Source of the DNA: a virus
Virus record (IMG/VR): IMGVR_UViG_3300045988_183505
Location: 32,001 to 96,000 of that record
Reading direction: 5' to 3' (one strand)
DNA: 64,000 nt
Shown here: positions 1 through 64,000 of the stretch, in pieces
Layout of the letters: every line of letters starts with the position of its first letter
Numbering within the stretch: position 1 is the first letter of the stretch
Made by a program: the position numbers and the translations under genes
Notes under the pieces: generated by a model
Seen by the model: only the letters and a program-made list of their open reading frames with translations
Databases searched by the model: none
What the model was told of the DNA's origin: nothing

Positions 1-320
1 TCTACCAGATACTGTCCATTCAACTTCTGTCCGGCAGGCGTTACTTCCACGCCCATCCTTTTCATCTCAAAGATGAATTTACGTTCTTCTGCCTTAGATG
101 TAAACGCCACACGTTCATAATCCTGCTTCCGGTACTCCGGCTTTGGCGGCTCGCCATTTTTTTGCTTCTGCGGCTTTAGTGTGCCGTTTTCAGCGTGCAG
201 GCTTGCAAACATATCATCTACTGCGGCGTTATACTGTCTGGCAACTTCATTGTATGCTCGTGACGATTTATCTGCTGTACCATTGGAGATAAATTCACCG
301 AAGTTAGAAAGCCCACTCAT
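1..320 (-). CDS. hypothetical protein, N-terminal part only (gene runs off the window start)
   Basis: ATG at 320-318 with GAAAGGAG (complement of 331-338) upstream. The frame MSGLSNFGEFISNGTADKSS... stays open to position 1. It sits directly downstream of 342..962 in the same minus-strand array. Confidence 0.5.
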   Translation of the reverse strand, partial: MSGLSNFGEFISNGTADKSSRAYNEVARQYNAAVDDMFASLHAENGTLKPQKQKNGEPPKPEYRKQDYERVAFTSKAEERKFIFEMKRMGVEVTPAGQKLNGQYLV

Positions 321-341
321 AATTTGTCAGCTCCTTTCTTC

Positions 342-962
342 TTACAGATGCAGAAACTGGTCGTTGCCAATCACATCTTCATTTTCCTCTGAATTATCGT
401 CTTCGTCATCGTAATCGTCTGCTACACCAGCATCTCGGCTATCCGGCTCATCTCTTGCCAGAAGTTCTTCCTCATACTCAACTTCGTCCAGTGTCATTTC
501 TTCAATGCCAAAATAAGCACTGCTCGCATCGAACAGCAGAACCAGCTCATCTTCTTCTGTTGACATGAAAAGTGGACGAAAAAAAGACAGCACATATACT
601 CGGCTATCTTCCAGTTCCGGCTTCACCAAGTCCAGAACGACTGCATAATCATTCGGCTTGCCTTCCAAAGCTTTCTGTGTGCCTCTCTGCAATGCAATGT
701 CCCACATAGACCGAAGCCGCAGAATATCCTTGCTTTTGTCGATGGTTGCTTTCAAGGTAACTCGTACCAGATTGTCGTCCAGAAAAACAGTGGTTTCTAC
801 CGGTGTTGTTTCCTGCTTGACTTCCACATTATTCATTGTGCCGTCTCTCAGGGTAAGAAACTGTTTCAGTGTCGCCACTGCATCGCAGAGCTGCGTCTTC
901 TGCAACACTGTTCTCAGTTCTGACAGTTCCTCTGTTTCATTTGCCTCAATAATGCGTAACAT
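342..962 (-). CDS. hypothetical protein with strongly acidic C-terminal tail
   Basis: 206-aa ORF packed 11 nt after the upstream gene. The C-terminal third is D/E-rich (DDYDDEDDNSEENED). No family recognised. Confidence 0.6.
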   Translation of the reverse strand: MLRIIEANETEELSELRTVLQKTQLCDAVATLKQFLTLRDGTMNNVEVKQETTPVETTVFLDDNLVRVTLKATIDKSKDILRLRSMWDIALQRGTQKALEGKPNDYAVVLDLVKPELEDSRVYVLSFFRPLFMSTEEDELVLLFDASSAYFGIEEMTLDEVEYEEELLARDEPDSRDAGVADDYDDEDDNSEENEDVIGNDQFLHL

Positions 963-973
963 AATGCTCCTTT

Positions 974-2032
974 CTAGGAAATGGGTATCAATTCAACATA
1001 ATTGTCATCAGAAAACACGCCATACAGCTTGCCTTTCTTTTCAATGACACCCTCTGTATTGATTACTGCCGTTCCGTTTTCTAACAGAACATAGTCCATA
1101 TAGCCTTGGATATTTTTCCGAATCGGATAGATTTCTCTTTTGGAGCTGATTCTTTTGCCGAAATTTGCCGGTACACAAGAACCTTCATGAGTGCGAATCT
1201 CCAGTTCACACTGTTCCGGTTCGTCCGGCATCATCTCATCTTTCATCTGATATACCGCAGTATTCAAATGCCCTTCTCTGTCATATCTTGCACTGACAGA
1301 AAATACAATCCCTTCAACTCCAAAATGCACATCTTTCCCTTGCATGACACGATACTCCAGCAAATCATCTACCACAACAATCAGCGGCAGGCTTTCCATT
1401 GGAGAGCGAAATTCTGTAGGGAAGATATGCACAGTCACTTCTTTGAAAACCGGTGATGTTACCGCAATCTTTGCTACGGAATACCACATGGTTTCTTTAT
1501 ATTTTCTTTCAAATGTTTCTTGCAGACCGACCGGCGTATTGCCTTTTCCGGCAAGAAGTGAATCTCCAGACTTTGCTTTGGAATGCTTCTTTGCCTTGTC
1601 CTGATACATCAGCTCCACGCCAACACTTCTTTGTTGGTCAAGGTCTGCTGCATCAAAATATTCCGGTACAAATCCGTAATAAACATCAATAAACTCATTC
1701 GGTGCATCTAAAATGCTTTTTAATTCTTGTACACCACTCTCCGGAACAAAAATATTCAGCTTTTCACCTTGAATACGGAACACATAGAATCCTTCCAAAG
1801 ATACCATGAATTTCCGCAAGGTGTAACTCCCGAACGCATAGCTAATCCGATTCGCTTTTCGCAGGTCTACGTTCAAGCAGACAAGATACATCTCGTCCTC
1901 ACGCTTTATCTGCTGTGCAAAATCCAGAAAAGCAAATTCGTTCGGGAATCCTGCTTTTTCCGTGAAGTGGTCTTTACAAGTCAGCTCCAACTTTTCAGTG
2001 CTGGTATAATTCTTGTAAACCTTCTCCTGCAT
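974..2032 (-). CDS. hypothetical protein (N-terminal part weakly resembles a degenerate GGDEF-type palm)
   Basis: 352-aa ORF abutting neighbours by 2-11 nt. The segment LVCLNVDLRKANRISYAFGSYTLRKF...RIQGEKLNIFV loosely parallels the D-x-D...GGDEF layout, but the acidic residues are replaced. The function call is weak. Confidence 0.6.
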   Translation of the reverse strand: MQEKVYKNYTSTEKLELTCKDHFTEKAGFPNEFAFLDFAQQIKREDEMYLVCLNVDLRKANRISYAFGSYTLRKFMVSLEGFYVFRIQGEKLNIFVPESGVQELKSILDAPNEFIDVYYGFVPEYFDAADLDQQRSVGVELMYQDKAKKHSKAKSGDSLLAGKGNTPVGLQETFERKYKETMWYSVAKIAVTSPVFKEVTVHIFPTEFRSPMESLPLIVVVDDLLEYRVMQGKDVHFGVEGIVFSVSARYDREGHLNTAVYQMKDEMMPDEPEQCELEIRTHEGSCVPANFGKRISSKREIYPIRKNIQGYMDYVLLENGTAVINTEGVIEKKGKLYGVFSDDNYVELIPIS

Positions 2033-2034
2033 GG

Positions 2035-2505
2035 TTAATCTGCTCCTTCTCCTGAAACATCGTCCGTTTCACTATCGGAAATCATCTGTTCCAGATATTC
2101 ATATGCAACTATCTCTGGCTTTTCTGTCATAAGAATTGTTCGTATCGTCATAATCCCGAAATTCTTATGCTGATTCTTTGTGACAGCTGCAATCTTGTAG
2201 GCATTCTCCGGTATCGGTTCAATGTGATATTCTTCACAAATACTCATGATTTTCTGATACCGAGAATAGTCCATTTTATTGTTGAAGCGTCTTTTTGCGT
2301 CCACTTCATATAGCTTTCGTTTTAATAACGAAACCAGAAAACTGACCTCTTTCTTTTCATACACCCTTTCAGCCAGTCCCTTGTGTTCCAGAAGCTCTAC
2401 GCAAGCCTCTGAAACGATGTCATCTGCACTTGTCCCCATATGGCAACACATTTTTTGCAGTGGCTTTGCTTGCTTTTGCAACGTAGTTACTATCCATTCC
2501 CACAT
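2035..2505 (-). CDS. hypothetical protein, possibly a sigma-70-like or other transcription factor
   Basis: The track ORF is 2035..2577. I place the start at ATG 2505-2503 because GAAAGGGGTG lies 5 nt upstream. GTSADDIVSEACVELLE loosely resembles sigma region 2. The functional call is weak. Confidence 0.55.
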   Translation of the reverse strand: MWEWIVTTLQKQAKPLQKMCCHMGTSADDIVSEACVELLEHKGLAERVYEKKEVSFLVSLLKRKLYEVDAKRRFNNKMDYSRYQKIMSICEEYHIEPIPENAYKIAAVTKNQHKNFGIMTIRTILMTEKPEIVAYEYLEQMISDSETDDVSGEGAD

Positions 2506-2524
2506 GACTACACCCCTTTCTCCG

Positions 2525-2734
2525 TCATTTTGCGTTGCAGCGTAAGTCTTTGTTTTCAGACTTCTTATCATTCGCAATCCTACGGATTATTTCTCCGGCT
2601 TCTGTCAAGGAATTTCCAAGGCAGTAATTATCCGGCGAAGCATAGTATGGTGTATCGCTCAGGAATTTTTGCAAGTCTTCTTTGTCTCGAAAGTTCAAAT
2701 TCATCACTCTCCATAAGGTGTGAGACATACACAC
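2525..2734 (-). CDS. small hypothetical protein (doubtful)
   Basis: 69-aa ORF with a protein-like charged sequence. None of the candidate starts (2734 GTG, 2728, 2704) has a well-spaced RBS. Confidence 0.3.
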   Translation of the reverse strand: MCMSHTLWRVMNLNFRDKEDLQKFLSDTPYYASPDNYCLGNSLTEAGEIIRRIANDKKSENKDLRCNAK

Positions 2735-2762
2735 AAAGCAAATACGCTTTCAATCATTACAG

Positions 2763-2776
2763 CTGCTTGTCCGCAG
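2763..2776 (-). repeat. copy 1 of the recurrent hairpin motif CTGCGGAYAAGCAG (sense strand = minus)
   Basis: The minus strand reads CTGCGGACAAGCAG. Near-identical 14-mers sit at 12390-12403 (minus sense) and 18153-18166 (plus sense). Each lies in an intergenic spacer in the local direction of transcription. Confidence 0.6.
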
Positions 2777-2976
2777 ACCATAATCAATGGATTTGGATAA
2801 ACCAAAACCCTCAGATATGTATGCCTATAGATGGTAAACCCAAACGTGGGGAACGTTGCCCAGAACAGGGCAGAAAATCTCTGTCTATAGTATAACATAT
2901 CCAAGGGGATTGAAATGTATAATTGTACATCTATCCTGTTTTTTGGACAGAACAGATGAAGTTACCTTTTGTCAGG

Positions 2977-5535
2977 TCACGCCTCTGCGGTAGAGCTTTT
3001 TTCAGAGGGTACAGTGAACTTCTTCCGCTTTTCATCATTCGGGTTCGTACTCATGATGTGGTAAAGCTCGGAATCCACCGGCAGCTTATAGTCGAATGGA
3101 ATCAAAACGGAGTTGTTATAAATCAGTCCCATACCAGACGGCTTATCCTTGATGAAGTCAATCAGGTTATCGGAGATGCCGTACAGCTGCTGGAGCTGGC
3201 TTCTACCGATAGGGGACTGGTTCAGGAATACGAAGAATCCGGAGTTGTTGAACATCGCAGTACCCTGCTGAGTACGGAGCAGGTCGGCAACGTCCTGAGT
3301 GATACCGGTCATGATACCGCCGTACTTACGAACTCGCTTGAAGTACGCCATGATTGTGGTTGCAGAGCTTTCTGTCTGGAAGAACAAGTGGAACTCATCA
3401 AGGTATACCCAAACAGACTTACCGGTATGATACTTTTCATTTTCCTCACGGTTCTTAACTACTCGTGTCCAGATGTTAGAAAGGCAAACCTTCATCGCCA
3501 TTTCCTTCATCTTTTCCGGCAGATACAGCAGATTGAAAATTGTCAGTCTGTCGCCGGTACGGACATTTGTTTTATGTGCAAACAAGTTATAGTTACCAAT
3601 GCAGTACGGCTCGATTGCCATTGCAATCTTATTGCCTTCTGCACTCTTGTCTTCCAGCAGTTCATTATAAAAATCAACCAGTGTCGGACAAATCTCGGTA
3701 TCAATATCCTGTTTCTTACCGTCATTCTTACGCCGTGTCATTTCATCAATGTACGGCTCATACATACGGTTGCAGCAACGGTGGATTACATTGACTTCAT
3801 AGGAGTTACACTCTCTGCCCTTACCAAGAACAGATTCCACCAAGCCAACCATGTAGTCGCACTTTTCTACCAGCGGCGATGCCTTCGGGTCGTCCCATTC
3901 CATCGACATATCGCACGGATTGATATGGAAATCCGACTTTGCTTCCAAGTCGATTACAATGCCGCCGAATGCCTCTGCAATTACACGGTACTCATTCTCA
4001 GGGTCAAGGATAATCATATCGTCCTTGCCGTCCAGCAAGTTCGGAATCAGCTCACCCTTTGTGAGAAACGACTTACCAGAACCAGACTGTCCAAAGATAA
4101 GTCCATTCGCCAGACGAGAACGCTTGCGGTCATACATAATCATATTTTTTGATACCGCATTGATGCCGTAGAAGTGTCCACGCTTATCCACCAGTTCCTG
4201 AATATTGAAGGGGAACAATGCACACGCATTATCACAAGTCAGCATACGGTCAATAATGATTTTGCTGTTACCAACCAGAGTTGCTGTGTTCAGTGCTGCG
4301 TGCTGCTGCCCAATCAGATAGGAAGGTGTTACAGAGAAGTCGGCACACACAGACTTGTACTGAGCTGTGATGTCTTTCAGCTCTGCCTCGGTTTCTCCGA
4401 AGATGGTCACACACATAGTTGCATAGAACAGTTTCTTGCCTTCATTAACAACATCATTACGAAGCTTTTTTGCCTGCTCCTGAGCCAGCTGCAAATCTTC
4501 ATTCATCAGGGAAGGGTCATAGCCGCTTTTATATGCCTGCTGACTGGCTTTGATTACGTCCGCTTTGATTGAGGTGTTCATCATTTTTACAGAAGTCAGA
4601 GCCTTCTTTCTCGGTACTGGCTTCAACTGAATCACTGTTACCATCTCATACGGCATATTCGTTGCCTTTGTCAGGAAAGAAGTGTCCAGCTGCTGAGGCA
4701 GATTGACAAATGCAAAGGATTCGCAGAAACGATTGTCGTCCAGCTGCAATCCCTGACGAAGTTTTGTCACACACTGCGGAGCAATCGTATCCTTTACTGA
4801 TACACCAGCTTTTTTCAGTGCAGTCAAATCCAAATAAGGAGTTTCATTTCCTTCTCCGTCAACCTGCTTTGCAATATATCGACCAAATTCCTCACGATAC
4901 GGAATGCCTTCCGTACCATTCAGAATTTCACGCATCAGCTCCAGACGTTCGATTGCATCAAGCTGTCTAACACCGACCTTATTGATTGCCTTGGTTGCTT
5001 CCTGCAATGCTACGTCTGCGGCATTGAACACGCTATCTGCTTCATCAAGATTTCTTGCCTTGGCACAGAGCATAATGTATTTCATCTTAGAAATATCATT
5101 ACGACCTTCCTCAATCTTCGCATCAATGATAACGTTGTAGTCATTGCGATAGATGTCCAGATTGTCGCCCTGCTCTTTGATATGATAAGAGTTGACAAGC
5201 TGCTCCAGCGTGCTTCGCTTATTCACAATAATGATGTTGACCTCAACATTGTCCGGAAAGCGGTTAATCAGCTTTGCATAGTTGATAAGAATATCTTCCT
5301 GCCGTTCTTCCGGTTCTGTTACAAAGTTGCTGTCCACCAACTCATAAAGTTTGGAGTAGTAGCCTTTTTTCAGAATCACACCTTCTTTGGTGATTCCGTC
5401 AAAGTCCAGAAGTTCCTGCACAGTGCGAATACGCATTGCCTGCGGCTTCTTGCCCTGCTTTTTCTGGTTCTTCTGGTTCGGGACTGCCGGTACAGCAGTC
5501 TGCGAATTTTGATTCTTGTTTCCAAATAAACTCAT
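2977..5535 (-). CDS. virB4: VirB4-family type IV secretion (conjugation) ATPase
   Basis: 852 aa. Walker A is GQSGSGKSF, Walker B is VWVYLDEFHLFF, and a downstream GITQDVADLL motif is present. Size and N-terminal architecture are typical of Firmicute VirB4/TcpF-like ATPases. It lies directly downstream of the relaxase. Confidence 0.93.
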   Translation of the reverse strand: MSLFGNKNQNSQTAVPAVPNQKNQKKQGKKPQAMRIRTVQELLDFDGITKEGVILKKGYYSKLYELVDSNFVTEPEERQEDILINYAKLINRFPDNVEVNIIIVNKRSTLEQLVNSYHIKEQGDNLDIYRNDYNVIIDAKIEEGRNDISKMKYIMLCAKARNLDEADSVFNAADVALQEATKAINKVGVRQLDAIERLELMREILNGTEGIPYREEFGRYIAKQVDGEGNETPYLDLTALKKAGVSVKDTIAPQCVTKLRQGLQLDDNRFCESFAFVNLPQQLDTSFLTKATNMPYEMVTVIQLKPVPRKKALTSVKMMNTSIKADVIKASQQAYKSGYDPSLMNEDLQLAQEQAKKLRNDVVNEGKKLFYATMCVTIFGETEAELKDITAQYKSVCADFSVTPSYLIGQQHAALNTATLVGNSKIIIDRMLTCDNACALFPFNIQELVDKRGHFYGINAVSKNMIMYDRKRSRLANGLIFGQSGSGKSFLTKGELIPNLLDGKDDMIILDPENEYRVIAEAFGGIVIDLEAKSDFHINPCDMSMEWDDPKASPLVEKCDYMVGLVESVLGKGRECNSYEVNVIHRCCNRMYEPYIDEMTRRKNDGKKQDIDTEICPTLVDFYNELLEDKSAEGNKIAMAIEPYCIGNYNLFAHKTNVRTGDRLTIFNLLYLPEKMKEMAMKVCLSNIWTRVVKNREENEKYHTGKSVWVYLDEFHLFFQTESSATTIMAYFKRVRKYGGIMTGITQDVADLLRTQQGTAMFNNSGFFVFLNQSPIGRSQLQQLYGISDNLIDFIKDKPSGMGLIYNNSVLIPFDYKLPVDSELYHIMSTNPNDEKRKKFTVPSEKSSTAEA

Positions 5536-5552
5536 CGTATCTTCCTTTCTGA

Positions 5553-6908
5553 TTACGCTTTCGTCTGCTCCAACTTTCTTTCTTCCTGCTTCTGCTTTTG
5601 CTGCAAGTCATGTCTTTCAAAATAGTCAACCTGTACCTGCTGTTCCTGCATCAGCTTCTCCAGAACGACACGACCGAAATCATATTCATCGTGTTGCATT
5701 CGTTCCATATATATTTTTCTTCCTCGCAGTTCTTCAAACCGAAGATTCTCTCCCAGTTCCAAAAGTGCATTCATGGTTTCCTGTGCATTGTCCACCTTCA
5801 AAAACGCATACAGTCTATTGCTTGTACGAGAGCTTCTTATTGCAACATTTCTTTTTACTGTATATGCCGCCTTTGACATGATGTACGCTTCACCATTCTC
5901 TGAAATGAATGCTGACTGCGGTGAAGGTTTTCTCCTGTCGTGAGAAAATTCAAATACCAAAATTGCATTATCTTCTATCTCACGACCAGCGTAACTGCCA
6001 TCATAAACATTCAGCTTTGTACTTCGTGCCGGAACATATTTTTTCTGTTTCATCTTTTCTAAATCCTGACGCAGATATGGGTATCTGTTTCGTGTCATGA
6101 CCTCACGAAGAATTTTATTTTCTGCTTCCAGTGCATCAATTTTTTGCAGCAAAGGAATCAGACTTACATCTCTTTTCTCTACGCCGTTTGCTTGTGCCAG
6201 TGAGAAAATTTGCAGAATATCTTTTTGCAGATATTTCTTTTGAGTTTCCATCGCTTCTACTTCGCTCCGAAGTTTTTCCAACTTCATTTGCAACACAGTT
6301 TTATTTCCTTCTGCTGTCGCATTGTTCAGAATTGCCGCTTCATATTGCAGCTGTTCTTTCACATATCGTGACAACCTGTGGTGCATCGTAGAAAGATATT
6401 TTCTTGTAACAGCTTCCTTGCCGCAAAGTCTTTCAAACGGAGTGTCGCTCGGTAAGCCCTTTTTCTCCAGCCACGCTTTTTCTCTTTCAGTTGTTGCTTC
6501 CTTTTCTTTTACCGTTGGAACAAAATCCAAATGCAAGTGAGGTGTTACTTCATCTTTGTGGACAACGGCATTGATGATATTTTTTTCTCCAAAATCTTTG
6601 CAGAAAAAATCGTAAATCGCTTGAAAAAAAGCTCTCTCATCTTCCGGTTTCACATTGCTAGGAAGTGTTACCACAAGTTCTCCAAGGACTGTAGGAGCAT
6701 TTACGCCTGACGCTTTCCGTCCAATGTAAATCTCGCTCAGTCGCTTATCTAATTCTTCTGGACTTCCACGCTTTAAGTGGTAATTGAACATGGTCTTCGC
6801 ATCATCAATCATCTCATTGCTATGCTGTACTCCATCTCCTGCTGTTCGGTTATTGTGCTGGAACAGCCGACCAACAGAGTGCTGCTTGAACTTCGCAATA
6901 CTCGCCAC
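5553..6908 (-). CDS. mob: MobV-family (Mob/Pre) relaxase
   Basis: The N-terminal FQHNNRT (HxxR-like) motif and HKDEVTPHLHLDFVP (HxDExxPHxH) are hallmarks of Mob_Pre/MOBV relaxases. The C-terminus is a long coiled coil. GTG start at 6908 follows AAGGAGAGGTG. Confidence 0.9.
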   Translation of the reverse strand: MASIAKFKQHSVGRLFQHNNRTAGDGVQHSNEMIDDAKTMFNYHLKRGSPEELDKRLSEIYIGRKASGVNAPTVLGELVVTLPSNVKPEDERAFFQAIYDFFCKDFGEKNIINAVVHKDEVTPHLHLDFVPTVKEKEATTEREKAWLEKKGLPSDTPFERLCGKEAVTRKYLSTMHHRLSRYVKEQLQYEAAILNNATAEGNKTVLQMKLEKLRSEVEAMETQKKYLQKDILQIFSLAQANGVEKRDVSLIPLLQKIDALEAENKILREVMTRNRYPYLRQDLEKMKQKKYVPARSTKLNVYDGSYAGREIEDNAILVFEFSHDRRKPSPQSAFISENGEAYIMSKAAYTVKRNVAIRSSRTSNRLYAFLKVDNAQETMNALLELGENLRFEELRGRKIYMERMQHDEYDFGRVVLEKLMQEQQVQVDYFERHDLQQKQKQEERKLEQTKA

Positions 6909-6944
6909 TTATGATTCACCTCTCCTTTTTTGTGTTCCTATATT

Positions 6945-6971
6945 CGTTATGTAACGCCAAAAAAGAAAACG
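6945..6971 (-). promoter_or_regulatory. 27-bp element upstream of mob (candidate oriT/nic region or shared operator), copy 1
   Basis: The minus strand reads CGTTTTCTTTTTTGGCGTTACATAACG. This matches 14200-14226 on the plus strand at 26 of 27 positions. It contains the near-palindrome GCGTTACATAACG and lies 37 nt upstream of the mob start. Confidence 0.5.
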
Positions 6972-7067
6972 AAAACTGCTTTCAGATTATTTTGTCAAGG
7001 TACGAAAATACATCTGGATTCCCTTAAATCAACATCGGAAATCCCATCTAAAACAGGTACTTGCGTT

Positions 7068-7097
7068 GGTATTGGTATAACAAGATATACCAATACC
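7068..7097. repeat. recombinase core-type site A: perfect 12-bp inverted arms around a 6-bp spacer
   Basis: GGTATTGGTATA-ACAAGA-TATACCAATACC. The same core, with the spacer in the opposite orientation, occurs at 23331-23352 and 54519-54540. Confidence 0.7.
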
Positions 7098-7141
7098 TGC
7101 TTTTGCGATATGATTGCTAAAAAAATCCATCTAAAACAATA

Positions 7142-7172
7142 AGGGACGAACAGCTATATGCCATTCGCCCCC
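7142..7172 (-). terminator. putative intrinsic terminator after the HU gene
   Basis: On the minus strand, GGGGCGAA-loop-TTCGTCCC (8-bp stem, one mismatch) is followed by T-rich sequence. Confidence 0.4.
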
Positions 7173-7200
7173 ACACTATCTATCTGGTTGTATATAATGC

Positions 7201-7491
7201 TTACTTATTTGCAAAGTTGTTTGCAACCGCTTCTTTGAAACACTTGCTCGGCTTGAACTTCGGAATCATCTTTTCTGGTACGTCCTTTGCTGTACCAGTA
7301 GCAAGATTATGCACTGTTCTTGCCTTCTGCTTGAACGGCTCAAATGTACCAAAACCGATAAACTGAATCCGTTCACCAGCTGCCACCGCATCAACGATAG
7401 CACTCAGAAAATCGTCAACGATTTCCATTGTCTGAACCTGCGTCAGACCGTTCTTCTTTGCGATTTCTTTTACGATATTCTTTTTGTTCAT
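7201..7491 (-). CDS. hup: HU/IHF-family DNA-binding protein
   Basis: 96 aa. MNKKNIVKEIAKKNGLTQ...FIGFGTFEP...PKFKPSK matches the HU fold signature. AAAGGAG RBS. Confidence 0.9.
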   Translation of the reverse strand: MNKKNIVKEIAKKNGLTQVQTMEIVDDFLSAIVDAVAAGERIQFIGFGTFEPFKQKARTVHNLATGTAKDVPEKMIPKFKPSKCFKEAVANNFANK

Positions 7492-7524
7492 TGTGATTAA
7501 CTCCTTTGTGAAAAAATGATTTTT

Positions 7525-7556
7525 ATAATAGCCGCCGGTGCATCAGCGGCAATTAT
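7525..7556 (-). terminator. putative terminator between the membrane-protein gene and the HU gene
   Basis: Minus-strand hairpin AATTGCCGC...GCGGCTATT with one mismatch. A T-run (complement of 7511-7516) lies a few nt downstream. Confidence 0.35.
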
Positions 7557-7565
7557 TACTGCAAA

Positions 7566-9041
7566 TTATTTTTGTATCAGAACAACATACTTTCTTTGCC
7601 CTTCCGATTCCTTGTCAGCATAATCTATTTGCCAGTCGTTACTCAAAAGGTAATCAATTGTAACTGCACTTTTCTGATTCAGAATGATTGCATCAAATTG
7701 AAACGTGTCCATAAATTTCTCTATGTCACCCTGCTTGTTGAAGGACGCATCACGAAAACAATTTGCTCCAGACAATGTTTCTTCATCAAAAAAATCTGCT
7801 CTTGCATCAACAAAATCCGGTAAACCATTATAGATAAGATATGCTCCCAAGTCATAATCATTATACGCTCTCTGAAAATTTTTTTCTTTCAGGTACTCTA
7901 TCAGTCCAGTAGAAACTTCTTCATATTTACAAGATTGGTATTCCCTTATTGTTTCAGCAAACAGGAGACAAGAGCAGCAACCACAAACTATCATCACAAG
8001 TGCATTTTTAGAAAACATTTTGCACTTTACAAATAGCGTGCTATCCATTGTCTTGATAACTTCAAGCAGCATTGGAATCATTGCAATTTCCATATACATA
8101 TACATACGAATATGGATTCCAGTCATGCCAAGCATCATTACGATTGGAAATATTTTTTTGAGTGAAATATTCTTTTTCTGTAGGACAAAAAATATGAAAA
8201 ACAGAATAAGACAAATCACAATTGGATAAAAAAGAAAAGTTGCTTTGTACCATTCATGTACACCATCTTTTGTATAAGAAACATTGTGAAACAAAGCATA
8301 TCCATACAGTTTAATGCCATATGGATTTATCATTCCAATCAAAATACTGACAACCAATGCGATGAAATCTGTTCTTGCGTTTTCCTTACTCTGTCTATGA
8401 AAAAGATTGCCTACTTGAAAATCCGGAATCAGATTCATAACAGCAAATACAGCTAAAATTGCAAAGTAAAAAAGCATACTTGAACCATGCAGATTTGCCC
8501 ATAGCAATGATATGATTCCCAGTACAAAAATCTTTTTCTTTGATGGCTTATCCTGTTGCAGGCAGTAATATGCCAGTGCAAAAAGCATACAGTCAAAAAC
8601 TCTTGTTCTTGCCAGATAGCAGCTGTCCACAACTATCCATATCACTACGCAATGTGCAAGCAATTTTGAAAAAGCATTTCCGTTCCAGTTTTTCAAAAAT
8701 GTAAACCGAAACACTAATGCACATATTGTTGATGTGGCAAATACAAAAGCAATTACTGCATTCATTATCGGCTGAAATAGAACAGAGAATCCGTAAGCAA
8801 TCACTGTTCCAAGCCATGAGTGCTGTATTTCTGAACCGCCACGTTCCTGTGCAATCCACGAGTAAGCATCTACGCCGTGAAAGTTTGGTTTTCCATTCAC
8901 GATAGCTTTTCCCAACACACAATACCAGTTGAAATCTCCATCATGCGATTCCATTAAACAAATCGCACAGAACACAGTGACCAATCCTGTAATCAATGAA
9001 AATAAAATTATATCTACGATTTCTTTTTCTCTGCTTTTCAT
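7566..9041 (-). CDS. polytopic integral membrane protein, function unknown
   Basis: About 12 hydrophobic segments. The start is set at ATG 9041-9039, which overlaps the topoisomerase stop as ATGA. The longer track ORF (to 9110) would overlap topB by 70 nt. Confidence 0.7.
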   Translation of the reverse strand: MKSREKEIVDIILFSLITGLVTVFCAICLMESHDGDFNWYCVLGKAIVNGKPNFHGVDAYSWIAQERGGSEIQHSWLGTVIAYGFSVLFQPIMNAVIAFVFATSTICALVFRFTFLKNWNGNAFSKLLAHCVVIWIVVDSCYLARTRVFDCMLFALAYYCLQQDKPSKKKIFVLGIISLLWANLHGSSMLFYFAILAVFAVMNLIPDFQVGNLFHRQSKENARTDFIALVVSILIGMINPYGIKLYGYALFHNVSYTKDGVHEWYKATFLFYPIVICLILFFIFFVLQKKNISLKKIFPIVMMLGMTGIHIRMYMYMEIAMIPMLLEVIKTMDSTLFVKCKMFSKNALVMIVCGCCSCLLFAETIREYQSCKYEEVSTGLIEYLKEKNFQRAYNDYDLGAYLIYNGLPDFVDARADFFDEETLSGANCFRDASFNKQGDIEKFMDTFQFDAIILNQKSAVTIDYLLSNDWQIDYADKESEGQRKYVVLIQK

Positions 9042-11218
9042 TTCTTCCCCCAGCCTGTTTTTTTCTTTCCCCAGCCGGAAGAAGATGATGTGCTTTTCTT
9101 TGCACCCCATGAAGATTGTTTTGGTTCAGCTTTCTTTGAACCGTTTCCTTTTGGCTTTGAATCCACAAATTCAAATCTGGTTTTATGATTGCTCTTATCC
9201 AAAACCAATTTCGCCTTAAATGATTTTCCAGCTTGGGACTTAAATGTATATGCCTTTGTTTTTCCCTTTGCAATCAAATCTTCAAGGTCGCTTTCTTTCA
9301 TCTTATGACCGCAAATTTCCAACCCGAAAGAGAACTTACAAGTACAATACCAACCGTATCGTCCATACTTCAATGCCGAACCACAACAAGGACAGATGTG
9401 TTCTTTTCCACTACCTTTATTGTTGAAGTTCTCTAAATGCTCATGGTTCTCTGAAAGAATTTTCCTCGTAGTGTCTGCAACATAAGTTTCTACTTCTTTC
9501 AGATAATTTTCTTTGTCCAACGCTCTGGTTGCAATCGCATTTAAGCTTGATTCCATCTCCGCAGTTTTCAGTGGCGAAATCAACTGCTCGTCATACTTTT
9601 CTACAATCGGAATGACTTTTTTCCCAAACTCAGTCGGAGCAATTTTCTGTTTTGCATCTACTGTGATGAACTCCTTTTCTTTGAGCTTTTCAATAATAGA
9701 TGCTCTTGTCGCAGAAGTTCCAATGCCGCAAGTCTTAATCTGTTCTCGCAGTTCTTCATCATCAATCAACCGTCCTGCTTTTTCCATTGCAAGAATCAGA
9801 GAACCGGTCGTGTAAGCAACAGGCGGTTTGGTCTCCATGTTATAAACACAGAAAGCATCAACTGATACGGTTTCACCTTTTCTCGGAACAGGCTTATCCG
9901 CAATATCATCACCTTCTGTATTTTCCTTGAATCCGGTCTGCTTGATAATTCGATAACTTTCAAAAAATCTTTCTTTGTTCTGGTGAATGTACACGATAGA
10001 AACTGCATCGTAAATGAACGGCGGTTTCATTGTGTTCTGGAATCTTTTCAGAATAACACTGTATACCTTCGCTTCCAGACCGGATAAGTTGTTAGGGTTG
10101 CCTTGTAATGTTGGAATAATTGCGTAGTGGTCGGTAACTTTACTATCATCGACATATCTATCCGGAATCTGGTAGCCTTTCTTTCTCAAATCTTCTGCAA
10201 CTGCACTTGAAAGAAAACGGCAATCAGTTCTTGGGTATGTAGTGTATTTTGCCTCATAGAGTGACTGTGCAATCGAAAGCGTGTTTGCCGGAGAAATCTT
10301 AAATGCTTTGGAACAATACGCCTGTAAATCTGCCAAATTGAACAGATAGGGAGCATACTCTGTTTTGGTTGTTACCTTAACATTATCTACCGTCAGCACT
10401 CTGCTCTGATTGCATTCTTCAACAAGTTCCTTTGCCTGCTTTTCTTGCAAAAAGCCATTTTCATTATACAGGTCATCACTTTCGTAAAACCGGCTTTCTT
10501 TCACCGCTTTCCATGATGCGAACTTGTCTGCCTTAACTCCATAATAATATGTTTTCGTAAATTCATCAATGTCTTTTTGCCGGTTTACAATCATCGCCAG
10601 CGTTGGTGTCATCACACGTCCGCAATTCATCAATTTTCCGGAAGTCAATGTGAATCCTTCTGTAAAATTCATGCCAATCAGCCAGTCTGAAATTGCTCTT
10701 GCATAGCCGCTGTCAATCATCGGCTGATACTCTGCATAAGGCTTTGCATCACGAATGCCGTTCAGAATAGATTCTTCTGTATAGCTGTCAATCCACACAA
10801 CTCGTTCATCAATTTTAGGTGCTGCCTTGAATATCTGATTGCGGATAAGAGCCTGAATATAGATTCCTTCTCGTCCACTATCGCCTGCATAGTAAATTCG
10901 TTCCACATCTTTTCGTGTGTACAGTGACTTTACAATCTTGAACTGCTTATATGTAGACTTTTGAGGTTCATATTTGAACTGCTTTGGAATCATCGGCAAA
11001 TGCTCTTTACTCCATCTGCCGCCCCAGTCTGGGTTCTGCACTTCCGGAGAGCTAATTGCAATCAAATGTCCAACCGCCCATGTGATAATCACATCTTTCT
11101 TCAAAACAGGGCTATATCCTTCCACATAACCATCGGTTTTTTCAGAGGGCTTTACCCCCAGCACCTTTTTGTACTCCTGTGCCACTAACGGTTTCTCTGT
11201 AATGATAATCGTACTCAA
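9038..11218 (-). CDS. topB: type IA DNA topoisomerase (Topo III-like) with C-terminal zinc ribbon and basic W-G-K-K tail
   Basis: Toprim motifs are present (IIITEKP..., YYAGDSGREGIYIQ), as is the catalytic-domain layout, a CPCCGS...CTC zinc ribbon, and the tail SSWGAKK...GWGKKKTGWGKK. The start is refined to TTG 11218 (AAGGAG 7 nt upstream), which overlaps the upstream stop as TTGA. Confidence 0.9.
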   Translation of the reverse strand: MSTIIITEKPLVAQEYKKVLGVKPSEKTDGYVEGYSPVLKKDVIITWAVGHLIAISSPEVQNPDWGGRWSKEHLPMIPKQFKYEPQKSTYKQFKIVKSLYTRKDVERIYYAGDSGREGIYIQALIRNQIFKAAPKIDERVVWIDSYTEESILNGIRDAKPYAEYQPMIDSGYARAISDWLIGMNFTEGFTLTSGKLMNCGRVMTPTLAMIVNRQKDIDEFTKTYYYGVKADKFASWKAVKESRFYESDDLYNENGFLQEKQAKELVEECNQSRVLTVDNVKVTTKTEYAPYLFNLADLQAYCSKAFKISPANTLSIAQSLYEAKYTTYPRTDCRFLSSAVAEDLRKKGYQIPDRYVDDSKVTDHYAIIPTLQGNPNNLSGLEAKVYSVILKRFQNTMKPPFIYDAVSIVYIHQNKERFFESYRIIKQTGFKENTEGDDIADKPVPRKGETVSVDAFCVYNMETKPPVAYTTGSLILAMEKAGRLIDDEELREQIKTCGIGTSATRASIIEKLKEKEFITVDAKQKIAPTEFGKKVIPIVEKYDEQLISPLKTAEMESSLNAIATRALDKENYLKEVETYVADTTRKILSENHEHLENFNNKGSGKEHICPCCGSALKYGRYGWYCTCKFSFGLEICGHKMKESDLEDLIAKGKTKAYTFKSQAGKSFKAKLVLDKSNHKTRFEFVDSKPKGNGSKKAEPKQSSWGAKKSTSSSSGWGKKKTGWGKK

Positions 11219-11499
11219 ACCTGTTCTCCTTCCCAAGCATTATTTAACTTTTGTAAGAATGCAATAAAATATTGCAGACTTTCTTTCCTGCAAAATCGCA
11301 TTTCAATATATTCTCCAGAGAGCAATGCCAACGGAACATCTTCTGTTCCTGCTTCGATTACTCCGTCCGGATTTTCCATTTCGCATATCCTGATAATTCG
11401 TGTTTTACTGTCTTTTTCCTGATAACCAACTAAGCACTTGTTAGGAAGTGTATCAGACCCAAATACCACCATTGGTGTTCTCTTATTCCGTCCAGCCAT
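11215..11499 (-). CDS. hypothetical protein
   Basis: The track ORF is 11215..11691. I place the start at ATG 11499 (GAGGA 8 nt upstream) to avoid a long overlap with 11483..11836. Confidence 0.5.
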   Translation of the reverse strand: MAGRNKRTPMVVFGSDTLPNKCLVGYQEKDSKTRIIRICEMENPDGVIEAGTEDVPLALLSGEYIEMRFCRKESLQYFIAFLQKLNNAWEGEQV

Positions 11500-11836
11500 T
11501 TTCATCGTCCTCATATTCGTCATCAAAATCAGCGAACTCCGCTTCAACACTTTCCAGATATTCTTCATACTGCTGTTTCCGCAAAGCATTTTCTTCTTTT
11601 TTCTGTCGATATGATTTCTTTCCAGTAAACACTCTCTTTTCTGGAATGCCAAGCTCCTTTCTTCGTTCTTCTGCCTGTTCGTCCTGTACAATATGCTTAT
11701 TTGTTAGGTAAATCTGCCATGCAAGCAACAAGGCAAATATTATTGTCACAAGAAACATAGACTTGATATTGACGAACGTAAGAAGTATCACAAGTCCATA
11801 CAGAAGGCACGTTTTTACATCTTTCTTAAATCTCAT
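11483..11836 (-). CDS. small membrane protein with acidic C-terminus
   Basis: 117 aa. It has two N-terminal hydrophobic helices, then a charged tail ending FDDEYEDDENGWTE. Confidence 0.55.
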   Translation of the reverse strand: MRFKKDVKTCLLYGLVILLTFVNIKSMFLVTIIFALLLAWQIYLTNKHIVQDEQAEERRKELGIPEKRVFTGKKSYRQKKEENALRKQQYEEYLESVEAEFADFDDEYEDDENGWTE

Positions 11837-11848
11837 GAAATGCTCCTC

Positions 11849-12088
11849 TCAGATTATTTCTTCAAAGTCGTCTAAACTTCCGACAATGGATTCAATTTCC
11901 GACTGTGGCTGTGGATTCTGCATTCCAACAGATACACCTTTTCGCTGATTATTCTTGAATTTCGACCATACACTATTCGGTACAGTCTGATTCACTTTTT
12001 CAGCCAGTTCCACCACTTCACGCTCCCTTGCAGTTGCATTTTCAATCGTGATAATCACTGCATCGTCTTTATACAGAATGTTCAGCAT
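11849..12088 (-). CDS. hypothetical protein
   Basis: 79-aa ORF, 2 nt after the upstream gene's stop in a co-directional array. Confidence 0.5.
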   Translation of the reverse strand: MLNILYKDDAVIITIENATAREREVVELAEKVNQTVPNSVWSKFKNNQRKGVSVGMQNPQPQSEIESIVGSLDDFEEII

Positions 12089-12090
12089 AA

Positions 12091-12369
12091 TCAGTCCTCA
12101 CTTTCATTTAAGGATTTCAGCAATACTTTCATCTCCAGATATGACACTATCTTTTTTAAGGCATTCAGCCGAATCGGGTGTCCTACACGATAAAACAGCT
12201 TATCCACCACATTTCTCGTCATACCTGTTTCCCTTGCCAGCTTCCGCTTAGAAACACCTTTCGCTTCCATCGCTTCTGCTATTTGCTGAACGCTTTCTTC
12301 GGGCAGATATACCATGATGCCTTCTTCCCTCACCGCATACAGCAATCTTTGCATTCTTGGTCTTGCCAT
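12091..12369 (-). CDS. helix-turn-helix DNA-binding protein
   Basis: VSKRKLARETGMTRNVVDKLF is an HTH-like segment. AGGAAAGGAG RBS. It lies downstream of repL. Confidence 0.6.
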   Translation of the reverse strand: MARPRMQRLLYAVREEGIMVYLPEESVQQIAEAMEAKGVSKRKLARETGMTRNVVDKLFYRVGHPIRLNALKKIVSYLEMKVLLKSLNESED

Positions 12370-12389
12370 TCGTATTTTTCTCCTTTCCT

Positions 12390-12403
12390 CTGCTTATCCG
12401 CAG
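12390..12403 (-). repeat. copy 2 of the hairpin motif CTGCGGATAAGCAG
   Basis: The minus strand reads CTGCGGATAAGCAG and is followed immediately by the RBS of 12091..12369. Confidence 0.6.
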
Positions 12404-12425
12404 ATTTATTACAGTTTATTTTGAC

Positions 12426-12965
12426 TTAATCGCCTGCCTCTGCATTCTGGTAAAAAGTATTCAGCTTATCCTGTTCCGATTCACAAAGCAGTACCTTGCT
12501 TTTGAACTCACAATAGCGAACATTTGAACCATAGCTTTTCCACACAATTTCCGGATTCAAAATATATACATTTGCACTTCCGGATTTCATGATATACAGT
12601 ATCTTTTCTTCTCGCAGCACTCTGACTGCTCTTGTAACGGAAGATTTTGAAACCTGAAAATATTCTGCCAAAAAAGTATAACTGCATACCAAACTATTCA
12701 GTCCGTCCATGCGGTCTGCGATAAACAGGTAAATCTGCATTGCCAGAGCATTCTTTTGCGTCAAAGCAATCAACTTATCTGTTCCATCAAGGTTCGTCTG
12801 TGCAAACCTCTCATAAGGGGAGTGCCGTTCTTTTCTGTGCAGCTTCTCCTGCATTTCAGTAATCTTCTGGAGTGCCTGCTCACGTTCTTCAAAGGTTACA
12901 TCATATTCTGCTGGATTATCTCCTACAGAAAAACTTCCCTTCGCTTCAAGTCCACTATTTTTCAA
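12426..12965 (-). CDS. repL: RepL-family plasmid replication initiator (winged-helix)
   Basis: The C-terminal half, SYTFLAEYFQVSKSSVTRAVRVLREEKILYIMKSGSANVYILNPEIVWKS, parallels the pSN2/pIM13 RepL segment as I recall it (...TREIAKATGTSLQTV...LEEGNIIKRKTGVLMLNPELLMRG). TTG start follows GAAAGGAG. Confidence 0.75.
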   Translation of the reverse strand: MKNSGLEAKGSFSVGDNPAEYDVTFEEREQALQKITEMQEKLHRKERHSPYERFAQTNLDGTDKLIALTQKNALAMQIYLFIADRMDGLNSLVCSYTFLAEYFQVSKSSVTRAVRVLREEKILYIMKSGSANVYILNPEIVWKSYGSNVRYCEFKSKVLLCESEQDKLNTFYQNAEAGD

Positions 12966-12994
12966 GTGACACTGCTCCTTTCTGTATTCAACTC

Positions 12995-13066
12995 GTGACT
13001 ATCGCAATCGTCATTTCTGAATATGTCCTATTCAAATTTGACTATGCCGCAATCATCGTATGACTA
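12995..13066. repeat. direct repeats TGACTAT-(N)-CGCAATC(G/A)TC in the repL leader, plus a third TGACTA half-site
   Basis: Two full units are GTGACTATCGCAATCGTCAT (12995-13014) and TTGACTATGCCGCAATCATCGT (13038-13059). A further TGACTAT sits at 13061-13067, at the transcription start region of the repL promoter. Confidence 0.6.
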
Positions 13067-13067
13067 T

Positions 13068-13096
13068 ATTATAGCACAATAACCCAAGGTGTTCAA
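13068..13096 (-). promoter_or_regulatory. repL promoter
   Basis: Minus strand: TTGAAC (13096-13091), 17-nt spacer, TATAAT (13073-13068). Confidence 0.65.
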
Positions 13097-13097
13097 T

Positions 13098-13109
13098 CGT
13101 TGTCATGTA
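13098..13109 (-). promoter_or_regulatory. 12-mer TACATGACAACG, copy 1 (adjacent to the repL -35)
   Basis: An exact 12-mer on the minus strand. Identical copies lie at 36779-36790 and 55367-55378, at the two integrase promoters. Confidence 0.6.
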
Positions 13110-13180
13110 TGAAAAATCGTTATTTTGTTTCACATTTTTTGTGTGGAACGTACATGGATTGTGGAAAACCTGTAACCGAG

Positions 13181-13220
13181 TAGTCACGCTGTGACTATAG
13201 CAGTAGTCACCACATGACTA
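13181..13220. repeat. two tandem 17-bp palindromes TAGTCAC-N3-(G/A)TGACTA
   Basis: 13181-13197 is TAGTCACgctGTGACTA and 13204-13220 is TAGTCACcacATGACTA, a 23-bp period. They use the same half-site as the repL leader repeats. Confidence 0.65.
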
Positions 13221-13740
13221 TTCCCCGACTCATAAAAAAACGTGAATCTGACGCATTTTCGGGACTTAATGTCTGTGAAGGGGTATTTGTCTCTCTTTAT
13301 ATCTTATTACGCCATCAAGCAGCTGAATGGTGTTCGCCTTTGAGCCGTTGCTCGCTTCCTAACGTATTTCCCATTTGCTCACAACGGGGACTGCTAGTTT
13401 GCAAGTTGCTATTTCTATCAGCAGTCCTTTTGAGGGACAGAAAAGTGAGAACACCGTGAAGTGAAATAAACTAACGTAAACTGTACAACAAACAGGATTG
13501 CCTCTCCCTATTAGAGTGAAAAAAGCTAATTCTTTTTTCCAGAAATGGGGCTTTATGCAATTTACCCAACTCATCAGCCAACGGCTTTCTCATGCTTTTT
13601 ACTAAATCCATAAGCCGTTGAGACGTTCTGCCGTTCCAATTCCATTCCTGTTTCCAAGTAAGGCAGCTATGCAGTGCCTGTAATTCATCAGACCGTTCCT
13701 GCAATTCAATCAACAATTCTGTATTGCTATGTATTTTATT

Positions 13741-13790
13741 TGCACCAGTTTTTAACTGGTGCATTGCCATAAAGCTTTGCTTTATGGCAA
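13741..13790. other. two abutting perfect hairpins (origin-associated structure)
   Basis: 13741-13763 is TGCACCAGTT-ttt-AACTGGTGCA (10-bp stem). 13764-13790 is TTGCCATAAAGC-ttt-GCTTTATGGCAA (12-bp stem). Confidence 0.7.
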
Positions 13791-13796
13791 ATAAGA

Positions 13797-13960
13797 GTAA
13801 TACTATAAGCACACTGTATTGAATGGGAATACAGTATTAGCTAATACCATATGGGTAATTCTGTATTAGCTAATAGATTGCTAACTGTACATGGGTAATA
13901 CTATAAGCTAATACTATAAGCATACTGTATATGGGTAATAGATAACTAATACTACATAGG
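13797..13960. repeat. iteron-like direct-repeat array (probable replication origin)
   Basis: TAATACTATAAGC occurs three times (13798, 13896, 13909). ATGGG(T)AAT occurs at 13823, 13851, 13891 and 13931 (spacings 28, 40 and 40). C(A/T)GTATTAGCTAATA occurs twice. The context is AT-rich and lies between the divergent arms. Confidence 0.65.
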
Positions 13961-14199
13961 TTAAGTATTATAATGGCATTTTTGCCCCAAAGTTTCTTTG
14001 CAAAGTCTGCTATAATTGCAAATCAGTTCTAAGCTATCTACAAGCCGTTTTGAGAGCTTTTTGCTTTTGCCAGCAAGTTTTCTTGCAAGCGTTGTTAGAA
14101 CGCCGCAGAACGAATCCTAATACACTTTCCGCTGGGTTTCCAGCTTAATTCTTCTCACATTCCACTTTCTTCCCGATATGCCTCTTTGCTTTCTAGGCA

Positions 14200-14226
14200 C
14201 GCTTTCTTTTTTGGCGTTACATAACG
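14200..14226 (+). promoter_or_regulatory. 27-bp element, copy 2, upstream of the plus-strand operon
   Basis: CGCTTTCTTTTTTGGCGTTACATAACG on the plus strand. It is an inverted partner of 6945-6971. Confidence 0.5.
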
Positions 14227-14383
14227 CAAGTGAAAGGTGATGACAGATTCAGACATTACAGTTTTTGTGATACGGAATACCGACACGAAAGCTTTTCTTC
14301 ACCCAAATGTGAGGTGCAATGTTTGAACAACGCTCCGCAGGCATGAACTGTGCCGGTAAGGAGCAAGACAAGAGAAAGCAGGT

Positions 14384-14716
14384 ATGTGTATGGACTATTT
14401 TGCTCCCGAAATTTACGACAAGAAATTTTTGAAACCGGAAGACCAGAATGTTCTGGAAAAAATGCAGGACATGAGAGACCGTGTTCTGAATGATGATGTA
14501 CTGGAAGATTATCTTTCTGAAACTGTTGATAGTGATATGCCGGTGATGTGCAGTCTTGTCCGTGAGACGTTGAGCAAATTCATCGAATATCTGGTACTGC
14601 AATCAGAATACCGCTTTTGCGATTTCATCATCAGCTGCATCGAAGATTATCCGGAAGCGATGTATCAGGAACTCGTTACTAAGGCAAAAGAAAAGGAAAA
14701 AAGCAATGTACAGTGA
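14384..14716 (+). CDS. hypothetical protein (first gene of the plus-strand array)
   Basis: 110-aa ORF. The next gene overlaps it by 11 nt. Confidence 0.5.
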   Translation: MCMDYFAPEIYDKKFLKPEDQNVLEKMQDMRDRVLNDDVLEDYLSETVDSDMPVMCSLVRETLSKFIEYLVLQSEYRFCDFIISCIEDYPEAMYQELVTKAKEKEKSNVQ

Positions 14717-14924
14717 CACTCTCCTGATAGTGAGATGGACAAATTTGCACAACGGAGACAGCGGATATGTCAAATCTTTGCACCGCCAAGAGCGATATTT
14801 TGAAAGCACACACGTTGTAGAAGAAGCCAAAGTTTTCAGTGCAAGAGGAATTAAGCAGATGCTTTATCTGCTCCGCTCTTACAATCCAGAAAACGCCTAT
14901 TCTACTGAACCTCTCGGTTATTGA
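14706..14924 (+). CDS. hypothetical protein
   Basis: 72 aa. AAGGA lies 8 nt upstream of the ATG. Confidence 0.5.
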   Translation: MYSDTLLIVRWTNLHNGDSGYVKSLHRQERYFESTHVVEEAKVFSARGIKQMLYLLRSYNPENAYSTEPLGY

Positions 14925-14957
14925 AAAATCATACCGATACAACCAAAAGGAAATTAT

Positions 14958-15416
14958 ATGCAAAAAGAACTCCCGAACGCCATTGAAATCTCCACTAAAG
15001 TGCTGGACGATGCTGTGGCTTTTACAAGCAATTATTTTCAGTATGTGAAAAAGAACAAGCCTCACGTTTATCTCCAGCTGTCGGCACAGGAGCTGTTTGA
15101 TATTAACGCTGAATATCTACCGGACAGCTTCTTTGGTTCTCCGGAGATGCAAGCCTTGAACGATGCAGTTGACGGATTGAACATTGATGAAATCAGTCCA
15201 ATCTTGAATGCGATTTTGCAGGAATGCGGCTTCTATTCGACAGATGATAAGTATCGTGTACCCGTTGATTGCGATGTATGCACTTCTCTGGGTTATATCG
15301 CTCCAGAAAGAAATTACAGTTGGAAGAAAATCGTCCTTTGCGGCACTGCTCTTATCATGGCTGGTGTTACGTCATGTGCGATTGTCGCTATAAAAAGAAA
15401 ATCCAAGAAAGGATAA
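14958..15416 (+). CDS. C-terminally membrane-anchored hypothetical protein
   Basis: 152 aa. AAAGGA RBS. A single C-terminal hydrophobic helix (IVLCGTALIMAGVTSCAIVAI) is followed by KRKSKKG. Confidence 0.6.
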   Translation: MQKELPNAIEISTKVLDDAVAFTSNYFQYVKKNKPHVYLQLSAQELFDINAEYLPDSFFGSPEMQALNDAVDGLNIDEISPILNAILQECGFYSTDDKYRVPVDCDVCTSLGYIAPERNYSWKKIVLCGTALIMAGVTSCAIVAIKRKSKKG

Positions 15417-15422
15417 TACGCT

Positions 15423-17768
15423 ATGGCAAACGACTTGAAAATCACGCCTGACCAGCTGGAAGAACCAATGCTGGACGAAGGCAAAGTGAATGTCAATTTG
15501 ACACTCTATGACAATCAGCTGGAAGAAATGGCAAGTCGTTCTTCTCTGTACCAGCACATCAGTGAAACACAGAATGCAGACGTGTCTTTCGCTGACTTGC
15601 TGGCAGATGACAGCACAACACTTCAAGCTTATACGGATTTTTATCCCGATAAGCCGCCAGAAACAACACTTAGCCTGCAAAGTGATACCTATGGCTGGTG
15701 CGATTTTGTTGTTCCAACGACAGATACTGAAAAGAATCAGCTGAAAGCCGGATTGGAAGATGTAGCAAGCAGGGAACACACAAGTGCCGATGCAATGATG
15801 TATGAAGTCTTCAAGGAAGAATGGATTGCAGACCACATTGATGATGTGACTATGACAGCTACTGAGGCATTATATGAGAACAGCGAAGAATCAATAGGAC
15901 TGACGTTTGAACAGTATGTGCAGGAGTACGGATTTGAAGACGGTTCTGCACCGCCCTCTTTTGCCGAGTTTTTGGAGAACGACTATACGGAAAGACCAGC
16001 AGAGCAGTCACAGCAGATGTCTTCTGCATCTCCGTATATGAGCAACGATTTTATAGAACAGCCGGAAGAAACTGCTCCTGCTGCGGAACAGTCAGATACT
16101 TCATCAACGAACAATGCGTATGAGCAGGAATATATGCTTTTAGACCGTTTGAAGTCTGATTGTGAATATTATCTCAACACAAATGCAACCGAAGAAAACA
16201 ATCATTTGTGGGCTGGCAATCCGGAAGCTCAGATTGAAAAAATGCAGGAGCTTTATGATATGCTCCCTGAAAAACCGGAATGGCTAACACAGGAAGACAT
16301 CAATCAATATGCACAGCAAATGATTCCGGAAAAGGAGGCTGAAATGGCAATTGCTACTGTTCAAGTCAGAAATATGTTGGTAAATGAGGACGGCAATCTC
16401 TTTGCCACGATGGAAGTGAATCGTTCTCGTATGGAAGAGATGCTAAATGATGCCAACTCGCCCTTGCTGAAAGGAAAAGACATTCACGAGCTGGTTTATT
16501 TCAATGATGCAGCCTCTCCTATTTTGGCGGCGGAAATAAATCGTGATGAATCCGTGCAGGTTTCTGCAATCATGAGGGACGGTTACGAGGAAATTGAAGT
16601 ACCCTTGTCTCTTGATGATAATACAATTGCAGAAATCAAAGATGCTGTCAAAGAAAACGTGGAACAGAGCCTTGATGTTTCTGTCCAGCATTTTTTTGAA
16701 ACTGCCGAGCCGAATCATAATTACTCGCAGGAAGAAGTTCACGCTCTTGCCGAAACGGTCGGTAAATTCGTGACAGCATATCAGGAGGAGCAAGAGCCGG
16801 AAAAAGAATTTTCTCTGGAAAAGAATATTCAGCGTATCGAAGAGGGACTTACTTCTCCGGAAATTCTGCCCAGACTTACTGCGGAACTGGACAAGGCGAT
16901 TGATGTTTCGCAACGAACAACCAGTGAAGGCATCTTCCTTCTTCCTGACAGAATCGTGGAGCAGGCGGTAGAAGTTGCACAGCAGATGGAAATGTACACA
17001 AAACCGCTGGGATTTGAAAAAAACGAGATTGTACAGTTTGACGGCGAAGTTATTATGGACACCGAGACTGCCGATGGAGAAACAAAGCCAACCATCAATC
17101 TGGCGTTGTACATGACAGACGATTTTATGGAACAGGCTCTGGATAGAGCTGGCATTTTTGATGTAAACAATCCAGCTTATCAAGCAGACAGCTTTGAAGA
17201 GCTGATGTTCAATGAAGACGGCACATTCAAAACCTATGTAAACGGCTACATTGATATTTCTGAAAACAAAGAAGTAGACTTCCGTCTGTATACCAGTGGC
17301 GATGCTGAAATAAATGTTCCGCTTTCTGATTCTGAAAAACGTGTCGTGCTGGACAAAGCAGAAGCATATATCGAACAGGAAACCGGCATGACATTTGAGC
17401 AGAATATCGAAGACCTGCGGAACAGCTCTAATGACTGGTATGCGGTGAAAATGGATATTGGCGACACAGTAAATGCTTTCTTTGAAAATGGTGGGGCAGA
17501 GCCGACCACTTCAAAAAGTGGCACATTTACAGTAGCAAAAGCTCCGGAAGGGGAAGCTATCCAACTGATTGACAATGACCTGAAAATGTCTATGGCTGAA
17601 ATGACACCGGCAGACAATGGGTACGTTATCCAAAACTCCATTAACGCAGTTATCAAAGAAGGACTGGAAAATGGCTTAAAACGTGCGGACATGGTTGCTT
17701 CTCAGGAAGTCCAAAAAGAGCAGCCTGCACCGGAAAAGAAGCACAAACAGTCTATCGAAAGAGACTAA
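15423..17768 (+). CDS. large highly acidic protein, unknown function, ERD-type C-terminal tail
   Basis: 781 aa and D/E-rich throughout. AAAGGA RBS. Ends ...PEKKHKQSIERD. Confidence 0.8.
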   Translation: MANDLKITPDQLEEPMLDEGKVNVNLTLYDNQLEEMASRSSLYQHISETQNADVSFADLLADDSTTLQAYTDFYPDKPPETTLSLQSDTYGWCDFVVPTTDTEKNQLKAGLEDVASREHTSADAMMYEVFKEEWIADHIDDVTMTATEALYENSEESIGLTFEQYVQEYGFEDGSAPPSFAEFLENDYTERPAEQSQQMSSASPYMSNDFIEQPEETAPAAEQSDTSSTNNAYEQEYMLLDRLKSDCEYYLNTNATEENNHLWAGNPEAQIEKMQELYDMLPEKPEWLTQEDINQYAQQMIPEKEAEMAIATVQVRNMLVNEDGNLFATMEVNRSRMEEMLNDANSPLLKGKDIHELVYFNDAASPILAAEINRDESVQVSAIMRDGYEEIEVPLSLDDNTIAEIKDAVKENVEQSLDVSVQHFFETAEPNHNYSQEEVHALAETVGKFVTAYQEEQEPEKEFSLEKNIQRIEEGLTSPEILPRLTAELDKAIDVSQRTTSEGIFLLPDRIVEQAVEVAQQMEMYTKPLGFEKNEIVQFDGEVIMDTETADGETKPTINLALYMTDDFMEQALDRAGIFDVNNPAYQADSFEELMFNEDGTFKTYVNGYIDISENKEVDFRLYTSGDAEINVPLSDSEKRVVLDKAEAYIEQETGMTFEQNIEDLRNSSNDWYAVKMDIGDTVNAFFENGGAEPTTSKSGTFTVAKAPEGEAIQLIDNDLKMSMAEMTPADNGYVIQNSINAVIKEGLENGLKRADMVASQEVQKEQPAPEKKHKQSIERD

Positions 17769-17793
17769 ATCAAATACAGAAAGGATAATCAAC

Positions 17794-18114
17794 ATGAGAA
17801 AAAAAGATGCAGTTGCAGAAAAGACGCTGGCGAAAATTCGCAAAGAAGAAGATAAACTGGCTGGTCTTGAACTGAAAAAAGAAGAACTGGAAAATCAAAT
17901 CAAGGAATGCAAGGCTGGTATTGCAGAACTGCGAAAGCAGGAAAAGCGTGAGAAGCTGGAAGCTATCGCTGAACTGAATGATAAAGCTGGCATTTCTTTG
18001 GACGACCTTCTGAAAGCTGCTCAGTCTGGAGACTTTTTCTCTTTGCAGGAAAAGCTGGAGCAGGCAAGCGAACCACACGACACTTCTGTTTCTGCTGACA
18101 CAGATGCAGAATAG
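17794..18114 (+). CDS. small coiled-coil protein
   Basis: The start is refined to ATG 17794 (GAAAGGA upstream). The heptad-rich sequence resembles small coiled-coil (DUF4315-like) proteins of Firmicute conjugative elements. That resemblance is from memory and is low confidence. Confidence 0.6.
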   Translation: MRKKDAVAEKTLAKIRKEEDKLAGLELKKEELENQIKECKAGIAELRKQEKREKLEAIAELNDKAGISLDDLLKAAQSGDFFSLQEKLEQASEPHDTSVSADTDAE

Positions 18115-18142
18115 TGGTTATACATAAAACCTTCCTTCTTAG

Positions 18143-18174
18143 GGCTGTTTGTCTGCGGATAAGCAGCCTTTTTT
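18143..18174 (+). terminator. intrinsic terminator (contains copy 3 of CTGCGGATAAGCAG)
   Basis: GGCTGTTT-gtctgcggat-AAGCAGCC forms an 8-bp stem with one G-U pair, followed by TTTTTT. Confidence 0.65.
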
Positions 18175-18196
18175 CAAAACAGAAAGAGGTGATACT

Positions 18197-18733
18197 TTGA
18201 ACGGCAATTGCCACTTTATCTTTGGTGCAAGTGTTGGTGCATCTCTGGCAATGAATATTGATAAGTTGGATTTCTTCTTTCCCCGAATTATGGACACACC
18301 GGAAATGGCAGTCTTGTTTGTTATGGGTGGTCTTCTCGGCGGTATCTTTCCGGATATTGATAACCCTACTAGCTATGTTGGAAAGCTGACAGCACCAGTA
18401 AGCCGATGGCTCGGCAAGGTTTCAGCTACAATGGGGAAGGAAGGCTGGAATCACAGAGGTATTCTTCATGACCCGATTGTCTATTTGATAGGACTGTTTT
18501 TATGCACTTATCAATTTCCACCGCTGATAGGATTCTTTGTCGGCTGTCTCTCTCACTTGTTTTTAGATATGTTCAATCCAGTAGGCATACCATTTCTTTT
18601 TGGCGTAAAACATCTTCGGCTTGCAAAAGTCCCTAGCAGCAGTAAGCAAGCAATCACTTTGACGTGGATTGCTACTGGAGCAGTATTCTTTGCAGGACTG
18701 GCAGGGTGCTTCTATCCTGCTCTTCTATCTTAA
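18197..18733 (+). CDS. YdjM/DUF457-like membrane-bound metal-dependent hydrolase
   Basis: TTG start at 18197 follows GAAAGAGGTG. Motifs HFIFGA..., FPDIDNPTS, HRGILHD and SHLFLDMFNP sit in hydrophobic helices. Confidence 0.7.
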   Translation: MNGNCHFIFGASVGASLAMNIDKLDFFFPRIMDTPEMAVLFVMGGLLGGIFPDIDNPTSYVGKLTAPVSRWLGKVSATMGKEGWNHRGILHDPIVYLIGLFLCTYQFPPLIGFFVGCLSHLFLDMFNPVGIPFLFGVKHLRLAKVPSSSKQAITLTWIATGAVFFAGLAGCFYPALLS

Positions 18734-18776
18734 ATCATACGCAAATAAACCCGCATAAACTGAAAGGAAACATAAA

Positions 18777-19757
18777 ATGAAAGCTTCGTTATTTTTGCTG
18801 ATTATCTTCGTCCTTGTTGTTCTTGCTTCAAGGGTTCGTGTTGTGCCACAGGCATACATTGTAGTTGTGGAACGACTGGGAACATTCTATAAGCAGTGGG
18901 GAGCTGGTGTCCATTTTTTGATGCCGGTACTGGATAAGCAGGCAAGAAAAATCTCTATCAAGGAGCAGGTGGTAGACTTTAAGCCACAGGCGGTTATCAC
19001 AAAGGATAATGTTACCATGCAGATTGATACTGTTATCTTCTATCAGGTCATGGACGCTGTAAAGTATGTGTACGGCGTAGAAAAGCCAATGCAAGCGATT
19101 GAGAATCTGACTGCGACAACTCTCCGTAACATCATCGGCGATATGGAACTGGACGCAACGCTGACTTCTCGTGATGTTATCAATACTCGTATCACCGATA
19201 TTCTTGACCACGCAACCGACCGCTGGGGAATCAAAGTTCTGCGAGTAGAATTGAAAAACATTCTGCCGCCAGCAGAGATTCGTGATGCTATGGAAAAACA
19301 GATGAAGGCAGAGCGTGAAAAGCGTGAGAAAATTTTGAAGGCACAGGGCGAACGTGAATATCAGGTCACTGTTGCACAGGGCGAAAAGGAAGCCAAAATT
19401 CTTCGGGCAGAGGCTGATAAGCAAACCGCAATCTTAAAAGCAGAGGCAGACAAGGAAGCTGTGATTCTTCGTGGTGAAGCAATCAAGGAGCAGAAAATGC
19501 GTATCGCTGTTGGTGAAGCTCAGGCTATTCGTGAAGTACAGGCTGCAACTGCGGAAAGCTTGGTGAAGCTGAATAATGCAAATCCGAATCAAGCTGTCCT
19601 GACATTAAAATCGCTGGAAGCCTTTGAAAAGGCTGCGGACGGCAAAGCAACTAAGATTATTATTCCCAGCGAGATTCAGGGCGTGGCTGGTCTTGCTGCC
19701 GGATTGAAAGGCGTACTGGAGCAAAATAGTGCCGAAAGCAATACAGAAGATAAATAA
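18777..19757 (+). CDS. SPFH/band-7 (stomatin/prohibitin-like) protein
   Basis: An N-terminal TM helix is followed by VVPQAYIVVVERLGTF...ITKDNV...NLTATTLRNIIGDMELD...WGIKV..VELKNI..P, then an A/E/K-rich coiled coil. Confidence 0.92.
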   Translation: MKASLFLLIIFVLVVLASRVRVVPQAYIVVVERLGTFYKQWGAGVHFLMPVLDKQARKISIKEQVVDFKPQAVITKDNVTMQIDTVIFYQVMDAVKYVYGVEKPMQAIENLTATTLRNIIGDMELDATLTSRDVINTRITDILDHATDRWGIKVLRVELKNILPPAEIRDAMEKQMKAEREKREKILKAQGEREYQVTVAQGEKEAKILRAEADKQTAILKAEADKEAVILRGEAIKEQKMRIAVGEAQAIREVQAATAESLVKLNNANPNQAVLTLKSLEAFEKAADGKATKIIIPSEIQGVAGLAAGLKGVLEQNSAESNTEDK

Positions 19758-19811
19758 TCGTAAGTATATAAGTACAGCAGCTATACAAAACAACAAAATA
19801 ACGATATTGTA

Positions 19812-19840
19812 TTGACAGTGCAGTTTTTTCGTATTATAAT
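19812..19840 (+). promoter_or_regulatory. consensus sigma-A-type promoter
   Basis: TTGACA (19812-19817), 17-nt spacer, TATAAT (19835-19840). Confidence 0.75.
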
Positions 19841-19846
19841 AGTAGT

Positions 19847-20077
19847 TGTGGGAAACCACTAAGCTGGTTGCTCTTTTTCCTACGCTCCGGAAACTTTTTC
19901 ACTCATGTTACGTTTCCAGAGCTAGGCTTGAACGCACCGCCGGAAGGTGCTTAATGATAAAAACGGTGTAATCCGATGGACAGTCCGTTATACGTTTGAA
20001 AGTATCCGTTGTCGGGCTGACAATAGGTACACCGAAGTAGCAGGCATTGTCAATATCGGCAGTGCCTGTTTTCTTTT
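19847..20077 (+). promoter_or_regulatory. structured 5' leader or candidate cis-regulatory RNA ending in a terminator
   Basis: About 230 nt lie between the consensus promoter and the RBS of 20098. Stems seen: GTGG-GAAA-CCAC, CTCCGGAAAC/GTTTCCAGAG, GCACC-gccggaa-GGTGC, long-range CGGTGTA/TACACCG, TTGTC-gggct-GACAA. The terminal hairpin CAGGCATTGTC-aatatc-GGCAGTGCCTG (20041-20068) is followed by TTTTCTTTT. Confidence 0.55.
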
Positions 20078-20097
20078 ACCTTGAAAGGAAGATTACA

Positions 20098-21309
20098 ATG
20101 GAAAATTTACAGCAAAGCACCTATGAAAATGCTGGTCGCTTGATGAATCTTTATGATTACATGGCTGCTATCGGTGATGACAACTATGAAAATCTGTACG
20201 ATGATATTACCCAAGATGTCGATGTGAGATACAGAAGTGATGACAGTGATTATCAGGAATGGGTTGACCAGCTGGCAAAAGAGCATGATTTGTTCTCGAA
20301 AGAAAGCATGGAGAAAATCAATGCTCGATTTGAACCTCAGATTTTTGTAGCAGACGATTCTGCCAAAATCGCTCCTGTTGTATATGATAACCAATACGAC
20401 ACCTATCTGACGTTGGACAAATTTGCAGATGAACTTGAAAGCTATGCAGATATGGACATTGAAGGGGAGAATGAGGTTTATCAAGAAGGTTACTTTTCTC
20501 CTTATTACATGGACGAACCGCCAACAAAAAAAGTTTCCTTTTCCGGCACTTTGGAAACAAGTATGCGTGAACTGGTTCAGGACTTTTATCAGTGGCTGGG
20601 TGAAATTGACGATGAAATCGCACAGCATCTGGAGCAGGTGAGTGAAGATAAGAATATCCCAGCAAGTGAGGTTGCTGTCCTTGCAATCAGCCAGTCTGAC
20701 CGATTGATGACAGCAAACGACTATCTCGTTGCATCGTCTCCAGATATTTATTCCATGTATGAAGATATTGCTGATTACGGATTCAATTACGATGTGAATT
20801 TAGATAACAGCCTGCTCCAGAGCAAGATGCCAGAAATCGAAAAAATTATTCAGGAACATGGTGGCGTTTCCAATCGTACACAGGACGAACTGGAAGACCG
20901 CTTTGAACCACAGGTGCTTGTACGAGACGGCGGCGAAGCAATTGTTACTCCGCTGGTGTACGACAATCAGGAAAATAAGTATATTACAGTCAGCAGTGTG
21001 GCTGATACGTTGAAGGAGATGCTGATTCCTGATGTTCATGGTGAAATCACTGCTGAAAATGGTGAATCTATTCCGTTCAATGCACACATGGACGTAGAAA
21101 GCGAATCTAAACGTATCCTTGCAGACAGCTACAAGCAAAATGCAACATACTTGAAGGAGGCACTTGTCGAAGTAAGAGAGGCATACAAAGATGATATGCC
21201 GAAGCTGAAAGCTACTGTTGACCATTTCAAAGAAAAAATGTCCATTCTGTATGATAAGCGGCAATCAGAAGTGCAGCCCAAAAAAGATTCACAGAACATA
21301 GAGCGATAA
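20098..21309 (+). CDS. acidic protein with an internal ~40-aa duplication, ERD-type tail
   Basis: The start is refined to ATG 20098 (GAAAGGAAG RBS). RFEPQ(I/V)...VYDNQ...(L/V)..(F/V)AD.L occurs twice. Ends ...QPKKDSQNIER. Confidence 0.75.
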   Translation: MENLQQSTYENAGRLMNLYDYMAAIGDDNYENLYDDITQDVDVRYRSDDSDYQEWVDQLAKEHDLFSKESMEKINARFEPQIFVADDSAKIAPVVYDNQYDTYLTLDKFADELESYADMDIEGENEVYQEGYFSPYYMDEPPTKKVSFSGTLETSMRELVQDFYQWLGEIDDEIAQHLEQVSEDKNIPASEVAVLAISQSDRLMTANDYLVASSPDIYSMYEDIADYGFNYDVNLDNSLLQSKMPEIEKIIQEHGGVSNRTQDELEDRFEPQVLVRDGGEAIVTPLVYDNQENKYITVSSVADTLKEMLIPDVHGEITAENGESIPFNAHMDVESESKRILADSYKQNATYLKEALVEVREAYKDDMPKLKATVDHFKEKMSILYDKRQSEVQPKKDSQNIER

Positions 21310-21372
21310 TTGTGATAACGGTTACGATGTGATAAAATTAAACAAATACACATTAGAAAGTTGGGATAAATT

Positions 21373-22239
21373 ATGGGTTTTGCATCAAAAGAACAAGTTG
21401 ACACAATTTCAGCACTAACTTCGCAGCTATATCGCTACTACTCTACCGCCTATTATGAAGGAGTGTACAGCGGCAAATTAGATAAAGCCATTGAACACGA
21501 CTTGATTCCATGGCTTTTGGAATTGAAAAAAGAAGTGGAAGCAGAAGGTTGCCACTTAGATTCGATGGGGGTTTATTTCAGAAATGACAGACCTGTCTTA
21601 CAGTATGGCAGAACTGTCGTATGCAGTTATGACGCTATGGACAATGCCACTATGCGAAAGCTAAAGCTTCCGCTTACCGATGTTAAATTGGTTCGGAAAG
21701 AAGTAGAGGCTGACCTTTATCAGATGATAATGGACTTAAAATCTGGTATGACTGTGGAACAGTTTGCAGAGAAGTATCGTGGAAATGATATATACCACGG
21801 CGTTCCAGAACTGGAGCAGCACATACTGGAGCAGATAAGTTCCGGCAACAGTGATGACGTAACACTTAATGCTATAATCGCCAATGGAAAATCAGTTTCT
21901 GTTATTAGAGCAAATCTTCAATCAGACCTTGCCGTAGCAAAATTTCTATCTCAAAACTACCTTGTTCGTGTGGGATATAACGATGGTAAGATTGTTCTGG
22001 GAGATTCTGTTATAGACCGTTATGCCATTCGGGTTCGCTGTATAAAAAGTGACGCAAATGCAAGTTTCAAAAAAGACCCACTCAAAATCAAATGTTTTGA
22101 GGTGGATTTGAAATTTGCAAATGGGAACAGAAGTTTACTGACATTTAGACCGAGTGATAGCCCTTTTTATGTTCCGCAAATAGAAAAGGTTTTAACTGAA
22201 AATGCAATTGGAGAGGAGAAGAAACAACGTGGACGGTAA
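21373..22239 (+). CDS. hypothetical protein
   Basis: 288-aa ORF in the co-directional array. No family recognised. Confidence 0.65.
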   Translation: MGFASKEQVDTISALTSQLYRYYSTAYYEGVYSGKLDKAIEHDLIPWLLELKKEVEAEGCHLDSMGVYFRNDRPVLQYGRTVVCSYDAMDNATMRKLKLPLTDVKLVRKEVEADLYQMIMDLKSGMTVEQFAEKYRGNDIYHGVPELEQHILEQISSGNSDDVTLNAIIANGKSVSVIRANLQSDLAVAKFLSQNYLVRVGYNDGKIVLGDSVIDRYAIRVRCIKSDANASFKKDPLKIKCFEVDLKFANGNRSLLTFRPSDSPFYVPQIEKVLTENAIGEEKKQRGR

Positions 22240-23317
22240 TCAATCTATCAATCAGATGTTAGCAATCCACAAGGAGCAGGAACTGGAAATTCAGAACATG
22301 GATTTTCAGAACCTGTCCGACCATGACAAACAAGTTCTTGCTGAATATGCAGAAACCAAAGTGTTGCTGCATAATACAGCAAATGTAATTCAATTTGTCC
22401 AAAACTCTGCACAGGTTATTACAGACGAAAATGGACAAAAGCAGGCAGTAGGTATGCTGGATAAGGAATCTTATGCGGAGCTTTCTGTATTTGCTACCAT
22501 GAATCAAAATCCGGAACTTCTGGAAATGGCGAAGCAAAGTCAGATAACCGAACTGCCGCTTTCTGAAAAAGCTGCCCTCTGGGAAAAAGGGGAGAACACG
22601 CAGCAAGAAATTTTGCTTCACACGCCAGCTACTGTTGATAATTTTGTAGAAGCTGGATACGACAGTTTCTATGTTGGAGATGGCACTGTTGAAGTGCTGG
22701 ACGCAACACTTGCAGATGCGATGGAGCTGATGAAAGATTATGGTATTGACCAATCTGATGTGTATAACAGTACACGGGAACAATTCCGACTGATGCAGGA
22801 ACAGCAGTCACTTGTGAACTATGAATACACCGAAAAAGAGCAGGAACTTTCTGAGGAAAATGAATATTTACAGCGGCAGATGGAATTACAGGAAATTGCA
22901 AAACAAGCCGTTGAAGAAAACTACTCCAAAGATGATAAAGACGGTTTGCAGGAACGGTTCTCTCTCACTACAGAAGAAGTTGCTGCCGTTGCTGTTGCAA
23001 TGCAGACTTACGAATGGATAAAGCTTGCAGAAGCATGGGAACAGGAGAACCTTGCCGAGAAAACAAAAGAACAAGAGCCTGCTGAAATCGTAGAAAGCTC
23101 TGATGGGTATGTCATGGCAATGAGCAAAATGACACCGCAGAATGAGAAACAGCTGCAATCCAGAATTGAGAACGGCAATGAGGTAATTCATCATGAAACA
23201 GCAAGGGAAACAACAACAGACCCTGCACAGGTGAAACCGAATGTAAAGCTGGAAACAGCTCAAAACAAAGGCACACAAGAAAAGAAAGCAAGACAGGTAG
23301 ATTATGACAGGGATTAA
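22229..23317 (+). CDS. acidic hypothetical protein, ERD-type tail
   Basis: The frame is open from 22202. GTG 22229 has GGAGAGGAG about 10 nt upstream, and ATG 22256 is an alternative start. Ends ...EKKARQVDYDRD. Confidence 0.65.
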   Translation: MDGNQSINQMLAIHKEQELEIQNMDFQNLSDHDKQVLAEYAETKVLLHNTANVIQFVQNSAQVITDENGQKQAVGMLDKESYAELSVFATMNQNPELLEMAKQSQITELPLSEKAALWEKGENTQQEILLHTPATVDNFVEAGYDSFYVGDGTVEVLDATLADAMELMKDYGIDQSDVYNSTREQFRLMQEQQSLVNYEYTEKEQELSEENEYLQRQMELQEIAKQAVEENYSKDDKDGLQERFSLTTEEVAAVAVAMQTYEWIKLAEAWEQENLAEKTKEQEPAEIVESSDGYVMAMSKMTPQNEKQLQSRIENGNEVIHHETARETTTDPAQVKPNVKLETAQNKGTQEKKARQVDYDRD

Positions 23318-23330
23318 AAGAAAGTAGCCT

Positions 23331-23359
23331 TTGGTATATCTTGTTATACCAATACTACT
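23331..23359. repeat. recombinase core-type site B (29 nt identical to site C)
   Basis: TTGGTATA-TCTTGT-TATACCAA-TACTACT, in the 125-nt gap between 23317 and 23442. Confidence 0.7.
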
Positions 23360-23441
23360 ATTATTTGCCCTATTTATTTTTATCAAAAAATAACGAAAAA
23401 CCACCTGTACAACAACTCATAAGCAAGACGAAAGGATTCAT

Positions 23442-23825
23442 ATGAATAGCTTATATAACATTTTTCAAAATGAAAAAGAGCGGAATCCGGATATGACCGT
23501 GTACTACAACAAGCAGACGAACTCTATCTCTTATCGGAATGAAGAAGGCACTTTGACAGCATTGTTTCGTGGAGAGAATGAGTATTTCTACTTCAAATCT
23601 CCAAACAAAAAGCCGGAAGAAATGCAGACCAATATCGGAGATATGATTCTTAACACCTATGGTGAAAAGAATGGCATTATCCGTGGCAGAATGCAAAATG
23701 AATTTTTCGATACGCCGGAACGATTTAAGCGTCTGGCAAAAGATTATCAGAACTGCCGAGATGAAATCGGCATTGATGACAACCCTAAGAAATCAACAAA
23801 GCGTAAAAACGTAGAAAGGGATTAA
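23442..23825 (+). CDS. hypothetical protein, ERD-type tail
   Basis: 127 aa. GAAAGGA RBS. Ends ...NPKKSTKRKNVERD. Confidence 0.65.
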   Translation: MNSLYNIFQNEKERNPDMTVYYNKQTNSISYRNEEGTLTALFRGENEYFYFKSPNKKPEEMQTNIGDMILNTYGEKNGIIRGRMQNEFFDTPERFKRLAKDYQNCRDEIGIDDNPKKSTKRKNVERD

Positions 23826-23827
23826 GT

Positions 23828-24118
23828 ATGAGCATGGAATCAAAAACCTATGAGAATGTGTATCTCGCATTCTCCCCTGACAAAGATGTGGAATTTCTGA
23901 ATGACAATCTGTCGAAACCGATTATCGGCACATTGAAAATCAACTTCAAAGAAACTCATATGTCTTTTACCTTCCGCAGTACGAACACGAAGGAAATTTA
24001 CCATGATGAAACAACAATGGCATCTTCTCCGGACGAAATTGTTGTGGACAATGAATTTGTTCTTCCCTGCGAAGAAGGAAACTGGATATTCCGTTTTGTA
24101 GATGATAGAAAGGAGTAA
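23828..24118 (+). CDS. hypothetical protein
   Basis: 96 aa. It starts 2 nt after the upstream stop. Confidence 0.55.
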   Translation: MSMESKTYENVYLAFSPDKDVEFLNDNLSKPIIGTLKINFKETHMSFTFRSTNTKEIYHDETTMASSPDEIVVDNEFVLPCEEGNWIFRFVDDRKE

Positions 24119-24122
24119 ATGA

Positions 24123-27100
24123 ATGTCAAAGCTAAGAGATGTTGGTAATCAGGAAGAAATGATGGCAAAAGACAAAGCCGAGGAACGCCGCATATTCAGA
24201 GAAATGCTTTCTGGTATGACAACGGCAGAACGTAATTCTCTGATTACAAAAGATAAGCTGTTCCCCCCGATTCACTATCAGGCAGAATCTGAAAAAGGCA
24301 AAGACAGAACCGTGCTGTATTTCATGAAAAAAGTACGTGATGCTCTGCCGCCCAGACCTAATATTCCCAACATTCCGTATGGTGCGTCAGCCGAAGCAAA
24401 AGAACAAATCATTCGTACTGCACAGGACAAATATATTGATATGATAAGCGGATATTGTGACCTTATCCAAGAACTCGATTCGCTTGAAGACTGTCGCAAT
24501 TTTCCTAATCGTGTAAAAGAAGAAGGCGTGTCTACCACTCTCCCTAAATCAAGGGACACATATAAATTGACAAAAGCAATCTGCTGTGCCAATGACACTG
24601 TTTCTTTGCGTAGGGAAAGCGAAAGAAAGCAGTTCTGCTTCACTCCAGAAGAAAAAGCACTCGCCGACTATCAGATTCTCACTTATAACGGAGAAAATGT
24701 AAAGGTCAAGCAAAATTACCGGAATGAAGATTATTTGCATATTTCAGGATTCGGGTATCGGCGTAGCATATTCAATGCTCCCCCTGAATTGCTGAATATG
24801 GATAATTGGAAAGAAGGTACTTCCTTTGCGTTCAACATAAAAAACAGTGAGATTATCGCTGTCAATTCTGAATCACAAGAAGCTGTACGAGAAAAAATCA
24901 TCGAATACGAATTTGCTAAAGCAGCCGCAGTGAAGGAAGCTAAAAAAGGGACTGGAACAAAACGCCTCATTCCTCCCCCTCTGAAACATATCCGTGAATC
25001 AGCGACAGACTATCGTGACAGCAAAGATGCAACACAGGAAGATTTGATGGCTACATTCCAATTGAAAGCAGTTGCATTCGGCAATTCCATGCCGAACGAT
25101 GAACGGCAAACACACGCAAATTTTTGCTATGACGCATTCAAAGACCTTGCCAAAGCGATGAATGTTGCTGATGAAGATATTGGCTTAGGCAATAGAATCG
25201 GAATGCAGTACGGAGCAAATGGCAGAGGTGGTAAAGGAGCGGCAGCTGCTCACTACTCTATTTATGCACACAACATCAACCTGACCCGAATGAGTGGTGC
25301 AGGAAGTCTGGCACATGAATGGGGACACGCTCTTGACCATTTTATCGGGGAACGCATCGAAACATTTGAAATTACCGCTTCGGAAGGAGCAGCAGACCAC
25401 TTCGATAGCAATAATCCGATGTGTGGTGTAATGCGTGCTATCAAATACAAAGAAGTTGATGGCAAAACCGTTCCTACAGATTACCTGAACGCAGCGAATG
25501 AGCTTGATGCCACTTATTCCAAAACCGGTAATGGTTACTGGAACAGCGATGTCGAACTTTTTGCAAGAGCCTTTTCCTGCTATGTCAAGGATAAGCTGTC
25601 TCCTGACAATTCTGATTATCTTTGCGGACACACTGACTGGTATGCTCAGGGAGAACAAGGCAAGGTTGCTGTAATGCCTCTTGGTGAAGAACGTCAGCAT
25701 ATCAATGAAGCGATTGATAAAATGCTGGAGACCTTAAAAGAAAGAGGAATCCTGCACGAACGTCCGGAACAGGATAAATCAAAAAGCTTCACCCCTCTGG
25801 AAGTTGAAGATGAGCCGAGGAAAAAGAGAGAACCGTCACATAAATCTGCATCTTCTACCCCGAAAGAAAAACCGGAGCAGTCATCAGAGGACAGCAAACA
25901 GCTTACTTTAGACGATATTGAAGGGCAAGAACCAGAAGCTCCCAGCACTGAGGCTGAGAACAATCTCCAGCAAGAGTTGGAAGAACTAAAATCAGTTCTG
26001 CAAGCGACAAATGATGCTAAAGAGCTGGCAATTGGTGATGTTGTTCGCATGGACGGCTACAAGGCATTGGATAACAAATTCAACCTTGTAGAAATTCCTA
26101 GTGCCTACGGTGTGGTTACAGAAGTGAGTGATGACCATATCTCCTTTGATACTTACAAGGATAAAGATGCAAAGGACTTTACTGGGAAAGAGACTATGTT
26201 CAGCACTGACGGCAATCCGTGGCAGCAACAGCTTGCCAGCCGTGGCTTTGAACTTGTTTCAAAAGCAGAACCGGTAAAAGAGGTTGAACAACAGGTCACA
26301 AAAGAAACAGAGACAGCAGAACCGGAAAAGAAAGAAGAACCAGTTATTACTCCCCCACCAACGGCAGAAGATACGAAAGGAGAAAATAGCGAGATGAAGG
26401 GAACGTTCCAGCATAATACAAATTTGGATATGCTGAAAGATACGCTGGAAAAGCATGAACCTTTTGTGGCGATTGCAGTAAGCACAACAGGAATTGACCG
26501 TAAAGATTTTTCAGGGCATGAGCCGATTCGTGTTGCAGTTGCTCGATACGAATATGACGAATCCGTAGCTGCTTATAAGCCAAGCCTTTCTTTTGATGAA
26601 CAGGTACTTGCAAATAAAGAAGCAATTCAGAATGCGGTCGATAACATAGAACACTACGATGTTTTCAAGAATGCAGGACTGGTTTTTCCGGAATACCGTG
26701 CGAATGCACTAAGCAAGGAAGATTTTCAGCAAAAGTTCAACAGCTTCATGCAGGCAATCAGTGATGATAAACCTCTTGTTATCGAAAATGGTAGCAGAGG
26801 ATTTGCAGCACAATATCTGGACAAAATCGGCTGTGCAGATACCCTGCATACTCTGGCAGAGGAACATCGTGTCATTCAGCAGACCGGTATCAATCAGGAA
26901 TATTTGCACACGATTAAGGGTAGCACATTGGAAGCCCTTCGTAATAAGATGAACAATACAGAAATTGAAGGCAAAATCATCGGTGCAGACAATCGTGTAC
27001 AGGTCATGGCTGAATGTGCTATTCAGTATGGCAGAGAGCAAAATGTACTGGAAAGCGATGTTCTCTCCCACCTCATGCAGGAAGACATTGAACGGAGAGA

Positions 27101-28766
27101 CGATTATTCCAGAAAAGGCGTAGAAAAATACCAGAACAGTGATATTGAAGGGAAATTTGCTACGCTTATTGAAATGGGTGCATTGAACGCAGATGCGGTC
27201 ATGGACAGAGACGGCGATTGCGACATCAACAAACTGTATGATGCTATGGAATCCAGTAAGGGCGTTATTGTGATGCAGGTAGCCACGACCGGCTTTGACC
27301 ATAATAAGCCAAGCCCTCAGCTGACAGGAGAACCGATTCAGATTACTGCTGCTGCCTACCCAATTGTCGATGGAAAAATCAATCCGGACGCTCCGGAAGA
27401 CAGCATTTCCTTTAACATTCAGGCATCTCCTCGTGCTGTAACCACGGCTATGCAACGTGCCGAACATGGTGGCTTTGACACATTCAAGGACGCAAAAATC
27501 AACACTTCTGAATATCTCAGCGGAAAAGGTGTTGTTTTGCAGGAAGATGCGGCGAAGAAAATCAACGAGTTTTTCCAGAAACATGATGATTACACCTTGA
27601 TTACCAATGGCAGTGCAAAAGGCTCTGATTACAGCTTTTCGCAGACTGCAATTTCCAACTTAGGAAATCTGCCGATGACACAGCAGAACTATGTGGATTT
27701 TACCCAAGCGGTAAAAGAATACAGCTATCAGCAGCTCCATAGTGATGCGATTCCGGAAAACGTAGCACTTGACCCGAACAATATTCAGAAATTTTCTCTG
27801 GGCGATATTGCAAAGAGCAATGGCGTACTGAATGTAGACGGAACACAGTACAAAGTTTACTTCATGGCACAGGTTGTAAGTAATGTAGCTGAACAGCATC
27901 GTGAGCTGACACAGCCAGAACAGGTACACACGCAAGAATCCCCTGCACAGGAAATTCCTACCGTACAGGAAACAGCCAAAGAAGTTGAACCGAACTTGTC
28001 TTCTGCTCCAGAAGCTCCTCAGAACACGCAGGAAGCCACACAGCCAACTTCTGAACCGCCACAGGTAAATCAGCCTGCTCCGGAAAAGCAGCCCTCTCCT
28101 GCCGCTGAAACACCTTTTATGGGCGTTCCAGAAAACACACCAGCAGCTGTACACGAACTGCCGACTGAAAAGCAGACTGATATTTCCAAGGACGACATTA
28201 CAGATGCACTTGATTCTGTCGCATTAGAGGGACAGGGTGTCGCTTATGACGAAGTAAGAGACGATGCAGAAAATGCGGAAAAATCTTCTCAAACAGCTCC
28301 GGAAATGCAAAGCAGTGGTTTTACCAATTCCGATGTCAGCAAGCTGATAGATGTTATTGCGGTTCAGAACACCGTACTCACCAAACAAAGTGAAGCATTG
28401 ATGGCACAAACCAATAAACTGGTAGAAGTAATGGAGACACAGAATCAAATGATACGTTCCATCATCGAGTTACAGCACAACAGCATGGGCATGGATAGAA
28501 CCCCTGTGCAGGAAGCCCCAGCCCCAATACATGAAGCGACTTCCGCAGACATTCCTGCTGCAAAAACTCCACAGGAAAAGCTTCGTGCTGTACAGGACGT
28601 GATAAGAGATGTTCGTAAGGAAATAAATTCTCCTTCCGGTTCTGTTGTTGACAAGGACATGAGCATCGTTTTGTCAAAGCTGTCTAATATGGCAAATAAT
28701 CTGGACAAGCAGGAACAGCAGCATAAAAAGTCTTCACCGCAGAAGGGCGTGGAGCAAGGAGCATAA
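24123..28766 (+). CDS. polyvalent-type giant protein: HEXXH zincin domain plus two degenerate DEDD-exonuclease-like modules plus a P/Q/E-rich linker
   Basis: 1547 aa. GAAAGGAG RBS. HEWGH at 25314-25328 with downstream ELFARAF gives the zincin arrangement H-E-x-x-H...E. The modules FVAIAVSTTGID...VIENGSRGFAAQYL and VIVMQVATTGFD...LITNGSAKGSDYSF follow the DnaQ-like layout (DxETTG...HNxxFD), but the acidic catalytic residues are replaced. Confidence 0.85.
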   Translation: MSKLRDVGNQEEMMAKDKAEERRIFREMLSGMTTAERNSLITKDKLFPPIHYQAESEKGKDRTVLYFMKKVRDALPPRPNIPNIPYGASAEAKEQIIRTAQDKYIDMISGYCDLIQELDSLEDCRNFPNRVKEEGVSTTLPKSRDTYKLTKAICCANDTVSLRRESERKQFCFTPEEKALADYQILTYNGENVKVKQNYRNEDYLHISGFGYRRSIFNAPPELLNMDNWKEGTSFAFNIKNSEIIAVNSESQEAVREKIIEYEFAKAAAVKEAKKGTGTKRLIPPPLKHIRESATDYRDSKDATQEDLMATFQLKAVAFGNSMPNDERQTHANFCYDAFKDLAKAMNVADEDIGLGNRIGMQYGANGRGGKGAAAAHYSIYAHNINLTRMSGAGSLAHEWGHALDHFIGERIETFEITASEGAADHFDSNNPMCGVMRAIKYKEVDGKTVPTDYLNAANELDATYSKTGNGYWNSDVELFARAFSCYVKDKLSPDNSDYLCGHTDWYAQGEQGKVAVMPLGEERQHINEAIDKMLETLKERGILHERPEQDKSKSFTPLEVEDEPRKKREPSHKSASSTPKEKPEQSSEDSKQLTLDDIEGQEPEAPSTEAENNLQQELEELKSVLQATNDAKELAIGDVVRMDGYKALDNKFNLVEIPSAYGVVTEVSDDHISFDTYKDKDAKDFTGKETMFSTDGNPWQQQLASRGFELVSKAEPVKEVEQQVTKETETAEPEKKEEPVITPPPTAEDTKGENSEMKGTFQHNTNLDMLKDTLEKHEPFVAIAVSTTGIDRKDFSGHEPIRVAVARYEYDESVAAYKPSLSFDEQVLANKEAIQNAVDNIEHYDVFKNAGLVFPEYRANALSKEDFQQKFNSFMQAISDDKPLVIENGSRGFAAQYLDKIGCADTLHTLAEEHRVIQQTGINQEYLHTIKGSTLEALRNKMNNTEIEGKIIGADNRVQVMAECAIQYGREQNVLESDVLSHLMQEDIERRDDYSRKGVEKYQNSDIEGKFATLIEMGALNADAVMDRDGDCDINKLYDAMESSKGVIVMQVATTGFDHNKPSPQLTGEPIQITAAAYPIVDGKINPDAPEDSISFNIQASPRAVTTAMQRAEHGGFDTFKDAKINTSEYLSGKGVVLQEDAAKKINEFFQKHDDYTLITNGSAKGSDYSFSQTAISNLGNLPMTQQNYVDFTQAVKEYSYQQLHSDAIPENVALDPNNIQKFSLGDIAKSNGVLNVDGTQYKVYFMAQVVSNVAEQHRELTQPEQVHTQESPAQEIPTVQETAKEVEPNLSSAPEAPQNTQEATQPTSEPPQVNQPAPEKQPSPAAETPFMGVPENTPAAVHELPTEKQTDISKDDITDALDSVALEGQGVAYDEVRDDAENAEKSSQTAPEMQSSGFTNSDVSKLIDVIAVQNTVLTKQSEALMAQTNKLVEVMETQNQMIRSIIELQHNSMGMDRTPVQEAPAPIHEATSADIPAAKTPQEKLRAVQDVIRDVRKEINSPSGSVVDKDMSIVLSKLSNMANNLDKQEQQHKKSSPQKGVEQGA

Positions 28767-28769
28767 ATA

Positions 28770-29687
28770 ATGGGCAAAAGTTTACAACTAAGCTATGACA
28801 GAGATGCACTGTGCAAGGCAATCCCTATAGAAGATGTGATTCAGCTGTATGCAGGAATCCGGACAGACCGGCGAGGCAACATTTCATGCCCATCTCCGAA
28901 CCATGCTGATAAGCACCCTTCCACTAAAATTTTTCATGATTCCAACACTTGCTTTTGTTTCAGCTGCAAAAAAAGTTATGACCCTGTTTCACTTGCATTT
29001 GACTACAATCCGAATTTAAGCACTCCGGAATTGTATAAGAAGCTAACCGAAGATTTCGGCATACCACTGGAATCCGTCAGCAATATTCAGCAGGTGCGAG
29101 AAGTGGAACAGGCGAACCGTGAAAAGCGGTTTATTGACGTATTTCCACTCAGCGTTTCTGAGTGCAAAAGAATCGGTCTTGATGGTGTTCTCGGTGCAGT
29201 GAAGCCAGATGAAAACAGAGAAGATGACGATAAACCGCCAGAAGTTCAGGAACGCTTTCCGTCTTTGATGGAACTCTGGAAAACAGAGAAAGCAGCCGTG
29301 GAATCTCTTTTAATTGCGAAGTGCGATGATACTTTGGACGACTTGAAAAGTGAATTGGACTGGAAAACAGAACACTTCCTAAGTGTCTATAAGGACTTTA
29401 CTCCGCACAGTGCAGATTTTCAGGAAGCACAAAGAATCCATGAGGCGGTAGAACGCTATAAATCGACCGACACTCCTGTCAAAGTGAATATGATGTCAAA
29501 GCATGATGACGCATTATATACAAAATACGCCTTTTTCAAGGACAGTGTTGATGATTTGAAACAGCTCCGTGCTGAAATGTCCAGTGTCCTCAGAATCAAG
29601 GAGAAAGTGTTGAGCCAGCAAAAGGAACGGCAAAAGGAGCAGTTCAAGGGATTTCATAAAAAGAAAACAACCGTAGAAAGGGACTAA
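28770..29687 (+). CDS. CHC2 (DnaG/primase-type) zinc-finger protein without a Toprim domain, ERD-type tail
   Basis: CPSPNHADKHPSTKIFHDSNTCFCFSCKKSYDPVSLAF matches the zf-CHC2 pattern (CPFH..EKTPS....F.CFGC). The remainder is acidic and helical. Ends ...HKKKTTVERD. Confidence 0.75.
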   Translation: MGKSLQLSYDRDALCKAIPIEDVIQLYAGIRTDRRGNISCPSPNHADKHPSTKIFHDSNTCFCFSCKKSYDPVSLAFDYNPNLSTPELYKKLTEDFGIPLESVSNIQQVREVEQANREKRFIDVFPLSVSECKRIGLDGVLGAVKPDENREDDDKPPEVQERFPSLMELWKTEKAAVESLLIAKCDDTLDDLKSELDWKTEHFLSVYKDFTPHSADFQEAQRIHEAVERYKSTDTPVKVNMMSKHDDALYTKYAFFKDSVDDLKQLRAEMSSVLRIKEKVLSQQKERQKEQFKGFHKKKTTVERD

Positions 29688-29691
29688 AAAC

Positions 29692-30738
29692 ATGAGTGGC
29701 TATGCAATAGACAGCAATGGCAATGCTGTTGCTATCAATAATGCAAAGCAAATACAGATGGTACAACCTTTGGAAAATCGCAGGAAGGAGCTGGTGAAAT
29801 ATGTTTATCAGCTCACTCCCCTGCTCCAGAGTGCAGGGTTGAATGTGAATACAAATCAGTTCACTTTGTTATTTTCTCCAAACGGCATACTCGAAAAAAT
29901 TGTGCTGTTTGCCAAAATACCATTACAGTCTAACAGCCCTTTAGTAAAGCAGGCTTTTGAAGCAAGTACCCATTATGATTATCCGTTTCAAAGCAATCAG
30001 CAGAAGGCTTTTCTAAAAAGCATTTATTGCATTCAGGTAAACTACAAACCAACATGGTGGTATGTTAGTGCCGAAGTTATTACGTTAGAACGGAATATCA
30101 TAGACGGCATTTGGATTTCTGCCAAAAAAGAAGCCTCTATCCCTTATTATGCGTTTCAATCGAAATACCAGCTGAAAAGTGTCGAACAGCCAATCCAGTC
30201 GCCGCAGACGTTCTGGTGTATATCTCTTACCGGAGAATCTTTACCAGACAACGTGAACGACCTGTTCCCACTCATGGCACAGATTCCAAGTAAAAGTACG
30301 ATACTTGCAGATGCAGTATCAAAAGTAAATCAGAACATCGGAATTTCTGCAAAGGATTCCAATAGCAATCAAATCTCCAGCTGTTTAAGGCTGATAAATT
30401 CACCTCTGAATGGCAAGATATATCCTTTGTACAAGGAACTGAAACAATTTATTTCCAGAACATATCCGTATGCAGATGATGAACACGGTGCATTTAACAT
30501 CTCTTACAAAGATGATGCAATCCGTTTCCAGTTGCAGGACGGACGAAAAGCAGAGATATTCGTCAAGGGTAATGCTTCATCTCCCACCTTTGTCTCTGGT
30601 GGATATACCGTAAAGGGCATATCTGCTATGGAAGAAGCAATCGCCAATGGCAACTGCTTCCGTAAGACAACATGGTTTGATGCTAAAGCAAGCCCTTATA
30701 TCCTGCGTAAACCACGAAAAGAAAATAAACCGAAGTAA
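29692..30738 (+). CDS. hypothetical protein
   Basis: 348 aa. It starts 4 nt after the upstream stop. No family recognised. Confidence 0.65.
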   Translation: MSGYAIDSNGNAVAINNAKQIQMVQPLENRRKELVKYVYQLTPLLQSAGLNVNTNQFTLLFSPNGILEKIVLFAKIPLQSNSPLVKQAFEASTHYDYPFQSNQQKAFLKSIYCIQVNYKPTWWYVSAEVITLERNIIDGIWISAKKEASIPYYAFQSKYQLKSVEQPIQSPQTFWCISLTGESLPDNVNDLFPLMAQIPSKSTILADAVSKVNQNIGISAKDSNSNQISSCLRLINSPLNGKIYPLYKELKQFISRTYPYADDEHGAFNISYKDDAIRFQLQDGRKAEIFVKGNASSPTFVSGGYTVKGISAMEEAIANGNCFRKTTWFDAKASPYILRKPRKENKPK

Positions 30739-30766
30739 ATCATACGAAATGAAAGAGGGTAACACA

Positions 30767-32806
30767 ATGGCAAATAAAAGTACCGCAGCCGATGAGAAAA
30801 AGTCATGGCTGAAAAAAATTCTGGAGAAGTTAAAAAAACTGGTTGAGCGAAGCAAAGCTCCCACCTTGTTCCAGAAGTATGAGGAAATCCAGAAGAACCT
30901 GAATGAAATGGTAGAACAAAATGAGGTCAGCACAGAAGCTCTGAAAGACTTGTATTCTATCACGGCAGAAATGGAAGGTAAACTCGGCGGCATGGAAGAA
31001 GAAGACAAGCAGACGCTTGAAACTGGTCTTAGCGACATAGAACAAAGCATGAAGGAAGAAGTTGCCAAGCATCATACTGAAATCACCGGAGACATTTGCC
31101 GAGCTTTGTCTGACGTGTCTGGCTTGGACTATGATGATGTGAAGCAGATGCTTTTCAATTCTGACGCTACACAAATTTTCACTTCCGGCACAGACACCTA
31201 CATCTCTTTGGAAAAACTCGGTTCTTTCAAGGCAAATGTTGTATTGGAAGAAGATGCAAGAAACGCCTTTGTGTTGTTTGAAAAAGCTGATATTCCGGAA
31301 AATGCACAGCAGTATCTCATGGAAAATGATACAGAAAGCACTTTGATTTCCGCACTGAACCAAACATACGCAGAAAAGGTGCGGTCTGACCGTGCAGCTG
31401 AACAGGCTACAGAAGGCATAGAAACTACATTGCCATCTGGGAAACAGCCAAGAGAACGAAAAACACGACTTGAAAGATTTCGTGACAAATATGCAAACAT
31501 GGCAGAAAATCAAGACACGTTCGTCATCAGCAAGCTGTTTGAGGACAACTCATTCCGTCTGAGATACCCTGATGGAAATATGCTTGTTGTTTCCAAGAAA
31601 GCAGAAGGCGAATATCGAACCAGCCTTTATCGTAACACCTCTCCTTCCCTGACAATCAATGGTGCTTCTTCTGAAATTGGTGTCTGGAAAAGCGAAAACG
31701 GCAGAATCTCTGCCAACTTTACTTTGCCAAATGAGCCGTCAGTCAGCATCTTGTTCCATTCCGCAGAGATGAAAGAATATCTCCAGACTATCGGTGTGCC
31801 GAAAGATATGATTCAGCAGCTGTCTGACAATACATCTAACGGCAAATCGGAACGTGTCAACAAGGCTGATTTTGAGAAGGTGCAGAAATTATATGACACT
31901 ATCAGAGATTCCTTCGATAACGGCGTAAATCAAATGGGCGAGGTCGTAGCAGACCATTGCCTTTCTATGCACCACCCCACATTTGGCAAGGGACATACCT
32001 ATATCAATCTCAAACCAGAAGGAGTTTTGAGAGATGTGCTTTCAATTGGATTTGACAGAAATGGTACTCCTACAACTCTGAATTATAAGCCTAATGCCAA
32101 TGGACGGTTTGAGCCAATATACAATTTGATTACAAATGACTTTGTTGGTGAAGCTGGTGCAAAGCTGTACGGTACAAATCCTGACTTCCACAGAGCTATG
32201 CAGCGGATTATCAAATCAATAGATAAAACCAGTGCATATCAGGCAGCATCTCTGCCGAATCCGAAAGCGGAAGAAATGAAGCGTGCCGGTGATGTAGTGA
32301 GCCGTTCTTTCCAGAGCAAAAGTAAATATTCTGCCCTCAATCAGGAACGTACCGGCGTAATGCAGGAATGGTACAAGGCAGCTATCTTAATGGGTGCTGC
32401 TACAGAACTCGGAGACACTGCGTTGAGAAATTCTGCAATGCAGATTATGCAGAATGTTGTAGAGGGACACACCGGAAGTCAAAATGGATTCAAAAACATG
32501 GTAGAGCTTATGGAGAAATCCGAAACCTACAAAATGGAGATGGCTCGTTTTCAGGCAAAAGATTTGAAGGAAATCTTTTCACAGGACTGCACACAGGAAA
32601 TGCGTGGCAGCAAAGATAACAACACTCTTTTTCAGGACGCAATCCGCAATTTGGCTGGCAGAATCGGCGGTGCAGAAGCTATGACTGCTATTGCCGCTGC
32701 ACAGCACTTTCAGCAGGAACAGGTTGAAAAAGAATTGCAGGCACAGAAACAGGAGCGGAAGCCGAAAAAGAGCTACGGTAAATCAGGAAGTGAGGAAAGA
32801 ACATAA
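30767..32806 (+). CDS. large hypothetical protein, ERD-like tail
   Basis: The start is refined to ATG 30767 (GAAAGAGGG about 8 nt upstream); the track ORF begins at 30647 inside the previous gene. Ends ...KPKKSYGKSGSEERT. Confidence 0.7.
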   Translation: MANKSTAADEKKSWLKKILEKLKKLVERSKAPTLFQKYEEIQKNLNEMVEQNEVSTEALKDLYSITAEMEGKLGGMEEEDKQTLETGLSDIEQSMKEEVAKHHTEITGDICRALSDVSGLDYDDVKQMLFNSDATQIFTSGTDTYISLEKLGSFKANVVLEEDARNAFVLFEKADIPENAQQYLMENDTESTLISALNQTYAEKVRSDRAAEQATEGIETTLPSGKQPRERKTRLERFRDKYANMAENQDTFVISKLFEDNSFRLRYPDGNMLVVSKKAEGEYRTSLYRNTSPSLTINGASSEIGVWKSENGRISANFTLPNEPSVSILFHSAEMKEYLQTIGVPKDMIQQLSDNTSNGKSERVNKADFEKVQKLYDTIRDSFDNGVNQMGEVVADHCLSMHHPTFGKGHTYINLKPEGVLRDVLSIGFDRNGTPTTLNYKPNANGRFEPIYNLITNDFVGEAGAKLYGTNPDFHRAMQRIIKSIDKTSAYQAASLPNPKAEEMKRAGDVVSRSFQSKSKYSALNQERTGVMQEWYKAAILMGAATELGDTALRNSAMQIMQNVVEGHTGSQNGFKNMVELMEKSETYKMEMARFQAKDLKEIFSQDCTQEMRGSKDNNTLFQDAIRNLAGRIGGAEAMTAIAAAQHFQQEQVEKELQAQKQERKPKKSYGKSGSEERT

Positions 32807-34530
32807 TGCCGGAAATCACACTCGATGAGCTTTTACAGGAAGTGAAAGCAAAGGAAGAAAAGATGGGTGAATCGCCGGACGTTACTGCCAAAATCAATTT
32901 GACAGCTACACGACTGGAACAAACGGCACGGTCTGGTTCTGTAAAGATTCTGACAGACTACGATGCAGACGGTATTTGTTCCGCATTCATTATGCAAAGG
33001 ACAATTCAGAGCATTGCTCCAGACACCCATGTGGAAGTACAGTGCAATGACCGCAGAGGCTCATATGGCGTTTCCAGTGAGATAGAAAGTGATGGTGTTT
33101 CAAAGTATATCGTACTGGATATGGGAAGCAACCAGCTCCAGCAGTTACAAGAAACATTAGGTGATGATGTTATTATCATTGACCATCACTTAATAGAAGA
33201 ACAGATAAACATAGATGCTTTCAATTACAATACACGTCTTTTGAATCCGCATAGTATGTCTTATGAAGAAGGCAACAGTGCAGATTATTGTGCAACAGGG
33301 CTTGTATATCGTCTCTATCAGCAAATGCAGGAACGTATCCCAGAAATGATACATAGCGAAAAGCAAGACAACACTATCGCTATTATGGCAGCAATCGGCA
33401 CTGCTGCGGATATGGTCGATGTTATGGATATGCGTTCCAACAATCGACAGATTCTGAAAGACGGCGTAGAAAAGATAAATAATGCAGACGAGAACAACAT
33501 TGAATATCCGATTGGCTATATGCTTGCTACAGCTGGTATCGGGCAGGACGATGTGACCGCCCATGATGTAGCTTTCAATGTTGGTGCATTCCTGAATGCA
33601 GCTTCACGAATGAGTGAAATCCTGCAAGAAAACGGTGCTCAGAGAATGTATGATGCTATCTCCAGCGGAGACAATCCGGCAACTTATCAGCAGATTGATA
33701 TACTTGCCGAAATCAACAAAGACCGGAAAGCTTACATCAGTGAACTTACCGGTACTGAAAGCTATCGTCAATTCTTAGAAGAACAGAGAAATAGCCCCAA
33801 CAACATTGCCCTTTATGAATTGCCACAGGATACCCCAGCTGCCTTTGCTGGACTTGTTGCAGGCAAGTTGGCAGAAGCAACGGACAAAGCTATCATCTGT
33901 GTCACTTACAGTTCCAGCAGAGAATGCTATACCGGAAGCGGCAGAAATGTTGCATCAAACGAAACTGGCTTGAAAGATTTTTTGGACAGCCTTGATTTAA
34001 GCGATAAGATGCAGTACGGCGGTCATACAGACGCTATCGGCATTTCACGACTAGATGATATACGCTTTCTGGAAAGTCGCTTAGAAGCCAATATAAACGC
34101 TATGGAACGCAAGTCAGGCGACAGGCTGGTATTGAAAATGTCTCCGCAGGAACTATCCTCTCCTGAGACCTTGGAAAAAATGAAAGCAATCGAACCCCTT
34201 GGCACTGGATTAAAGCTTCCACCTATGGAGATAGAGGGGAAAGAACAATATCGAAATGGTTTGTACGTCAAAAAGAATCCGTCATGGAAAAAGGTGCGTA
34301 TCAAAGCGGACGATACAACATTGAATATTCCAGACTGGTCATACTCCCCTGCCTCTTATCCGCAGGACAGCAAAGGGAACATCAAAATTCTTGCAGAAGT
34401 CGGACTGAACTCATTCAATGGGCAGAGCGTTGAACTCACTGCAAAATTTGACCGTTCTTTCCAACAAGAACGCCAGAAGGAACTCCAGCATGATAAACCA
34501 GCACCGAAAAAAGGTGCGGAAAGGGAATAA
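32806..34530 (+). CDS. recJ: RecJ-like DHH-family phosphoesterase (probable ssDNA exonuclease), ERD-like tail
   Basis: Motifs are ILTDYDADGICSA, IIIDHH (33181-33189) and the DHHA1-like GGHTDAIG. The start overlaps the upstream stop as TAATG. Ends ...APKKGAERE. Confidence 0.85.
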   Translation: MPEITLDELLQEVKAKEEKMGESPDVTAKINLTATRLEQTARSGSVKILTDYDADGICSAFIMQRTIQSIAPDTHVEVQCNDRRGSYGVSSEIESDGVSKYIVLDMGSNQLQQLQETLGDDVIIIDHHLIEEQINIDAFNYNTRLLNPHSMSYEEGNSADYCATGLVYRLYQQMQERIPEMIHSEKQDNTIAIMAAIGTAADMVDVMDMRSNNRQILKDGVEKINNADENNIEYPIGYMLATAGIGQDDVTAHDVAFNVGAFLNAASRMSEILQENGAQRMYDAISSGDNPATYQQIDILAEINKDRKAYISELTGTESYRQFLEEQRNSPNNIALYELPQDTPAAFAGLVAGKLAEATDKAIICVTYSSSRECYTGSGRNVASNETGLKDFLDSLDLSDKMQYGGHTDAIGISRLDDIRFLESRLEANINAMERKSGDRLVLKMSPQELSSPETLEKMKAIEPLGTGLKLPPMEIEGKEQYRNGLYVKKNPSWKKVRIKADDTTLNIPDWSYSPASYPQDSKGNIKILAEVGLNSFNGQSVELTAKFDRSFQQERQKELQHDKPAPKKGAERE

Positions 34531-35505
34531 ATGATGGGCAGTTATATTGATAAAAAAACCAGAGAAGCTATGGCGAATGAACCGTCAATGCAGGAAGTTG
34601 CTGACGCTGCATTGAAAAAGGCTGATGCCTTGATGCACGACTTGCAAGAAATCAACCTTGACGTTTACATAGACAAAAAAGGAGCTGAACAGCATAGCAA
34701 GGCAAAAGTATCTGTTCGCCAGAGTATGATGCGTGATGATAATGGAAAGTACACCATTCCAGAAATACACAAAGATGGTTCTCCAGCATACGTTTATGAA
34801 ATCGGTATTATGCACGGTAATGAAACAGTCGCCCTTACCGGAAAAGATACAAATGATTGTAATTATATTGGTGTCCGGAAATGGGATAATGAAGCTCCAA
34901 ATAAAAAAGGTACGACTGGAAATATGACCTATTTCAGAGAAGCGGATATTTCCGGTGCAGACCTAAAGCCTACTACGAAAGCTGTTGCTGCTTATGCCAG
35001 AGAATCCGGCTTTGTAAAGGAAACGGTTTGGAAGCAGCGAAAGCAGGAACATTCTTCTCCAGAAACACCCAAGGCAACTCAGCCGCAAAAGTCCTCTCCT
35101 GCTCCAAAGGAACTTTCAATGCAGGAAAGAGCAGAAAATGTAAACGATTTTCTTCGTGCAAAAACTCCCAAAATGATTGTTCAGGGGCGGCTTGTTTCTG
35201 ACGGTACAGCAGAATATCGTAATGACGAACATCACGGCGAACGGATTCTTATGGTAAGCAGAAGCTGCAATGCGGCTGTAACAGTCAGAGATACTGAACA
35301 GGGTGCATCTGTTGAAATCGGAGTTCGTAATAAGGACGGCAACATTGAACGCTTCTCCGGTAATACAAATTGGGACATAGATAAGTATATTACCGACAGC
35401 ACATTTGCCACCGCTATAAAGAACGTAAAAGCTGAAATTGATAAGTCACATGGTCTGACACCGGAACACGGTTCTACCAGACCAAAAAGTAACATCGAAA
35501 GATAA
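34531..35505 (+). CDS. hypothetical protein, ERD-type tail (last gene of the plus array)
   Basis: 324 aa. The ATG directly follows the upstream TAA. Ends ...RPKSNIER. Confidence 0.65.
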   Translation: MMGSYIDKKTREAMANEPSMQEVADAALKKADALMHDLQEINLDVYIDKKGAEQHSKAKVSVRQSMMRDDNGKYTIPEIHKDGSPAYVYEIGIMHGNETVALTGKDTNDCNYIGVRKWDNEAPNKKGTTGNMTYFREADISGADLKPTTKAVAAYARESGFVKETVWKQRKQEHSSPETPKATQPQKSSPAPKELSMQERAENVNDFLRAKTPKMIVQGRLVSDGTAEYRNDEHHGERILMVSRSCNAAVTVRDTEQGASVEIGVRNKDGNIERFSGNTNWDIDKYITDSTFATAIKNVKAEIDKSHGLTPEHGSTRPKSNIER

Positions 35506-35526
35506 GAGAATTGTATTAAAGAAACG

Positions 35527-35558
35527 AAGCCCTGCTCCAGACGGAGCAAGGCTTTTTT
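35527..35558. terminator. bidirectional intrinsic terminator at the convergence point
   Basis: AAGCCcTGCTCC-agac-GGAGCAaGGCTT is followed by TTTTTT on the plus strand and by T-rich sequence on the minus strand. It sits between the stops at 35505 and 35561. Confidence 0.75.
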
Positions 35559-35560
35559 GT

Positions 35561-36688
35561 TTATATCGCATCTAACACATTGACCGCTTCTTCATACTGG
35601 TCGTTTGTCAAATGAATATAGATATTGTAAGTGGTTGTGACACTGGAGTGACCCAGCAATTTTGAAACCACTTTTATATCAATCTTCTTTGCCAGTAGCA
35701 AACTGCCAAATGTATGTCTTAATTCATGTGTTGTCAGCATTGGCAAATTTCCTGCCTTGCACACCTGCTGCAAATGATACCGGATTATCTCTCGCTCAGG
35801 AAGATTTCCATTGCTTTGTACAAAAACATACTCCGAACTTTTTACTTTTCGGAAGTAAGCAATCAATTCCCTTGCCTGCCTGTCAAGCGGTATCTTACGA
35901 ATACTACATTCTGTTTTTGGTGTTTTCAGAACAAAATCGCTGCCGATTGTATTAAACTTATCATCATATTCGTTTATACGGATTCTGTTGTGATTGATAA
36001 ATATTGCGTCATTTCTTACATCGCACCATCGAAGCCCCATCAGCTCTCCGACACGAACACCGGTATGTGCGATAAACAATAACATCAATCTCGTATTTGT
36101 AACTTCTTCATACGACTTTCCTTTCATTATGGTGTTTGTAAATATTCGCATTTCTTCCTCGTCAAAAAAGACGTGTTCTTTCTGCTCCAAAAACATATTC
36201 TTCTTCAATGTCAATTTCGACACTGGATTTATTGTCATTAGTTTCTCTGTAACCGCCAGCTCGAACATCTCCAGAAGAACCTGTTTTATTCTCTTTGCAG
36301 TTCCATACCGAATACTCTTTTTATACCCAAGAAAAAAGTCCATCAACATTTTTGTCGTAATGCACGTCACTGGTTTGTTGACAAAATCGTACTCAGAACC
36401 TTTTAATGTTGTGATATAACTTACATAAGTATCATACGTTGCAAGTCCTGTCGTATCTCTTGTTTTGGTCAAAAAATGCTTGTAATATTCCAGCACTGTT
36501 GTTCTTGTCAGCAGCCGGATTCCATTTTCTTCTCGATATGTCTGATATGCTTTGAAGCGTTCCAAACAAATCGCTTTTGTTTTTCCGGTAAACGATTTTC
36601 TCCCCTCTGGGAATGTATACCGATATGTATACAATTTCTTTGTACTAGAAAAATTCCATGACCCCTCTCCGTTTGCTCTTTTACCCAT
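35561..36688 (-). CDS. int: tyrosine recombinase / integrase (canonical catalytic residues)
   Basis: Catalytic motifs are GLRWCDV (Arg), HELRHTFGS (H-x-x-R) and LLGHSSVTTTYNIYIHL (His, Tyr). The likely start is MGKRANGEGSW at 36688, whereas the track ORF extends to 36733 across a cluster of binding-site-like repeats. Confidence 0.92.
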   Translation of the reverse strand: MGKRANGEGSWNFSSTKKLYTYRYTFPEGRKSFTGKTKAICLERFKAYQTYREENGIRLLTRTTVLEYYKHFLTKTRDTTGLATYDTYVSYITTLKGSEYDFVNKPVTCITTKMLMDFFLGYKKSIRYGTAKRIKQVLLEMFELAVTEKLMTINPVSKLTLKKNMFLEQKEHVFFDEEEMRIFTNTIMKGKSYEEVTNTRLMLLFIAHTGVRVGELMGLRWCDVRNDAIFINHNRIRINEYDDKFNTIGSDFVLKTPKTECSIRKIPLDRQARELIAYFRKVKSSEYVFVQSNGNLPEREIIRYHLQQVCKAGNLPMLTTHELRHTFGSLLLAKKIDIKVVSKLLGHSSVTTTYNIYIHLTNDQYEEAVNVLDAI

Positions 36689-36721
36689 ACATCTCCTGTT
36701 CCGTTGGCTTATATACTGGAT

Positions 36722-36759
36722 TTGGTAGACCAAAATGGTATACCAACGGGTATGCCAAC
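36722..36759. repeat. cluster of GGTA-N-ACCAA-type half-sites upstream of int
   Basis: TTGGTAGACCAA (36722-36733), GGTATACCAAC (36737-36747) and GGTATGCCAAC (36749-36759). The arm sequence TATACCAA is the same as in sites A, B and C. Confidence 0.55.
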
Positions 36760-36778
36760 CCTAATAAATCCCAATAAA

Positions 36779-36790
36779 CGTTGTCATGTA
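36779..36790 (-). promoter_or_regulatory. 12-mer TACATGACAACG, copy 2 (just downstream of the int promoter)
   Basis: An exact minus-strand 12-mer. A related GGTAACAACGACCG lies 10 nt upstream of it. Confidence 0.6.
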
Positions 36791-36817
36791 ATAACGGTCG
36801 TTGTTACCACACTACAA

Positions 36818-36846
36818 ATGTTATCATCTACTATATGTCTTGTCAA
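36818..36846 (-). promoter_or_regulatory. putative integrase promoter
   Basis: Minus strand: TTGACA (36846-36841), 17-nt spacer, TAACAT (36823-36818). Confidence 0.5.
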
Positions 36847-36883
36847 GAGAATTGCCAAAAAAGCAAGTAAAATCAAGGCTTAA

Positions 36884-36924
36884 AACAAAATAAAAGAGAC
36901 AATCACCGAACGATTGCCTCTTTT
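36884..36924 (-). terminator. intrinsic terminator (minus-strand T-run; A-run on the other side)
   Basis: AGAGaCAATC-accgaac-GATTGcCTCT forms a 10-bp stem with one mismatch. It is followed on the minus strand by TTTTATTTTGTTTT. Confidence 0.55.
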
Positions 36925-37002
36925 GGAGAAGGTATTTTTGTTACTTATGGGGTGTAAGAAAAATGTCCTTTTTTCCCTTATTTTATCAGCTTTTTGAACT
37001 GT

Positions 37003-37024
37003 GGTATACCAACCAATATACCAA
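37003..37024. repeat. second pair of TATACCAA half-sites
   Basis: GGTATACCAACCAATATACCAA. The 11-mer GGTATACCAAC is identical to 36737-36747. Confidence 0.5.
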
Positions 37025-37086
37025 TAGTTTTTCATTACATCAGCTATACAAAGTGCAATCTCTCTGCTACTATTATACCACAGATG

Positions 37087-37224
37087 CAAAAAAAGCACCA
37101 TAGCTGGGACTATGGTGCTTGTGAAATAAAAGTGATACACGCACATTCTGCGTTGCTTGCAATGCCACTCCCAATATTTCATGGGAGATTTTCTTCTTTC
37201 GTGAATGGTCTGCACCATCTCACA
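37087..37224 (-). ncRNA. candidate small RNA (~140 nt) delimited by its own promoter and terminator
   Basis: It runs from the promoter at 37231-37259 to the hairpin AGCACCATAG-loop-CTATGGTGCT (37094-37119) plus TTTTTTT. Internal stems are GATGGT/ACCATT and CTCCCA/TGGGAG. The only ORF here (36880..37218) lacks an RBS and reads through the terminator. Confidence 0.45.
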
Positions 37225-37230
37225 GTTACT

Positions 37231-37259
37231 ATTATATCAGTTTACATAATACAAGTCAA
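37231..37259 (-). promoter_or_regulatory. near-consensus promoter of the candidate sRNA
   Basis: Minus strand: TTGACT (37259-37254), 17-nt spacer, TATAAT (37236-37231). Confidence 0.65.
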
Positions 37260-37373
37260 TGAAACGCTGATAAAATCTACGTTTTAGCCAGATTTGCGAA
37301 TTGCATTTTCAGCATAATTGCCGAAATAAACAAAAATAAACACTTGTAAACCACATAATAATAAGGAACAAAC

Positions 37374-37691
37374 TCAGCTCATAAGCTCTAGCCAATTCGC
37401 AGCATCTTCAAATCCACCCTTGCGGAGCAGGTCTGCGATTGAATCTTCGCCTTCAACTGTACCGTTTGCATTCCTTACGAATACGCTAAGTCGTTCTACA
37501 ACGCTTGTTAAAGAAGTAATCTCAGATTGCAAAGACTGAAACGCCTCTGTCGTGTTGTCATTATCATTCATTGCTGAAAAAATCATGAATTGGCTCATAT
37601 TCATGCCAAGTTTCTCGGCTTTATTCCGAATGGCTTCATACTGTGCTTCTGTCATTCGGATTTGTACCGGTTTGGTCTTGTTTTCTGCCAT
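37374..37691 (-). CDS. ribbon-helix-helix protein, MobC-like relaxosome accessory factor or regulator
   Basis: The start is refined to MAENKTKP at 37691, directly after the upstream stop. VQIRMTEAQYEAIRNKAEKLGMNMSQFM is an RHH/MobC-like segment. Confidence 0.6.
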   Translation of the reverse strand: MAENKTKPVQIRMTEAQYEAIRNKAEKLGMNMSQFMIFSAMNDNDNTTEAFQSLQSEITSLTSVVERLSVFVRNANGTVEGEDSIADLLRKGGFEDAANWLELMS

Positions 37692-37693
37692 GT

Positions 37694-38161
37694 TTATTGC
37701 CTCCTGCTTTTTTTGCTGTTGAAAGTTATCACACATAACGCAACCTCTCCTATAAAGATAGACAATGCCGGTATCATACCAAATACTACGCCAAATGCCT
37801 GAAATTCCATACCATTTAGAACACTGTCTTGATTTATTTGTATAATCCACACGTTATGCAATATTGTAAATATGATACTGTAAGTTAGCATTGCCGTCAA
37901 CACCAGCCACTCTACCAAAAGTAATAGCATTTTCTGAAACGGCAAAGGCTTTCGTGTAAGAAAATACAGTACCGGAATCACAATTGGCATTCCTAATGCG
38001 TATAAGCCAAGCACAGTTGTGCTGCTTCCTTTCTGGACAGCGTAATCTAATCCCGAAAAAACTATCCAACAAATCAGCTGCACCCAAGCACATTCTGCAA
38101 GCCTTGCATAAAAGAACCTTTCCTCTGCTTTTTTATTCTTTAAGTTCATGGTTCTTTTCAC
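37694..38161 (-). CDS. integral membrane protein (about 4 TM helices)
   Basis: 155 aa and largely hydrophobic. Confidence 0.6.
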   Translation of the reverse strand: MKRTMNLKNKKAEERFFYARLAECAWVQLICWIVFSGLDYAVQKGSSTTVLGLYALGMPIVIPVLYFLTRKPLPFQKMLLLLVEWLVLTAMLTYSIIFTILHNVWIIQINQDSVLNGMEFQAFGVVFGMIPALSIFIGEVALCVITFNSKKSRRQ

Positions 38162-38176
38162 CTGATTCTTCTTATC

Positions 38177-38419
38177 TCATACCAAAATGGAAGACAGGGC
38201 AGCCATAGCTTTCTCCACATCTTCTTCCTCTCCAGACAAAACCAGCTCTACCGGCTCAGAAATGTTCAACGAAAAGATTCCCATAATGCTTTTGGCATCA
38301 ACAACAAATCTTCCTGAACGAAGTTCTGCGTCCAGCGGCTGTTCCGAAATAACACGGACAAATTCTTTTACCTTTGCCACCGTCTCAATGTGAATGCGTG
38401 TACTTACCTTGCTCTGCAC
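38177..38419 (-). CDS. HPr-family (PtsH-like) protein with a non-canonical active-site loop
   Basis: VDAKSIMGIFSLNISEPVELVLSGEEEDVEKAMAAL aligns with the HPr segment VNLKSIMGVMSLGI..G.E..I.A.G.DE..A...L. The His15 loop reads IHIETV instead of IHARPA. The Ser46 context (KS) is retained. Confidence 0.7.
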   Translation of the reverse strand: MQSKVSTRIHIETVAKVKEFVRVISEQPLDAELRSGRFVVDAKSIMGIFSLNISEPVELVLSGEEEDVEKAMAALSSILV

Positions 38420-38466
38420 AAAAATCAGCTCCTAATACATTTATTCCAGCCGGATTCCGGCATGGT

Positions 38467-38685
38467 TCACTTATTGTTTTGCAAAGTCTGCAAATCCTTT
38501 GCCAATGATTTGCTCGTAATAAAATAGGATATGCCTTGAACAAAAAACAACCCTATCACAAGAAGAAATTGCCAACTCGATTCTGCTGCAATCAGTCCCA
38601 TAATTAAGAACCCTTTCAGCATAAAATCCGCAGAACGAACAAGAGTAATCTTTCTTTTCAGTTCTGCTATATTCTTATTCTGCAT
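38467..38685 (-). CDS. small two-helix membrane protein
   Basis: 72-aa ORF with two hydrophobic segments. Confidence 0.5.
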   Translation of the reverse strand: MQNKNIAELKRKITLVRSADFMLKGFLIMGLIAAESSWQFLLVIGLFFVQGISYFITSKSLAKDLQTLQNNK

Positions 38686-38699
38686 TTTATCGCCTCTTA

Positions 38700-39158
38700 T
38701 CAGACTTTCAGTTCCACCTTCTGCGAATCATAATTCAGATGCAAATTGATGCAAATGTCCTCAGCAATATAGTTTTCTGTTTCTTGACCATAAGCACTGT
38801 AAAACTTTTTTACCGTGCTATAAGGAACTTTTTCGCATAGTTCCTTGCTGGTATATGGAGTAATGAAATACAGCATTCGATAAATCAATCCAATAAAGCC
38901 TGCAACATCTGCTTCTTCATCATCTGCTTTTTTTACTGCATTTTCTTTTAATTTATCGTCCGCTTCTTCCAAAATGAAATCCATACATTCTACTGGGGTT
39001 TCCAACTGAAATCTGGAATACAATACATCAAATGCTCTTGAACAAAAATCGGAACTCAGAAAGAAATTTGAAAACTGCTCTATTTCATATCCGTGTCTTG
39101 CGGCATACTCATACAACCTCTGTTGTGTTCTGCAAATTTTATAATCAATGCCGTCCAT
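38700..39158 (-). CDS. hypothetical protein (two repeats of a DUF3791-like helical module; weak)
   Basis: 152 aa. Both halves end with an E(D/E)-I/F-x pattern (MDFILEE, YIAEDICINL) that is reminiscent of DUF3791. This is from memory only. Confidence 0.55.
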   Translation of the reverse strand: MDGIDYKICRTQQRLYEYAARHGYEIEQFSNFFLSSDFCSRAFDVLYSRFQLETPVECMDFILEEADDKLKENAVKKADDEEADVAGFIGLIYRMLYFITPYTSKELCEKVPYSTVKKFYSAYGQETENYIAEDICINLHLNYDSQKVELKV

Positions 39159-39203
39159 ATCTGCTCACCTGCCTTTCTTATGAACACTACATATTTTATC
39201 ATT

Positions 39204-40022
39204 TTACGCCGTTGCTCTGCAAGCAAACAAGTGTTTCTGCTTCGCAATATACTCCAGCATAATACGATTAAATTCATCTGTACTGTCAATGTTGCAAACA
39301 TGACCAGAATGCTTCAAAACCACAAGTTCTGCGTTCGTCTGCATTGCCTCAGTGGTTGCACCTTTCAAAAAGCACTTATCCCACTCCCCCAGAATGTAGC
39401 AGTTGCTCTTGTGCTTCTTTTCTGCAAATCGTTTTACCAGCGAAAAATGCTCTTTGAAAATATTCATATAAGCCTTGAACTCATACTTGTTCAAAGCTTT
39501 TGCACACTCACAGAATAACTTTCGGCTTTTTCTGCTTACTCGCATAGGCATTAAAATTTTGCTGAATATTCGATACACAAGCTTAAAAGGCAGCTTGTCT
39601 CCTATTTTTGAGAAGACGTTGACTGCCCCTTTCAGAAACGTTCCAACATCACCAATTGCTCCTACCAAAATTCCGTTCCGCACATATTTAGGATAATACA
39701 TCTCTATGTACTTGACAAACACTGTTCCCAGCGATACTCCCATAAAAACGGCTTCCCGAATATGATACTTTTCCAACACTTGAAGGATTTCTTGTGTAAT
39801 CACCGCCATTCCAGCATTTTGCAATTGTGTCAATTTGACATTTCCATCATAATGGCTTGGCAAATTGATTGCCAGCACGTTTGACACTTTTTGCAGCTCT
39901 GGTATCTGTTTCTTCCAGACACGATGATTGCCGCCAAATCCATGCAGCAGCACTGTAAACTCCATAACATCTGCACTATTGCATGGATATAGTATATGGT
40001 GTAGCACCTTTTCGATTCCCAC
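39204..40022 (-). CDS. alpha/beta-fold hydrolase
   Basis: Motifs are VLLHGFGGN, the nucleophile elbow GVSLG, and C-terminal KHSGHV. The start is uncertain (GTG 40022 or ATG 39965). Confidence 0.85.
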   Translation of the reverse strand: MGIEKVLHHILYPCNSADVMEFTVLLHGFGGNHRVWKKQIPELQKVSNVLAINLPSHYDGNVKLTQLQNAGMAVITQEILQVLEKYHIREAVFMGVSLGTVFVKYIEMYYPKYVRNGILVGAIGDVGTFLKGAVNVFSKIGDKLPFKLVYRIFSKILMPMRVSRKSRKLFCECAKALNKYEFKAYMNIFKEHFSLVKRFAEKKHKSNCYILGEWDKCFLKGATTEAMQTNAELVVLKHSGHVCNIDSTDEFNRIMLEYIAKQKHLFACRATA

Positions 40023-40026
40023 CTTT

Positions 40027-40164
40027 CAGATTTCTCTCAGGAATCTCTGACCAACCAGCATTCCGTGGCTCGATTCGTATTCTTTGATTTCTTTATGACT
40101 AAGTGTCATGCAGCAAATATCCCAACCGTCCTGAAACATATACTGATAGTATCTTATCAGCATA
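40027..40164 (-). CDS. 45-aa micro-ORF, paralogue of 40209..40349
   Basis: Hand-translated as MLIRYYQYMFQDGWDICCMTLSHKEIKEYESSHGMLVGQRFLREI. GAAGGG lies 5-6 nt upstream. It shares F.DG[YW]-x7-S..E-x6-HG.LV with its neighbour. Confidence 0.4.
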
Positions 40165-40208
40165 TCCGTTCCCTTCAAGTACCACTTGCCGTTTCTCTTT
40201 TCCACTTG

Positions 40209-40349
40209 TTACACCTTCCCATAAAACGTCTTGTAAACCAGCACCCCATGCTGTCTTTCCTTTGCCTGTTTTTCGGCTTTGCTGAACCCTCTTGCGATAA
40301 CACAATAGCCGTCTGCAAATGTAAATGTATAGTAATTGTATTTTGTCAC
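40209..40349 (-). CDS. 46-aa micro-ORF, paralogue of 40027..40164
   Basis: GTG start at 40349 follows GGAAAGAGAGGG. The sequence is (M)TKYNYYTFTFADGYCVIARGFSKAEKQAKERQHGVLVYKTFYGKV. It is the first ORF after promoter P1. Confidence 0.4.
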   Translation of the reverse strand: MTKYNYYTFTFADGYCVIARGFSKAEKQAKERQHGVLVYKTFYGKV

Positions 40350-40393
40350 TGCTTCATACCCTCTCTTTCCTGTGCAGTTATCTTACATTATTT

Positions 40394-40422
40394 ATTATAC
40401 CACTTTGTATAGCTGTTGTCAA
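40394..40422 (-). promoter_or_regulatory. family-A promoter cassette P1
   Basis: The minus strand reads TGTATTGACAacagctatacaaagtggTATAAT, giving TTGACA, a 17-nt spacer and TATAAT. Confidence 0.7.
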
Positions 40423-40507
40423 TACATTTTAAGGCTGATAACGGTAAAATATATGTTTCCTTATTTTTCGATTTTTGTGTATCATATACAAATGGTATAG
40501 AATAAGC

Positions 40508-40551
40508 ACAAATAAAGAATAAATGCCTGCACCAGTATCTGATGCAAGCAC
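40508..40551 (-). terminator. intrinsic terminator after 40556..41125
   Basis: Minus-strand TGCTTGCA-loop-TGCAGGCA (one mismatch) is followed by TTTATTCTTTATTT. Confidence 0.5.
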
Positions 40552-40555
40552 TTAT

Positions 40556-41125
40556 TCAAAAGCCTATTCTTTTCACTTTTTTATGTTCTTTCTTTTCAAA
40601 GTAATTGGCAGCAAATTCGGCTTCTGTGATACTGCGAAAAGAATACTCATAATCCACATAAACCGTGCCATCGGCATCATATGCAATGACATTGTAATTG
40701 CCTGATTTATTATAGCAGCTTATTCCCTTTCGATACTCAGAAATTCCATTTCTCAAAAAATCTTTCACATTCTCTGGCACGTTTCCTGAAAAAGTAACAA
40801 AAACGCTCTGCCTTGCATCTGCAATGAAATTGCAATATTGTTTGGCAAGTACCGATTTTGGATTCCATTCGCCATCTGCCCAATACCGAACGTGTTCAAA
40901 CAGCGTAAAAATCTCAACGTCCATGTGGTATTTTCTTGCCCAAAGAATCACGTTTTCCGTTGCTTTTACTTCCGTATACACAATCATGCCATGCAGTTCG
41001 GAAAATCGTTTCAGCCTCTTTCCTGTATCGGAAAATACCAAAAATCCATAGTACAGCGTTTGTGTGTCCGGAGCATACTCTCCCAGTAAGAAAACTTGAA
41101 CCTTTTGCTTTCCTATCCTTTCCAT
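40556..41125 (-). CDS. hypothetical protein
   Basis: 189-aa ORF downstream of the signal peptidase gene. No family recognised with confidence. Confidence 0.6.
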   Translation of the reverse strand: MERIGKQKVQVFLLGEYAPDTQTLYYGFLVFSDTGKRLKRFSELHGMIVYTEVKATENVILWARKYHMDVEIFTLFEHVRYWADGEWNPKSVLAKQYCNFIADARQSVFVTFSGNVPENVKDFLRNGISEYRKGISCYNKSGNYNVIAYDADGTVYVDYEYSFRSITEAEFAANYFEKKEHKKVKRIGF

Positions 41126-41138
41126 AAAGCACTCCTTG

Positions 41139-41645
41139 TCACATTGCCCATTTCAAAAATGCCACACCCTGTATGTCTTTTTTCGGAATACAGCCTACAT
41201 CTGCACTTCGACTATCCCTTGAATTGTTCCGATTATCACCCATTACAAAGTAACAATCATCTGGAACAGTTATCGGATAATCCCAGCCGCCCTCATCTGT
41301 TGTTGTCAATTCCTTGATATACGGCTCTACAAGAACCTCTCCGTTTACCTTTACAGTACCGGTATCAAAGTCAATATCCACAGTATCGCCGCCCTCTGCA
41401 ATCACTCTCTTTACGAGAGCCTTCTCCAGCTTGCTGTTGCAGACAATAACATCTCCTTTCTTCGGCTCTGCGTGTCTCCAGAGAAGAAGATGGTCTCCGT
41501 TCTGGTAAGTATCATTCATCGAATTACCGCTTACCACTGCCGGTTTGATAACCACCGTAAATGTTCCAAACACCAGAGCTGCCGGAATAAGAATAAACAT
41601 GGATTCTTTCAGCCAATTTTTAATGTTCCGCTTTTTCTTTGCCAT
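41139..41645 (-). CDS. lepB: signal peptidase I (S26 family)
   Basis: Motifs are SGNSM (catalytic Ser), KRVIAEGGD (Lys box) and GDNRNNSRDSR, with an N-terminal TM helix. The start is refined to ATG 41645 (AAAGGA 7 nt upstream). Confidence 0.9.
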   Translation of the reverse strand: MAKKKRNIKNWLKESMFILIPAALVFGTFTVVIKPAVVSGNSMNDTYQNGDHLLLWRHAEPKKGDVIVCNSKLEKALVKRVIAEGGDTVDIDFDTGTVKVNGEVLVEPYIKELTTTDEGGWDYPITVPDDCYFVMGDNRNNSRDSRSADVGCIPKKDIQGVAFLKWAM

Positions 41646-41646
41646 T

Positions 41647-42033
41647 TCAATTTCCTTTCTTTCGGTTGATTTTTTTGTTTCCGGCACAATTTACCCATTC
41701 AAACGGCAACCCATCATTTTCTATTATCTCATGTAAGAAAAGCCGAACTGCTTCTGACACTGAAATATCCAACTTTTTGAATGCAGACATTACTTGTTCC
41801 TTATCCTTTCGGCTGATTTTCAACGTCATTGTGGTTGTCAAATTCTTATTCAGGTCTTCCTTCATACAGGAATTTTCAAATGGAAATACTCCATCTTTGC
41901 TTACCTTAATCAGAAAAAAACGAATTGCTGTTGTTATAGGAAATCTTGCATTATCGAAGACTTGTTGTGCCTGTTCCTTCATGTTTTTTTGTATACGAAC
42001 TGTAATCAATACATCATATTTATTCAGCATCAT
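41647..42033 (-). CDS. tandem double RelB/DinJ-type (RHH antitoxin-like) protein
   Basis: There are two repeats. One is TVRIQKNMKEQAQQVFDNARFPITTAIRFFLIKVSKDGVFPFE. The other is TLKISRKDKEQVMSAFKKLDISVSEAVRLFLHEIIENDGLPFEW. Confidence 0.75.
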   Translation of the reverse strand: MMLNKYDVLITVRIQKNMKEQAQQVFDNARFPITTAIRFFLIKVSKDGVFPFENSCMKEDLNKNLTTTMTLKISRKDKEQVMSAFKKLDISVSEAVRLFLHEIIENDGLPFEWVNCAGNKKINRKKGN

Positions 42034-42301
42034 CTTTCACCGTCCTCGCTTCATACGGTTGATTCAGAATATTTTCGATTTCTTCCGTGAATCTATTCAA
42101 TACATCTGTATAGCCAACTGGAATCAGTGTTTGAAACAATGAACTTGCCTCAAAAGTAGCCTTCTTTAATTTGCCATCATGCACATACAGTGTTGTTACG
42201 GTACGCTTTTCCCCTCTGGACTGTCTGCCGATAAACAGGCTCACCCTTAACGGATTATCTGCACCAGCATATGTATTCAACAAAATAGTTCCTTTTTTCA
42301 T
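42020..42301 (-). CDS. hypothetical protein
   Basis: 93-aa ORF that overlaps the downstream gene by 14 nt. Confidence 0.5.
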   Translation of the reverse strand: MKKGTILLNTYAGADNPLRVSLFIGRQSRGEKRTVTTLYVHDGKLKKATFEASSLFQTLIPVGYTDVLNRFTEEIENILNQPYEARTVKDDAE

Positions 42302-42306
42302 ACTTT

Positions 42307-43158
42307 TCAGACCTTTCTATCCACAGTGTCGTATGTTAAATCCACCAAATGTGTTATTTTATCCACTGTATATGTTTCTTTTTGAATGCAGACGGAATCG
42401 TCTAGTCCCCAGTCACCATAAGCTATTTGGACAATGTAAGCCTCATATACATATGTTGTGCTTTCTTCATGAAAGGAACGATATACAACCGGTTCGTCAC
42501 TTAGAGCAGACGATAAATCCATGCAGCGATAGACTGTTTCTGCTGTCAGCTCTCCTACAATTCCCATGCAGAGACCAGCATCACTCTGTACAGAACATTT
42601 TCTTTTGGGATATATAATGCGATACGCTCTTGGAATCTTTTTTGAAACAAGTGAATCGTTGTCATAATACTCACGATTTTCAGTATAGCGAATGCTATAC
42701 ATCAGATAATCTTCATTTTCTCCACAATAAATGACTTCCGTATTAGAAAACGTATCTCCGGAAACCATGTTTTGATTGGATTCATTCACAAAGTCTTGCA
42801 GCTGTTTGTCTGTCAATGCAGCGTCCATATCAATCGGTGCTTTCAAGCGAATTGGACATACCAGAATTTTTTCTCCATCAGCCAGCGGAACATCGAATAA
42901 GTCTATTTCTCCGCACGACAAATCAGAAATAAAATCCGTTGTCTGATAATTCTTATCTACGATTTCCATTAGTTCTGAATCCGATAACTGTTGTAGTTCT
43001 TCTACAGAACGGAAGTGCTTTGCACGTTCTACGGAACTGCTTTGTGTCGTCTGAACATTTTGCATCTCCATTTCTGAACCTGTTGTTTCCATCTGATTCA
43101 TGGAGCAGGCAGTCAGTCCCAACAGGCACATGGCAAGTAACGTGATTTTTCTACGCAT
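42307..43158 (-). CDS. lipoprotein
   Basis: MRRKITLLAMCLLGLTAC gives a signal peptide plus lipobox. AAAGGAGAAG RBS. It is the first gene after P2. Confidence 0.8.
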   Translation of the reverse strand: MRRKITLLAMCLLGLTACSMNQMETTGSEMEMQNVQTTQSSSVERAKHFRSVEELQQLSDSELMEIVDKNYQTTDFISDLSCGEIDLFDVPLADGEKILVCPIRLKAPIDMDAALTDKQLQDFVNESNQNMVSGDTFSNTEVIYCGENEDYLMYSIRYTENREYYDNDSLVSKKIPRAYRIIYPKRKCSVQSDAGLCMGIVGELTAETVYRCMDLSSALSDEPVVYRSFHEESTTYVYEAYIVQIAYGDWGLDDSVCIQKETYTVDKITHLVDLTYDTVDRKV

Positions 43159-43198
43159 AAGTTTTCTTCTCCTTTGTGTGTATCCGTTGTATATACCT

Positions 43199-43228
43199 AT
43201 TATATCATATTTGTATATCTATCGTCAA
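43199..43228 (-). promoter_or_regulatory. family-A promoter cassette P2 (diverged)
   Basis: The minus strand reads TGTATTGACGatagatatacaaatatgaTATAAT, with an 18-nt spacer. Confidence 0.6.
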
Positions 43229-43324
43229 TACATATACATTTGTACTCTATAGAACTTTTTCGTTATTTTCCCATATAAATTATGCAGAGTACACAAAAGC
43301 ACCAGCTTTCGCCGGTGCTTGCAG

Positions 43325-43663
43325 CTAATCTCTTTCCAGATTTTCTTTTGTATGCTGTTTTGATGGATTCAATCCCATATCCGCAAATGGCGGTGTGCGT
43401 TCCAATTCAATCTGCTGCCCTGTTACTTCCTGCAACCGGTCAAGCAGAATTTTTTGTCCATCTGGTTGATTTGCCAATTCAGATGCCGCACTCATTAAGT
43501 TTTGTGAATACCAACCCTCTGGGGTATCTTCACCTGCTGAACGATATACCAGAATGTTTTGCTTATTCTGAGGGTCTTGTTGAATCTGGTCATTTGCCAC
43601 CAGTGCGTCCAGAAGCTGAATGCACTGATAAAAATTGAGTTGTTCGTCTGTACTCTTACTCAT
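43325..43663 (-). CDS. hypothetical protein, ERD-type tail
   Basis: 112 aa. It is the last gene of the P3 module. Ends ...NPSKQHTKENLERD. Confidence 0.6.
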   Translation of the reverse strand: MSKSTDEQLNFYQCIQLLDALVANDQIQQDPQNKQNILVYRSAGEDTPEGWYSQNLMSAASELANQPDGQKILLDRLQEVTGQQIELERTPPFADMGLNPSKQHTKENLERD

Positions 43664-43892
43664 TGTCTACTCCTGTTCCATTCGCCTTGTCCCACAATTT
43701 GAGTGCATCTTGAATTGACAAATACCCTCTTGCAATACTGATTGCTGTACCGTCATTCACATGATGCTTTCTTTGAAAGTCATGACAAACCGCCAATTCG
43801 TCCGCTTGCGTATGCAGTTTTCCTGCCCTCTGCACTTCCTTGTACTGTTTGTGCAGTTCATTCATGCTTCTTACAAATGCTTCAAAATCCAT
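43656..43892 (-). CDS. hypothetical protein
   Basis: 78-aa ORF with an 8-nt overlap with the downstream gene. Confidence 0.5.
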   Translation of the reverse strand: MDFEAFVRSMNELHKQYKEVQRAGKLHTQADELAVCHDFQRKHHVNDGTAISIARGYLSIQDALKLWDKANGTGVDNE

Positions 43893-43901
43893 AATATAAT
43901 C

Positions 43902-44186
43902 TCACTTCACTTCCACAGGCACAATTTCATAGTAATCATAATTTGACCATCGTTTCTGCCGTTCCATTTCTCTTTTTGCTTTTGATTCTGTACTGAACAC
44001 ATTCAGCAAAAATCTTCCATCTACGCCGTATTGTTTAACACAACCAAACAACACATATACATTCACGCAATCACCATCATCTTTTTTGTGTGCAAAAGCC
44101 ATTGCACCGGTCTCGCTGAAAGCAGAACACACACCTGCACTTCTGCAATTTTTGTTCCGGCAATTCTCCTGCTGTCGGAAAATCAT
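43902..44186 (-). CDS. hypothetical protein (start uncertain: 44186 or 44102)
   Basis: 94-aa ORF. It overlaps 44077..44514 by 110 nt if the long start is used. The Cys/Arg-rich sequence in the overlap leaves it unclear which frame is translated there. Confidence 0.45.
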   Translation of the reverse strand: MIFRQQENCRNKNCRSAGVCSAFSETGAMAFAHKKDDGDCVNVYVLFGCVKQYGVDGRFLLNVFSTESKAKREMERQKRWSNYDYYEIVPVEVK

Positions 44187-44514
44187 AATCTCTTATCTTC
44201 TCAAACGTGTGTATATGCTGGATAGAAAAATCATATGTACCATTCTTTCTCCGATAAAGATACGGCTCTCCCTTTATCCGGAATTTATCCCCTTGTTTCA
44301 TGGAATACTGCATTAGGTCTATCATCTTACACCCTCGGAATATCCATAAATGATGTTCCCTTCCGACAAAAGGCTTCCCATTTGCCTGCACCCCTTCTAC
44401 ACGAATATATCGAAACAGATAGCCAGAACCTTCCTTGCGGTCAAATGTGCCATAAACAGTTGCCCCAAGTCCAACAAACGCTTCTGCCAGATAACTTCTA
44501 CCGTCCCTCAGCAT
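44077..44514 (-). CDS. hypothetical protein
   Basis: 145-aa ORF. See the overlap note on 43902..44186. Confidence 0.55.
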   Translation of the reverse strand: MLRDGRSYLAEAFVGLGATVYGTFDRKEGSGYLFRYIRVEGVQANGKPFVGREHHLWIFRGCKMIDLMQYSMKQGDKFRIKGEPYLYRRKNGTYDFSIQHIHTFEKIRDYDFPTAGELPEQKLQKCRCVFCFQRDRCNGFCTQKR

Positions 44515-44516
44515 AT

Positions 44517-44963
44517 TCAGCCTTCTTCCACATCACTCCACACAAGTGCTGCATTATTCGCAACACACTCTTTCAGCAATGCAGAGAAATCCTGAAAGTG
44601 CATTTCAGAGTGGTCTGCAAGTGCATAATTCAGTTCATCTTCATATCCTTTGATTTTTTCATAAATCTCATTGCAGTTCTTCGCAGACAGTGTTCCTTTG
44701 CAATACGGCTGTCCGATAAACCGTGCCGCACCCTCAGAAATTTCTCCATTCGCCTGCATACGACACAATGCTCCTTTGAGATGCTTCATATAAAACTGCT
44801 TTCTGCCGTCTGCCATATAAGCAAACAGAGGTGTTGTAAAAGCGTCCTGTACCTTTCTCAACGCTTTTCCATGAATCTGTGCAACTTTCCACCGTAGCAT
44901 TTCAAAACCGCCATAGCCCAATTCGTATCGTGTTCCTGTCTTTTCGCATTCTAAAACCAACAT
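44517..44963 (-). CDS. hypothetical protein
   Basis: 148 aa. It is the first gene after P3. Confidence 0.6.
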   Translation of the reverse strand: MLVLECEKTGTRYELGYGGFEMLRWKVAQIHGKALRKVQDAFTTPLFAYMADGRKQFYMKHLKGALCRMQANGEISEGAARFIGQPYCKGTLSAKNCNEIYEKIKGYEDELNYALADHSEMHFQDFSALLKECVANNAALVWSDVEEG

Positions 44964-45054
44964 ATTTATCCTACCTTTCGTCCTTTTCAGCTTGCTTTTA
45001 CACGATTTCTACCGCTGTAGTTTATTCCTGTTTATTTTGGCTTACTCTACTACT

Positions 45055-45083
45055 ATTATACGTTTTTGTATAGCCATTGTCAA
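45055..45083 (-). promoter_or_regulatory. family-A promoter cassette P3
   Basis: The minus strand reads TGTATTGACAatggctatacaaaaacgTATAAT, with a 17-nt spacer. Confidence 0.7.
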
Positions 45084-45156
45084 TACATATAATATGAACA
45101 ACCATTAAAATATCCGTTGCCAATTATCGTGACAGCGAATATATGAATACAGATAC

Positions 45157-45891
45157 TTATTGCACCTGTTTTCTGGAAGCTCTATCAAAATCCGGTTTAA
45201 GTTGTTGAACTATTGTCTCACAATCTCTGCATTTCCGTATATCCTTCTCCATCATCACATAATTGAAATGGTCTGTGATAACATCACACAGAGAACAGAA
45301 CGCATTGTCCAAGTGCGGCGGTGTCCAGATGTCAGAACGGCACAGGAATATGCCGTCAAACACATAGTTCTTTTCTTCTATCTTTGAGAGGTTTTTCTGA
45401 ACGATACCACGAAATGCTCTGTTCTCTTTTCTGTCTTTATCCAAGCCGAACATTTCAAGTGACACCGGATTTGCAACCCAAGTAAGCCCCATATCATATT
45501 CTTGCAGAAGATGGGAAATCCAGTTGCCACAGTCCAGTTCTTCGTTATTGTTTACAATGTCATGGTGCATATCTACATTGACAAGTCGCAGTTCATCGTC
45601 TTCTGAAACTGTATCATGCACAAAATCATACGCATGAACGTGACTTTGAGCAATCATCACAGGGCAATCCGAAGATTGTTTTCGCAGGATTCGTTTGATG
45701 CAGTTCAGTTCATCAGAAAGCACCCCAACAGAGCGTGTCAAAGAGCCTTGCCTTTCACCCAGATAGTGTGAAGCCCATATCAGAGTAGACAGTTCTGTCG
45801 GACGGTCAACGCCGTCAGGAAAGCTTCTCACCGCTTCTTTGGTTGCTTGCAGGAAATAATCAAAATCTATGGATAAGATTCTTCTAATCAC
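45157..45891 (-). CDS. His/Asp-motif protein, paralogue of 49627..50376 (possible arginase/deacetylase-fold, UPF0489-like hydrolase)
   Basis: Shared blocks with the paralogue are SIDF.YF, SHVHAYDF/SQVHVYNF, (N/L)DMHHD/DMYHD, C(G/R)NW and IFLCRSD...PPHLD. The fold assignment is weak and from memory. Confidence 0.65.
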   Translation of the reverse strand: MIRRILSIDFDYFLQATKEAVRSFPDGVDRPTELSTLIWASHYLGERQGSLTRSVGVLSDELNCIKRILRKQSSDCPVMIAQSHVHAYDFVHDTVSEDDELRLVNVDMHHDIVNNNEELDCGNWISHLLQEYDMGLTWVANPVSLEMFGLDKDRKENRAFRGIVQKNLSKIEEKNYVFDGIFLCRSDIWTPPHLDNAFCSLCDVITDHFNYVMMEKDIRKCRDCETIVQQLKPDFDRASRKQVQ

Positions 45892-46228
45892 GTTCCATAT
45901 CCTTTCCGGCTTTTTCTGCCTTTGGTGCTGACTTTTCTACATCTGCATACTTTGATTTCTCAAAGAACTCTGACATATAAGTTCCACGCAGGTCATGTGT
46001 TCTTCCAAATTCCAATGCTGCATTCCCTACCCAGTTTGGAATGTTTGCTTGTTCCATATCATGAAACACGCTGCTCATGGCTTCTTGTGCCTGCTGATAC
46101 CCTTCCTTATCCCCTGTCTTTTCAGCAATTTCCTTTTCAAAAGACCAGTACATAGCACCTTCCAAAATTGATTGCTCTTTCTTTCCGACTTCAAACTCCA
46201 AGTTGCCGTTTTTCAAATGATAGCTCAC
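45884..46228 (-). CDS. hypothetical protein, ERD-type tail
   Basis: 114 aa. Ends ...APKAEKAGKDMERD, encoded GAA CGT GAT. It overlaps the next start by 8 nt. Confidence 0.6.
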   Translation of the reverse strand: MSYHLKNGNLEFEVGKKEQSILEGAMYWSFEKEIAEKTGDKEGYQQAQEAMSSVFHDMEQANIPNWVGNAALEFGRTHDLRGTYMSEFFEKSKYADVEKSAPKAEKAGKDMERD

Positions 46229-46608
46229 TTTTTGTCCCCTTTCTCCGGATAAGGTCTGTAATGCCGCTTTAAGTAGGATTGCAGTTCTTTCTTCTTACCA
46301 TATAAAAAATGGGAAGCAAGAATCTGTTCTCCAGCAATCTGTTTGGACAATGGCTTGATTTTTGTGCTTTCCTGCACACTCTCTGCTTTTTGTTCTTCCT
46401 CTGAGAAAAACCGGATTTCCACCGGTTCTTCTGCCGGTAAGAATTTCCCTTGTACTGGTTTGAGGATTCCGACTTTCCCTGTCCAAATCTGAATCACTTT
46501 TTCCGAAAGTCCTGTCTGCTGTAAAATGCTTTGAAAATATGCCTGACACATTTGCTCATGTTCAGCAATGGCTTCAAGCATTTTATCTCTACTTTCTTCA
46601 ATGTTCAA
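46225..46608 (-). CDS. hypothetical protein
   Basis: The start is refined to TTG 46608 (AAAGAGG 9 nt upstream). The track ORF extends to 46680 and would overlap the upstream gene. Confidence 0.55.
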   Translation of the reverse strand: MNIEESRDKMLEAIAEHEQMCQAYFQSILQQTGLSEKVIQIWTGKVGILKPVQGKFLPAEEPVEIRFFSEEEQKAESVQESTKIKPLSKQIAGEQILASHFLYGKKKELQSYLKRHYRPYPEKGDKK

Positions 46609-46624
46609 TTTCTTACGCCTCTTT

Positions 46625-46927
46625 TCAAACCGTAAATTCACTGCGGTATTTGCTGTCTGATGATAGCAGCCATGCTGCACTGTCTACATGATTTACAAAG
46701 TCCAGCATAATTGCTTCAACGCTGTCACAAGTCACGCAAATACGTTTTTGTGTGTACTTTTCATATGTGATATACACAAATTCTTCTCCGTCTTCTTCCA
46801 CATAATCCATTCGCTTGATTCCGGAAAAGTAATTTGTTCCATGTGATTCGTTGAAGTCTGCCAGCAATTTTCCCAGTTCCTCAACAAATTCTTTCTTATC
46901 CATTGCTTCTTTTGTCATGGCTATCAT
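46625..46927 (-). CDS. hypothetical protein
   Basis: 100-aa ORF with a 4-nt overlap with the upstream gene. Confidence 0.55.
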   Translation of the reverse strand: MIAMTKEAMDKKEFVEELGKLLADFNESHGTNYFSGIKRMDYVEEDGEEFVYITYEKYTQKRICVTCDSVEAIMLDFVNHVDSAAWLLSSDSKYRSEFTV

Positions 46928-47373
46928 TCTCCTTCCTGAGATAGTTCCCTGTATACATTACACTCTTTGTCAACCAAGACCTGCTGCTTTAGTTCCATTA
47001 AGCCTTCCACGCCTCTTGTGCTGGTAAGTCGTTTCTTGCCCTCTCGTGGAATTTCTACTACACGAACAGAGCAGACACGCTTTGTTCTTTCATTCCAGCC
47101 ATAATATTCCGTTTGTAATTGATGCGGAGCTTTTGCCCGATACTGATAAACCGATTCTTTACTGGCAAGGATTGCTTTGTGATGCTTTTTCAGATAGCTA
47201 TATGCTCCAACGGAAATACCGTCTGTTACTGCAAAATCATGCAACCCTTCTTTCTCCAGACAAGCTATAATTTCACCGGTGCGATTATCTTCGCCGCACA
47301 GCTCCAGCAGCTCACGGATTCTATCCGGTACATCATAGCCATTAAAAAGCAGAAACTTTGTATATCTTTCCAT
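46924..47373 (-). CDS. hypothetical protein
   Basis: 149 aa. It is the first gene after P4. Confidence 0.6.
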   Translation of the reverse strand: MERYTKFLLFNGYDVPDRIRELLELCGEDNRTGEIIACLEKEGLHDFAVTDGISVGAYSYLKKHHKAILASKESVYQYRAKAPHQLQTEYYGWNERTKRVCSVRVVEIPREGKKRLTSTRGVEGLMELKQQVLVDKECNVYRELSQEGE

Positions 47374-47427
47374 AGCCGCATCTCCTTATGATTTATTTGC
47401 ATTTATTTAGCTTTAACGACTATAACT

Positions 47428-47456
47428 ATTATATCATTTTGTATAGCTGTTGTCAA
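47428..47456 (-). promoter_or_regulatory. family-A promoter cassette P4
   Basis: The minus strand reads TGTATTGACAacagctatacaaaatgaTATAAT, with a 17-nt spacer. Confidence 0.7.
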
Positions 47457-47528
47457 TACAAATAACTTTGCACTAATATAAATATATTCGTTATTTAACA
47501 TGAAAAAAATATGAAAAATCACGAATGT

Positions 47529-48302
47529 TTACTTCAATAAAATTTCTGCTGCCTTATTGATTTTTTGAGCATACTCCTCACCCAATTCAGGGTGAACGTC
47601 AGGGTGTAACATACGCATCAATTTCTTCTGCTGTTTCTTTACTTCTTCTGCTGTGCAGTCGGTATTATCCAAAAATAAAACGCCTTTTGCCCACTCTTTT
47701 TCCTGTTCTGCTGTGGTGATTTTTCCCCTCAATCGCTGAATATCTTCCAGTTTTTTTAGAACTCGGTATCTGGCATCATCTATCATCTGATAGAAAATGC
47801 TCCGAAACATCGTCAACTTTTCCGGTTCTGTTATATCCAGCATTCCCTTTGAGGTAGGCTTACATTTACACGGTTCATTCTTCACCAGAAAATACTCCAT
47901 ACAGATTTTTTCTGTTTTTACTTTTGCCTTTATATCACACACAACACGATTCGTATTTGTCCCTACGTTTTTTACGTCAGTACAATAAATTCCAGTCTCC
48001 AGCAATTCATTTATGGAGAAAATATCGCCACGGTCTGTTGGCTCTCCATTCTTTTCGCCTTTGCTGAAACAGAACATTCCATGTACACTATCCAGATACA
48101 TTTCGCCATATGAGTATGTGGCAGTGAACACGGTAGCCTTTGCCTTTGCTGCTTCAATCAATCCCAAAAGATAATCTGTATCACAAGATTTCAGGTCAAT
48201 TCGCATCGGCAGATAACTTCTGCAAGTCTTGCAAAGATAACCATTGTATGTTTTCTTCGCCAAAAGTCCTGCGTCTTGCTTGCAAACAACACATTCTTTC
48301 AT
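47529..48302 (-). CDS. zinc-ribbon protein with a C-terminal J-domain (DnaJ-like, HPD motif)
   Basis: The N-terminus has CVVCK...CKTC. The C-terminus, EEVKKQQKKLMRMLHPDVHPELGEEYAQKINKAAEILL, is a J-domain helix II-HPD-helix III. Confidence 0.85.
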   Translation of the reverse strand: MKECVVCKQDAGLLAKKTYNGYLCKTCRSYLPMRIDLKSCDTDYLLGLIEAAKAKATVFTATYSYGEMYLDSVHGMFCFSKGEKNGEPTDRGDIFSINELLETGIYCTDVKNVGTNTNRVVCDIKAKVKTEKICMEYFLVKNEPCKCKPTSKGMLDITEPEKLTMFRSIFYQMIDDARYRVLKKLEDIQRLRGKITTAEQEKEWAKGVLFLDNTDCTAEEVKKQQKKLMRMLHPDVHPELGEEYAQKINKAAEILLK

Positions 48303-48313
48303 AGCTTTCCCCT

Positions 48314-49561
48314 TTACAGAATATTACGGTTTACTGCTGTGCTGACATCGCAACCGCACAGGACGAACCGATTTTCTGCTCTGTCTGTAATCTGCTTTGG
48401 TTCGCCATTTTCTGTCACGGTACGAACCAGCTGATTCTGTCCATAGTTCACAGCGTGACGGTCAATAGATTCGTCCAAGATGTTTCTGGCTGTTCTACCA
48501 TTGCCAAAAGAAGATAGCTTTCGCTCTTTATCACACCGGATTTCAAAATTGTCCAATGCTTCCTGCGATACCATATATCCCTCGCTATGTGCCATTGCAG
48601 AAAAAATATCCTTCATTTCAGGAGTAGAGTAGTCAGGAAAGTTCAGATATTCTTTGATACGGCTCTTGAATCCTTCATTAGAATCCAACAACCGTTTCAT
48701 ATCATTTTTATATCCTGCCAGTATCACAATCAATCTATCACGATTGTCTTCCATTTCTTTGATAAGTGTAGCCACAACTTCTTTTCCGTAGCCGCCGCTT
48801 CCGTCAACAATCGTATAAGCTTCATCAATGAACAACACTCCACCATATGCTTTTTGAACAATCAATCGTGTTTTTGTTGCACTATCTTCTCCAGCCTTTA
48901 AGAAATTGCCATCAATTTCGATGCACTTATTTTCTTTGATATACCCATATTTGTATAGAAATCCAGTAATAATTCTGGCTACTGTAGTCTTACCTACGCC
49001 TGCACTGCCGTAGAATACCATGTGTCTTCCACTCATAGCACTGCCGGACATATTTCCACGCTTCCGCTTCTTCTTTTTCTCTTTTGCAGAATCTTGTTCA
49101 AATTGCATTCTGGCAACCATTTCGCTGGTCTTTTCTTTGACCGCATGAATGCCTATCAGACCAGCAAGGTCTTTGTCCGGATTATCGCTTCCCTTTTTTG
49201 TGATTTTCTTCAAAACACTTGACGACAGCAGACTTTCCATTTGTGCCACTTTCTGTAAGTCCATCGCCTCACGTTCCTGCCGTGTCAGATTTTCAAACTT
49301 CTTTTTTTTCGACATACCAAATTCGTCATATTCGTTTTCCTGTACCGCCTCATGCAATTTGTGATTCAAAAAATTCCGAAGAATCAGCCATTGACCTATT
49401 GCGATAACACACGCAATGGCAGCGATGGTGCGATACTGCTTTAAGCTCTCCTGCAAATAAGTGTACAGTAAAAATCCTGCTCCAGCAAAAGGCAGAGCAA
49501 TGCTTACTGTATTCAGAAGAATCATCAGCGGATAGCTTGTTTTCTTTTCTTTCTTACTCAT
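48314..49561 (-). CDS. membrane-anchored AAA+ ATPase of the SpoVK/CbbX type
   Basis: Two N-terminal TM helices. Walker A is GSAGVGKTT and Walker B is VLFIDEAY. VILAGYKNDM...GFKSRI...F.DY is typical of SpoVK/CbbX. Confidence 0.9.
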   Translation of the reverse strand: MSKKEKKTSYPLMILLNTVSIALPFAGAGFLLYTYLQESLKQYRTIAAIACVIAIGQWLILRNFLNHKLHEAVQENEYDEFGMSKKKKFENLTRQEREAMDLQKVAQMESLLSSSVLKKITKKGSDNPDKDLAGLIGIHAVKEKTSEMVARMQFEQDSAKEKKKKRKRGNMSGSAMSGRHMVFYGSAGVGKTTVARIITGFLYKYGYIKENKCIEIDGNFLKAGEDSATKTRLIVQKAYGGVLFIDEAYTIVDGSGGYGKEVVATLIKEMEDNRDRLIVILAGYKNDMKRLLDSNEGFKSRIKEYLNFPDYSTPEMKDIFSAMAHSEGYMVSQEALDNFEIRCDKERKLSSFGNGRTARNILDESIDRHAVNYGQNQLVRTVTENGEPKQITDRAENRFVLCGCDVSTAVNRNIL

Positions 49562-49626
49562 GAATCTTTCTCCCTTTTATGCAACAAATAGGAGTATCAC
49601 GTTTTGACACTCCTATTTGTTTCTGC

Positions 49627-50376
49627 TTATTTTTTCTTGTTTCTTTTACTTTTTGCACGTTTCTGAACGTCTTCCAATTCTCCGATGTATTGCCAATAAT
49701 TCCGGCATTTATCAATACCTTGTTCCATTTCTACCTGCTTGAAATGCCCTTTTATCGTATTGCAAAGCTGTGCAAAATACCGGTCAAGATGAGGCGGCGA
49801 TTGCATATCAGAACGGCAAAGAAAAATTGCATCGAAGGTTCTTCCACCAGTATAGATTTCTTCCAGCTGTTTCAGATTTGGCATCACAACTTTGGATAAG
49901 GAATCCTGCATTTTTTCTTCCGTATCGAATCCATGAAGTTCCAGCGATACCGGATTTGCTACCCAGTGAAAATTCATTCTGTATTCTGAAAAGACACGCA
50001 TCACCCAATTTCTACAATTTAATACCGTCTTGCCGTCCAACAGGTCATGGTACATATCAAGGTTATATAAATTGATATGATGATTTGTCGGAATATGAGC
50101 ATGGATAAAGTTATAGACGTGTACCTGACTATTTGCAATCAAAACAGGGCAGTCTTTGGGCTGTGCCTGTAAGATTCTTTCCAGTCGCATAAATTCTTCT
50201 CCCATTATGCTCACAGAACGTGTCAGAACGCCTTGTACAGCGTCCAAGTAATGACACGCCCATAATAATGTCGATAAGTATGTTTCTTTGTCTATGTCCT
50301 CTGGATAGCTTCTGAGGGCTTCTATTGTTGCCTTCTGGAAATAGGTGAAGTCAATGGATAAAACATTCTTACTCAT
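49627..50376 (-). CDS. His/Asp-motif protein, paralogue of 45157..45891
   Basis: See 45157..45891. The two are collinear with shared motif blocks over the full length. Confidence 0.65.
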   Translation of the reverse strand: MSKNVLSIDFTYFQKATIEALRSYPEDIDKETYLSTLLWACHYLDAVQGVLTRSVSIMGEEFMRLERILQAQPKDCPVLIANSQVHVYNFIHAHIPTNHHINLYNLDMYHDLLDGKTVLNCRNWVMRVFSEYRMNFHWVANPVSLELHGFDTEEKMQDSLSKVVMPNLKQLEEIYTGGRTFDAIFLCRSDMQSPPHLDRYFAQLCNTIKGHFKQVEMEQGIDKCRNYWQYIGELEDVQKRAKSKRNKKK

Positions 50377-50389
50377 GCTTTGTGTCCTT

Positions 50390-51139
50390 TCAGTTCAGAA
50401 TCAATGCCACGGTATCTGTTACATTGTCTTCATTATACACGATAAACAGAGTGTATGTCCCATTAGAATATGCAATTGTCGAATTATCCATTGCAGAACC
50501 TTCTCCAAGTTCTGCTTCCACAGTGCTTTTCGTGGTACTTCCAGCCGTGATAAATCCGCAATACACAACCGGTAAGCTGTTCTTATCACTGGCAATACCA
50601 TGAATCATATAGTTCTCCGCACCACCATCATTATACTTGCTTACCAGTTTTCCGTCTGCATCTGTCAGTTCCAGATACACCCTTGCACTGTCTTTGGAAA
50701 TTTTTTCGTCTGTAGAAAATGCTTCCCCGAAAAAGTAAAGGTATTCTTTATCAACACAAAGCTTTCCGCTCTTTGCATGATTCAGCCCATTGGATTCCAA
50801 AAAATCTGCGGTATCTTCTCCAGCAATCAGATATTCGTCTCCCAGAAAAGAAACTGTAGATAAGTTTGCATCACCGGAAACGTTGCTCGGTACTTCCTGC
50901 ATGAAAATATCTTTGCTCGGTTTTTCTTCTGCAACACTTTCTTCTGTCTGCTTTTCTGAATCTTCCTGAGCAGGTGCTTCTGTTGCTTCCTCTGGCTGTC
51001 CATTGTCACTCAGCTTCGATTCCTGAACATTGACCGCAAGAGAACTTTCTGTTATTGGGACTTCTTTCTTTGTACAGCCTGCAAATGATGCAATAGATAC
51101 TGCACAAAGCAGAAGTGCCATATACTTTTGTTTACGCAT
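50390..51139 (-). CDS. lipoprotein
   Basis: The start is refined to MRKQKYMALLLCAVSIASFAGC at 51139 (GGAGAG 7 nt upstream), giving a signal peptide plus lipobox. Confidence 0.75.
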   Translation of the reverse strand: MRKQKYMALLLCAVSIASFAGCTKKEVPITESSLAVNVQESKLSDNGQPEEATEAPAQEDSEKQTEESVAEEKPSKDIFMQEVPSNVSGDANLSTVSFLGDEYLIAGEDTADFLESNGLNHAKSGKLCVDKEYLYFFGEAFSTDEKISKDSARVYLELTDADGKLVSKYNDGGAENYMIHGIASDKNSLPVVYCGFITAGSTTKSTVEAELGEGSAMDNSTIAYSNGTYTLFIVYNEDNVTDTVALILN

Positions 51140-51221
51140 TGTCATCTCTCCTTTTATAAATTTATTGTATTTACAGCACGAATAAATATCTTCATTCGTG
51201 GAGCTGCCTTTAATGGATTTC

Positions 51222-51884
51222 TCATTCCGCTGTCTCCTCTGTACTCTCATCTACCGTACTCTGAATGCCTTGATACAACTGGAGTAGATACGGATATAAT
51301 GTTCCTGCCAGTTTCCAAGTGTTGTTGTAGCAAATGACATACATCACATTAGAATCCATGTCTTTTATTCCGTAGTCACAAGTAATTTCATACGCACCAA
51401 CAACCTTAAAATTATTTCCTGTTCCATCAATGAAATAATCTGAACCCAAGAAGTTGTTGAACATCTTCACTGCGTCTTCGCTATATGAAATATCAGAGTA
51501 TTCCATGCTGTCACTTTCATAATATGAAAAGGCAAGTCCGGCAGAATCGCTGTCGAACGTTTTTGAAAGTGCATCTGCCATTGTGCTGACATCTGCCAAT
51601 TTCTCATATTCCTGATAATAAAAAATATCCATGTCTGTATACGTCATGACATTCACGGAGTTTTTGTCGTGCATAGCCTGAACACCTTGCTGTGCAATTT
51701 CAAGAATGTAGTCTTCTGCTGCTTTCTGAAATGCCTCATCTGTACCGGCAGATTCGTTGACTGAATAATTGCCTATCACACCATTCCCACCAGAAATTGC
51801 ATTGACAACAGTGGCTAAAGAGCCTACCAGAATTACACCTGCCAGTGTTCCTGCTACCAGTCTTTGATTTTTTGAAAAACTCAC
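51222..51884 (-). CDS. secreted or membrane-anchored hypothetical protein
   Basis: 220 aa with an N-terminal hydrophobic anchor (LVAGTLAGVILVGSLATVVNA). Confidence 0.6.
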   Translation of the reverse strand: MSFSKNQRLVAGTLAGVILVGSLATVVNAISGGNGVIGNYSVNESAGTDEAFQKAAEDYILEIAQQGVQAMHDKNSVNVMTYTDMDIFYYQEYEKLADVSTMADALSKTFDSDSAGLAFSYYESDSMEYSDISYSEDAVKMFNNFLGSDYFIDGTGNNFKVVGAYEITCDYGIKDMDSNVMYVICYNNTWKLAGTLYPYLLQLYQGIQSTVDESTEETAE

Positions 51885-52918
51885 TCCACTTCTCCTCTCT
51901 TTCCTTCACATTTATGTATTACAACTGGCTCTTTACCATTTTTCATGCCGACAAAGCATTCGCTTATCCACTTTGCTCTGCGTACTTTATTCTCTCCGCT
52001 GCCATACCAGAAATGTGACCAGTGAGCTTTTCTACTGTGTGGTCTGACATTGTGTTTTGCTCGATGCACTCCGGACGATTCACATTCATTTTCACTTTTT
52101 TCCTTTTGCCACGTCCGATATGCAACTCCAAACCGAACACCAACGTCCCACTTTCTTATCTCAGAATATTTATTCTTTGGAGCTGCATTCGGTTGCGGCT
52201 TTCGATAAGTTTTTTGTGTTTCCTCATTCTCTTTAATGTCCGGCTCAACAGAAGATAAATAATTCAGAATCTGGAGAAGCAATTTTGCCAACTTTTGAAC
52301 ATGAGATTCCAGCTCTGTGGTCACTCCATTCAGCACAACTTTTTCGTACCGAACGTCAGGCAATTTACTTAATCCAATACTATCCGATTCGTTTCCAAAC
52401 TCATAAGCATCTCCAAAAAATCTTTCTTCATTCACTCGGTATGCTCTCAGCATTACTCTTTCTTTTCCGGCACTCATAAAGAACTGTGTCTTTACAAATA
52501 TTCCCTTGCATTGAAAGTCCCTGCACAGTTCGTTGCTCTCTGAAATATCTAAGTAAAAGCATTTATACGGCAGATACTTCCATGAATCTTTCTCATAAAA
52601 AATTTCATCTGTATTCAGTAATTCACGAATAAAATCATCGTCAACCTGAAAGACCTGCTTGTTGTTCCCCCACTCTGAAATCAGTGTCATTGCGTCCAGC
52701 AAATGATAAAGGTCATCGCCAGAATAATCCTGCAACAGCTCGCTGTTTCTGGCTTCCTTATTGAAAAAACTTAATGCCCGACCTTTGCCTTTTTCTTCGT
52801 TCATCAATGCTTCTTCAATCGCTTCTATGGTCACGTCATCTCTTAAATTACAAGAGAATAGTTCTGTCATTCTTCTGCTCCAAGCAAGCGGCAGATACGT
52901 CCCAGTTTTCTTTTTCAT
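51881..52918 (-). CDS. hypothetical protein
   Basis: 345 aa. It has a basic C-terminal block, HSRKAHWSHFWYGSGENKVRRAKW. No family assigned. Confidence 0.6.
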   Translation of the reverse strand: MKKKTGTYLPLAWSRRMTELFSCNLRDDVTIEAIEEALMNEEKGKGRALSFFNKEARNSELLQDYSGDDLYHLLDAMTLISEWGNNKQVFQVDDDFIRELLNTDEIFYEKDSWKYLPYKCFYLDISESNELCRDFQCKGIFVKTQFFMSAGKERVMLRAYRVNEERFFGDAYEFGNESDSIGLSKLPDVRYEKVVLNGVTTELESHVQKLAKLLLQILNYLSSVEPDIKENEETQKTYRKPQPNAAPKNKYSEIRKWDVGVRFGVAYRTWQKEKSENECESSGVHRAKHNVRPHSRKAHWSHFWYGSGENKVRRAKWISECFVGMKNGKEPVVIHKCEGKRGEVE

Positions 52919-52933
52919 CGTGCATCACCCATT

Positions 52934-53227
52934 TCATTTTACAGCCAGTTCTTTTTCTTCTGTGGCAATGTATGCTGTCGCATTTTCATTTACCCACTTC
53001 CGGAATGGCTCAATAGGAATGCAGTATTTCTTTCCTACTCGTAAGCACGGAAAGCCTTTCGTATTCAGAATTTTATACACGGTATTCCTTCCACAGGAAA
53101 AAATCCGCATCATGTCTTCCAACGTGTAGTAGTACCGTGTCTGCGACCCCTGAAAAGAACAATCCGTTTCGATTTTCTTTACGTCCTTTTCCAGTTCCTC
53201 AATGCTTTTGTGATTCATTTCTGCCAT
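52934..53227 (-). CDS. xis: excisionase-type helix-turn-helix (MerR-like) DNA-binding protein
   Basis: YYTLEDMMRIFSCGRNTVYKILNTKGFPCLRVGKKYCIPIEPFRKWV fits the Xis/HTH_17 pattern. GGAGAAAGGA RBS. Confidence 0.7.
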   Translation of the reverse strand: MAEMNHKSIEELEKDVKKIETDCSFQGSQTRYYYTLEDMMRIFSCGRNTVYKILNTKGFPCLRVGKKYCIPIEPFRKWVNENATAYIATEEKELAVK

Positions 53228-53246
53228 GTCACATTTCCTTTCTCCA

Positions 53247-54095
53247 TTAGTTTATCGTTAGCAGAATCACTCTCACCAGCAGCAACAAAATAATGTGTGC
53301 TGGATAAAAAAATCTGCAAACCCACTTTGAATAATTGCTTGTCAAAAATCTTTCAGCCAAACCGTCTTGTGTTTTATCTTTGCTTTCCCAAAACAGAAAG
53401 AACAAACCACTCATTGCTGCAAGTACACACCAGTTGTTTTCTATCAAAACAAACAGCATGATACTTACGCCGTACCAAAATACATAATGCTTTCTATTTC
53501 TGGAGAATGAGAAAAATGCTGCCAGTGCAACGCCCTTCCATGTATAATCTACCGAGAAGAAATACGCTAGCACACCTGCTGCTGCAAAGACTGTTACTCG
53601 CATACAAAAGGCAAGATACTTTCTTACCTTTTCATTGCGATAATACTTTTCAAGACTGTTGTGTTGGAGTTTTTTCGTTATTATTAGTGCAAAAAAAATC
53701 AGAACAAATGTAAAGCACACGTTCTGCATTGATAGTGCAATTGGCGAACCGGCAAACAATAGATTGAATGGCAGCTCGCTCACAACTGCAAGTAAAAATA
53801 ATCGAAGCAGATGCTTCCATCTATGCTTTGTAAAGTGTACGCACTCCACAATTTCAAAACAAAAAAGTGGAAATGCAATTCTTCCGATTGTTCGCATTGC
53901 AATATATGTTGTGGAATCCAATCCGCAATCGGAATGAAGCAAAAAAGCCAGATGGTCTATCAACATAGTTATCATTGCAATCCATTTAACTAAGTAATAT
54001 CGCTTCGTTGTAATACCAGAAAAACGCTCTGGCTCTGCCTGCACCGGACTACTCCAGTCACTTTGCCGTTTCACTGTTCTTACTTTACTACTCAT
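53247..54095 (-). CDS. traX: TraX-family membrane protein
   Basis: The KWIAMITMLIDHLAFLL signature is followed by multiple TM helices. GGAAAGAGG RBS. Confidence 0.8.
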   Translation of the reverse strand: MSSKVRTVKRQSDWSSPVQAEPERFSGITTKRYYLVKWIAMITMLIDHLAFLLHSDCGLDSTTYIAMRTIGRIAFPLFCFEIVECVHFTKHRWKHLLRLFLLAVVSELPFNLLFAGSPIALSMQNVCFTFVLIFFALIITKKLQHNSLEKYYRNEKVRKYLAFCMRVTVFAAAGVLAYFFSVDYTWKGVALAAFFSFSRNRKHYVFWYGVSIMLFVLIENNWCVLAAMSGLFFLFWESKDKTQDGLAERFLTSNYSKWVCRFFYPAHIILLLLVRVILLTIN

Positions 54096-54136
54096 ATTAG
54101 ACCTCTTTCCAAATAGCGTATATCCATTGTATATCT

Positions 54137-54165
54137 ATTATACACCGTTTATTTGAGTTTGTCAA
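54137..54165 (-). promoter_or_regulatory. consensus promoter P5 upstream of traX
   Basis: Minus strand: ACAACGATTGACA, 17-nt spacer, TATAAT. The upstream ACAACGATTGA block is shared with the repL promoter. Confidence 0.7.
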
Positions 54166-54268
54166 TCGTTGTATGGTATTATTTTTCGTTATTTCAGTGT
54201 ATTTTGTAACCCTGCACAAGAAACATCGAAATATTGAGTTCCTTTTGTACAGGGTATGGGCTGTTTCT

Positions 54269-55333
54269 TTATAAAAATTTATTTTGTAAAATGTATGCAG
54301 CTCTAATATTGGAAATTGCACGCTCTGTCTTATATCCGTATCTTTTGGCAAGTTCTTTCTCTGATACACCTTTTTCCAGTTCAGAAATTATCACTGCTTG
54401 GTGAATCGTTTTAGAGATGATACCTAGTGGCATACCGAGACGATTTGTAATAGCGGTCAGTGTTCCTTTAAGTGAATTTACTGTCGGAGAATTTCCGAGT
54501 TTATTAACAAATAGCAAGTTGGTATATCTTGTTATACCAATACTACTGTCCGTACACTCCTGAGCTGATGGCATTTCCAGTATTTTACTTTCTCTCATCT
54601 GTTCGAGCCACTGGCAACACTCCTCTGTCAGCGGAAATGGCTTATCGTCCACTACAATGATTTTCTTTTCAAGGTTGACATCATAGCTGTGAATCGTTTT
54701 CGCCTTTTGGAATCGTAATCCGGTGAATAGGCAGAATATAAGAACCAGTTCGTTTATTCCATACATAACACAGTTCTCTTGTATGCAATAATTTCTTAAC
54801 TGTACGAGTTCTTTTTCTGCCATAATATATCCACTGGCATAAGGAATAACATCTTCTTTTTGGGGACTTGCTATATCTGATATATCTACTACTTCAAGAC
54901 CTGATTCAGCTGCAAGTGCAAAAGTTTTTCTTAGTACATCAATAATATCTATTACGTCCTTAAAGCTGTACTTATGTGACAGCTTGACATAAAATTCTGC
55001 AATTTCTTCCCGTGTGATTGACTGCACATCTCTATTCAACGGAGTACGAGAAACTGCATTATCTACTATATTGATTAGTCTGTTAAGCCTTGTTGCGTGT
55101 ATCGTCCCAACAACACTCTTAAAATAAAACATGATATATTCTCTCAGATTTGTGTTGTTCGGTTTCTGATAAGATAAGCTGTGTTTTCGTTCCTGTTCGG
55201 CAGCTTCAATTTTCTTTTTCACTTCATCTATTGATTTTCCGTATACACGTTTTCTCTTACCGCTGCTATCCACAACAAGGTCGTACACAAAATATGTTCC
55301 ACTTCCTGTAGTTACTTTACGGATTTTTCTCAT
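54269..55333 (-). CDS. divergent tyrosine-recombinase-like protein (box II residues not conserved)
   Basis: It has an integrase-like N-terminal SAM-like region and FTGLRFQ (Arg I). However, the expected H-x-x-R reads IHQAV and LGH reads YGY. The CDS contains recombination site C (which encodes SSIGITRYTN). Confidence 0.7.
   Translation of the reverse strand: MRKIRKVTTGSGTYFVYDLVVDSSGKRKRVYGKSIDEVKKKIEAAEQERKHSLSYQKPNNTNLREYIMFYFKSVVGTIHATRLNRLINIVDNAVSRTPLNRDVQSITREEIAEFYVKLSHKYSFKDVIDIIDVLRKTFALAAESGLEVVDISDIASPQKEDVIPYASGYIMAEKELVQLRNYCIQENCVMYGINELVLIFCLFTGLRFQKAKTIHSYDVNLEKKIIVVDDKPFPLTEECCQWLEQMRESKILEMPSAQECTDSSIGITRYTNLLFVNKLGNSPTVNSLKGTLTAITNRLGMPLGIISKTIHQAVIISELEKGVSEKELAKRYGYKTERAISNIRAAYILQNKFL
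54519..54547. repeat. recombinase core-type site C (inside the divergent integrase gene)
   Basis: TTGGTATA-TCTTGT-TATACCAA-TACTACT. It is 29 of 29 identical to 23331-23359 and in the same orientation. Confidence 0.7.
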
Positions 55334-55366
55334 GCCATCACCTCATCTATGTTCTATGTCCTGATT

Positions 55367-55378
55367 CGTTGTCATGTA
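55367..55378 (-). promoter_or_regulatory. 12-mer TACATGACAACG, copy 3
   Basis: An exact minus-strand 12-mer that begins about 10 nt downstream of the -10 of the promoter at 55388-55416. Confidence 0.6.
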
Positions 55379-55387
55379 AGCTTTTTC

Positions 55388-55416
55388 ATTATATCGTATT
55401 TAATTCTATTTTGCAA
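55388..55416 (-). promoter_or_regulatory. promoter of the divergent integrase gene
   Basis: Minus strand: TTGCAA (55416-55411), 17-nt spacer, TATAAT (55393-55388). Confidence 0.65.
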
Positions 55417-55479
55417 AGTGAATCTGTGTAGTGTACTGATACAAAAAAGGAGCAGGCTTTTCTCTGCCTGCTCCATCAT

Positions 55480-55770
55480 TCAACGATTCATAATCCTGCG
55501 AATTTCATCAAGTTTTCTTTCACATTCTTTCATAGAAGCTCTTGCTTCCGGATAATCGGTTAGCCCCAGAAGATAATCACTGGACACATTCAGCTCTTGT
55601 GAAATCAGCACCAGAAGGCTTGCTGGAAATTCATGTTTTCCTGTCATGTACTTTCGTAAAGACACGCACGGCATTCCAAGCTTTTTTGAAAATTCCTGAA
55701 TTGAAATATCGCTTTTTTCTATCCTGTTTCCGATTCTGTCAATCGTCACCTTCGGGTTGTAAACCATCAT
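55480..55770 (-). CDS. XRE-family helix-turn-helix transcriptional regulator
   Basis: ISIQEFSKKLGMPCVSLRKYMTGKHEFPASLLVLISQELNVSSDYLLGLT is a classic Cro/C1-type HTH_3. Confidence 0.85.
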   Translation of the reverse strand: MMVYNPKVTIDRIGNRIEKSDISIQEFSKKLGMPCVSLRKYMTGKHEFPASLLVLISQELNVSSDYLLGLTDYPEARASMKECERKLDEIRRIMNR

Positions 55771-55930
55771 TCTTCTCCTGTTCTTTTTCTGCGTCCTCTG
55801 CCTTCTGCAAGCGATGCGGACAGCGTTTTTCGATGAAGTGCTGCTTTCCGATTTTCAGCCACCACACCAGTACAAGAAGTGTCAACGCAAATAAAATGCC
55901 ACATACGATTACAATGATTTTGTCTACCAT
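55739..55930 (-). CDS. small single-pass membrane protein
   Basis: 63 aa with an N-terminal hydrophobic helix. Confidence 0.45.
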   Translation of the reverse strand: MVDKIIVIVCGILFALTLLVLVWWLKIGKQHFIEKRCPHRLQKAEDAEKEQEKNDGLQPEGDD

Positions 55931-55943
55931 ATCTTTACGCTCC

Positions 55944-56189
55944 TTACCCTCTTTTCAAGGCTTTTTCCAGAATGATTTCCTGAACGATATGCTCAATCGC
56001 AAAATATCGCAGCGTGTCTTTCACACTCTTTTCTGCACTGCGGAATTGATATGCAACCAGTTCCTCTGTCGAGAATTTCTCTACCGCTTTGGTAACACTT
56101 TGATAGATACTTTCTTTCTCATCTCTTGCCTGAATTGCACTTTCAATCTGTTTCATTTCCTCATCAGAACAATCAATTATACTTGCCAT
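55944..56189 (-). CDS. hypothetical protein
   Basis: 81-aa ORF in the co-directional array. Confidence 0.5.
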   Translation of the reverse strand: MASIIDCSDEEMKQIESAIQARDEKESIYQSVTKAVEKFSTEELVAYQFRSAEKSVKDTLRYFAIEHIVQEIILEKALKRG

Positions 56190-56211
56190 TTTGCACCTGT
56201 CCTTTCTGGGA

Positions 56212-56391
56212 TTATTCCGCTCTGCTTACGGAAGTTGCAAGCTCTGGCATCTCCGTTTCCTGCACCGAATTTTCTTCTGTCACATGGCTTGTCTGTTCTT
56301 CTCTGTAATGGATAACCGCATCTCTTGTAACGCAAGTAATGGCTGTTACCACAAGCATTGCCACAACCAAGAGAATGCTCTTTTTATTCAT
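56212..56391 (-). CDS. small secreted protein or lipoprotein
   Basis: The start is refined to ATG 56391 (AAGGAG 7 nt upstream). MNKKSILLVVAMLVVTAITC gives a signal peptide with a lipobox-like AITC. Confidence 0.55.
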   Translation of the reverse strand: MNKKSILLVVAMLVVTAITCVTRDAVIHYREEQTSHVTEENSVQETEMPELATSVSRAE

Positions 56392-56962
56392 TTGCATTCT
56401 CCTTCTCTTTCTTTGCAGCACGATAGCTCAGACTGTTGTCTATCCGGTTAAATCCATACATCGAAAGCACATACATTACTCCGATATAGATACCTGCAAT
56501 TCCGCATACTGTCCACACCACCGTCCATGCAATTCGATTATTTTTGCCAAAAAAGACTGCGACCACAACTGCTGTAAGCACCATCAAAACAAGCAGTACA
56601 CTTCCTACCGCCAACAGCTGGATTGCCAGATTATTTTCCTTCATCTTTTCGCCCTCATGATACAACCGAAAATCTCCAGCCTGACAGCGAATGAGGTCAT
56701 CTGTTTCTTCCGAAGCCAGAATGAAAGAAACATACTTTGTGACAAATCGGCTGACATCATACTCTTTCAGATTTCTTGTACTTGTGTCTGCCTGAATATC
56801 ACAAATGCGAAATTTTGAACCAGCAGAATAGACACCCTTATCACCGCTTACAGTTATGGTGTTGTACACAACATCACCCACTTCATAGACCGCTTCTTTC
56901 TTCCACTGCTCATCGCTCACATATTTTGTCAGCATCTCTCGCCACTCCTTACTTCTTATCAC
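56384..56962 (-). CDS. membrane protein
   Basis: 192 aa. The C-terminal half has three hydrophobic helices. Confidence 0.6.
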   Translation of the reverse strand: MIRSKEWREMLTKYVSDEQWKKEAVYEVGDVVYNTITVSGDKGVYSAGSKFRICDIQADTSTRNLKEYDVSRFVTKYVSFILASEETDDLIRCQAGDFRLYHEGEKMKENNLAIQLLAVGSVLLVLMVLTAVVVAVFFGKNNRIAWTVVWTVCGIAGIYIGVMYVLSMYGFNRIDNSLSYRAAKKEKENANE

Positions 56963-57458
56963 ACAGCATCTTCAACATTGCTTCACTAAGAAGGTGATGC
57001 TGTTTCGCATACAAAAGGACTTTATCCGCAGGGAACAATTCTCCCATGCGTTTCAAAGTCATTCTTCTTGTGACAATGTATTCTACCTTGAATGCCCAAT
57101 ACAGCTCCTTGTGTTGCCGTTCTCGATACAAATATTCATACTTTTCTGAACTTCCAGCATAATGGTCAAACAGATAGATACGCCGTCCGCTTTCCTTGCT
57201 CTCTCTCAGGTCGCAGAAGCAGAGCAAGTTTTCTTCAAAGTCCGTGTGTTTTGTACCATGCAGGAACTTCCACAGGCTATCAAAAGTATCGCCGTCATAT
57301 ACGCCCTCGTCCAGATGGCTCTTTACGTCCGGATTGTCCATGTCCAAAAGAACATGAACCGGTTCAGCTGTCGTAAACCGCTTGCATCTCCCTTGTGTCA
57401 GGTTGTATCTGCCCTTGGCAATTTGAAAAGTGCATCTCTTGATATAAACTTCAAGCAT
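56949..57458 (-). CDS. hypothetical protein
   Basis: The start is refined to MLEVYIK at 57458 (GAGAGGA 6 nt upstream). Confidence 0.55.
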   Translation of the reverse strand: MLEVYIKRCTFQIAKGRYNLTQGRCKRFTTAEPVHVLLDMDNPDVKSHLDEGVYDGDTFDSLWKFLHGTKHTDFEENLLCFCDLRESKESGRRIYLFDHYAGSSEKYEYLYRERQHKELYWAFKVEYIVTRRMTLKRMGELFPADKVLLYAKQHHLLSEAMLKMLCDKK

Positions 57459-57552
57459 CTTTTTTCCTCTCAAAAAATTAGTTGGCACACCCGAAGCAAT
57501 CCTGCTCCGAGAACCATGCCCCACATTGTAAATGCTGTGTAGGTTACTGCAT

Positions 57553-58011
57553 TCATTTCACGATTTCCTCTCTATTTCGCAACTTTTTTGCCAACGTTAG
57601 CAAGCACTCTGCCATAGTAGATTTTGAAATTACAGTGAGTTGCCACATATTGTTCCTGCAAATTTCCACGTTGTAAAAAGACTTGTCGCTTACTCTGTTT
57701 GTAGCAACCGATACCCTATAACGATTTTTCTGCAAATAGAACGGTTCGTTCACTCGCAGGGCAATGATGCCGAAATCCGTTACCACTCTGATGCTGTCAC
57801 AGGTGTCTGCTCCTGAAACGGCATAAATACTGTTCAAAGCCTGCTCTCTGCGATTCAAATACAGTTCCTTCCCCAAAGGCGTTCCGCACTTCGGACAGTA
57901 AGAAAACTGCATATCAATCTGGTGTACATCATCTGGGTCAAGCTCAATAATCACCCAGTCTTCTATGCGGATATTGCATACTTCACATTGAAAAATCTTT
58001 TTTGGGTTCAT
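57553..58011 (-). CDS. zinc-ribbon protein
   Basis: CEVCN...CPKCG. The start is probably ATG 58011 (AAAGG upstream); the track ORF begins at 58032. Confidence 0.55.
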   Translation of the reverse strand: MNPKKIFQCEVCNIRIEDWVIIELDPDDVHQIDMQFSYCPKCGTPLGKELYLNRREQALNSIYAVSGADTCDSIRVVTDFGIIALRVNEPFYLQKNRYRVSVATNRVSDKSFYNVEICRNNMWQLTVISKSTMAECLLTLAKKLRNREEIVK

Positions 58012-58016
58012 ATCGC

Positions 58017-58316
58017 TTACCTTTCTGCCCATCTATCAACTACCACATATGTACCAAAAAGTATATGCACTGTTGCCATAACAGCAGCCGTTACAGTGAA
58101 TGTAATGGACTTCTCAACCCCACCAGCAACTATGCTACACACAGCAGCAATTATTCCGATTCCGTAAGCGGCAAATGTGATTCCCATAATAAAGAATGTC
58201 ACATCTAACACTTTGTTCCAGCTTTTGAAGAACGTATACACCAAGGCGAACATGGTGTAAATCAGTAACATCATGTAGGGTGAACCTACTGAAAACATCT
58301 GCAAAGCTTCTCTCAT
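58017..58316 (-). CDS. small membrane protein (3 TM helices)
   Basis: 99 aa and hydrophobic throughout. Confidence 0.55.
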   Translation of the reverse strand: MREALQMFSVGSPYMMLLIYTMFALVYTFFKSWNKVLDVTFFIMGITFAAYGIGIIAAVCSIVAGGVEKSITFTVTAAVMATVHILFGTYVVVDRWAER

Positions 58317-58346
58317 TGATTACATCTCACTTTCTGCTCGCCGTTG

Positions 58347-58457
58347 TTACATATAACACAGCGGAATTGGTGTTGCTGTATCACAGCCGGAGCAGGCAAG
58401 CAAGAATGCTCCAGCAATCATCATCAAAACTGTCATTTTCAACATTCTTCTTAACAT
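58347..58457 (-). CDS. 36-aa mini-lipoprotein precursor (below the track's 60-aa cut-off)
   Basis: Hand-translated as MLRRMLKMTVLMMIAGAFLLACSGCDTATPIPLCYM. GAGGTG lies 5 nt upstream. The lipobox is LLAC. The predicted mature part is 15 aa with three Cys. Confidence 0.4.
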   Translation of the reverse strand: MLRRMLKMTVLMMIAGAFLLACSGCDTATPIPLCYM

Positions 58458-58458
58458 T

Positions 58459-58692
58459 TCAACACCTCGGTTCGCTTTCTTTCGTTTCTTTCACTTTCTT
58501 TCTCTTTCTATGAGTTTTCCTGATACGATTCACGACAGTCCAGAACGTAATCCACAGTATCGGAGAAACGATTACTGCTATCATCTCCACGAAGAAGTCC
58601 AATGGAGAAGTTTGTTCTTCGACAGAGTTCATGATAAAAAGTATCATCAGATTGATGAACAACCACAACAAAACAAAAAATGCAATCGTCAT
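58459..58692 (-). CDS. small membrane protein
   Basis: 77 aa with two hydrophobic helices and a basic C-terminus. Confidence 0.5.
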   Translation of the reverse strand: MTIAFFVLLWLFINLMILFIMNSVEEQTSPLDFFVEMIAVIVSPILWITFWTVVNRIRKTHRKRKKVKETKESEPRC

Positions 58693-58783
58693 AGTTTCAC
58701 CTCATGCACTTATCGGAACACTGCGAAAACAGCTCTGATAAGATGCCCTCTTGTCAAATGGTAAAATACCCAGAATAGCTTTC

Positions 58784-59188
58784 TCATGCTTCTCCCTCAC
58801 ATTTCAGCTGATAGCGAACGTCCTCAATCACCCTGTCGATTTCATTTGTGCCAACAGCTCGCAGAACTGTATGCCACTCGTCATCGCCAAGAGGTTTCAG
58901 TGTTGACATCTTCAAGGAACGCTCTTTCAGCTGTTCCTGAACCATCGTCAGCACCTGCTCCGCAAGGTTCAGAGCTTCCGGAGAAATATCTCTCGGAACG
59001 ACAAGTTCTCTTTTGAACGGAACATTCTTCATGCCCATCATTGTTCGCCCACAATTTGCACAAGGTTCAAGACTGTATGCAAAGAAAGTGTGTTCGTGTC
59101 CGCAGACACTGCAACGGCACAATACTCCAGTACAGTTGCCGTGGTTGCCGTTGTTTTTACCTACCCAATACGCTTCTGTTTCAATCAC
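58784..59188 (-). CDS. zinc-ribbon protein
   Basis: CRCSVCGHEH...CANCG. Confidence 0.55.
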   Translation of the reverse strand: MIETEAYWVGKNNGNHGNCTGVLCRCSVCGHEHTFFAYSLEPCANCGRTMMGMKNVPFKRELVVPRDISPEALNLAEQVLTMVQEQLKERSLKMSTLKPLGDDEWHTVLRAVGTNEIDRVIEDVRYQLKCEGEA

Positions 59189-59501
59189 GAATTTTCATTC
59201 CTTTCATTTTTCCACTGAGGATATTTTTGATAAGCCAGTCATATCCTGCGAATCCGGCAGAGTTCTTTCTGGCTTTCTGTGCTTCGGCAGCAGTTACGAT
59301 GTCAACCCGAATGCTCGCCCTCCAGCCATCGCCGAAGTCATGAACGAAGTAGTGCTTATCCAGCTTCTCATACTTCTCAATGTCAGCCTTTCTCCGAAAT
59401 GTCTTGCAGACTGTATGGCTTCGTTCATCACCAGACCATCTGCCATTCCAGCTTCCGCAGTTGGGCATTCTAAGTGTGAATTTCAGAACCATATCTCCCA
59501 C
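59181..59501 (-). CDS. hypothetical protein
   Basis: 106 aa. It contains the MPNCGSWNGRWSGDE motif. No family assigned. Confidence 0.55.
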   Translation of the reverse strand: MGDMVLKFTLRMPNCGSWNGRWSGDERSHTVCKTFRRKADIEKYEKLDKHYFVHDFGDGWRASIRVDIVTAAEAQKARKNSAGFAGYDWLIKNILSGKMKGMKIRD

Positions 59502-59556
59502 TCTCCTTATCTTTTAGCCTGTCAGCGGACTTGTGACCGCTTGTCAGTCGCATTAC

Positions 59557-59584
59557 TTGCAACCGACATTCGTGTCGGTCGCAA
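59557..59584. other. strong intergenic hairpin with a TTCG tetraloop on the plus strand (CGAA on the sense minus strand)
   Basis: TTGCaACCGACA-ttcg-TGTCGGTcGCAA has a perfect 7-bp core and 4 more outer pairs. No T-run follows on the transcribed (minus) strand, so it is not a typical terminator. Confidence 0.55.
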
Positions 59585-59601
59585 TCACTCTGCGTTGCAG
59601 G

Positions 59602-59802
59602 TTACTTTCTCAGAACAGAAACAACATCATGCAGGCTGTCCGAAACCTTTGCAATCAGTTCCTTTGTTTCCGGTGTCATCGGAATGTCCGGTTCGCAATA
59701 CTCATAGAATGAGCATTCCGTTCCATAGCTGGCACAATAGTCGATGTAGTGCTGTGCCATTCTTACAACATTCTCCCTTGCTTCCTGATATGTTTCACTC
59801 AT
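59602..59802 (-). CDS. hypothetical protein
   Basis: 66-aa ORF. Confidence 0.45.
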   Translation of the reverse strand: MSETYQEARENVVRMAQHYIDYCASYGTECSFYEYCEPDIPMTPETKELIAKVSDSLHDVVSVLRK

Positions 59803-59812
59803 AAAAATCCCC

Positions 59813-60061
59813 TCACTTGCGATATTCTTTCAATTCTTTCGCTTTCCACGTTGCACTGTCACTATCACATCTCTGAATCGTCACATTAAGAATCTTTCTG
59901 ATTGCATCACTTTCTGTACGTCCAAGGACTACAGCCACTGCACCGCTTTCTTCCGGAACACTGATTACTTCATCGTAAGCTGCACAAGCATACACGATGC
60001 TTTCTATTTTTTCATTGTAACGAAATAGGTCAATTGCAAAAATTTTCATCAATAACACCAT
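59813..60061 (-). CDS. hypothetical protein
   Basis: 82-aa ORF. It is the first gene after the terminator and promoter region at 60062-60202. Confidence 0.5.
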   Translation of the reverse strand: MVLLMKIFAIDLFRYNEKIESIVYACAAYDEVISVPEESGAVAVVLGRTESDAIRKILNVTIQRCDSDSATWKAKELKEYRK

Positions 60062-60174
60062 ACCTTCCGGTTATTTATGTGTGCCTTACATTATTTATTA
60101 TACAATATCTAGCGGTAGATATATTGTGGTTTATCTTTCTAGTCCGTAAACCTTTTGTAAACGATACACATAAG

Positions 60175-60202
60175 AAAAACTGCCTATCCAGAAGATAGAC
60201 AG
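60175..60202 (-). terminator. intrinsic terminator after the HEPN-like gene
   Basis: Minus-strand CTGTCTATC-ttctg-GATAGGCAG (one mismatch) is followed by TTTTT. Confidence 0.6.
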
Positions 60203-60239
60203 TAATAAGCCTCGGCATTATTTGTACTAAAAAAACGGC

Positions 60240-60845
60240 TTATTTGCCGTATTCTTTATCATCTCGATGCTTTTTCTTTGAATGTTCTGTTTTATCAGGA
60301 TTTTCCTTATGAGTGAATGACTTTTTCCAATTAGAGTTTTTGTCATTAAGATATATTTTGCCGGCTTCTTTCATTTGAATCTTTGCGTGTTGGTGTATTT
60401 CCTCTTTTCCAACATGATGCTCCTGCATATACGCATTTTCCAATTCATATAATAGGTTTTTTGCGTTCTTCATCAAAATGTAGACATCAGGTTTTGAAAT
60501 TGTCTTATTCCCATATCGCATACCGTTAAACGCTGACAGAGTAAAAGCATTGTCAGCAATAAAAGGGTGCTTTTGAATAAAGCCAGCAGAGAATCGCTCT
60601 GCCTGTAGCAGCAAATGCTCCATGTTGTGAGCATACATTGTATCTTGCGATACCGGCTCTGTTGCCTTTTCCCGAATCACTGCTTTTACACTTTTTTCGA
60701 TTGCCTGTGAAAAATGATACGCTGCCATGCCAATCATAATCGGATTATCCTTGTCGTGCATAGCACTAAGCCCTACGGTAATATCAGCCCTTACCAGTTC
60801 TAAATCCTTTGCACTTACCGCCATATCAGCACCGCTCCTTATCAT
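60240..60845 (-). CDS. HEPN-domain-like protein
   Basis: AAYHFSQAIEKSVKAVIREK...AHNMEHLL resembles the helical HEPN (PF05168-type) signature. No clear R-x4-6-H nuclease motif is present. Confidence 0.55.
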   Translation of the reverse strand: MIRSGADMAVSAKDLELVRADITVGLSAMHDKDNPIMIGMAAYHFSQAIEKSVKAVIREKATEPVSQDTMYAHNMEHLLLQAERFSAGFIQKHPFIADNAFTLSAFNGMRYGNKTISKPDVYILMKNAKNLLYELENAYMQEHHVGKEEIHQHAKIQMKEAGKIYLNDKNSNWKKSFTHKENPDKTEHSKKKHRDDKEYGK

Positions 60846-61272
60846 AAATGGTGTAGAATCGTCCTTCTTCCAACTCTCTCAGCAGCTCGTTCTGCAACCC
60901 GATAATCACATCGTCTCCGGCAATCAGGTCTTCATCAAAGTCGTATGTGACATCATTCTGGATAAATGAGAAGATTTCATCATCTGTTTCCATACGCTCC
61001 AGTGTACCTTTTGCCAGCGGAGAACGTACTAAAATATGAGGCTTTCCAGTCTCATAGGTCAATGCCGGTAAATACCAGATACCAGTCACATTCTTCGGGT
61101 TCAGTTTATGCCGGTTCTGCTCTGTTCTGTTCAGAAGTGTTTCCTGTAAGTCAATGAATTTTTCTTCCAGCTTTTCATTCAGCTCCATTTCAGAGTAATA
61201 TGGAGCTTGCAGCACTGCCAGTTTAATAGCGATTTCGTTCATGCTCTTATTCCTTTCTGTGAGATACCACAA
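60826..61272 (-). CDS. hypothetical protein
   Basis: 148-aa ORF that overlaps the HEPN-like gene by 20 nt. It has no nucleotidyltransferase motifs. Confidence 0.5.
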   Translation of the reverse strand: MWYLTERNKSMNEIAIKLAVLQAPYYSEMELNEKLEEKFIDLQETLLNRTEQNRHKLNPKNVTGIWYLPALTYETGKPHILVRSPLAKGTLERMETDDEIFSFIQNDVTYDFDEDLIAGDDVIIGLQNELLRELEEGRFYTIYDKERC

Positions 61273-61319
61273 CTATTTTCCACTATACAGCATTGTTCTA
61301 TGCAATTTTACCACTTCAA

Positions 61320-61505
61320 TCAGTATTCCGAAATGTATACCTCATGTTCAGCTTTCGCTAAGTTCATAATGCAATAGATATTCAAGATTTCAAAAGAACC
61401 GCCGGTATCTAACGGATTATAGCCTTCGGGAAGAATATATACCTCTGCATTTTCATCACATTGCTGCAATTGCTCAATCATTTCTTTTACCTTCATTGTA
61501 AACAA
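61320..61505 (-). CDS. hypothetical protein
   Basis: 61-aa ORF. Confidence 0.4.
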   Translation of the reverse strand: MFTMKVKEMIEQLQQCDENAEVYILPEGYNPLDTGGSFEILNIYCIMNLAKAEHEVYISEY

Positions 61506-61513
61506 TCCACCTT

Positions 61514-61894
61514 TCAGATTTCACGTCTTGCCCAGCACTCGAAGCACATCTTTCCCTTCGATGTACTTATCCCCAGTTCTTTATATTCTCCGCACACACA
61601 GCACTTCCCCAGCAAGCTTTCCCGATACCATTTGCCGTCTTCTTTCTGGATAAACTTGTGCTTATAGTTCCGCATGATTTCCGGAACATTCCCGATGTAT
61701 GTCACCACTCTCGCTTCATAAAGAATCCCATTGGAACAATCTACGAAAACCACGTTTTTGTTCTGTGCCTGAACATCTTCCTTCACTTTGCTCAGAAGCT
61801 GCTCCATCTCTCGTCTTGTCATTGCAGAGATGAATCTGTCATTGCTTTCGCAATTCTCATAGATGCTTCTGCCGTTGCAGCTTGACTTTTTCAT
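61514..61894 (-). CDS. hypothetical protein with a C-terminal Cys-rich (zinc-binding?) segment
   Basis: 126 aa. It contains CCVCGEYKELG...CFEC. Confidence 0.5.
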   Translation of the reverse strand: MKKSSCNGRSIYENCESNDRFISAMTRREMEQLLSKVKEDVQAQNKNVVFVDCSNGILYEARVVTYIGNVPEIMRNYKHKFIQKEDGKWYRESLLGKCCVCGEYKELGISTSKGKMCFECWARREI

Positions 61895-61905
61895 AGCCGT
61901 CTCCT

Positions 61906-62418
61906 TTATCGGTCACTTTCTGCCGTGACTTCTTCCGCAAAATCACGAACTTTTTCTCTTAATTCCCTTTGATGGCTGTTGTCACAAACCAGAATTGTGA
62001 TGTCCTCATCGTTGAACACTTCGATGATGATGGAAAGCACAACCTTCCACGGCATCTTGTCAAGTCCTGCTCCGATTTTCGGCATAGCCAACATCTTGAT
62101 TCTCTGTTCTTTTGCCTGTTCTCTTAAATCGAGCAAGGCATTTCTCATGGTTTCCTCAGTCGGCTTGTGGAAGTAGTTCCGTTTCGTTACCAGATTGAAC
62201 ACTCTGCCGTCCTGTACACAGAAACCCTTTGTCCAAGAGCCGTCCCATTCTGCAACCACGTTGCCGTATCTCTTTTTCAAATTTTCCTTTACATTGAAGT
62301 GCTTATTGAACTGAACCGCAATGCCTGCTCCCATAGCAAAATCAGCACTGATGCACTGCACCAGATAGTAGCTGCTTGGCACACAAAACAAGTCACATTC
62401 TTCATATTTGTAAATCAT
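61906..62418 (-). CDS. macrodomain protein (OARD1/TARG1-like ADP-ribose binding or hydrolase)
   Basis: Motifs are LVQCISADFAMGAGIAVQF and LAMPKIGAGLDKMPW. The start is refined to ATG 62418 (AAGGAG 5 nt upstream). Confidence 0.85.
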   Translation of the reverse strand: MIYKYEECDLFCVPSSYYLVQCISADFAMGAGIAVQFNKHFNVKENLKKRYGNVVAEWDGSWTKGFCVQDGRVFNLVTKRNYFHKPTEETMRNALLDLREQAKEQRIKMLAMPKIGAGLDKMPWKVVLSIIIEVFNDEDITILVCDNSHQRELREKVRDFAEEVTAESDR

Positions 62419-62436
62419 GTTTTCTCCTTTCAAGAA

Positions 62437-62676
62437 TCAATCGTACTTCCACTCTTTTGACAGACATCTGTACCAGTAGTAAGAGCTGCTTTCCTCTGGA
62501 ATCGACTTTGGCATAGAAGTTGCAAATCCATCGTCTGAACAATAAATTTCCGGATTGTCTGATACCTTAACAGCCAATCCGACCAGCTCCAAATCGCCCT
62601 GAATCATGTTCAGAAAATGGCACAGCTGCAAGTCGTTCAAATTTCGGATTTTATCTAAAATTGTCATAATTATCAC
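62437..62676 (-). CDS. hypothetical protein
   Basis: 79-aa ORF. Confidence 0.5.
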   Translation of the reverse strand: MIIMTILDKIRNLNDLQLCHFLNMIQGDLELVGLAVKVSDNPEIYCSDDGFATSMPKSIPEESSSYYWYRCLSKEWKYD

Positions 62677-62711
62677 CTCTCATTTTTCAACAAAATCAAA
62701 CTTTTTGTATG

Positions 62712-62990
62712 TCATGTAGTTTCAGGCATATCAATCTCAATGCCATTCAATATCGTTTTTTGTTCAGCTTGAAGTGCATCATATAATTTATTGAATGCCA
62801 AAGCTGCATCGAGTGATAATTCGGATATTGTTCTGTCCTGAGAACGACAGATTTGAGAATGAAGTTCACTGATATTGCGATACAATGTTTTTGCAGTGTA
62901 CATTAACTCTGTGATTGCTTGTAAGTTCTGAAAGTCTTCGTTATCCATACCGTAAAAAATATCAAAATGTTTCATAACAAACACTTCCAA
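62712..62990 (-). CDS. hypothetical protein
   Basis: 92-aa ORF. Confidence 0.5.
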   Translation of the reverse strand: MEVFVMKHFDIFYGMDNEDFQNLQAITELMYTAKTLYRNISELHSQICRSQDRTISELSLDAALAFNKLYDALQAEQKTILNGIEIDMPETT

Positions 62991-63005
62991 TCAATAATCA
63001 ATGTT

Positions 63006-63368
63006 TCATACCGCTGGCTCTGCATCAACAGGCGGTTCTGCATCAGCCACGCCCTGCATTGCCTGCTCCATCTTCTGCCGCAGATAATATCGCATATCTT
63101 CTCTGATTGCCTTTGTTGCAACGATATGCTTTACGTCTGATGCAACCTCAGTCATCATGCTGTCCACGATTTTCTTTGCAATCAGCTGTTCGATATTTTC
63201 AGTCAGATACCGCTTGATTTTTTCCATATCAACGTGCTTGTAAACGTCTTCGATAACCTCGTCAGGCAGCATAAACTTTTTGAACTGCACAGTGTTATAC
63301 CGTCCGATGTCATGGATAACAGCATTCTCCACTGCTTCTACGATTCTTTCTTCAAATGTCATAATCAT
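63006..63368 (-). CDS. hypothetical protein
   Basis: 120-aa ORF. Confidence 0.55.
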   Translation of the reverse strand: MIMTFEERIVEAVENAVIHDIGRYNTVQFKKFMLPDEVIEDVYKHVDMEKIKRYLTENIEQLIAKKIVDSMMTEVASDVKHIVATKAIREDMRYYLRQKMEQAMQGVADAEPPVDAEPAV

Positions 63369-63380
63369 CGCTCCTTTGTT

Positions 63381-63599
63381 TTACTTCTGGTCAATGGTCG
63401 GTCTTTCTTCATAAGCGGAGCAGGTCATCTTCATTTCTCCGCTTGTCATATCAATGTTTGTGGTCTTCGGGATTGTACAAAGGCACATTACATTGTTCTT
63501 TCCATGTTGCGAAATAACCATTCCGTTGTTCATGAGAAGAACCGTGTCGCCACTTGAAACATTCGCCCATTTACATTTTTTACAATTCACATTGAACAC
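63381..63599 (-). CDS. hypothetical protein
   Basis: 72-aa ORF. Confidence 0.45.
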   Translation of the reverse strand: MFNVNCKKCKWANVSSGDTVLLMNNGMVISQHGKNNVMCLCTIPKTTNIDMTSGEMKMTCSAYEERPTIDQK

Positions 63600-64000
63600 C
63601 CCTTATATTCATTTTTGCACCGCAGTACGGACAATACGGCGTTTTCACGATTGCAGTGAAAAAACTTCCGCAATGTCCACACACCAGAAAGTTTCCCATG
63701 AGTGTTTCACGCCGTTCCCATTTTGCATGAATCACAGGCTGAATATCTTCCACCGCTGCATTGTCTATCTGTTCCAGTATCTCCAAATCATTGGGGTAAA
63801 ACTTGCGTATCACAGCTTTCAGCTTGTCAACGTCAATATACCGGACAGTCTTGTCTTCATACGGTTCAAGGATTTTAGCAAACGGAGAATTTTCAAGAAA
63901 AGAATTGTCGTCATCTTCGTCCTCTGGTAGCACTTCACCAGAAACGACTTCATAATAGCAGTCTGCCCTGCCATAAAGGTCTGCCTTTCGTGTAATCTTG
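63580..64000 (-). CDS. zinc-ribbon protein, possibly truncated at the window end
   Basis: CGHCGS...CPYCG. The frame stays open upstream of the GTG at 63933 all the way to position 64000, so the true start may lie outside the window. Confidence 0.5.
   Translation of the reverse strand, partial: KITRKADLYGRADCYYEVVSGEVLPEDEDDDNSFLENSPFAKILEPYEDKTVRYIDVDKLKAVIRKFYPNDLEILEQIDNAAVEDIQPVIHAKWERRETLMGNFLVCGHCGSFFTAIVKTPYCPYCGAKMNIRGVQCEL

Follow-up and report, generated by a model that had tools for sequence, protein, structure and literature searches.

What is the role of a short C-terminal tail that recurs on proteins that are mutually unrelated outside it and are not paralogues of one another? 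The question arises from a stretch of 64,000 nucleotides (positions 32,001 to 96,000 of virus record IMGVR_UViG_3300045988_183505), hereafter the window, for which an earlier note had quoted ten such C-termini. All ten genes translate to the quoted endings, codons included, and the start codons that we chose match the gene calls on public contigs for the proteins of 403, 362 and 679 aa.

A common ending on unrelated proteins

The tails, each followed by a stop codon, are as follows.

17730..17768, plus strand: PEKKHKQSIERD, 781-aa acidic LPD11 protein (15423..17768)
21274..21309, plus strand: QPKKDSQNIER, 403-aa acidic protein (20098..21309)
23279..23317, plus strand: EKKARQVDYDRD, 362-aa acidic protein (22229..23317)
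23781..23825, plus strand: NPKKSTKRKNVERD, 127-aa protein (23442..23825); doubles as Shine-Dalgarno (SD) sequence for 23828
28725..28766, plus strand: HKKSSPQKGVEQGA, variant basic tail, 1547-aa LPD1 protein (24123..28766)
29655..29687, plus strand: HKKKTTVERD, 305-aa CHC2 zinc-finger (DnaG N-terminal-like) protein (28770..29687)
32759..32806, plus strand: KPKKSYGKSGSEERT, 679-aa protein (30767..32806)
34501..34530, plus strand: APKKGAERE, 574-aa DHH/RecJ-like nuclease (32806..34530)
35479..35505, plus strand: RPKSNIER, 324-aa product of the last operon gene (34531..35505)
43325..43369, minus strand: NPSKQHTKENLERD, 112-aa protein (43325..43663) of a second mobile-element-like region
45884..45928, minus strand: APKAEKAGKDMERD, 114-aa protein (45884..46228), ending GAA CGT GAT TAG

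The consensus is K-rich at positions -7 to -4, followed by D/S/N (-3), I/V/Y/F (-2), E (-1) and R, and then by nothing or by D/E. The 679-aa protein is the weakest match (E at -2, T at the end), and the ending of the LPD1 protein is a related variant, additional to the ten of the earlier note.

The window holds 415 open reading frames (stop to stop, at least 60 aa, all six frames), 13 of which end in [ED]R[DET]?, and ten of the 13 are the genes of the earlier note. [E/D]-R-(D/E/T)-stop closes 8 of the 16 operon genes, compared to about 0.008 per gene expected from amino-acid composition. Among 47 proteins from five tail-bearing loci, 18 end in Phi-[ED]-R-[DE]?, whereas inside these proteins the motif occurs at 0.0034 per position (binomial p ~3e-27). 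An automated tail count gave 30 of 100 in the arrays of tailed proteins compared to 4 of 353 in everything else, that is backbones, neighbouring regions and control loci (Fisher p = 1e-17). We also looked, in 47 tails, at features that were not used when picking them: 79 % have I/V/Y/F at position -2, 79 % have D/S/N/G and none a basic residue at position -3, and K/R account for 36-62 % at positions -4 to -7 compared to a background of 12.6 %.

The P-K-K or K-K-K clusters lie 4-9 residues before the end, and conservation is highest not in this basic patch but in Phi-E-R at the free C-terminus. The last 20 residues have a net charge of -1 to +4, near zero in several tails; in the largest of the tailed proteins the rest of the chain is strongly acidic (net -42 to -111). 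The TIGR00644 recJ model spans residues 7-540 of the RecJ-like nuclease; because it ends at residue 540, the last 34 aa are an appended extension. The C-terminal 50 residues of the 362-aa protein are predicted to be unstructured by a low-confidence AF2 model (pLDDT ~30 for residues 312-362). The tail matches no described signal: we found neither a Pfam, NCBIfam or PHROG model nor a paper that describes it. A similar Q-x-E-R-Q-K-E stretch precedes several of the window tails.

Position of the tails in the element

The operon is divergent from the genes for the VirB4-like ATPase, the Mob_Pre relaxase, TopoIII and a RepL-like protein. The genes that frame it, and two of its tail-less members, are listed below.

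2977..5535, minus strand: 852-aa conjugation ATPase (TraG P-loop / DUF87 / weak T4SS-DNA_transf; VirB4-like), no tail
5553..6908, minus strand: Mob_Pre (MobV-type) relaxase (Pfam PF01076, E 2.5e-20), no tail
18149..18733, plus strand: YdjM-family predicted membrane metal-dependent hydrolase (Pfam PF04307, E 5e-18), no tail
18777..19757, plus strand: SPFH/Band-7 membrane-associated protein (Pfam PF01145, E 3.5e-39), no tail
35561..36733, minus strand: tyrosine integrase (Pfam PF00589), right end of the element

The identical contigs L014 and L015 have a canonical VirD4 (T4SS-DNA_transf, TrwB_AAD_bind, TraG-D_C) a little beyond the left end of the window, about 10 kb further left than the VirB4-like ATPase. 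Within the operon the tail is carried only by proteins without predicted TM segments. The predicted membrane-associated products, namely YdjM, a 152-aa protein (14958) that has a TM segment at its C-terminus, and the SPFH protein with its N-terminal hydrophobic segment, all end without it. In L001-L010, host ftsH/hpt/tilS follow the integrase, directly or past an alpha/beta-hydrolase gene. From gene content and RBS style we infer a Gram-positive host; the hosts are low-GC and probably monoderm.

The genes at 43325 and 45884 had been placed outside this operon, which is correct but incomplete, as they lie in a second mobile-element-like region right of the integrase. The 112-aa protein has no homologue among the fetched loci. 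In L024-type fusion proteins the globular domain of the 114-aa protein (residues 2-99) occupies an internal position and has no tail, while P0029-type proteins carry the tail ...TSEDMERD/MEHD after an added domain.

Protein-level selection and ribosome-binding sites

Absence from orthologues was one result that the earlier note had set against its reading; we find instead that orthologues keep the tail, which recurs in other elements too. E and R are invariant in all seven orthologue pairs compared. The L013 orthologue of the 403-aa protein (59 % identical) ends in QPEKKSPSIER, with ATA GAG CGA TAA changed to ATC GAA CGG TGA and I-E-R kept; a natural I-to-M variant of this tail occurs in L005 and L050. 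Similarly, the orthologue of the 127-aa protein keeps NVERD with GTA changed to GTG. The orthologues of the CHC2 protein, the 679-aa protein and the RecJ-like nuclease end in QKKKTNVERE, REKTGSEERA and TPKKGVERD respectively, and an 80 %-identical homologue of the 324-aa protein (P0002) ends in RPKSDVER. The LPD11 tail is kept in a 308-aa allele (P0009, SVERD) and in the distant relatives P0017, P0020, P0028 and P0140, and PQKGVEQGA of the LPD1 protein is conserved in L013 despite 56 % overall identity. Family members of the 362-aa protein at 26-30 % identity end in DDYER, VDFDR, ISFDR and QETER after a variable linker; K-K-x-x-[Y/F/T]-[D/E]-R is kept in six of them after a hypervariable linker of 6-37 aa.

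One could suppose that the tail is a by-product of nucleotide constraints, either an embedded Shine-Dalgarno sequence or a repeated cassette-boundary sequence. As a correction to the earlier note, four window tails (23825, 29687, 32806 and 34530) lie 0-4 nt from the next start, reading GAA AGG G or GAG GAA AGA, and there GAA-AGG-G doubles as the Shine-Dalgarno sequence. The 127-aa gene thus ends GAA AGG GAT TAA GT ATG, the CHC2 tail lies 4 nt before the next start and the stop of the 679-aa gene overlaps the next ATG; the LPD1 variant tail overlaps the SD of 28770. AGG is used in 5 of 9 coupled tails compared to 8 % of Arg codons overall.

Constant adjacency to a start codon, also set against the earlier reading, is nevertheless not observed. 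For six of the ten window tails, and for most of those in L016, L020, L061 and L062, the distance to the next start is 12-146 nt, and the genes that follow have their own SD. At 23317, 35505 and 43325, rightly described as lacking a closely following gene, we find respectively a 124-nt gap before the next start, a bidirectional terminator, and a hairpin with a short T-run (below the threshold of the terminator scan) followed by a strong 11/12 promoter. The same applies to 17768, as the following gene has an SD of its own 25 nt downstream, and to 21309, 63 nt before the next start; the only start that the tail at 45884 overlaps is a possible GTG at 45891. Two tails of the window stand at the end of transcription units.

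The Arg codons of uncoupled tails are mixed (AGA 8, CGT 4, CGA 3, AGG 3), about 25 other gene pairs of the window that are tightly coupled have different endings, the sequence 3' of the stop is not conserved and there is synonymous turnover inside the motif. Because six of ten tails are uncoupled, coupled pairs otherwise end differently and Arg codons are mixed, the tail is not an RBS artefact. We give a nucleotide origin next to no credence: it is refuted as a sufficient explanation and remains only as a secondary use of the codons. The claim of conservation at the protein level rather than through a shared RBS is thus borne out, with orthologues, mixed codons and uncoupled tails giving strong support to protein-level selection on the tail.

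Tail arrays in other elements

Arrays of proteins that are unrelated apart from the tail ending are present in at least eight other diverged elements (31-50 % GC), three of which combine a divergent conjugation/replication backbone with a YdjM-containing operon. Window-like architecture with tail arrays is found in L055-L059, L061 and L062; the tail-rich contigs L016, L020, L051 and L060 are too short to judge T4SS presence. The tailed proteins elsewhere include NT5C, WGR-PARP, ArdC-N (in L062), LPD1/YodL, LPD11 and HEAT types, and the L061 operon contains an AAA/M41 FtsH-like protease gene.

YdjM stands at the head of tail arrays in L055-L062. Judged by sequence identity, it is by far the best-conserved gene common to the diverged arrays, with 57 % between the window and L016 compared to at most ~38 % for other common proteins. 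YdjM homologues (54-57 % identity) also occur in the phage-like contigs L052-L054 (26-31 % GC, 26-45 genes each), which have no tails.

The w45884 domain, a 70-aa 'KEEWIADHIDDVTMTATEALYEN' domain and LPD11 are found in differing combinations, reflecting extensive domain shuffling. The L055 arrays contain paralogues with similar C-terminal regions.

A candidate type IV secretion signal

The motif, protein-level selection on it, its restriction to the arrays and its co-occurrence with conjugation genes are established here. The best explanation, to which we give about an even chance, is that the tail marks cargo for type IV secretion, where recognition by the T4SS and transport into recipients are the parts that we infer; the interpretation of the earlier note is partly supported. 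The last ~10-25 residues would act as a portable targeting signal, formed by a flexible Lys-rich stretch (often P-K-K) and then [D/S/N]-[I/V/Y/F]-E-R-(D/E)-COOH. Integrative conjugative elements of one family, from low-GC gut bacteria, would place it on many mutually unrelated proteins that have no predicted TM segments and whose genes all lie in the operon divergent from the conjugation/replication module. The T4SS would take these proteins up through the VirD4-type coupling ATPase or an adaptor and deliver them into the recipient cell with the DNA or just ahead of it. The cargo would comprise the RecJ-like nuclease, the primase-type zinc-finger protein and the acidic LPD1/LPD11 proteins, to which sister elements would add ArdC-N, WGR-PARP and NT5C proteins. 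Where the next gene abuts, the E-R codons (GAA AGG) have been co-opted as its Shine-Dalgarno sequence.

Consistent with a T4SS signal are the VirB4/TraG-P-loop ATPase and Mob_Pre relaxase of the window, VirD4 just outside it, and the limitation of the tail to operon proteins without predicted TM segments. LPD1, LPD11, ArdC-N, PARP, NT5C, YodL and the primase zinc-finger belong to classes for which delivery together with invading DNA has been proposed (Iyer et al. 2017, PMC5512222). VirB/D4 substrates have C-terminal, positively charged signals (Vergunst 2005, cited in PMC8406263), and conjugative T4SSs move plasmid proteins into recipients (PMC8406263). Against a T4SS signal, the relaxase, the one certain T4SS substrate, has no tail, and the low net charge with acidic/basic alternation at the end is unlike the Arg-rich Agrobacterium consensus. 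If the operon is a leading region, early expression of its genes in the recipient could suffice and protein transfer would be unneeded.

Alternatively the tail may act in the donor as a docking or processing signal that recruits proteins to a membrane-associated partner or chaperone of the same operon (YdjM, the SPFH scaffold or, in some elements, the FtsH-like protease) for sequestration, activation or C-terminal clipping rather than export as such. YdjM, SPFH and the L061 protease would make just as good a case for a membrane or proteolytic partner in the donor. The conservation of YdjM and its place at the head of arrays (L055, L060, L061, L062) point this way, and potentially toxic cargo (nuclease, PARP, nucleotidase) might need an inactive state in the donor. 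We nevertheless consider this unlikely: YdjM also occurs in tail-less phage-like contigs, SPFH and FtsH-like genes are missing from some arrays and we know of no peptidase activity in the YdjM family. Donor-side docking is also compatible with T4SS delivery and could be one step of it. It is very unlikely that the tail is a C-terminal degron read by an AAA+ protease, giving low donor levels or timed removal in the recipient. A short unstructured motif at the free C-terminus of many unrelated proteins would suit a degron, HflK/C-type SPFH proteins regulate FtsH, and the window operon and that of L061 hold an SPFH and an FtsH-like gene respectively; but known bacterial (ssrA-type) C-terminal degrons end non-polar while this tail is highly charged and ends in E-R-D, no protease is conserved across the arrays, and there is no obvious rationale for tagging half the products of a long, costly operon.

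Another conceivable role for the Lys-rich tail is SPKK-like binding of nucleic acid, in which the proteins would cover the transferred single strand or the relaxosome and travel with it instead of being individually recognized. The P-K-K / K-K-K clusters and the DNA enzymes among the cargo (RecJ-like, primase zinc-finger, ArdC-N) agree with this. The chance is slim, as non-specific DNA binding leaves the conservation of Phi-E-R over the basic patch unexplained, several tails have almost no net charge and the largest tailed proteins are strongly acidic. The tail might finally be a small, functionless C-terminal module that duplication and domain shuffling have carried from one rapidly recombining cargo gene to another, as the recombined domains, the Q-x-E-R-Q-K-E-like stretch before several window tails and the alike C-terminal regions of the L055 paralogues could suggest. 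This we regard as extremely improbable: a neutral remnant would not persist at the exact C-terminus across 26-30 %-identical orthologues behind a hypervariable linker, and neither synonymous-only change nor recurrence on unrelated folds in elements from 31 % to 50 % GC is expected of one.

Comparison with known systems

In encapsulin cargo-loading peptides and type VII substrate C-terminal signals, a short conserved peptide follows a flexible linker. As would be the case for the tail, a C-terminal peptide addresses unrelated cargo to one machine; their motifs differ from it, and in the window we saw none of the genes for an encapsulin shell, a WXG100 partner or EssC/EccC. The Legionella Dot/Icm 'E-block' is likewise a C-terminal linear signal, read by the coupling complex on hundreds of unrelated effectors, but is Glu-rich at about -10 to -17, whereas here that zone is Lys-rich and the last 3-5 residues are conserved (PMC5802825).

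The Agrobacterium VirB/D4 substrates VirE2, VirE3, VirF and VirD5 carry a C-terminal transport signal (Vergunst et al. 2005, cited in PMC8406263). Both signals are short, unstructured, at the extreme C-terminus and contain basic residues, and both are common to unrelated proteins of one T4SS-bearing element with a VirD4-type coupling protein. Unlike the Arg-rich R-x7-R-x-R-x-R of Agrobacterium, the basic residues here are Lys, the end is an invariant Phi-E-R-(D/E) and the net charge is often about zero; the hosts are low-GC and probably monoderm, and the targets of this candidate function would be bacterial recipients.

Proteins transferred by conjugative T4SSs include the Sog and TraC primases and ArdC, as well as PsiB, SSB and ParA/B of the F-like pED208, where translocation depends on relaxosome docking (PMC8406263). 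There, as would be the case here, element-encoded establishment or anti-defence proteins act in the recipient, and the cargo overlaps in the primase-type zinc-finger of the window and the ArdC-N protein of L062. No common short C-terminal consensus is defined for those systems, whereas one sharply defined motif is found here on up to about half of an operon.

There are also parallels in content with polyvalent proteins (Iyer, Burroughs, Anand, de Souza, Aravind 2017; PMC5512222), whose proposed role is delivery with invading DNA: LPD1 and LPD11 occur in the window, PARP, NT5C, YodL and ArdC-N in sister arrays, and domains are shuffled between proteins. A keyword search of the text of PMC5512222 did not find the tail. 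Polyvalent proteins are single giant fusions processed by an embedded peptidase (PMC5512222), while here most domains are on separate tailed polypeptides. If the tail is indeed a T4SS cargo signal, it would represent a 'one tag, many proteins' alternative to the assembly of many effector domains in one polyvalent protein.

Tail-bearing genes and their setting in the element

We translated the ten genes of the earlier note and found all its quoted C-termini and codons to be correct: each ends in a Lys-rich stretch and then typically a hydrophobic residue (Phi), E-R (or D-R) and often D or E, here called the tail. The proteins described there as DHH/RecJ-like, CHC2 zinc-finger and large acidic were likewise confirmed, the large ones bearing LPD11 (15423..17768, E 2e-26) and LPD1 (24123..28766, E 9e-16). 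One Pfam domain was detected per protein, and the 781-aa LPD11 and 1547-aa LPD1 proteins may hold further unrecognised domains.

Among 415 ORFs of the window (stop-to-stop, at least 60 aa, six frames), 13 end in [E/D]-R-(D/E/T) and ten of these are the reported genes. The tail ending is found on 8 of the 16 genes of one plus-strand operon, the tail operon, compared to about 0.008 per gene expected from amino-acid composition. The C-terminal motif is present in 18 of 47 proteins while its internal rate in the same proteins is 0.0034 per position (p ~3e-27). Paralogy was rejected, as the tail is the only part that the proteins share. Tail-bearing proteins are mostly acidic (pI 4.1-5.8, with two near-neutral at 6.8 and 7.7), and a hydropathy scan found no hydrophobic or transmembrane (TM) segment in any of them. 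The tail is absent from all three predicted membrane-associated proteins of the operon.

The window has a GC content of about 42 % and consists of three parts: minus-strand conjugation and replication genes, the plus-strand tail operon and a second mobile-element-like region.

Main features of the window (coordinates, strand, feature)
1-13000, minus: conjugation and replication genes
2977..5535, minus: 852-aa TraG-P-loop/DUF87 (VirB4-like) ATPase
5553..6908, minus: Mob_Pre relaxase
9038..11236, minus: topoisomerase III
12426..12965, minus: RepL-like protein
14958 to 35505, plus: 16-gene tail operon, ending at a bidirectional terminator
35561..36733: tyrosine integrase, beyond the tail operon terminator
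36880..55333, minus: second mobile-element-like region, in tandem after the integrase

Contigs with identical genes place both a 1913-aa protein and a canonical VirD4 (T4SS-DNA_transf, TrwB_AAD_bind, TraG-D_C) just left of the window. We saw no T4SS components beyond the VirB4-like ATPase, the relaxase and VirD4. Beyond the integrase, ten public contigs continue into host ftsH/hpt/tilS, directly or past an alpha/beta-hydrolase gene, and the integrase therefore marks the end of the element.

Besides the window, one diverged copy also has the second region after the integrase. It encodes NikA-like, HPr-like, alpha/beta hydrolase, S26 signal peptidase, RelB, AAA+ ATPase, J-domain, HTH_17, TraX and second integrase-like proteins. 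The five best-conserved genes that it shares with L024/L043-type contigs, to which it is related, have 57-70 % protein identity. Both minus-strand tail genes, 43325..43663 and 45884..46228, sit within the second region, and in most of its L024-type relatives exactly one protein ends in …TSEDMERD.

A gene-poor gap of about 2 kb (12966..14957), a candidate origin, oriT or regulatory region, separates the RepL-like gene from the tail operon. It contains palindromes and iteron-like direct repeats, especially at 13179..13221 and 13798..13940 (TAATACTATAAGC…ACTGTAT three times, GG[G/T]AAT.C.GTATTAGCTAATA twice and AGTAGTCAC…TGACTAT twice). Comparable gaps are found in two related contigs (L061, 1691-2960; L062, 4388-5722). 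The rightmost part of the window carries a Type-P5 twister ribozyme among small minus-strand genes (59525..59594, minus; Rfam RF02684, 54.6 bits against a gathering threshold of 37.6, E 1.4e-8).

Tails and ribosome-binding sites

One explanation for the common ending is that the Shine-Dalgarno (SD) sequence of the next gene overlaps it. The next start follows after 0-4 nt at four tails, those ending at 23825, 29687, 32806 and 34530, in which GAA-AGG-G or GAG-GAA-AGA reads as an SD. As a sole cause, which would put a purine-rich motif 4-14 nt ahead of the next start in every case, this overlap was rejected as insufficient: six of the ten window tails are uncoupled from the next start and Arg codons are mixed (CGT, CGA, AGA), which bears out the earlier claim of conservation at the protein level. 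Among the uncoupled tails, the gene following 17768 has its own SD, the next gene is 63 nt away for the tail ending at 21309 and 124 nt away for the one ending at 23317, those at 35505 and 43325 close transcription units, and that at 45884 is encoded by GAA CGT GAT. Elsewhere in the window some 25 further gene pairs are tightly coupled, and these have other endings.

We tallied codons for 35 automatically collected motif-matching ORF ends from seven loci, one window end being a chance match. Of the 9 coupled tails, 5 have AGG, a codon that makes up 8 % of Arg codons overall, and the 21 uncoupled tails use AGA (8), CGT (4), CGA (3), AGG (3) and Lys codons (3). Most tails are uncoupled in four contigs of other elements (L016, L020, L061 and L062), and most tails of sister arrays are 12-146 nt from the next start. 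Because tails occur uncoupled and with mixed Arg codons, and coupled pairs elsewhere end differently, the constraint acts on the protein; tail codons double as SD only where genes abut. A cassette-boundary or attC-like repeat was also rejected, since the sequences past the stop codons are unrelated.

Anatomy of the motif

We aligned 47 tails on the Arg, the sole selection being [E/D]-R near the end.

Composition of the 47 tails relative to the Arg
-1: E 87 %, D 13 %
-2: I/V/Y/F 79 %
-3: D/S/N/G 79 %, never basic
-4 to -7: K/R 36-62 % (background 12.6 %)
After R: nothing 45 %, D 34 %, E 9 %

The P-K-K described earlier belongs to the tails of the window, Pro being only modest across the 47 tails. 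Q-x-E-R-Q-K-E stands ahead of several tails in the window. The motif spans the last 8-25 residues. In the RecJ-like protein (32806..34530) the tail is an appended extension, because the recJ model stops at residue 540 of 574. For the 362-aa member (22229..23317) the AF2 model is of low confidence and built on a shallow alignment (pLDDT 53 overall), with residues 312-362 at pLDDT ~30 and without secondary structure.

Sequence comparison further indicates that domains shuffle while the tail stays terminal. In the fusion proteins of L024-type elements, the globular domain of 45884..46228 lies internally and has no tail, and in P0029-type proteins it is followed by a 70-aa domain and then by …TSEDMERD or MEHD. 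This conserved domain of about 70 aa corresponds to residues ~127-195 of the 781-aa protein (window 15800..16010), with the consensus 'Y-E-x-[YF]-K-x-E-W-I-x-D-H-I-D-D-V-T-M-T-A-T-E-A-L-Y-E-N…E-Y-V-x-E-Y-G-F' in our alignment. It has no Pfam match. Many elements, tailed and tail-less alike, carry it in fusions with LPD11, NT5C and other modules.

The tail in orthologues and distant relatives

All tails are kept in L011/L013, a diverged copy of the element whose proteins are 56-95 % identical. The orthologue of the 403-aa protein (20098..21309), 59 % identical, retains I-E-R with ATA GAG CGA TAA replaced by ATC GAA CGG TGA. Across seven orthologue pairs E and R are invariant while the hydrophobic and last residues change conservatively, and I-to-M at -2 is found among natural alleles. 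Another allele of the window element (L050) encodes a 308-aa version instead of the 781-aa protein, with the tail kept. In a further allele, L007, a large deletion has joined a truncated LPD1 gene to the region of the conjugation ATPase.

Apart from the element itself, word-indexed searches with the 324-aa (34531..35505) and CHC2 (28770..29687) proteins yielded a single relative, at 71-80 % identity. Since such relatives are too close for testing conservation, we used exhaustive phmmer and bait-based locus searches. With the 781-aa protein, phmmer found distant relatives sharing the N-terminal 70-aa domain only, several of which still end in …SVERD, …NVERE, …SIERE, …TVERD or …PVERD. A profile search with the 362-aa protein found family members at 26-30 % identity; six sequences of this family have a conserved core, a hypervariable linker of 6-37 residues and then a terminal K-K-x-x-[Y/F/T]-[D/E]-R(-D). 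Taken together, the data show that the tail is a protein-level linear motif of the extreme C-terminus under purifying selection.

The counterpart of a 189-aa window protein (40556..41125, minus; ending …EHKKVKRIGF) in L011 (16637..17206) ends in …EHKKVERIGF, a tail-like K-K-V-E-R plus three extra residues that is possibly a decayed or masked tail.

Tail arrays in other elements

We collected the contigs of the distant 781-aa relatives together with those found using YdjM as bait. They contain arrays of otherwise unrelated proteins with the common tail ending.

Tails in arrays and controls
L016, GC 36 %: 6-8 of 15 genes
L020, GC 44 %: ~9 of 11
L051, GC 50 %: 3 of 3
L055-L059, GC 37 %: array after YdjM; strict automated counting gives 3 of 16 genes, and E-K or K-E-R endings add more
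L060, GC 34 %: array after YdjM, 5 of 13 by strict automated count
L061, GC 31 %: 7 of 8 genes after YdjM
L062, GC 44 %: ~8 of 13
Control, conjugation backbones: 1 tail in 41 genes
Control, YdjM-bearing phage-like contigs L052-L054, GC 26-31 %: 0 tails in 110 genes
Control, loci with the 70-aa domain, GC 30-32 %: 0-1 tail per ~30 genes

Automated totals are 30 of 100 in arrays and 4 of 353 in all else (Fisher p = 1e-17). L055, L061 and L062 have the backbone of the window, with TopoIII and RepL- or Mob-type genes divergent from the YdjM operon, and their cargo comprises NT5C, WGR-PARP, LPD1/YodL, DUF3849, HEAT and ArdC-N proteins. Proteins that carry the motif have no predicted TM segment and come from one operon type in a single family of conjugative elements.

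An FtsH-like AAA/M41 protease is encoded upstream of YdjM in L061 (4124..5926), the window operon encodes an SPFH protein (18777..19757) and host ftsH neighbours the integration site of the window-type element in ten contigs; this may be either coincidence or a functional link.

Megablast found no close DNA relative of the element among annotated plasmids and phages (PLSDB, INPHARED). YdjM homologues in PLSDB are at most 36 % identical and annotated as 'metal-dependent hydrolase'. Among the GTDB representative genomes of 185,579 species, the 1547-aa LPD1 protein has no match and the 70-aa domain is found on one 2.5-kb contig, with no close relative. An index of public assemblies lists the exact CHC2 protein sequence in 1564 data blocks, and several of the contigs bear the label human gut metagenome. 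The biology described here belongs to a common but uncultured-looking part of the microbiome.

Possible function of the tail

Little is known of which proteins accompany the DNA in conjugation and of how they are chosen, especially in Gram-positive bacteria. We know of no consensus signal described for Gram-positive conjugation, and a literature search found none. The best-supported reading is that the tail would be a cargo signal for the T4SS of the element. We infer this because the tail is analogous to VirB/D4 signals, described as C-terminal and charge-dependent in work cited within a later article (Vergunst 2005, via PMC8406263), and is consistent with a proposal that LPD, ArdC, PARP and primase-type proteins are delivered with the invading DNA (PMC5512222). 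Against a simple T4SS reading, the relaxase of the window lacks the tail and the Arg-rich Agrobacterium consensus is unmatched.

One main alternative is that the tail binds a donor-side partner. YdjM is the most conserved array gene, and some arrays have SPFH and FtsH-like genes, which would suit such a role; YdjM is nevertheless also present where tails are absent. In a second main alternative the Lys patch binds DNA, in keeping with the basic positions upstream of the Arg, but this leaves the invariant Phi-E-R end unexplained. A degron, the third main alternative, is unlikely given the charged end of the tail: the non-polar end of ssrA-like degrons (e.g. L-A-A) is lacking and tails end in R, R-D or R-E.

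Returning to the T4SS cargo signal, we hypothesize, at slightly short of an even chance, that K-K-x-x-[D/S/N]-Phi-E-R-(D/E)-COOH is the first consensus secretion signal of a monoderm (Gram-positive-type) conjugative T4SS, a portable tag with which a widespread gut ICE family injects at least a dozen unrelated effectors into recipients and which neighbouring mobilisable elements have borrowed. The injected effectors would span nucleases, PARP/ART enzymes, nucleotidases, ArdC-like anti-restriction proteins and many uncharacterised proteins.

The tail observation is solid and general, and its function is directly testable: with a sharp tag readable from sequence, so is the question of which proteins travel with the DNA. 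If the hypothesis is true, the injected 'effectorome' of such elements could be read from sequence, and candidate injected proteins, most of them 'dark' and without family assignment, could be listed from metagenomes. It would also give a handle for engineered protein delivery between gut bacteria. Should the partner be something other than the T4SS, a conserved C-terminal motif common to dozens of unrelated proteins would still imply a recognition system yet to be discovered.

Comparison with known signals and systems

Scans with Pfam, NCBIfam and PHROG gave no model that extends over the tail and left most tail-bearing proteins without a family. A description of the motif was not found in a full-text literature search covering mainly open-access journals. 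Cell-surface sorting signals (LPXTG, PEP-CTERM, GlyGly-CTERM and similar) were rejected, as the hydropathy scan found no TM helix past the motif; the NCBIfam sorting-signal models do not match the tail-bearing proteins. A T7SS was rejected since Pfam scans found no WXG/EssC genes.

The tail resembles the C-terminal signal of VirB/D4 T4SS in lying within the last ~20-50 residues, in a stretch predicted to be unstructured by the low-confidence model, and the element encodes VirD4, a VirB4-like ATPase and a Mob_Pre relaxase. It departs from the net-positive, Arg-rich consensus R-x7-R-x-R-x-R: its basic cluster is Lys-rich at -4 to -7, the last 20 residues have a net charge of -1 to +4 and the single invariant Arg is amid acidic residues. 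Nor does the tail match the Dot/Icm E-block (Glu-rich, about -10 to -17): from -14 to -8, no position has more Glu than Lys (Lys in 8-18 and Glu in at most 8 of the 39-47 tails).

The cargo itself recalls polyvalent proteins, with LPD11 and LPD1 here and NT5C, PARP, YodL and ArdC-N in sister arrays. Polyvalent proteins are described as carrying 2-15 effector domains per polypeptide, usually with a processing peptidase (Iyer et al. 2017, PMC5512222); no MPTase is found among the Pfam matches of the tail-operon proteins. The cargo here is mostly on separate polypeptides.
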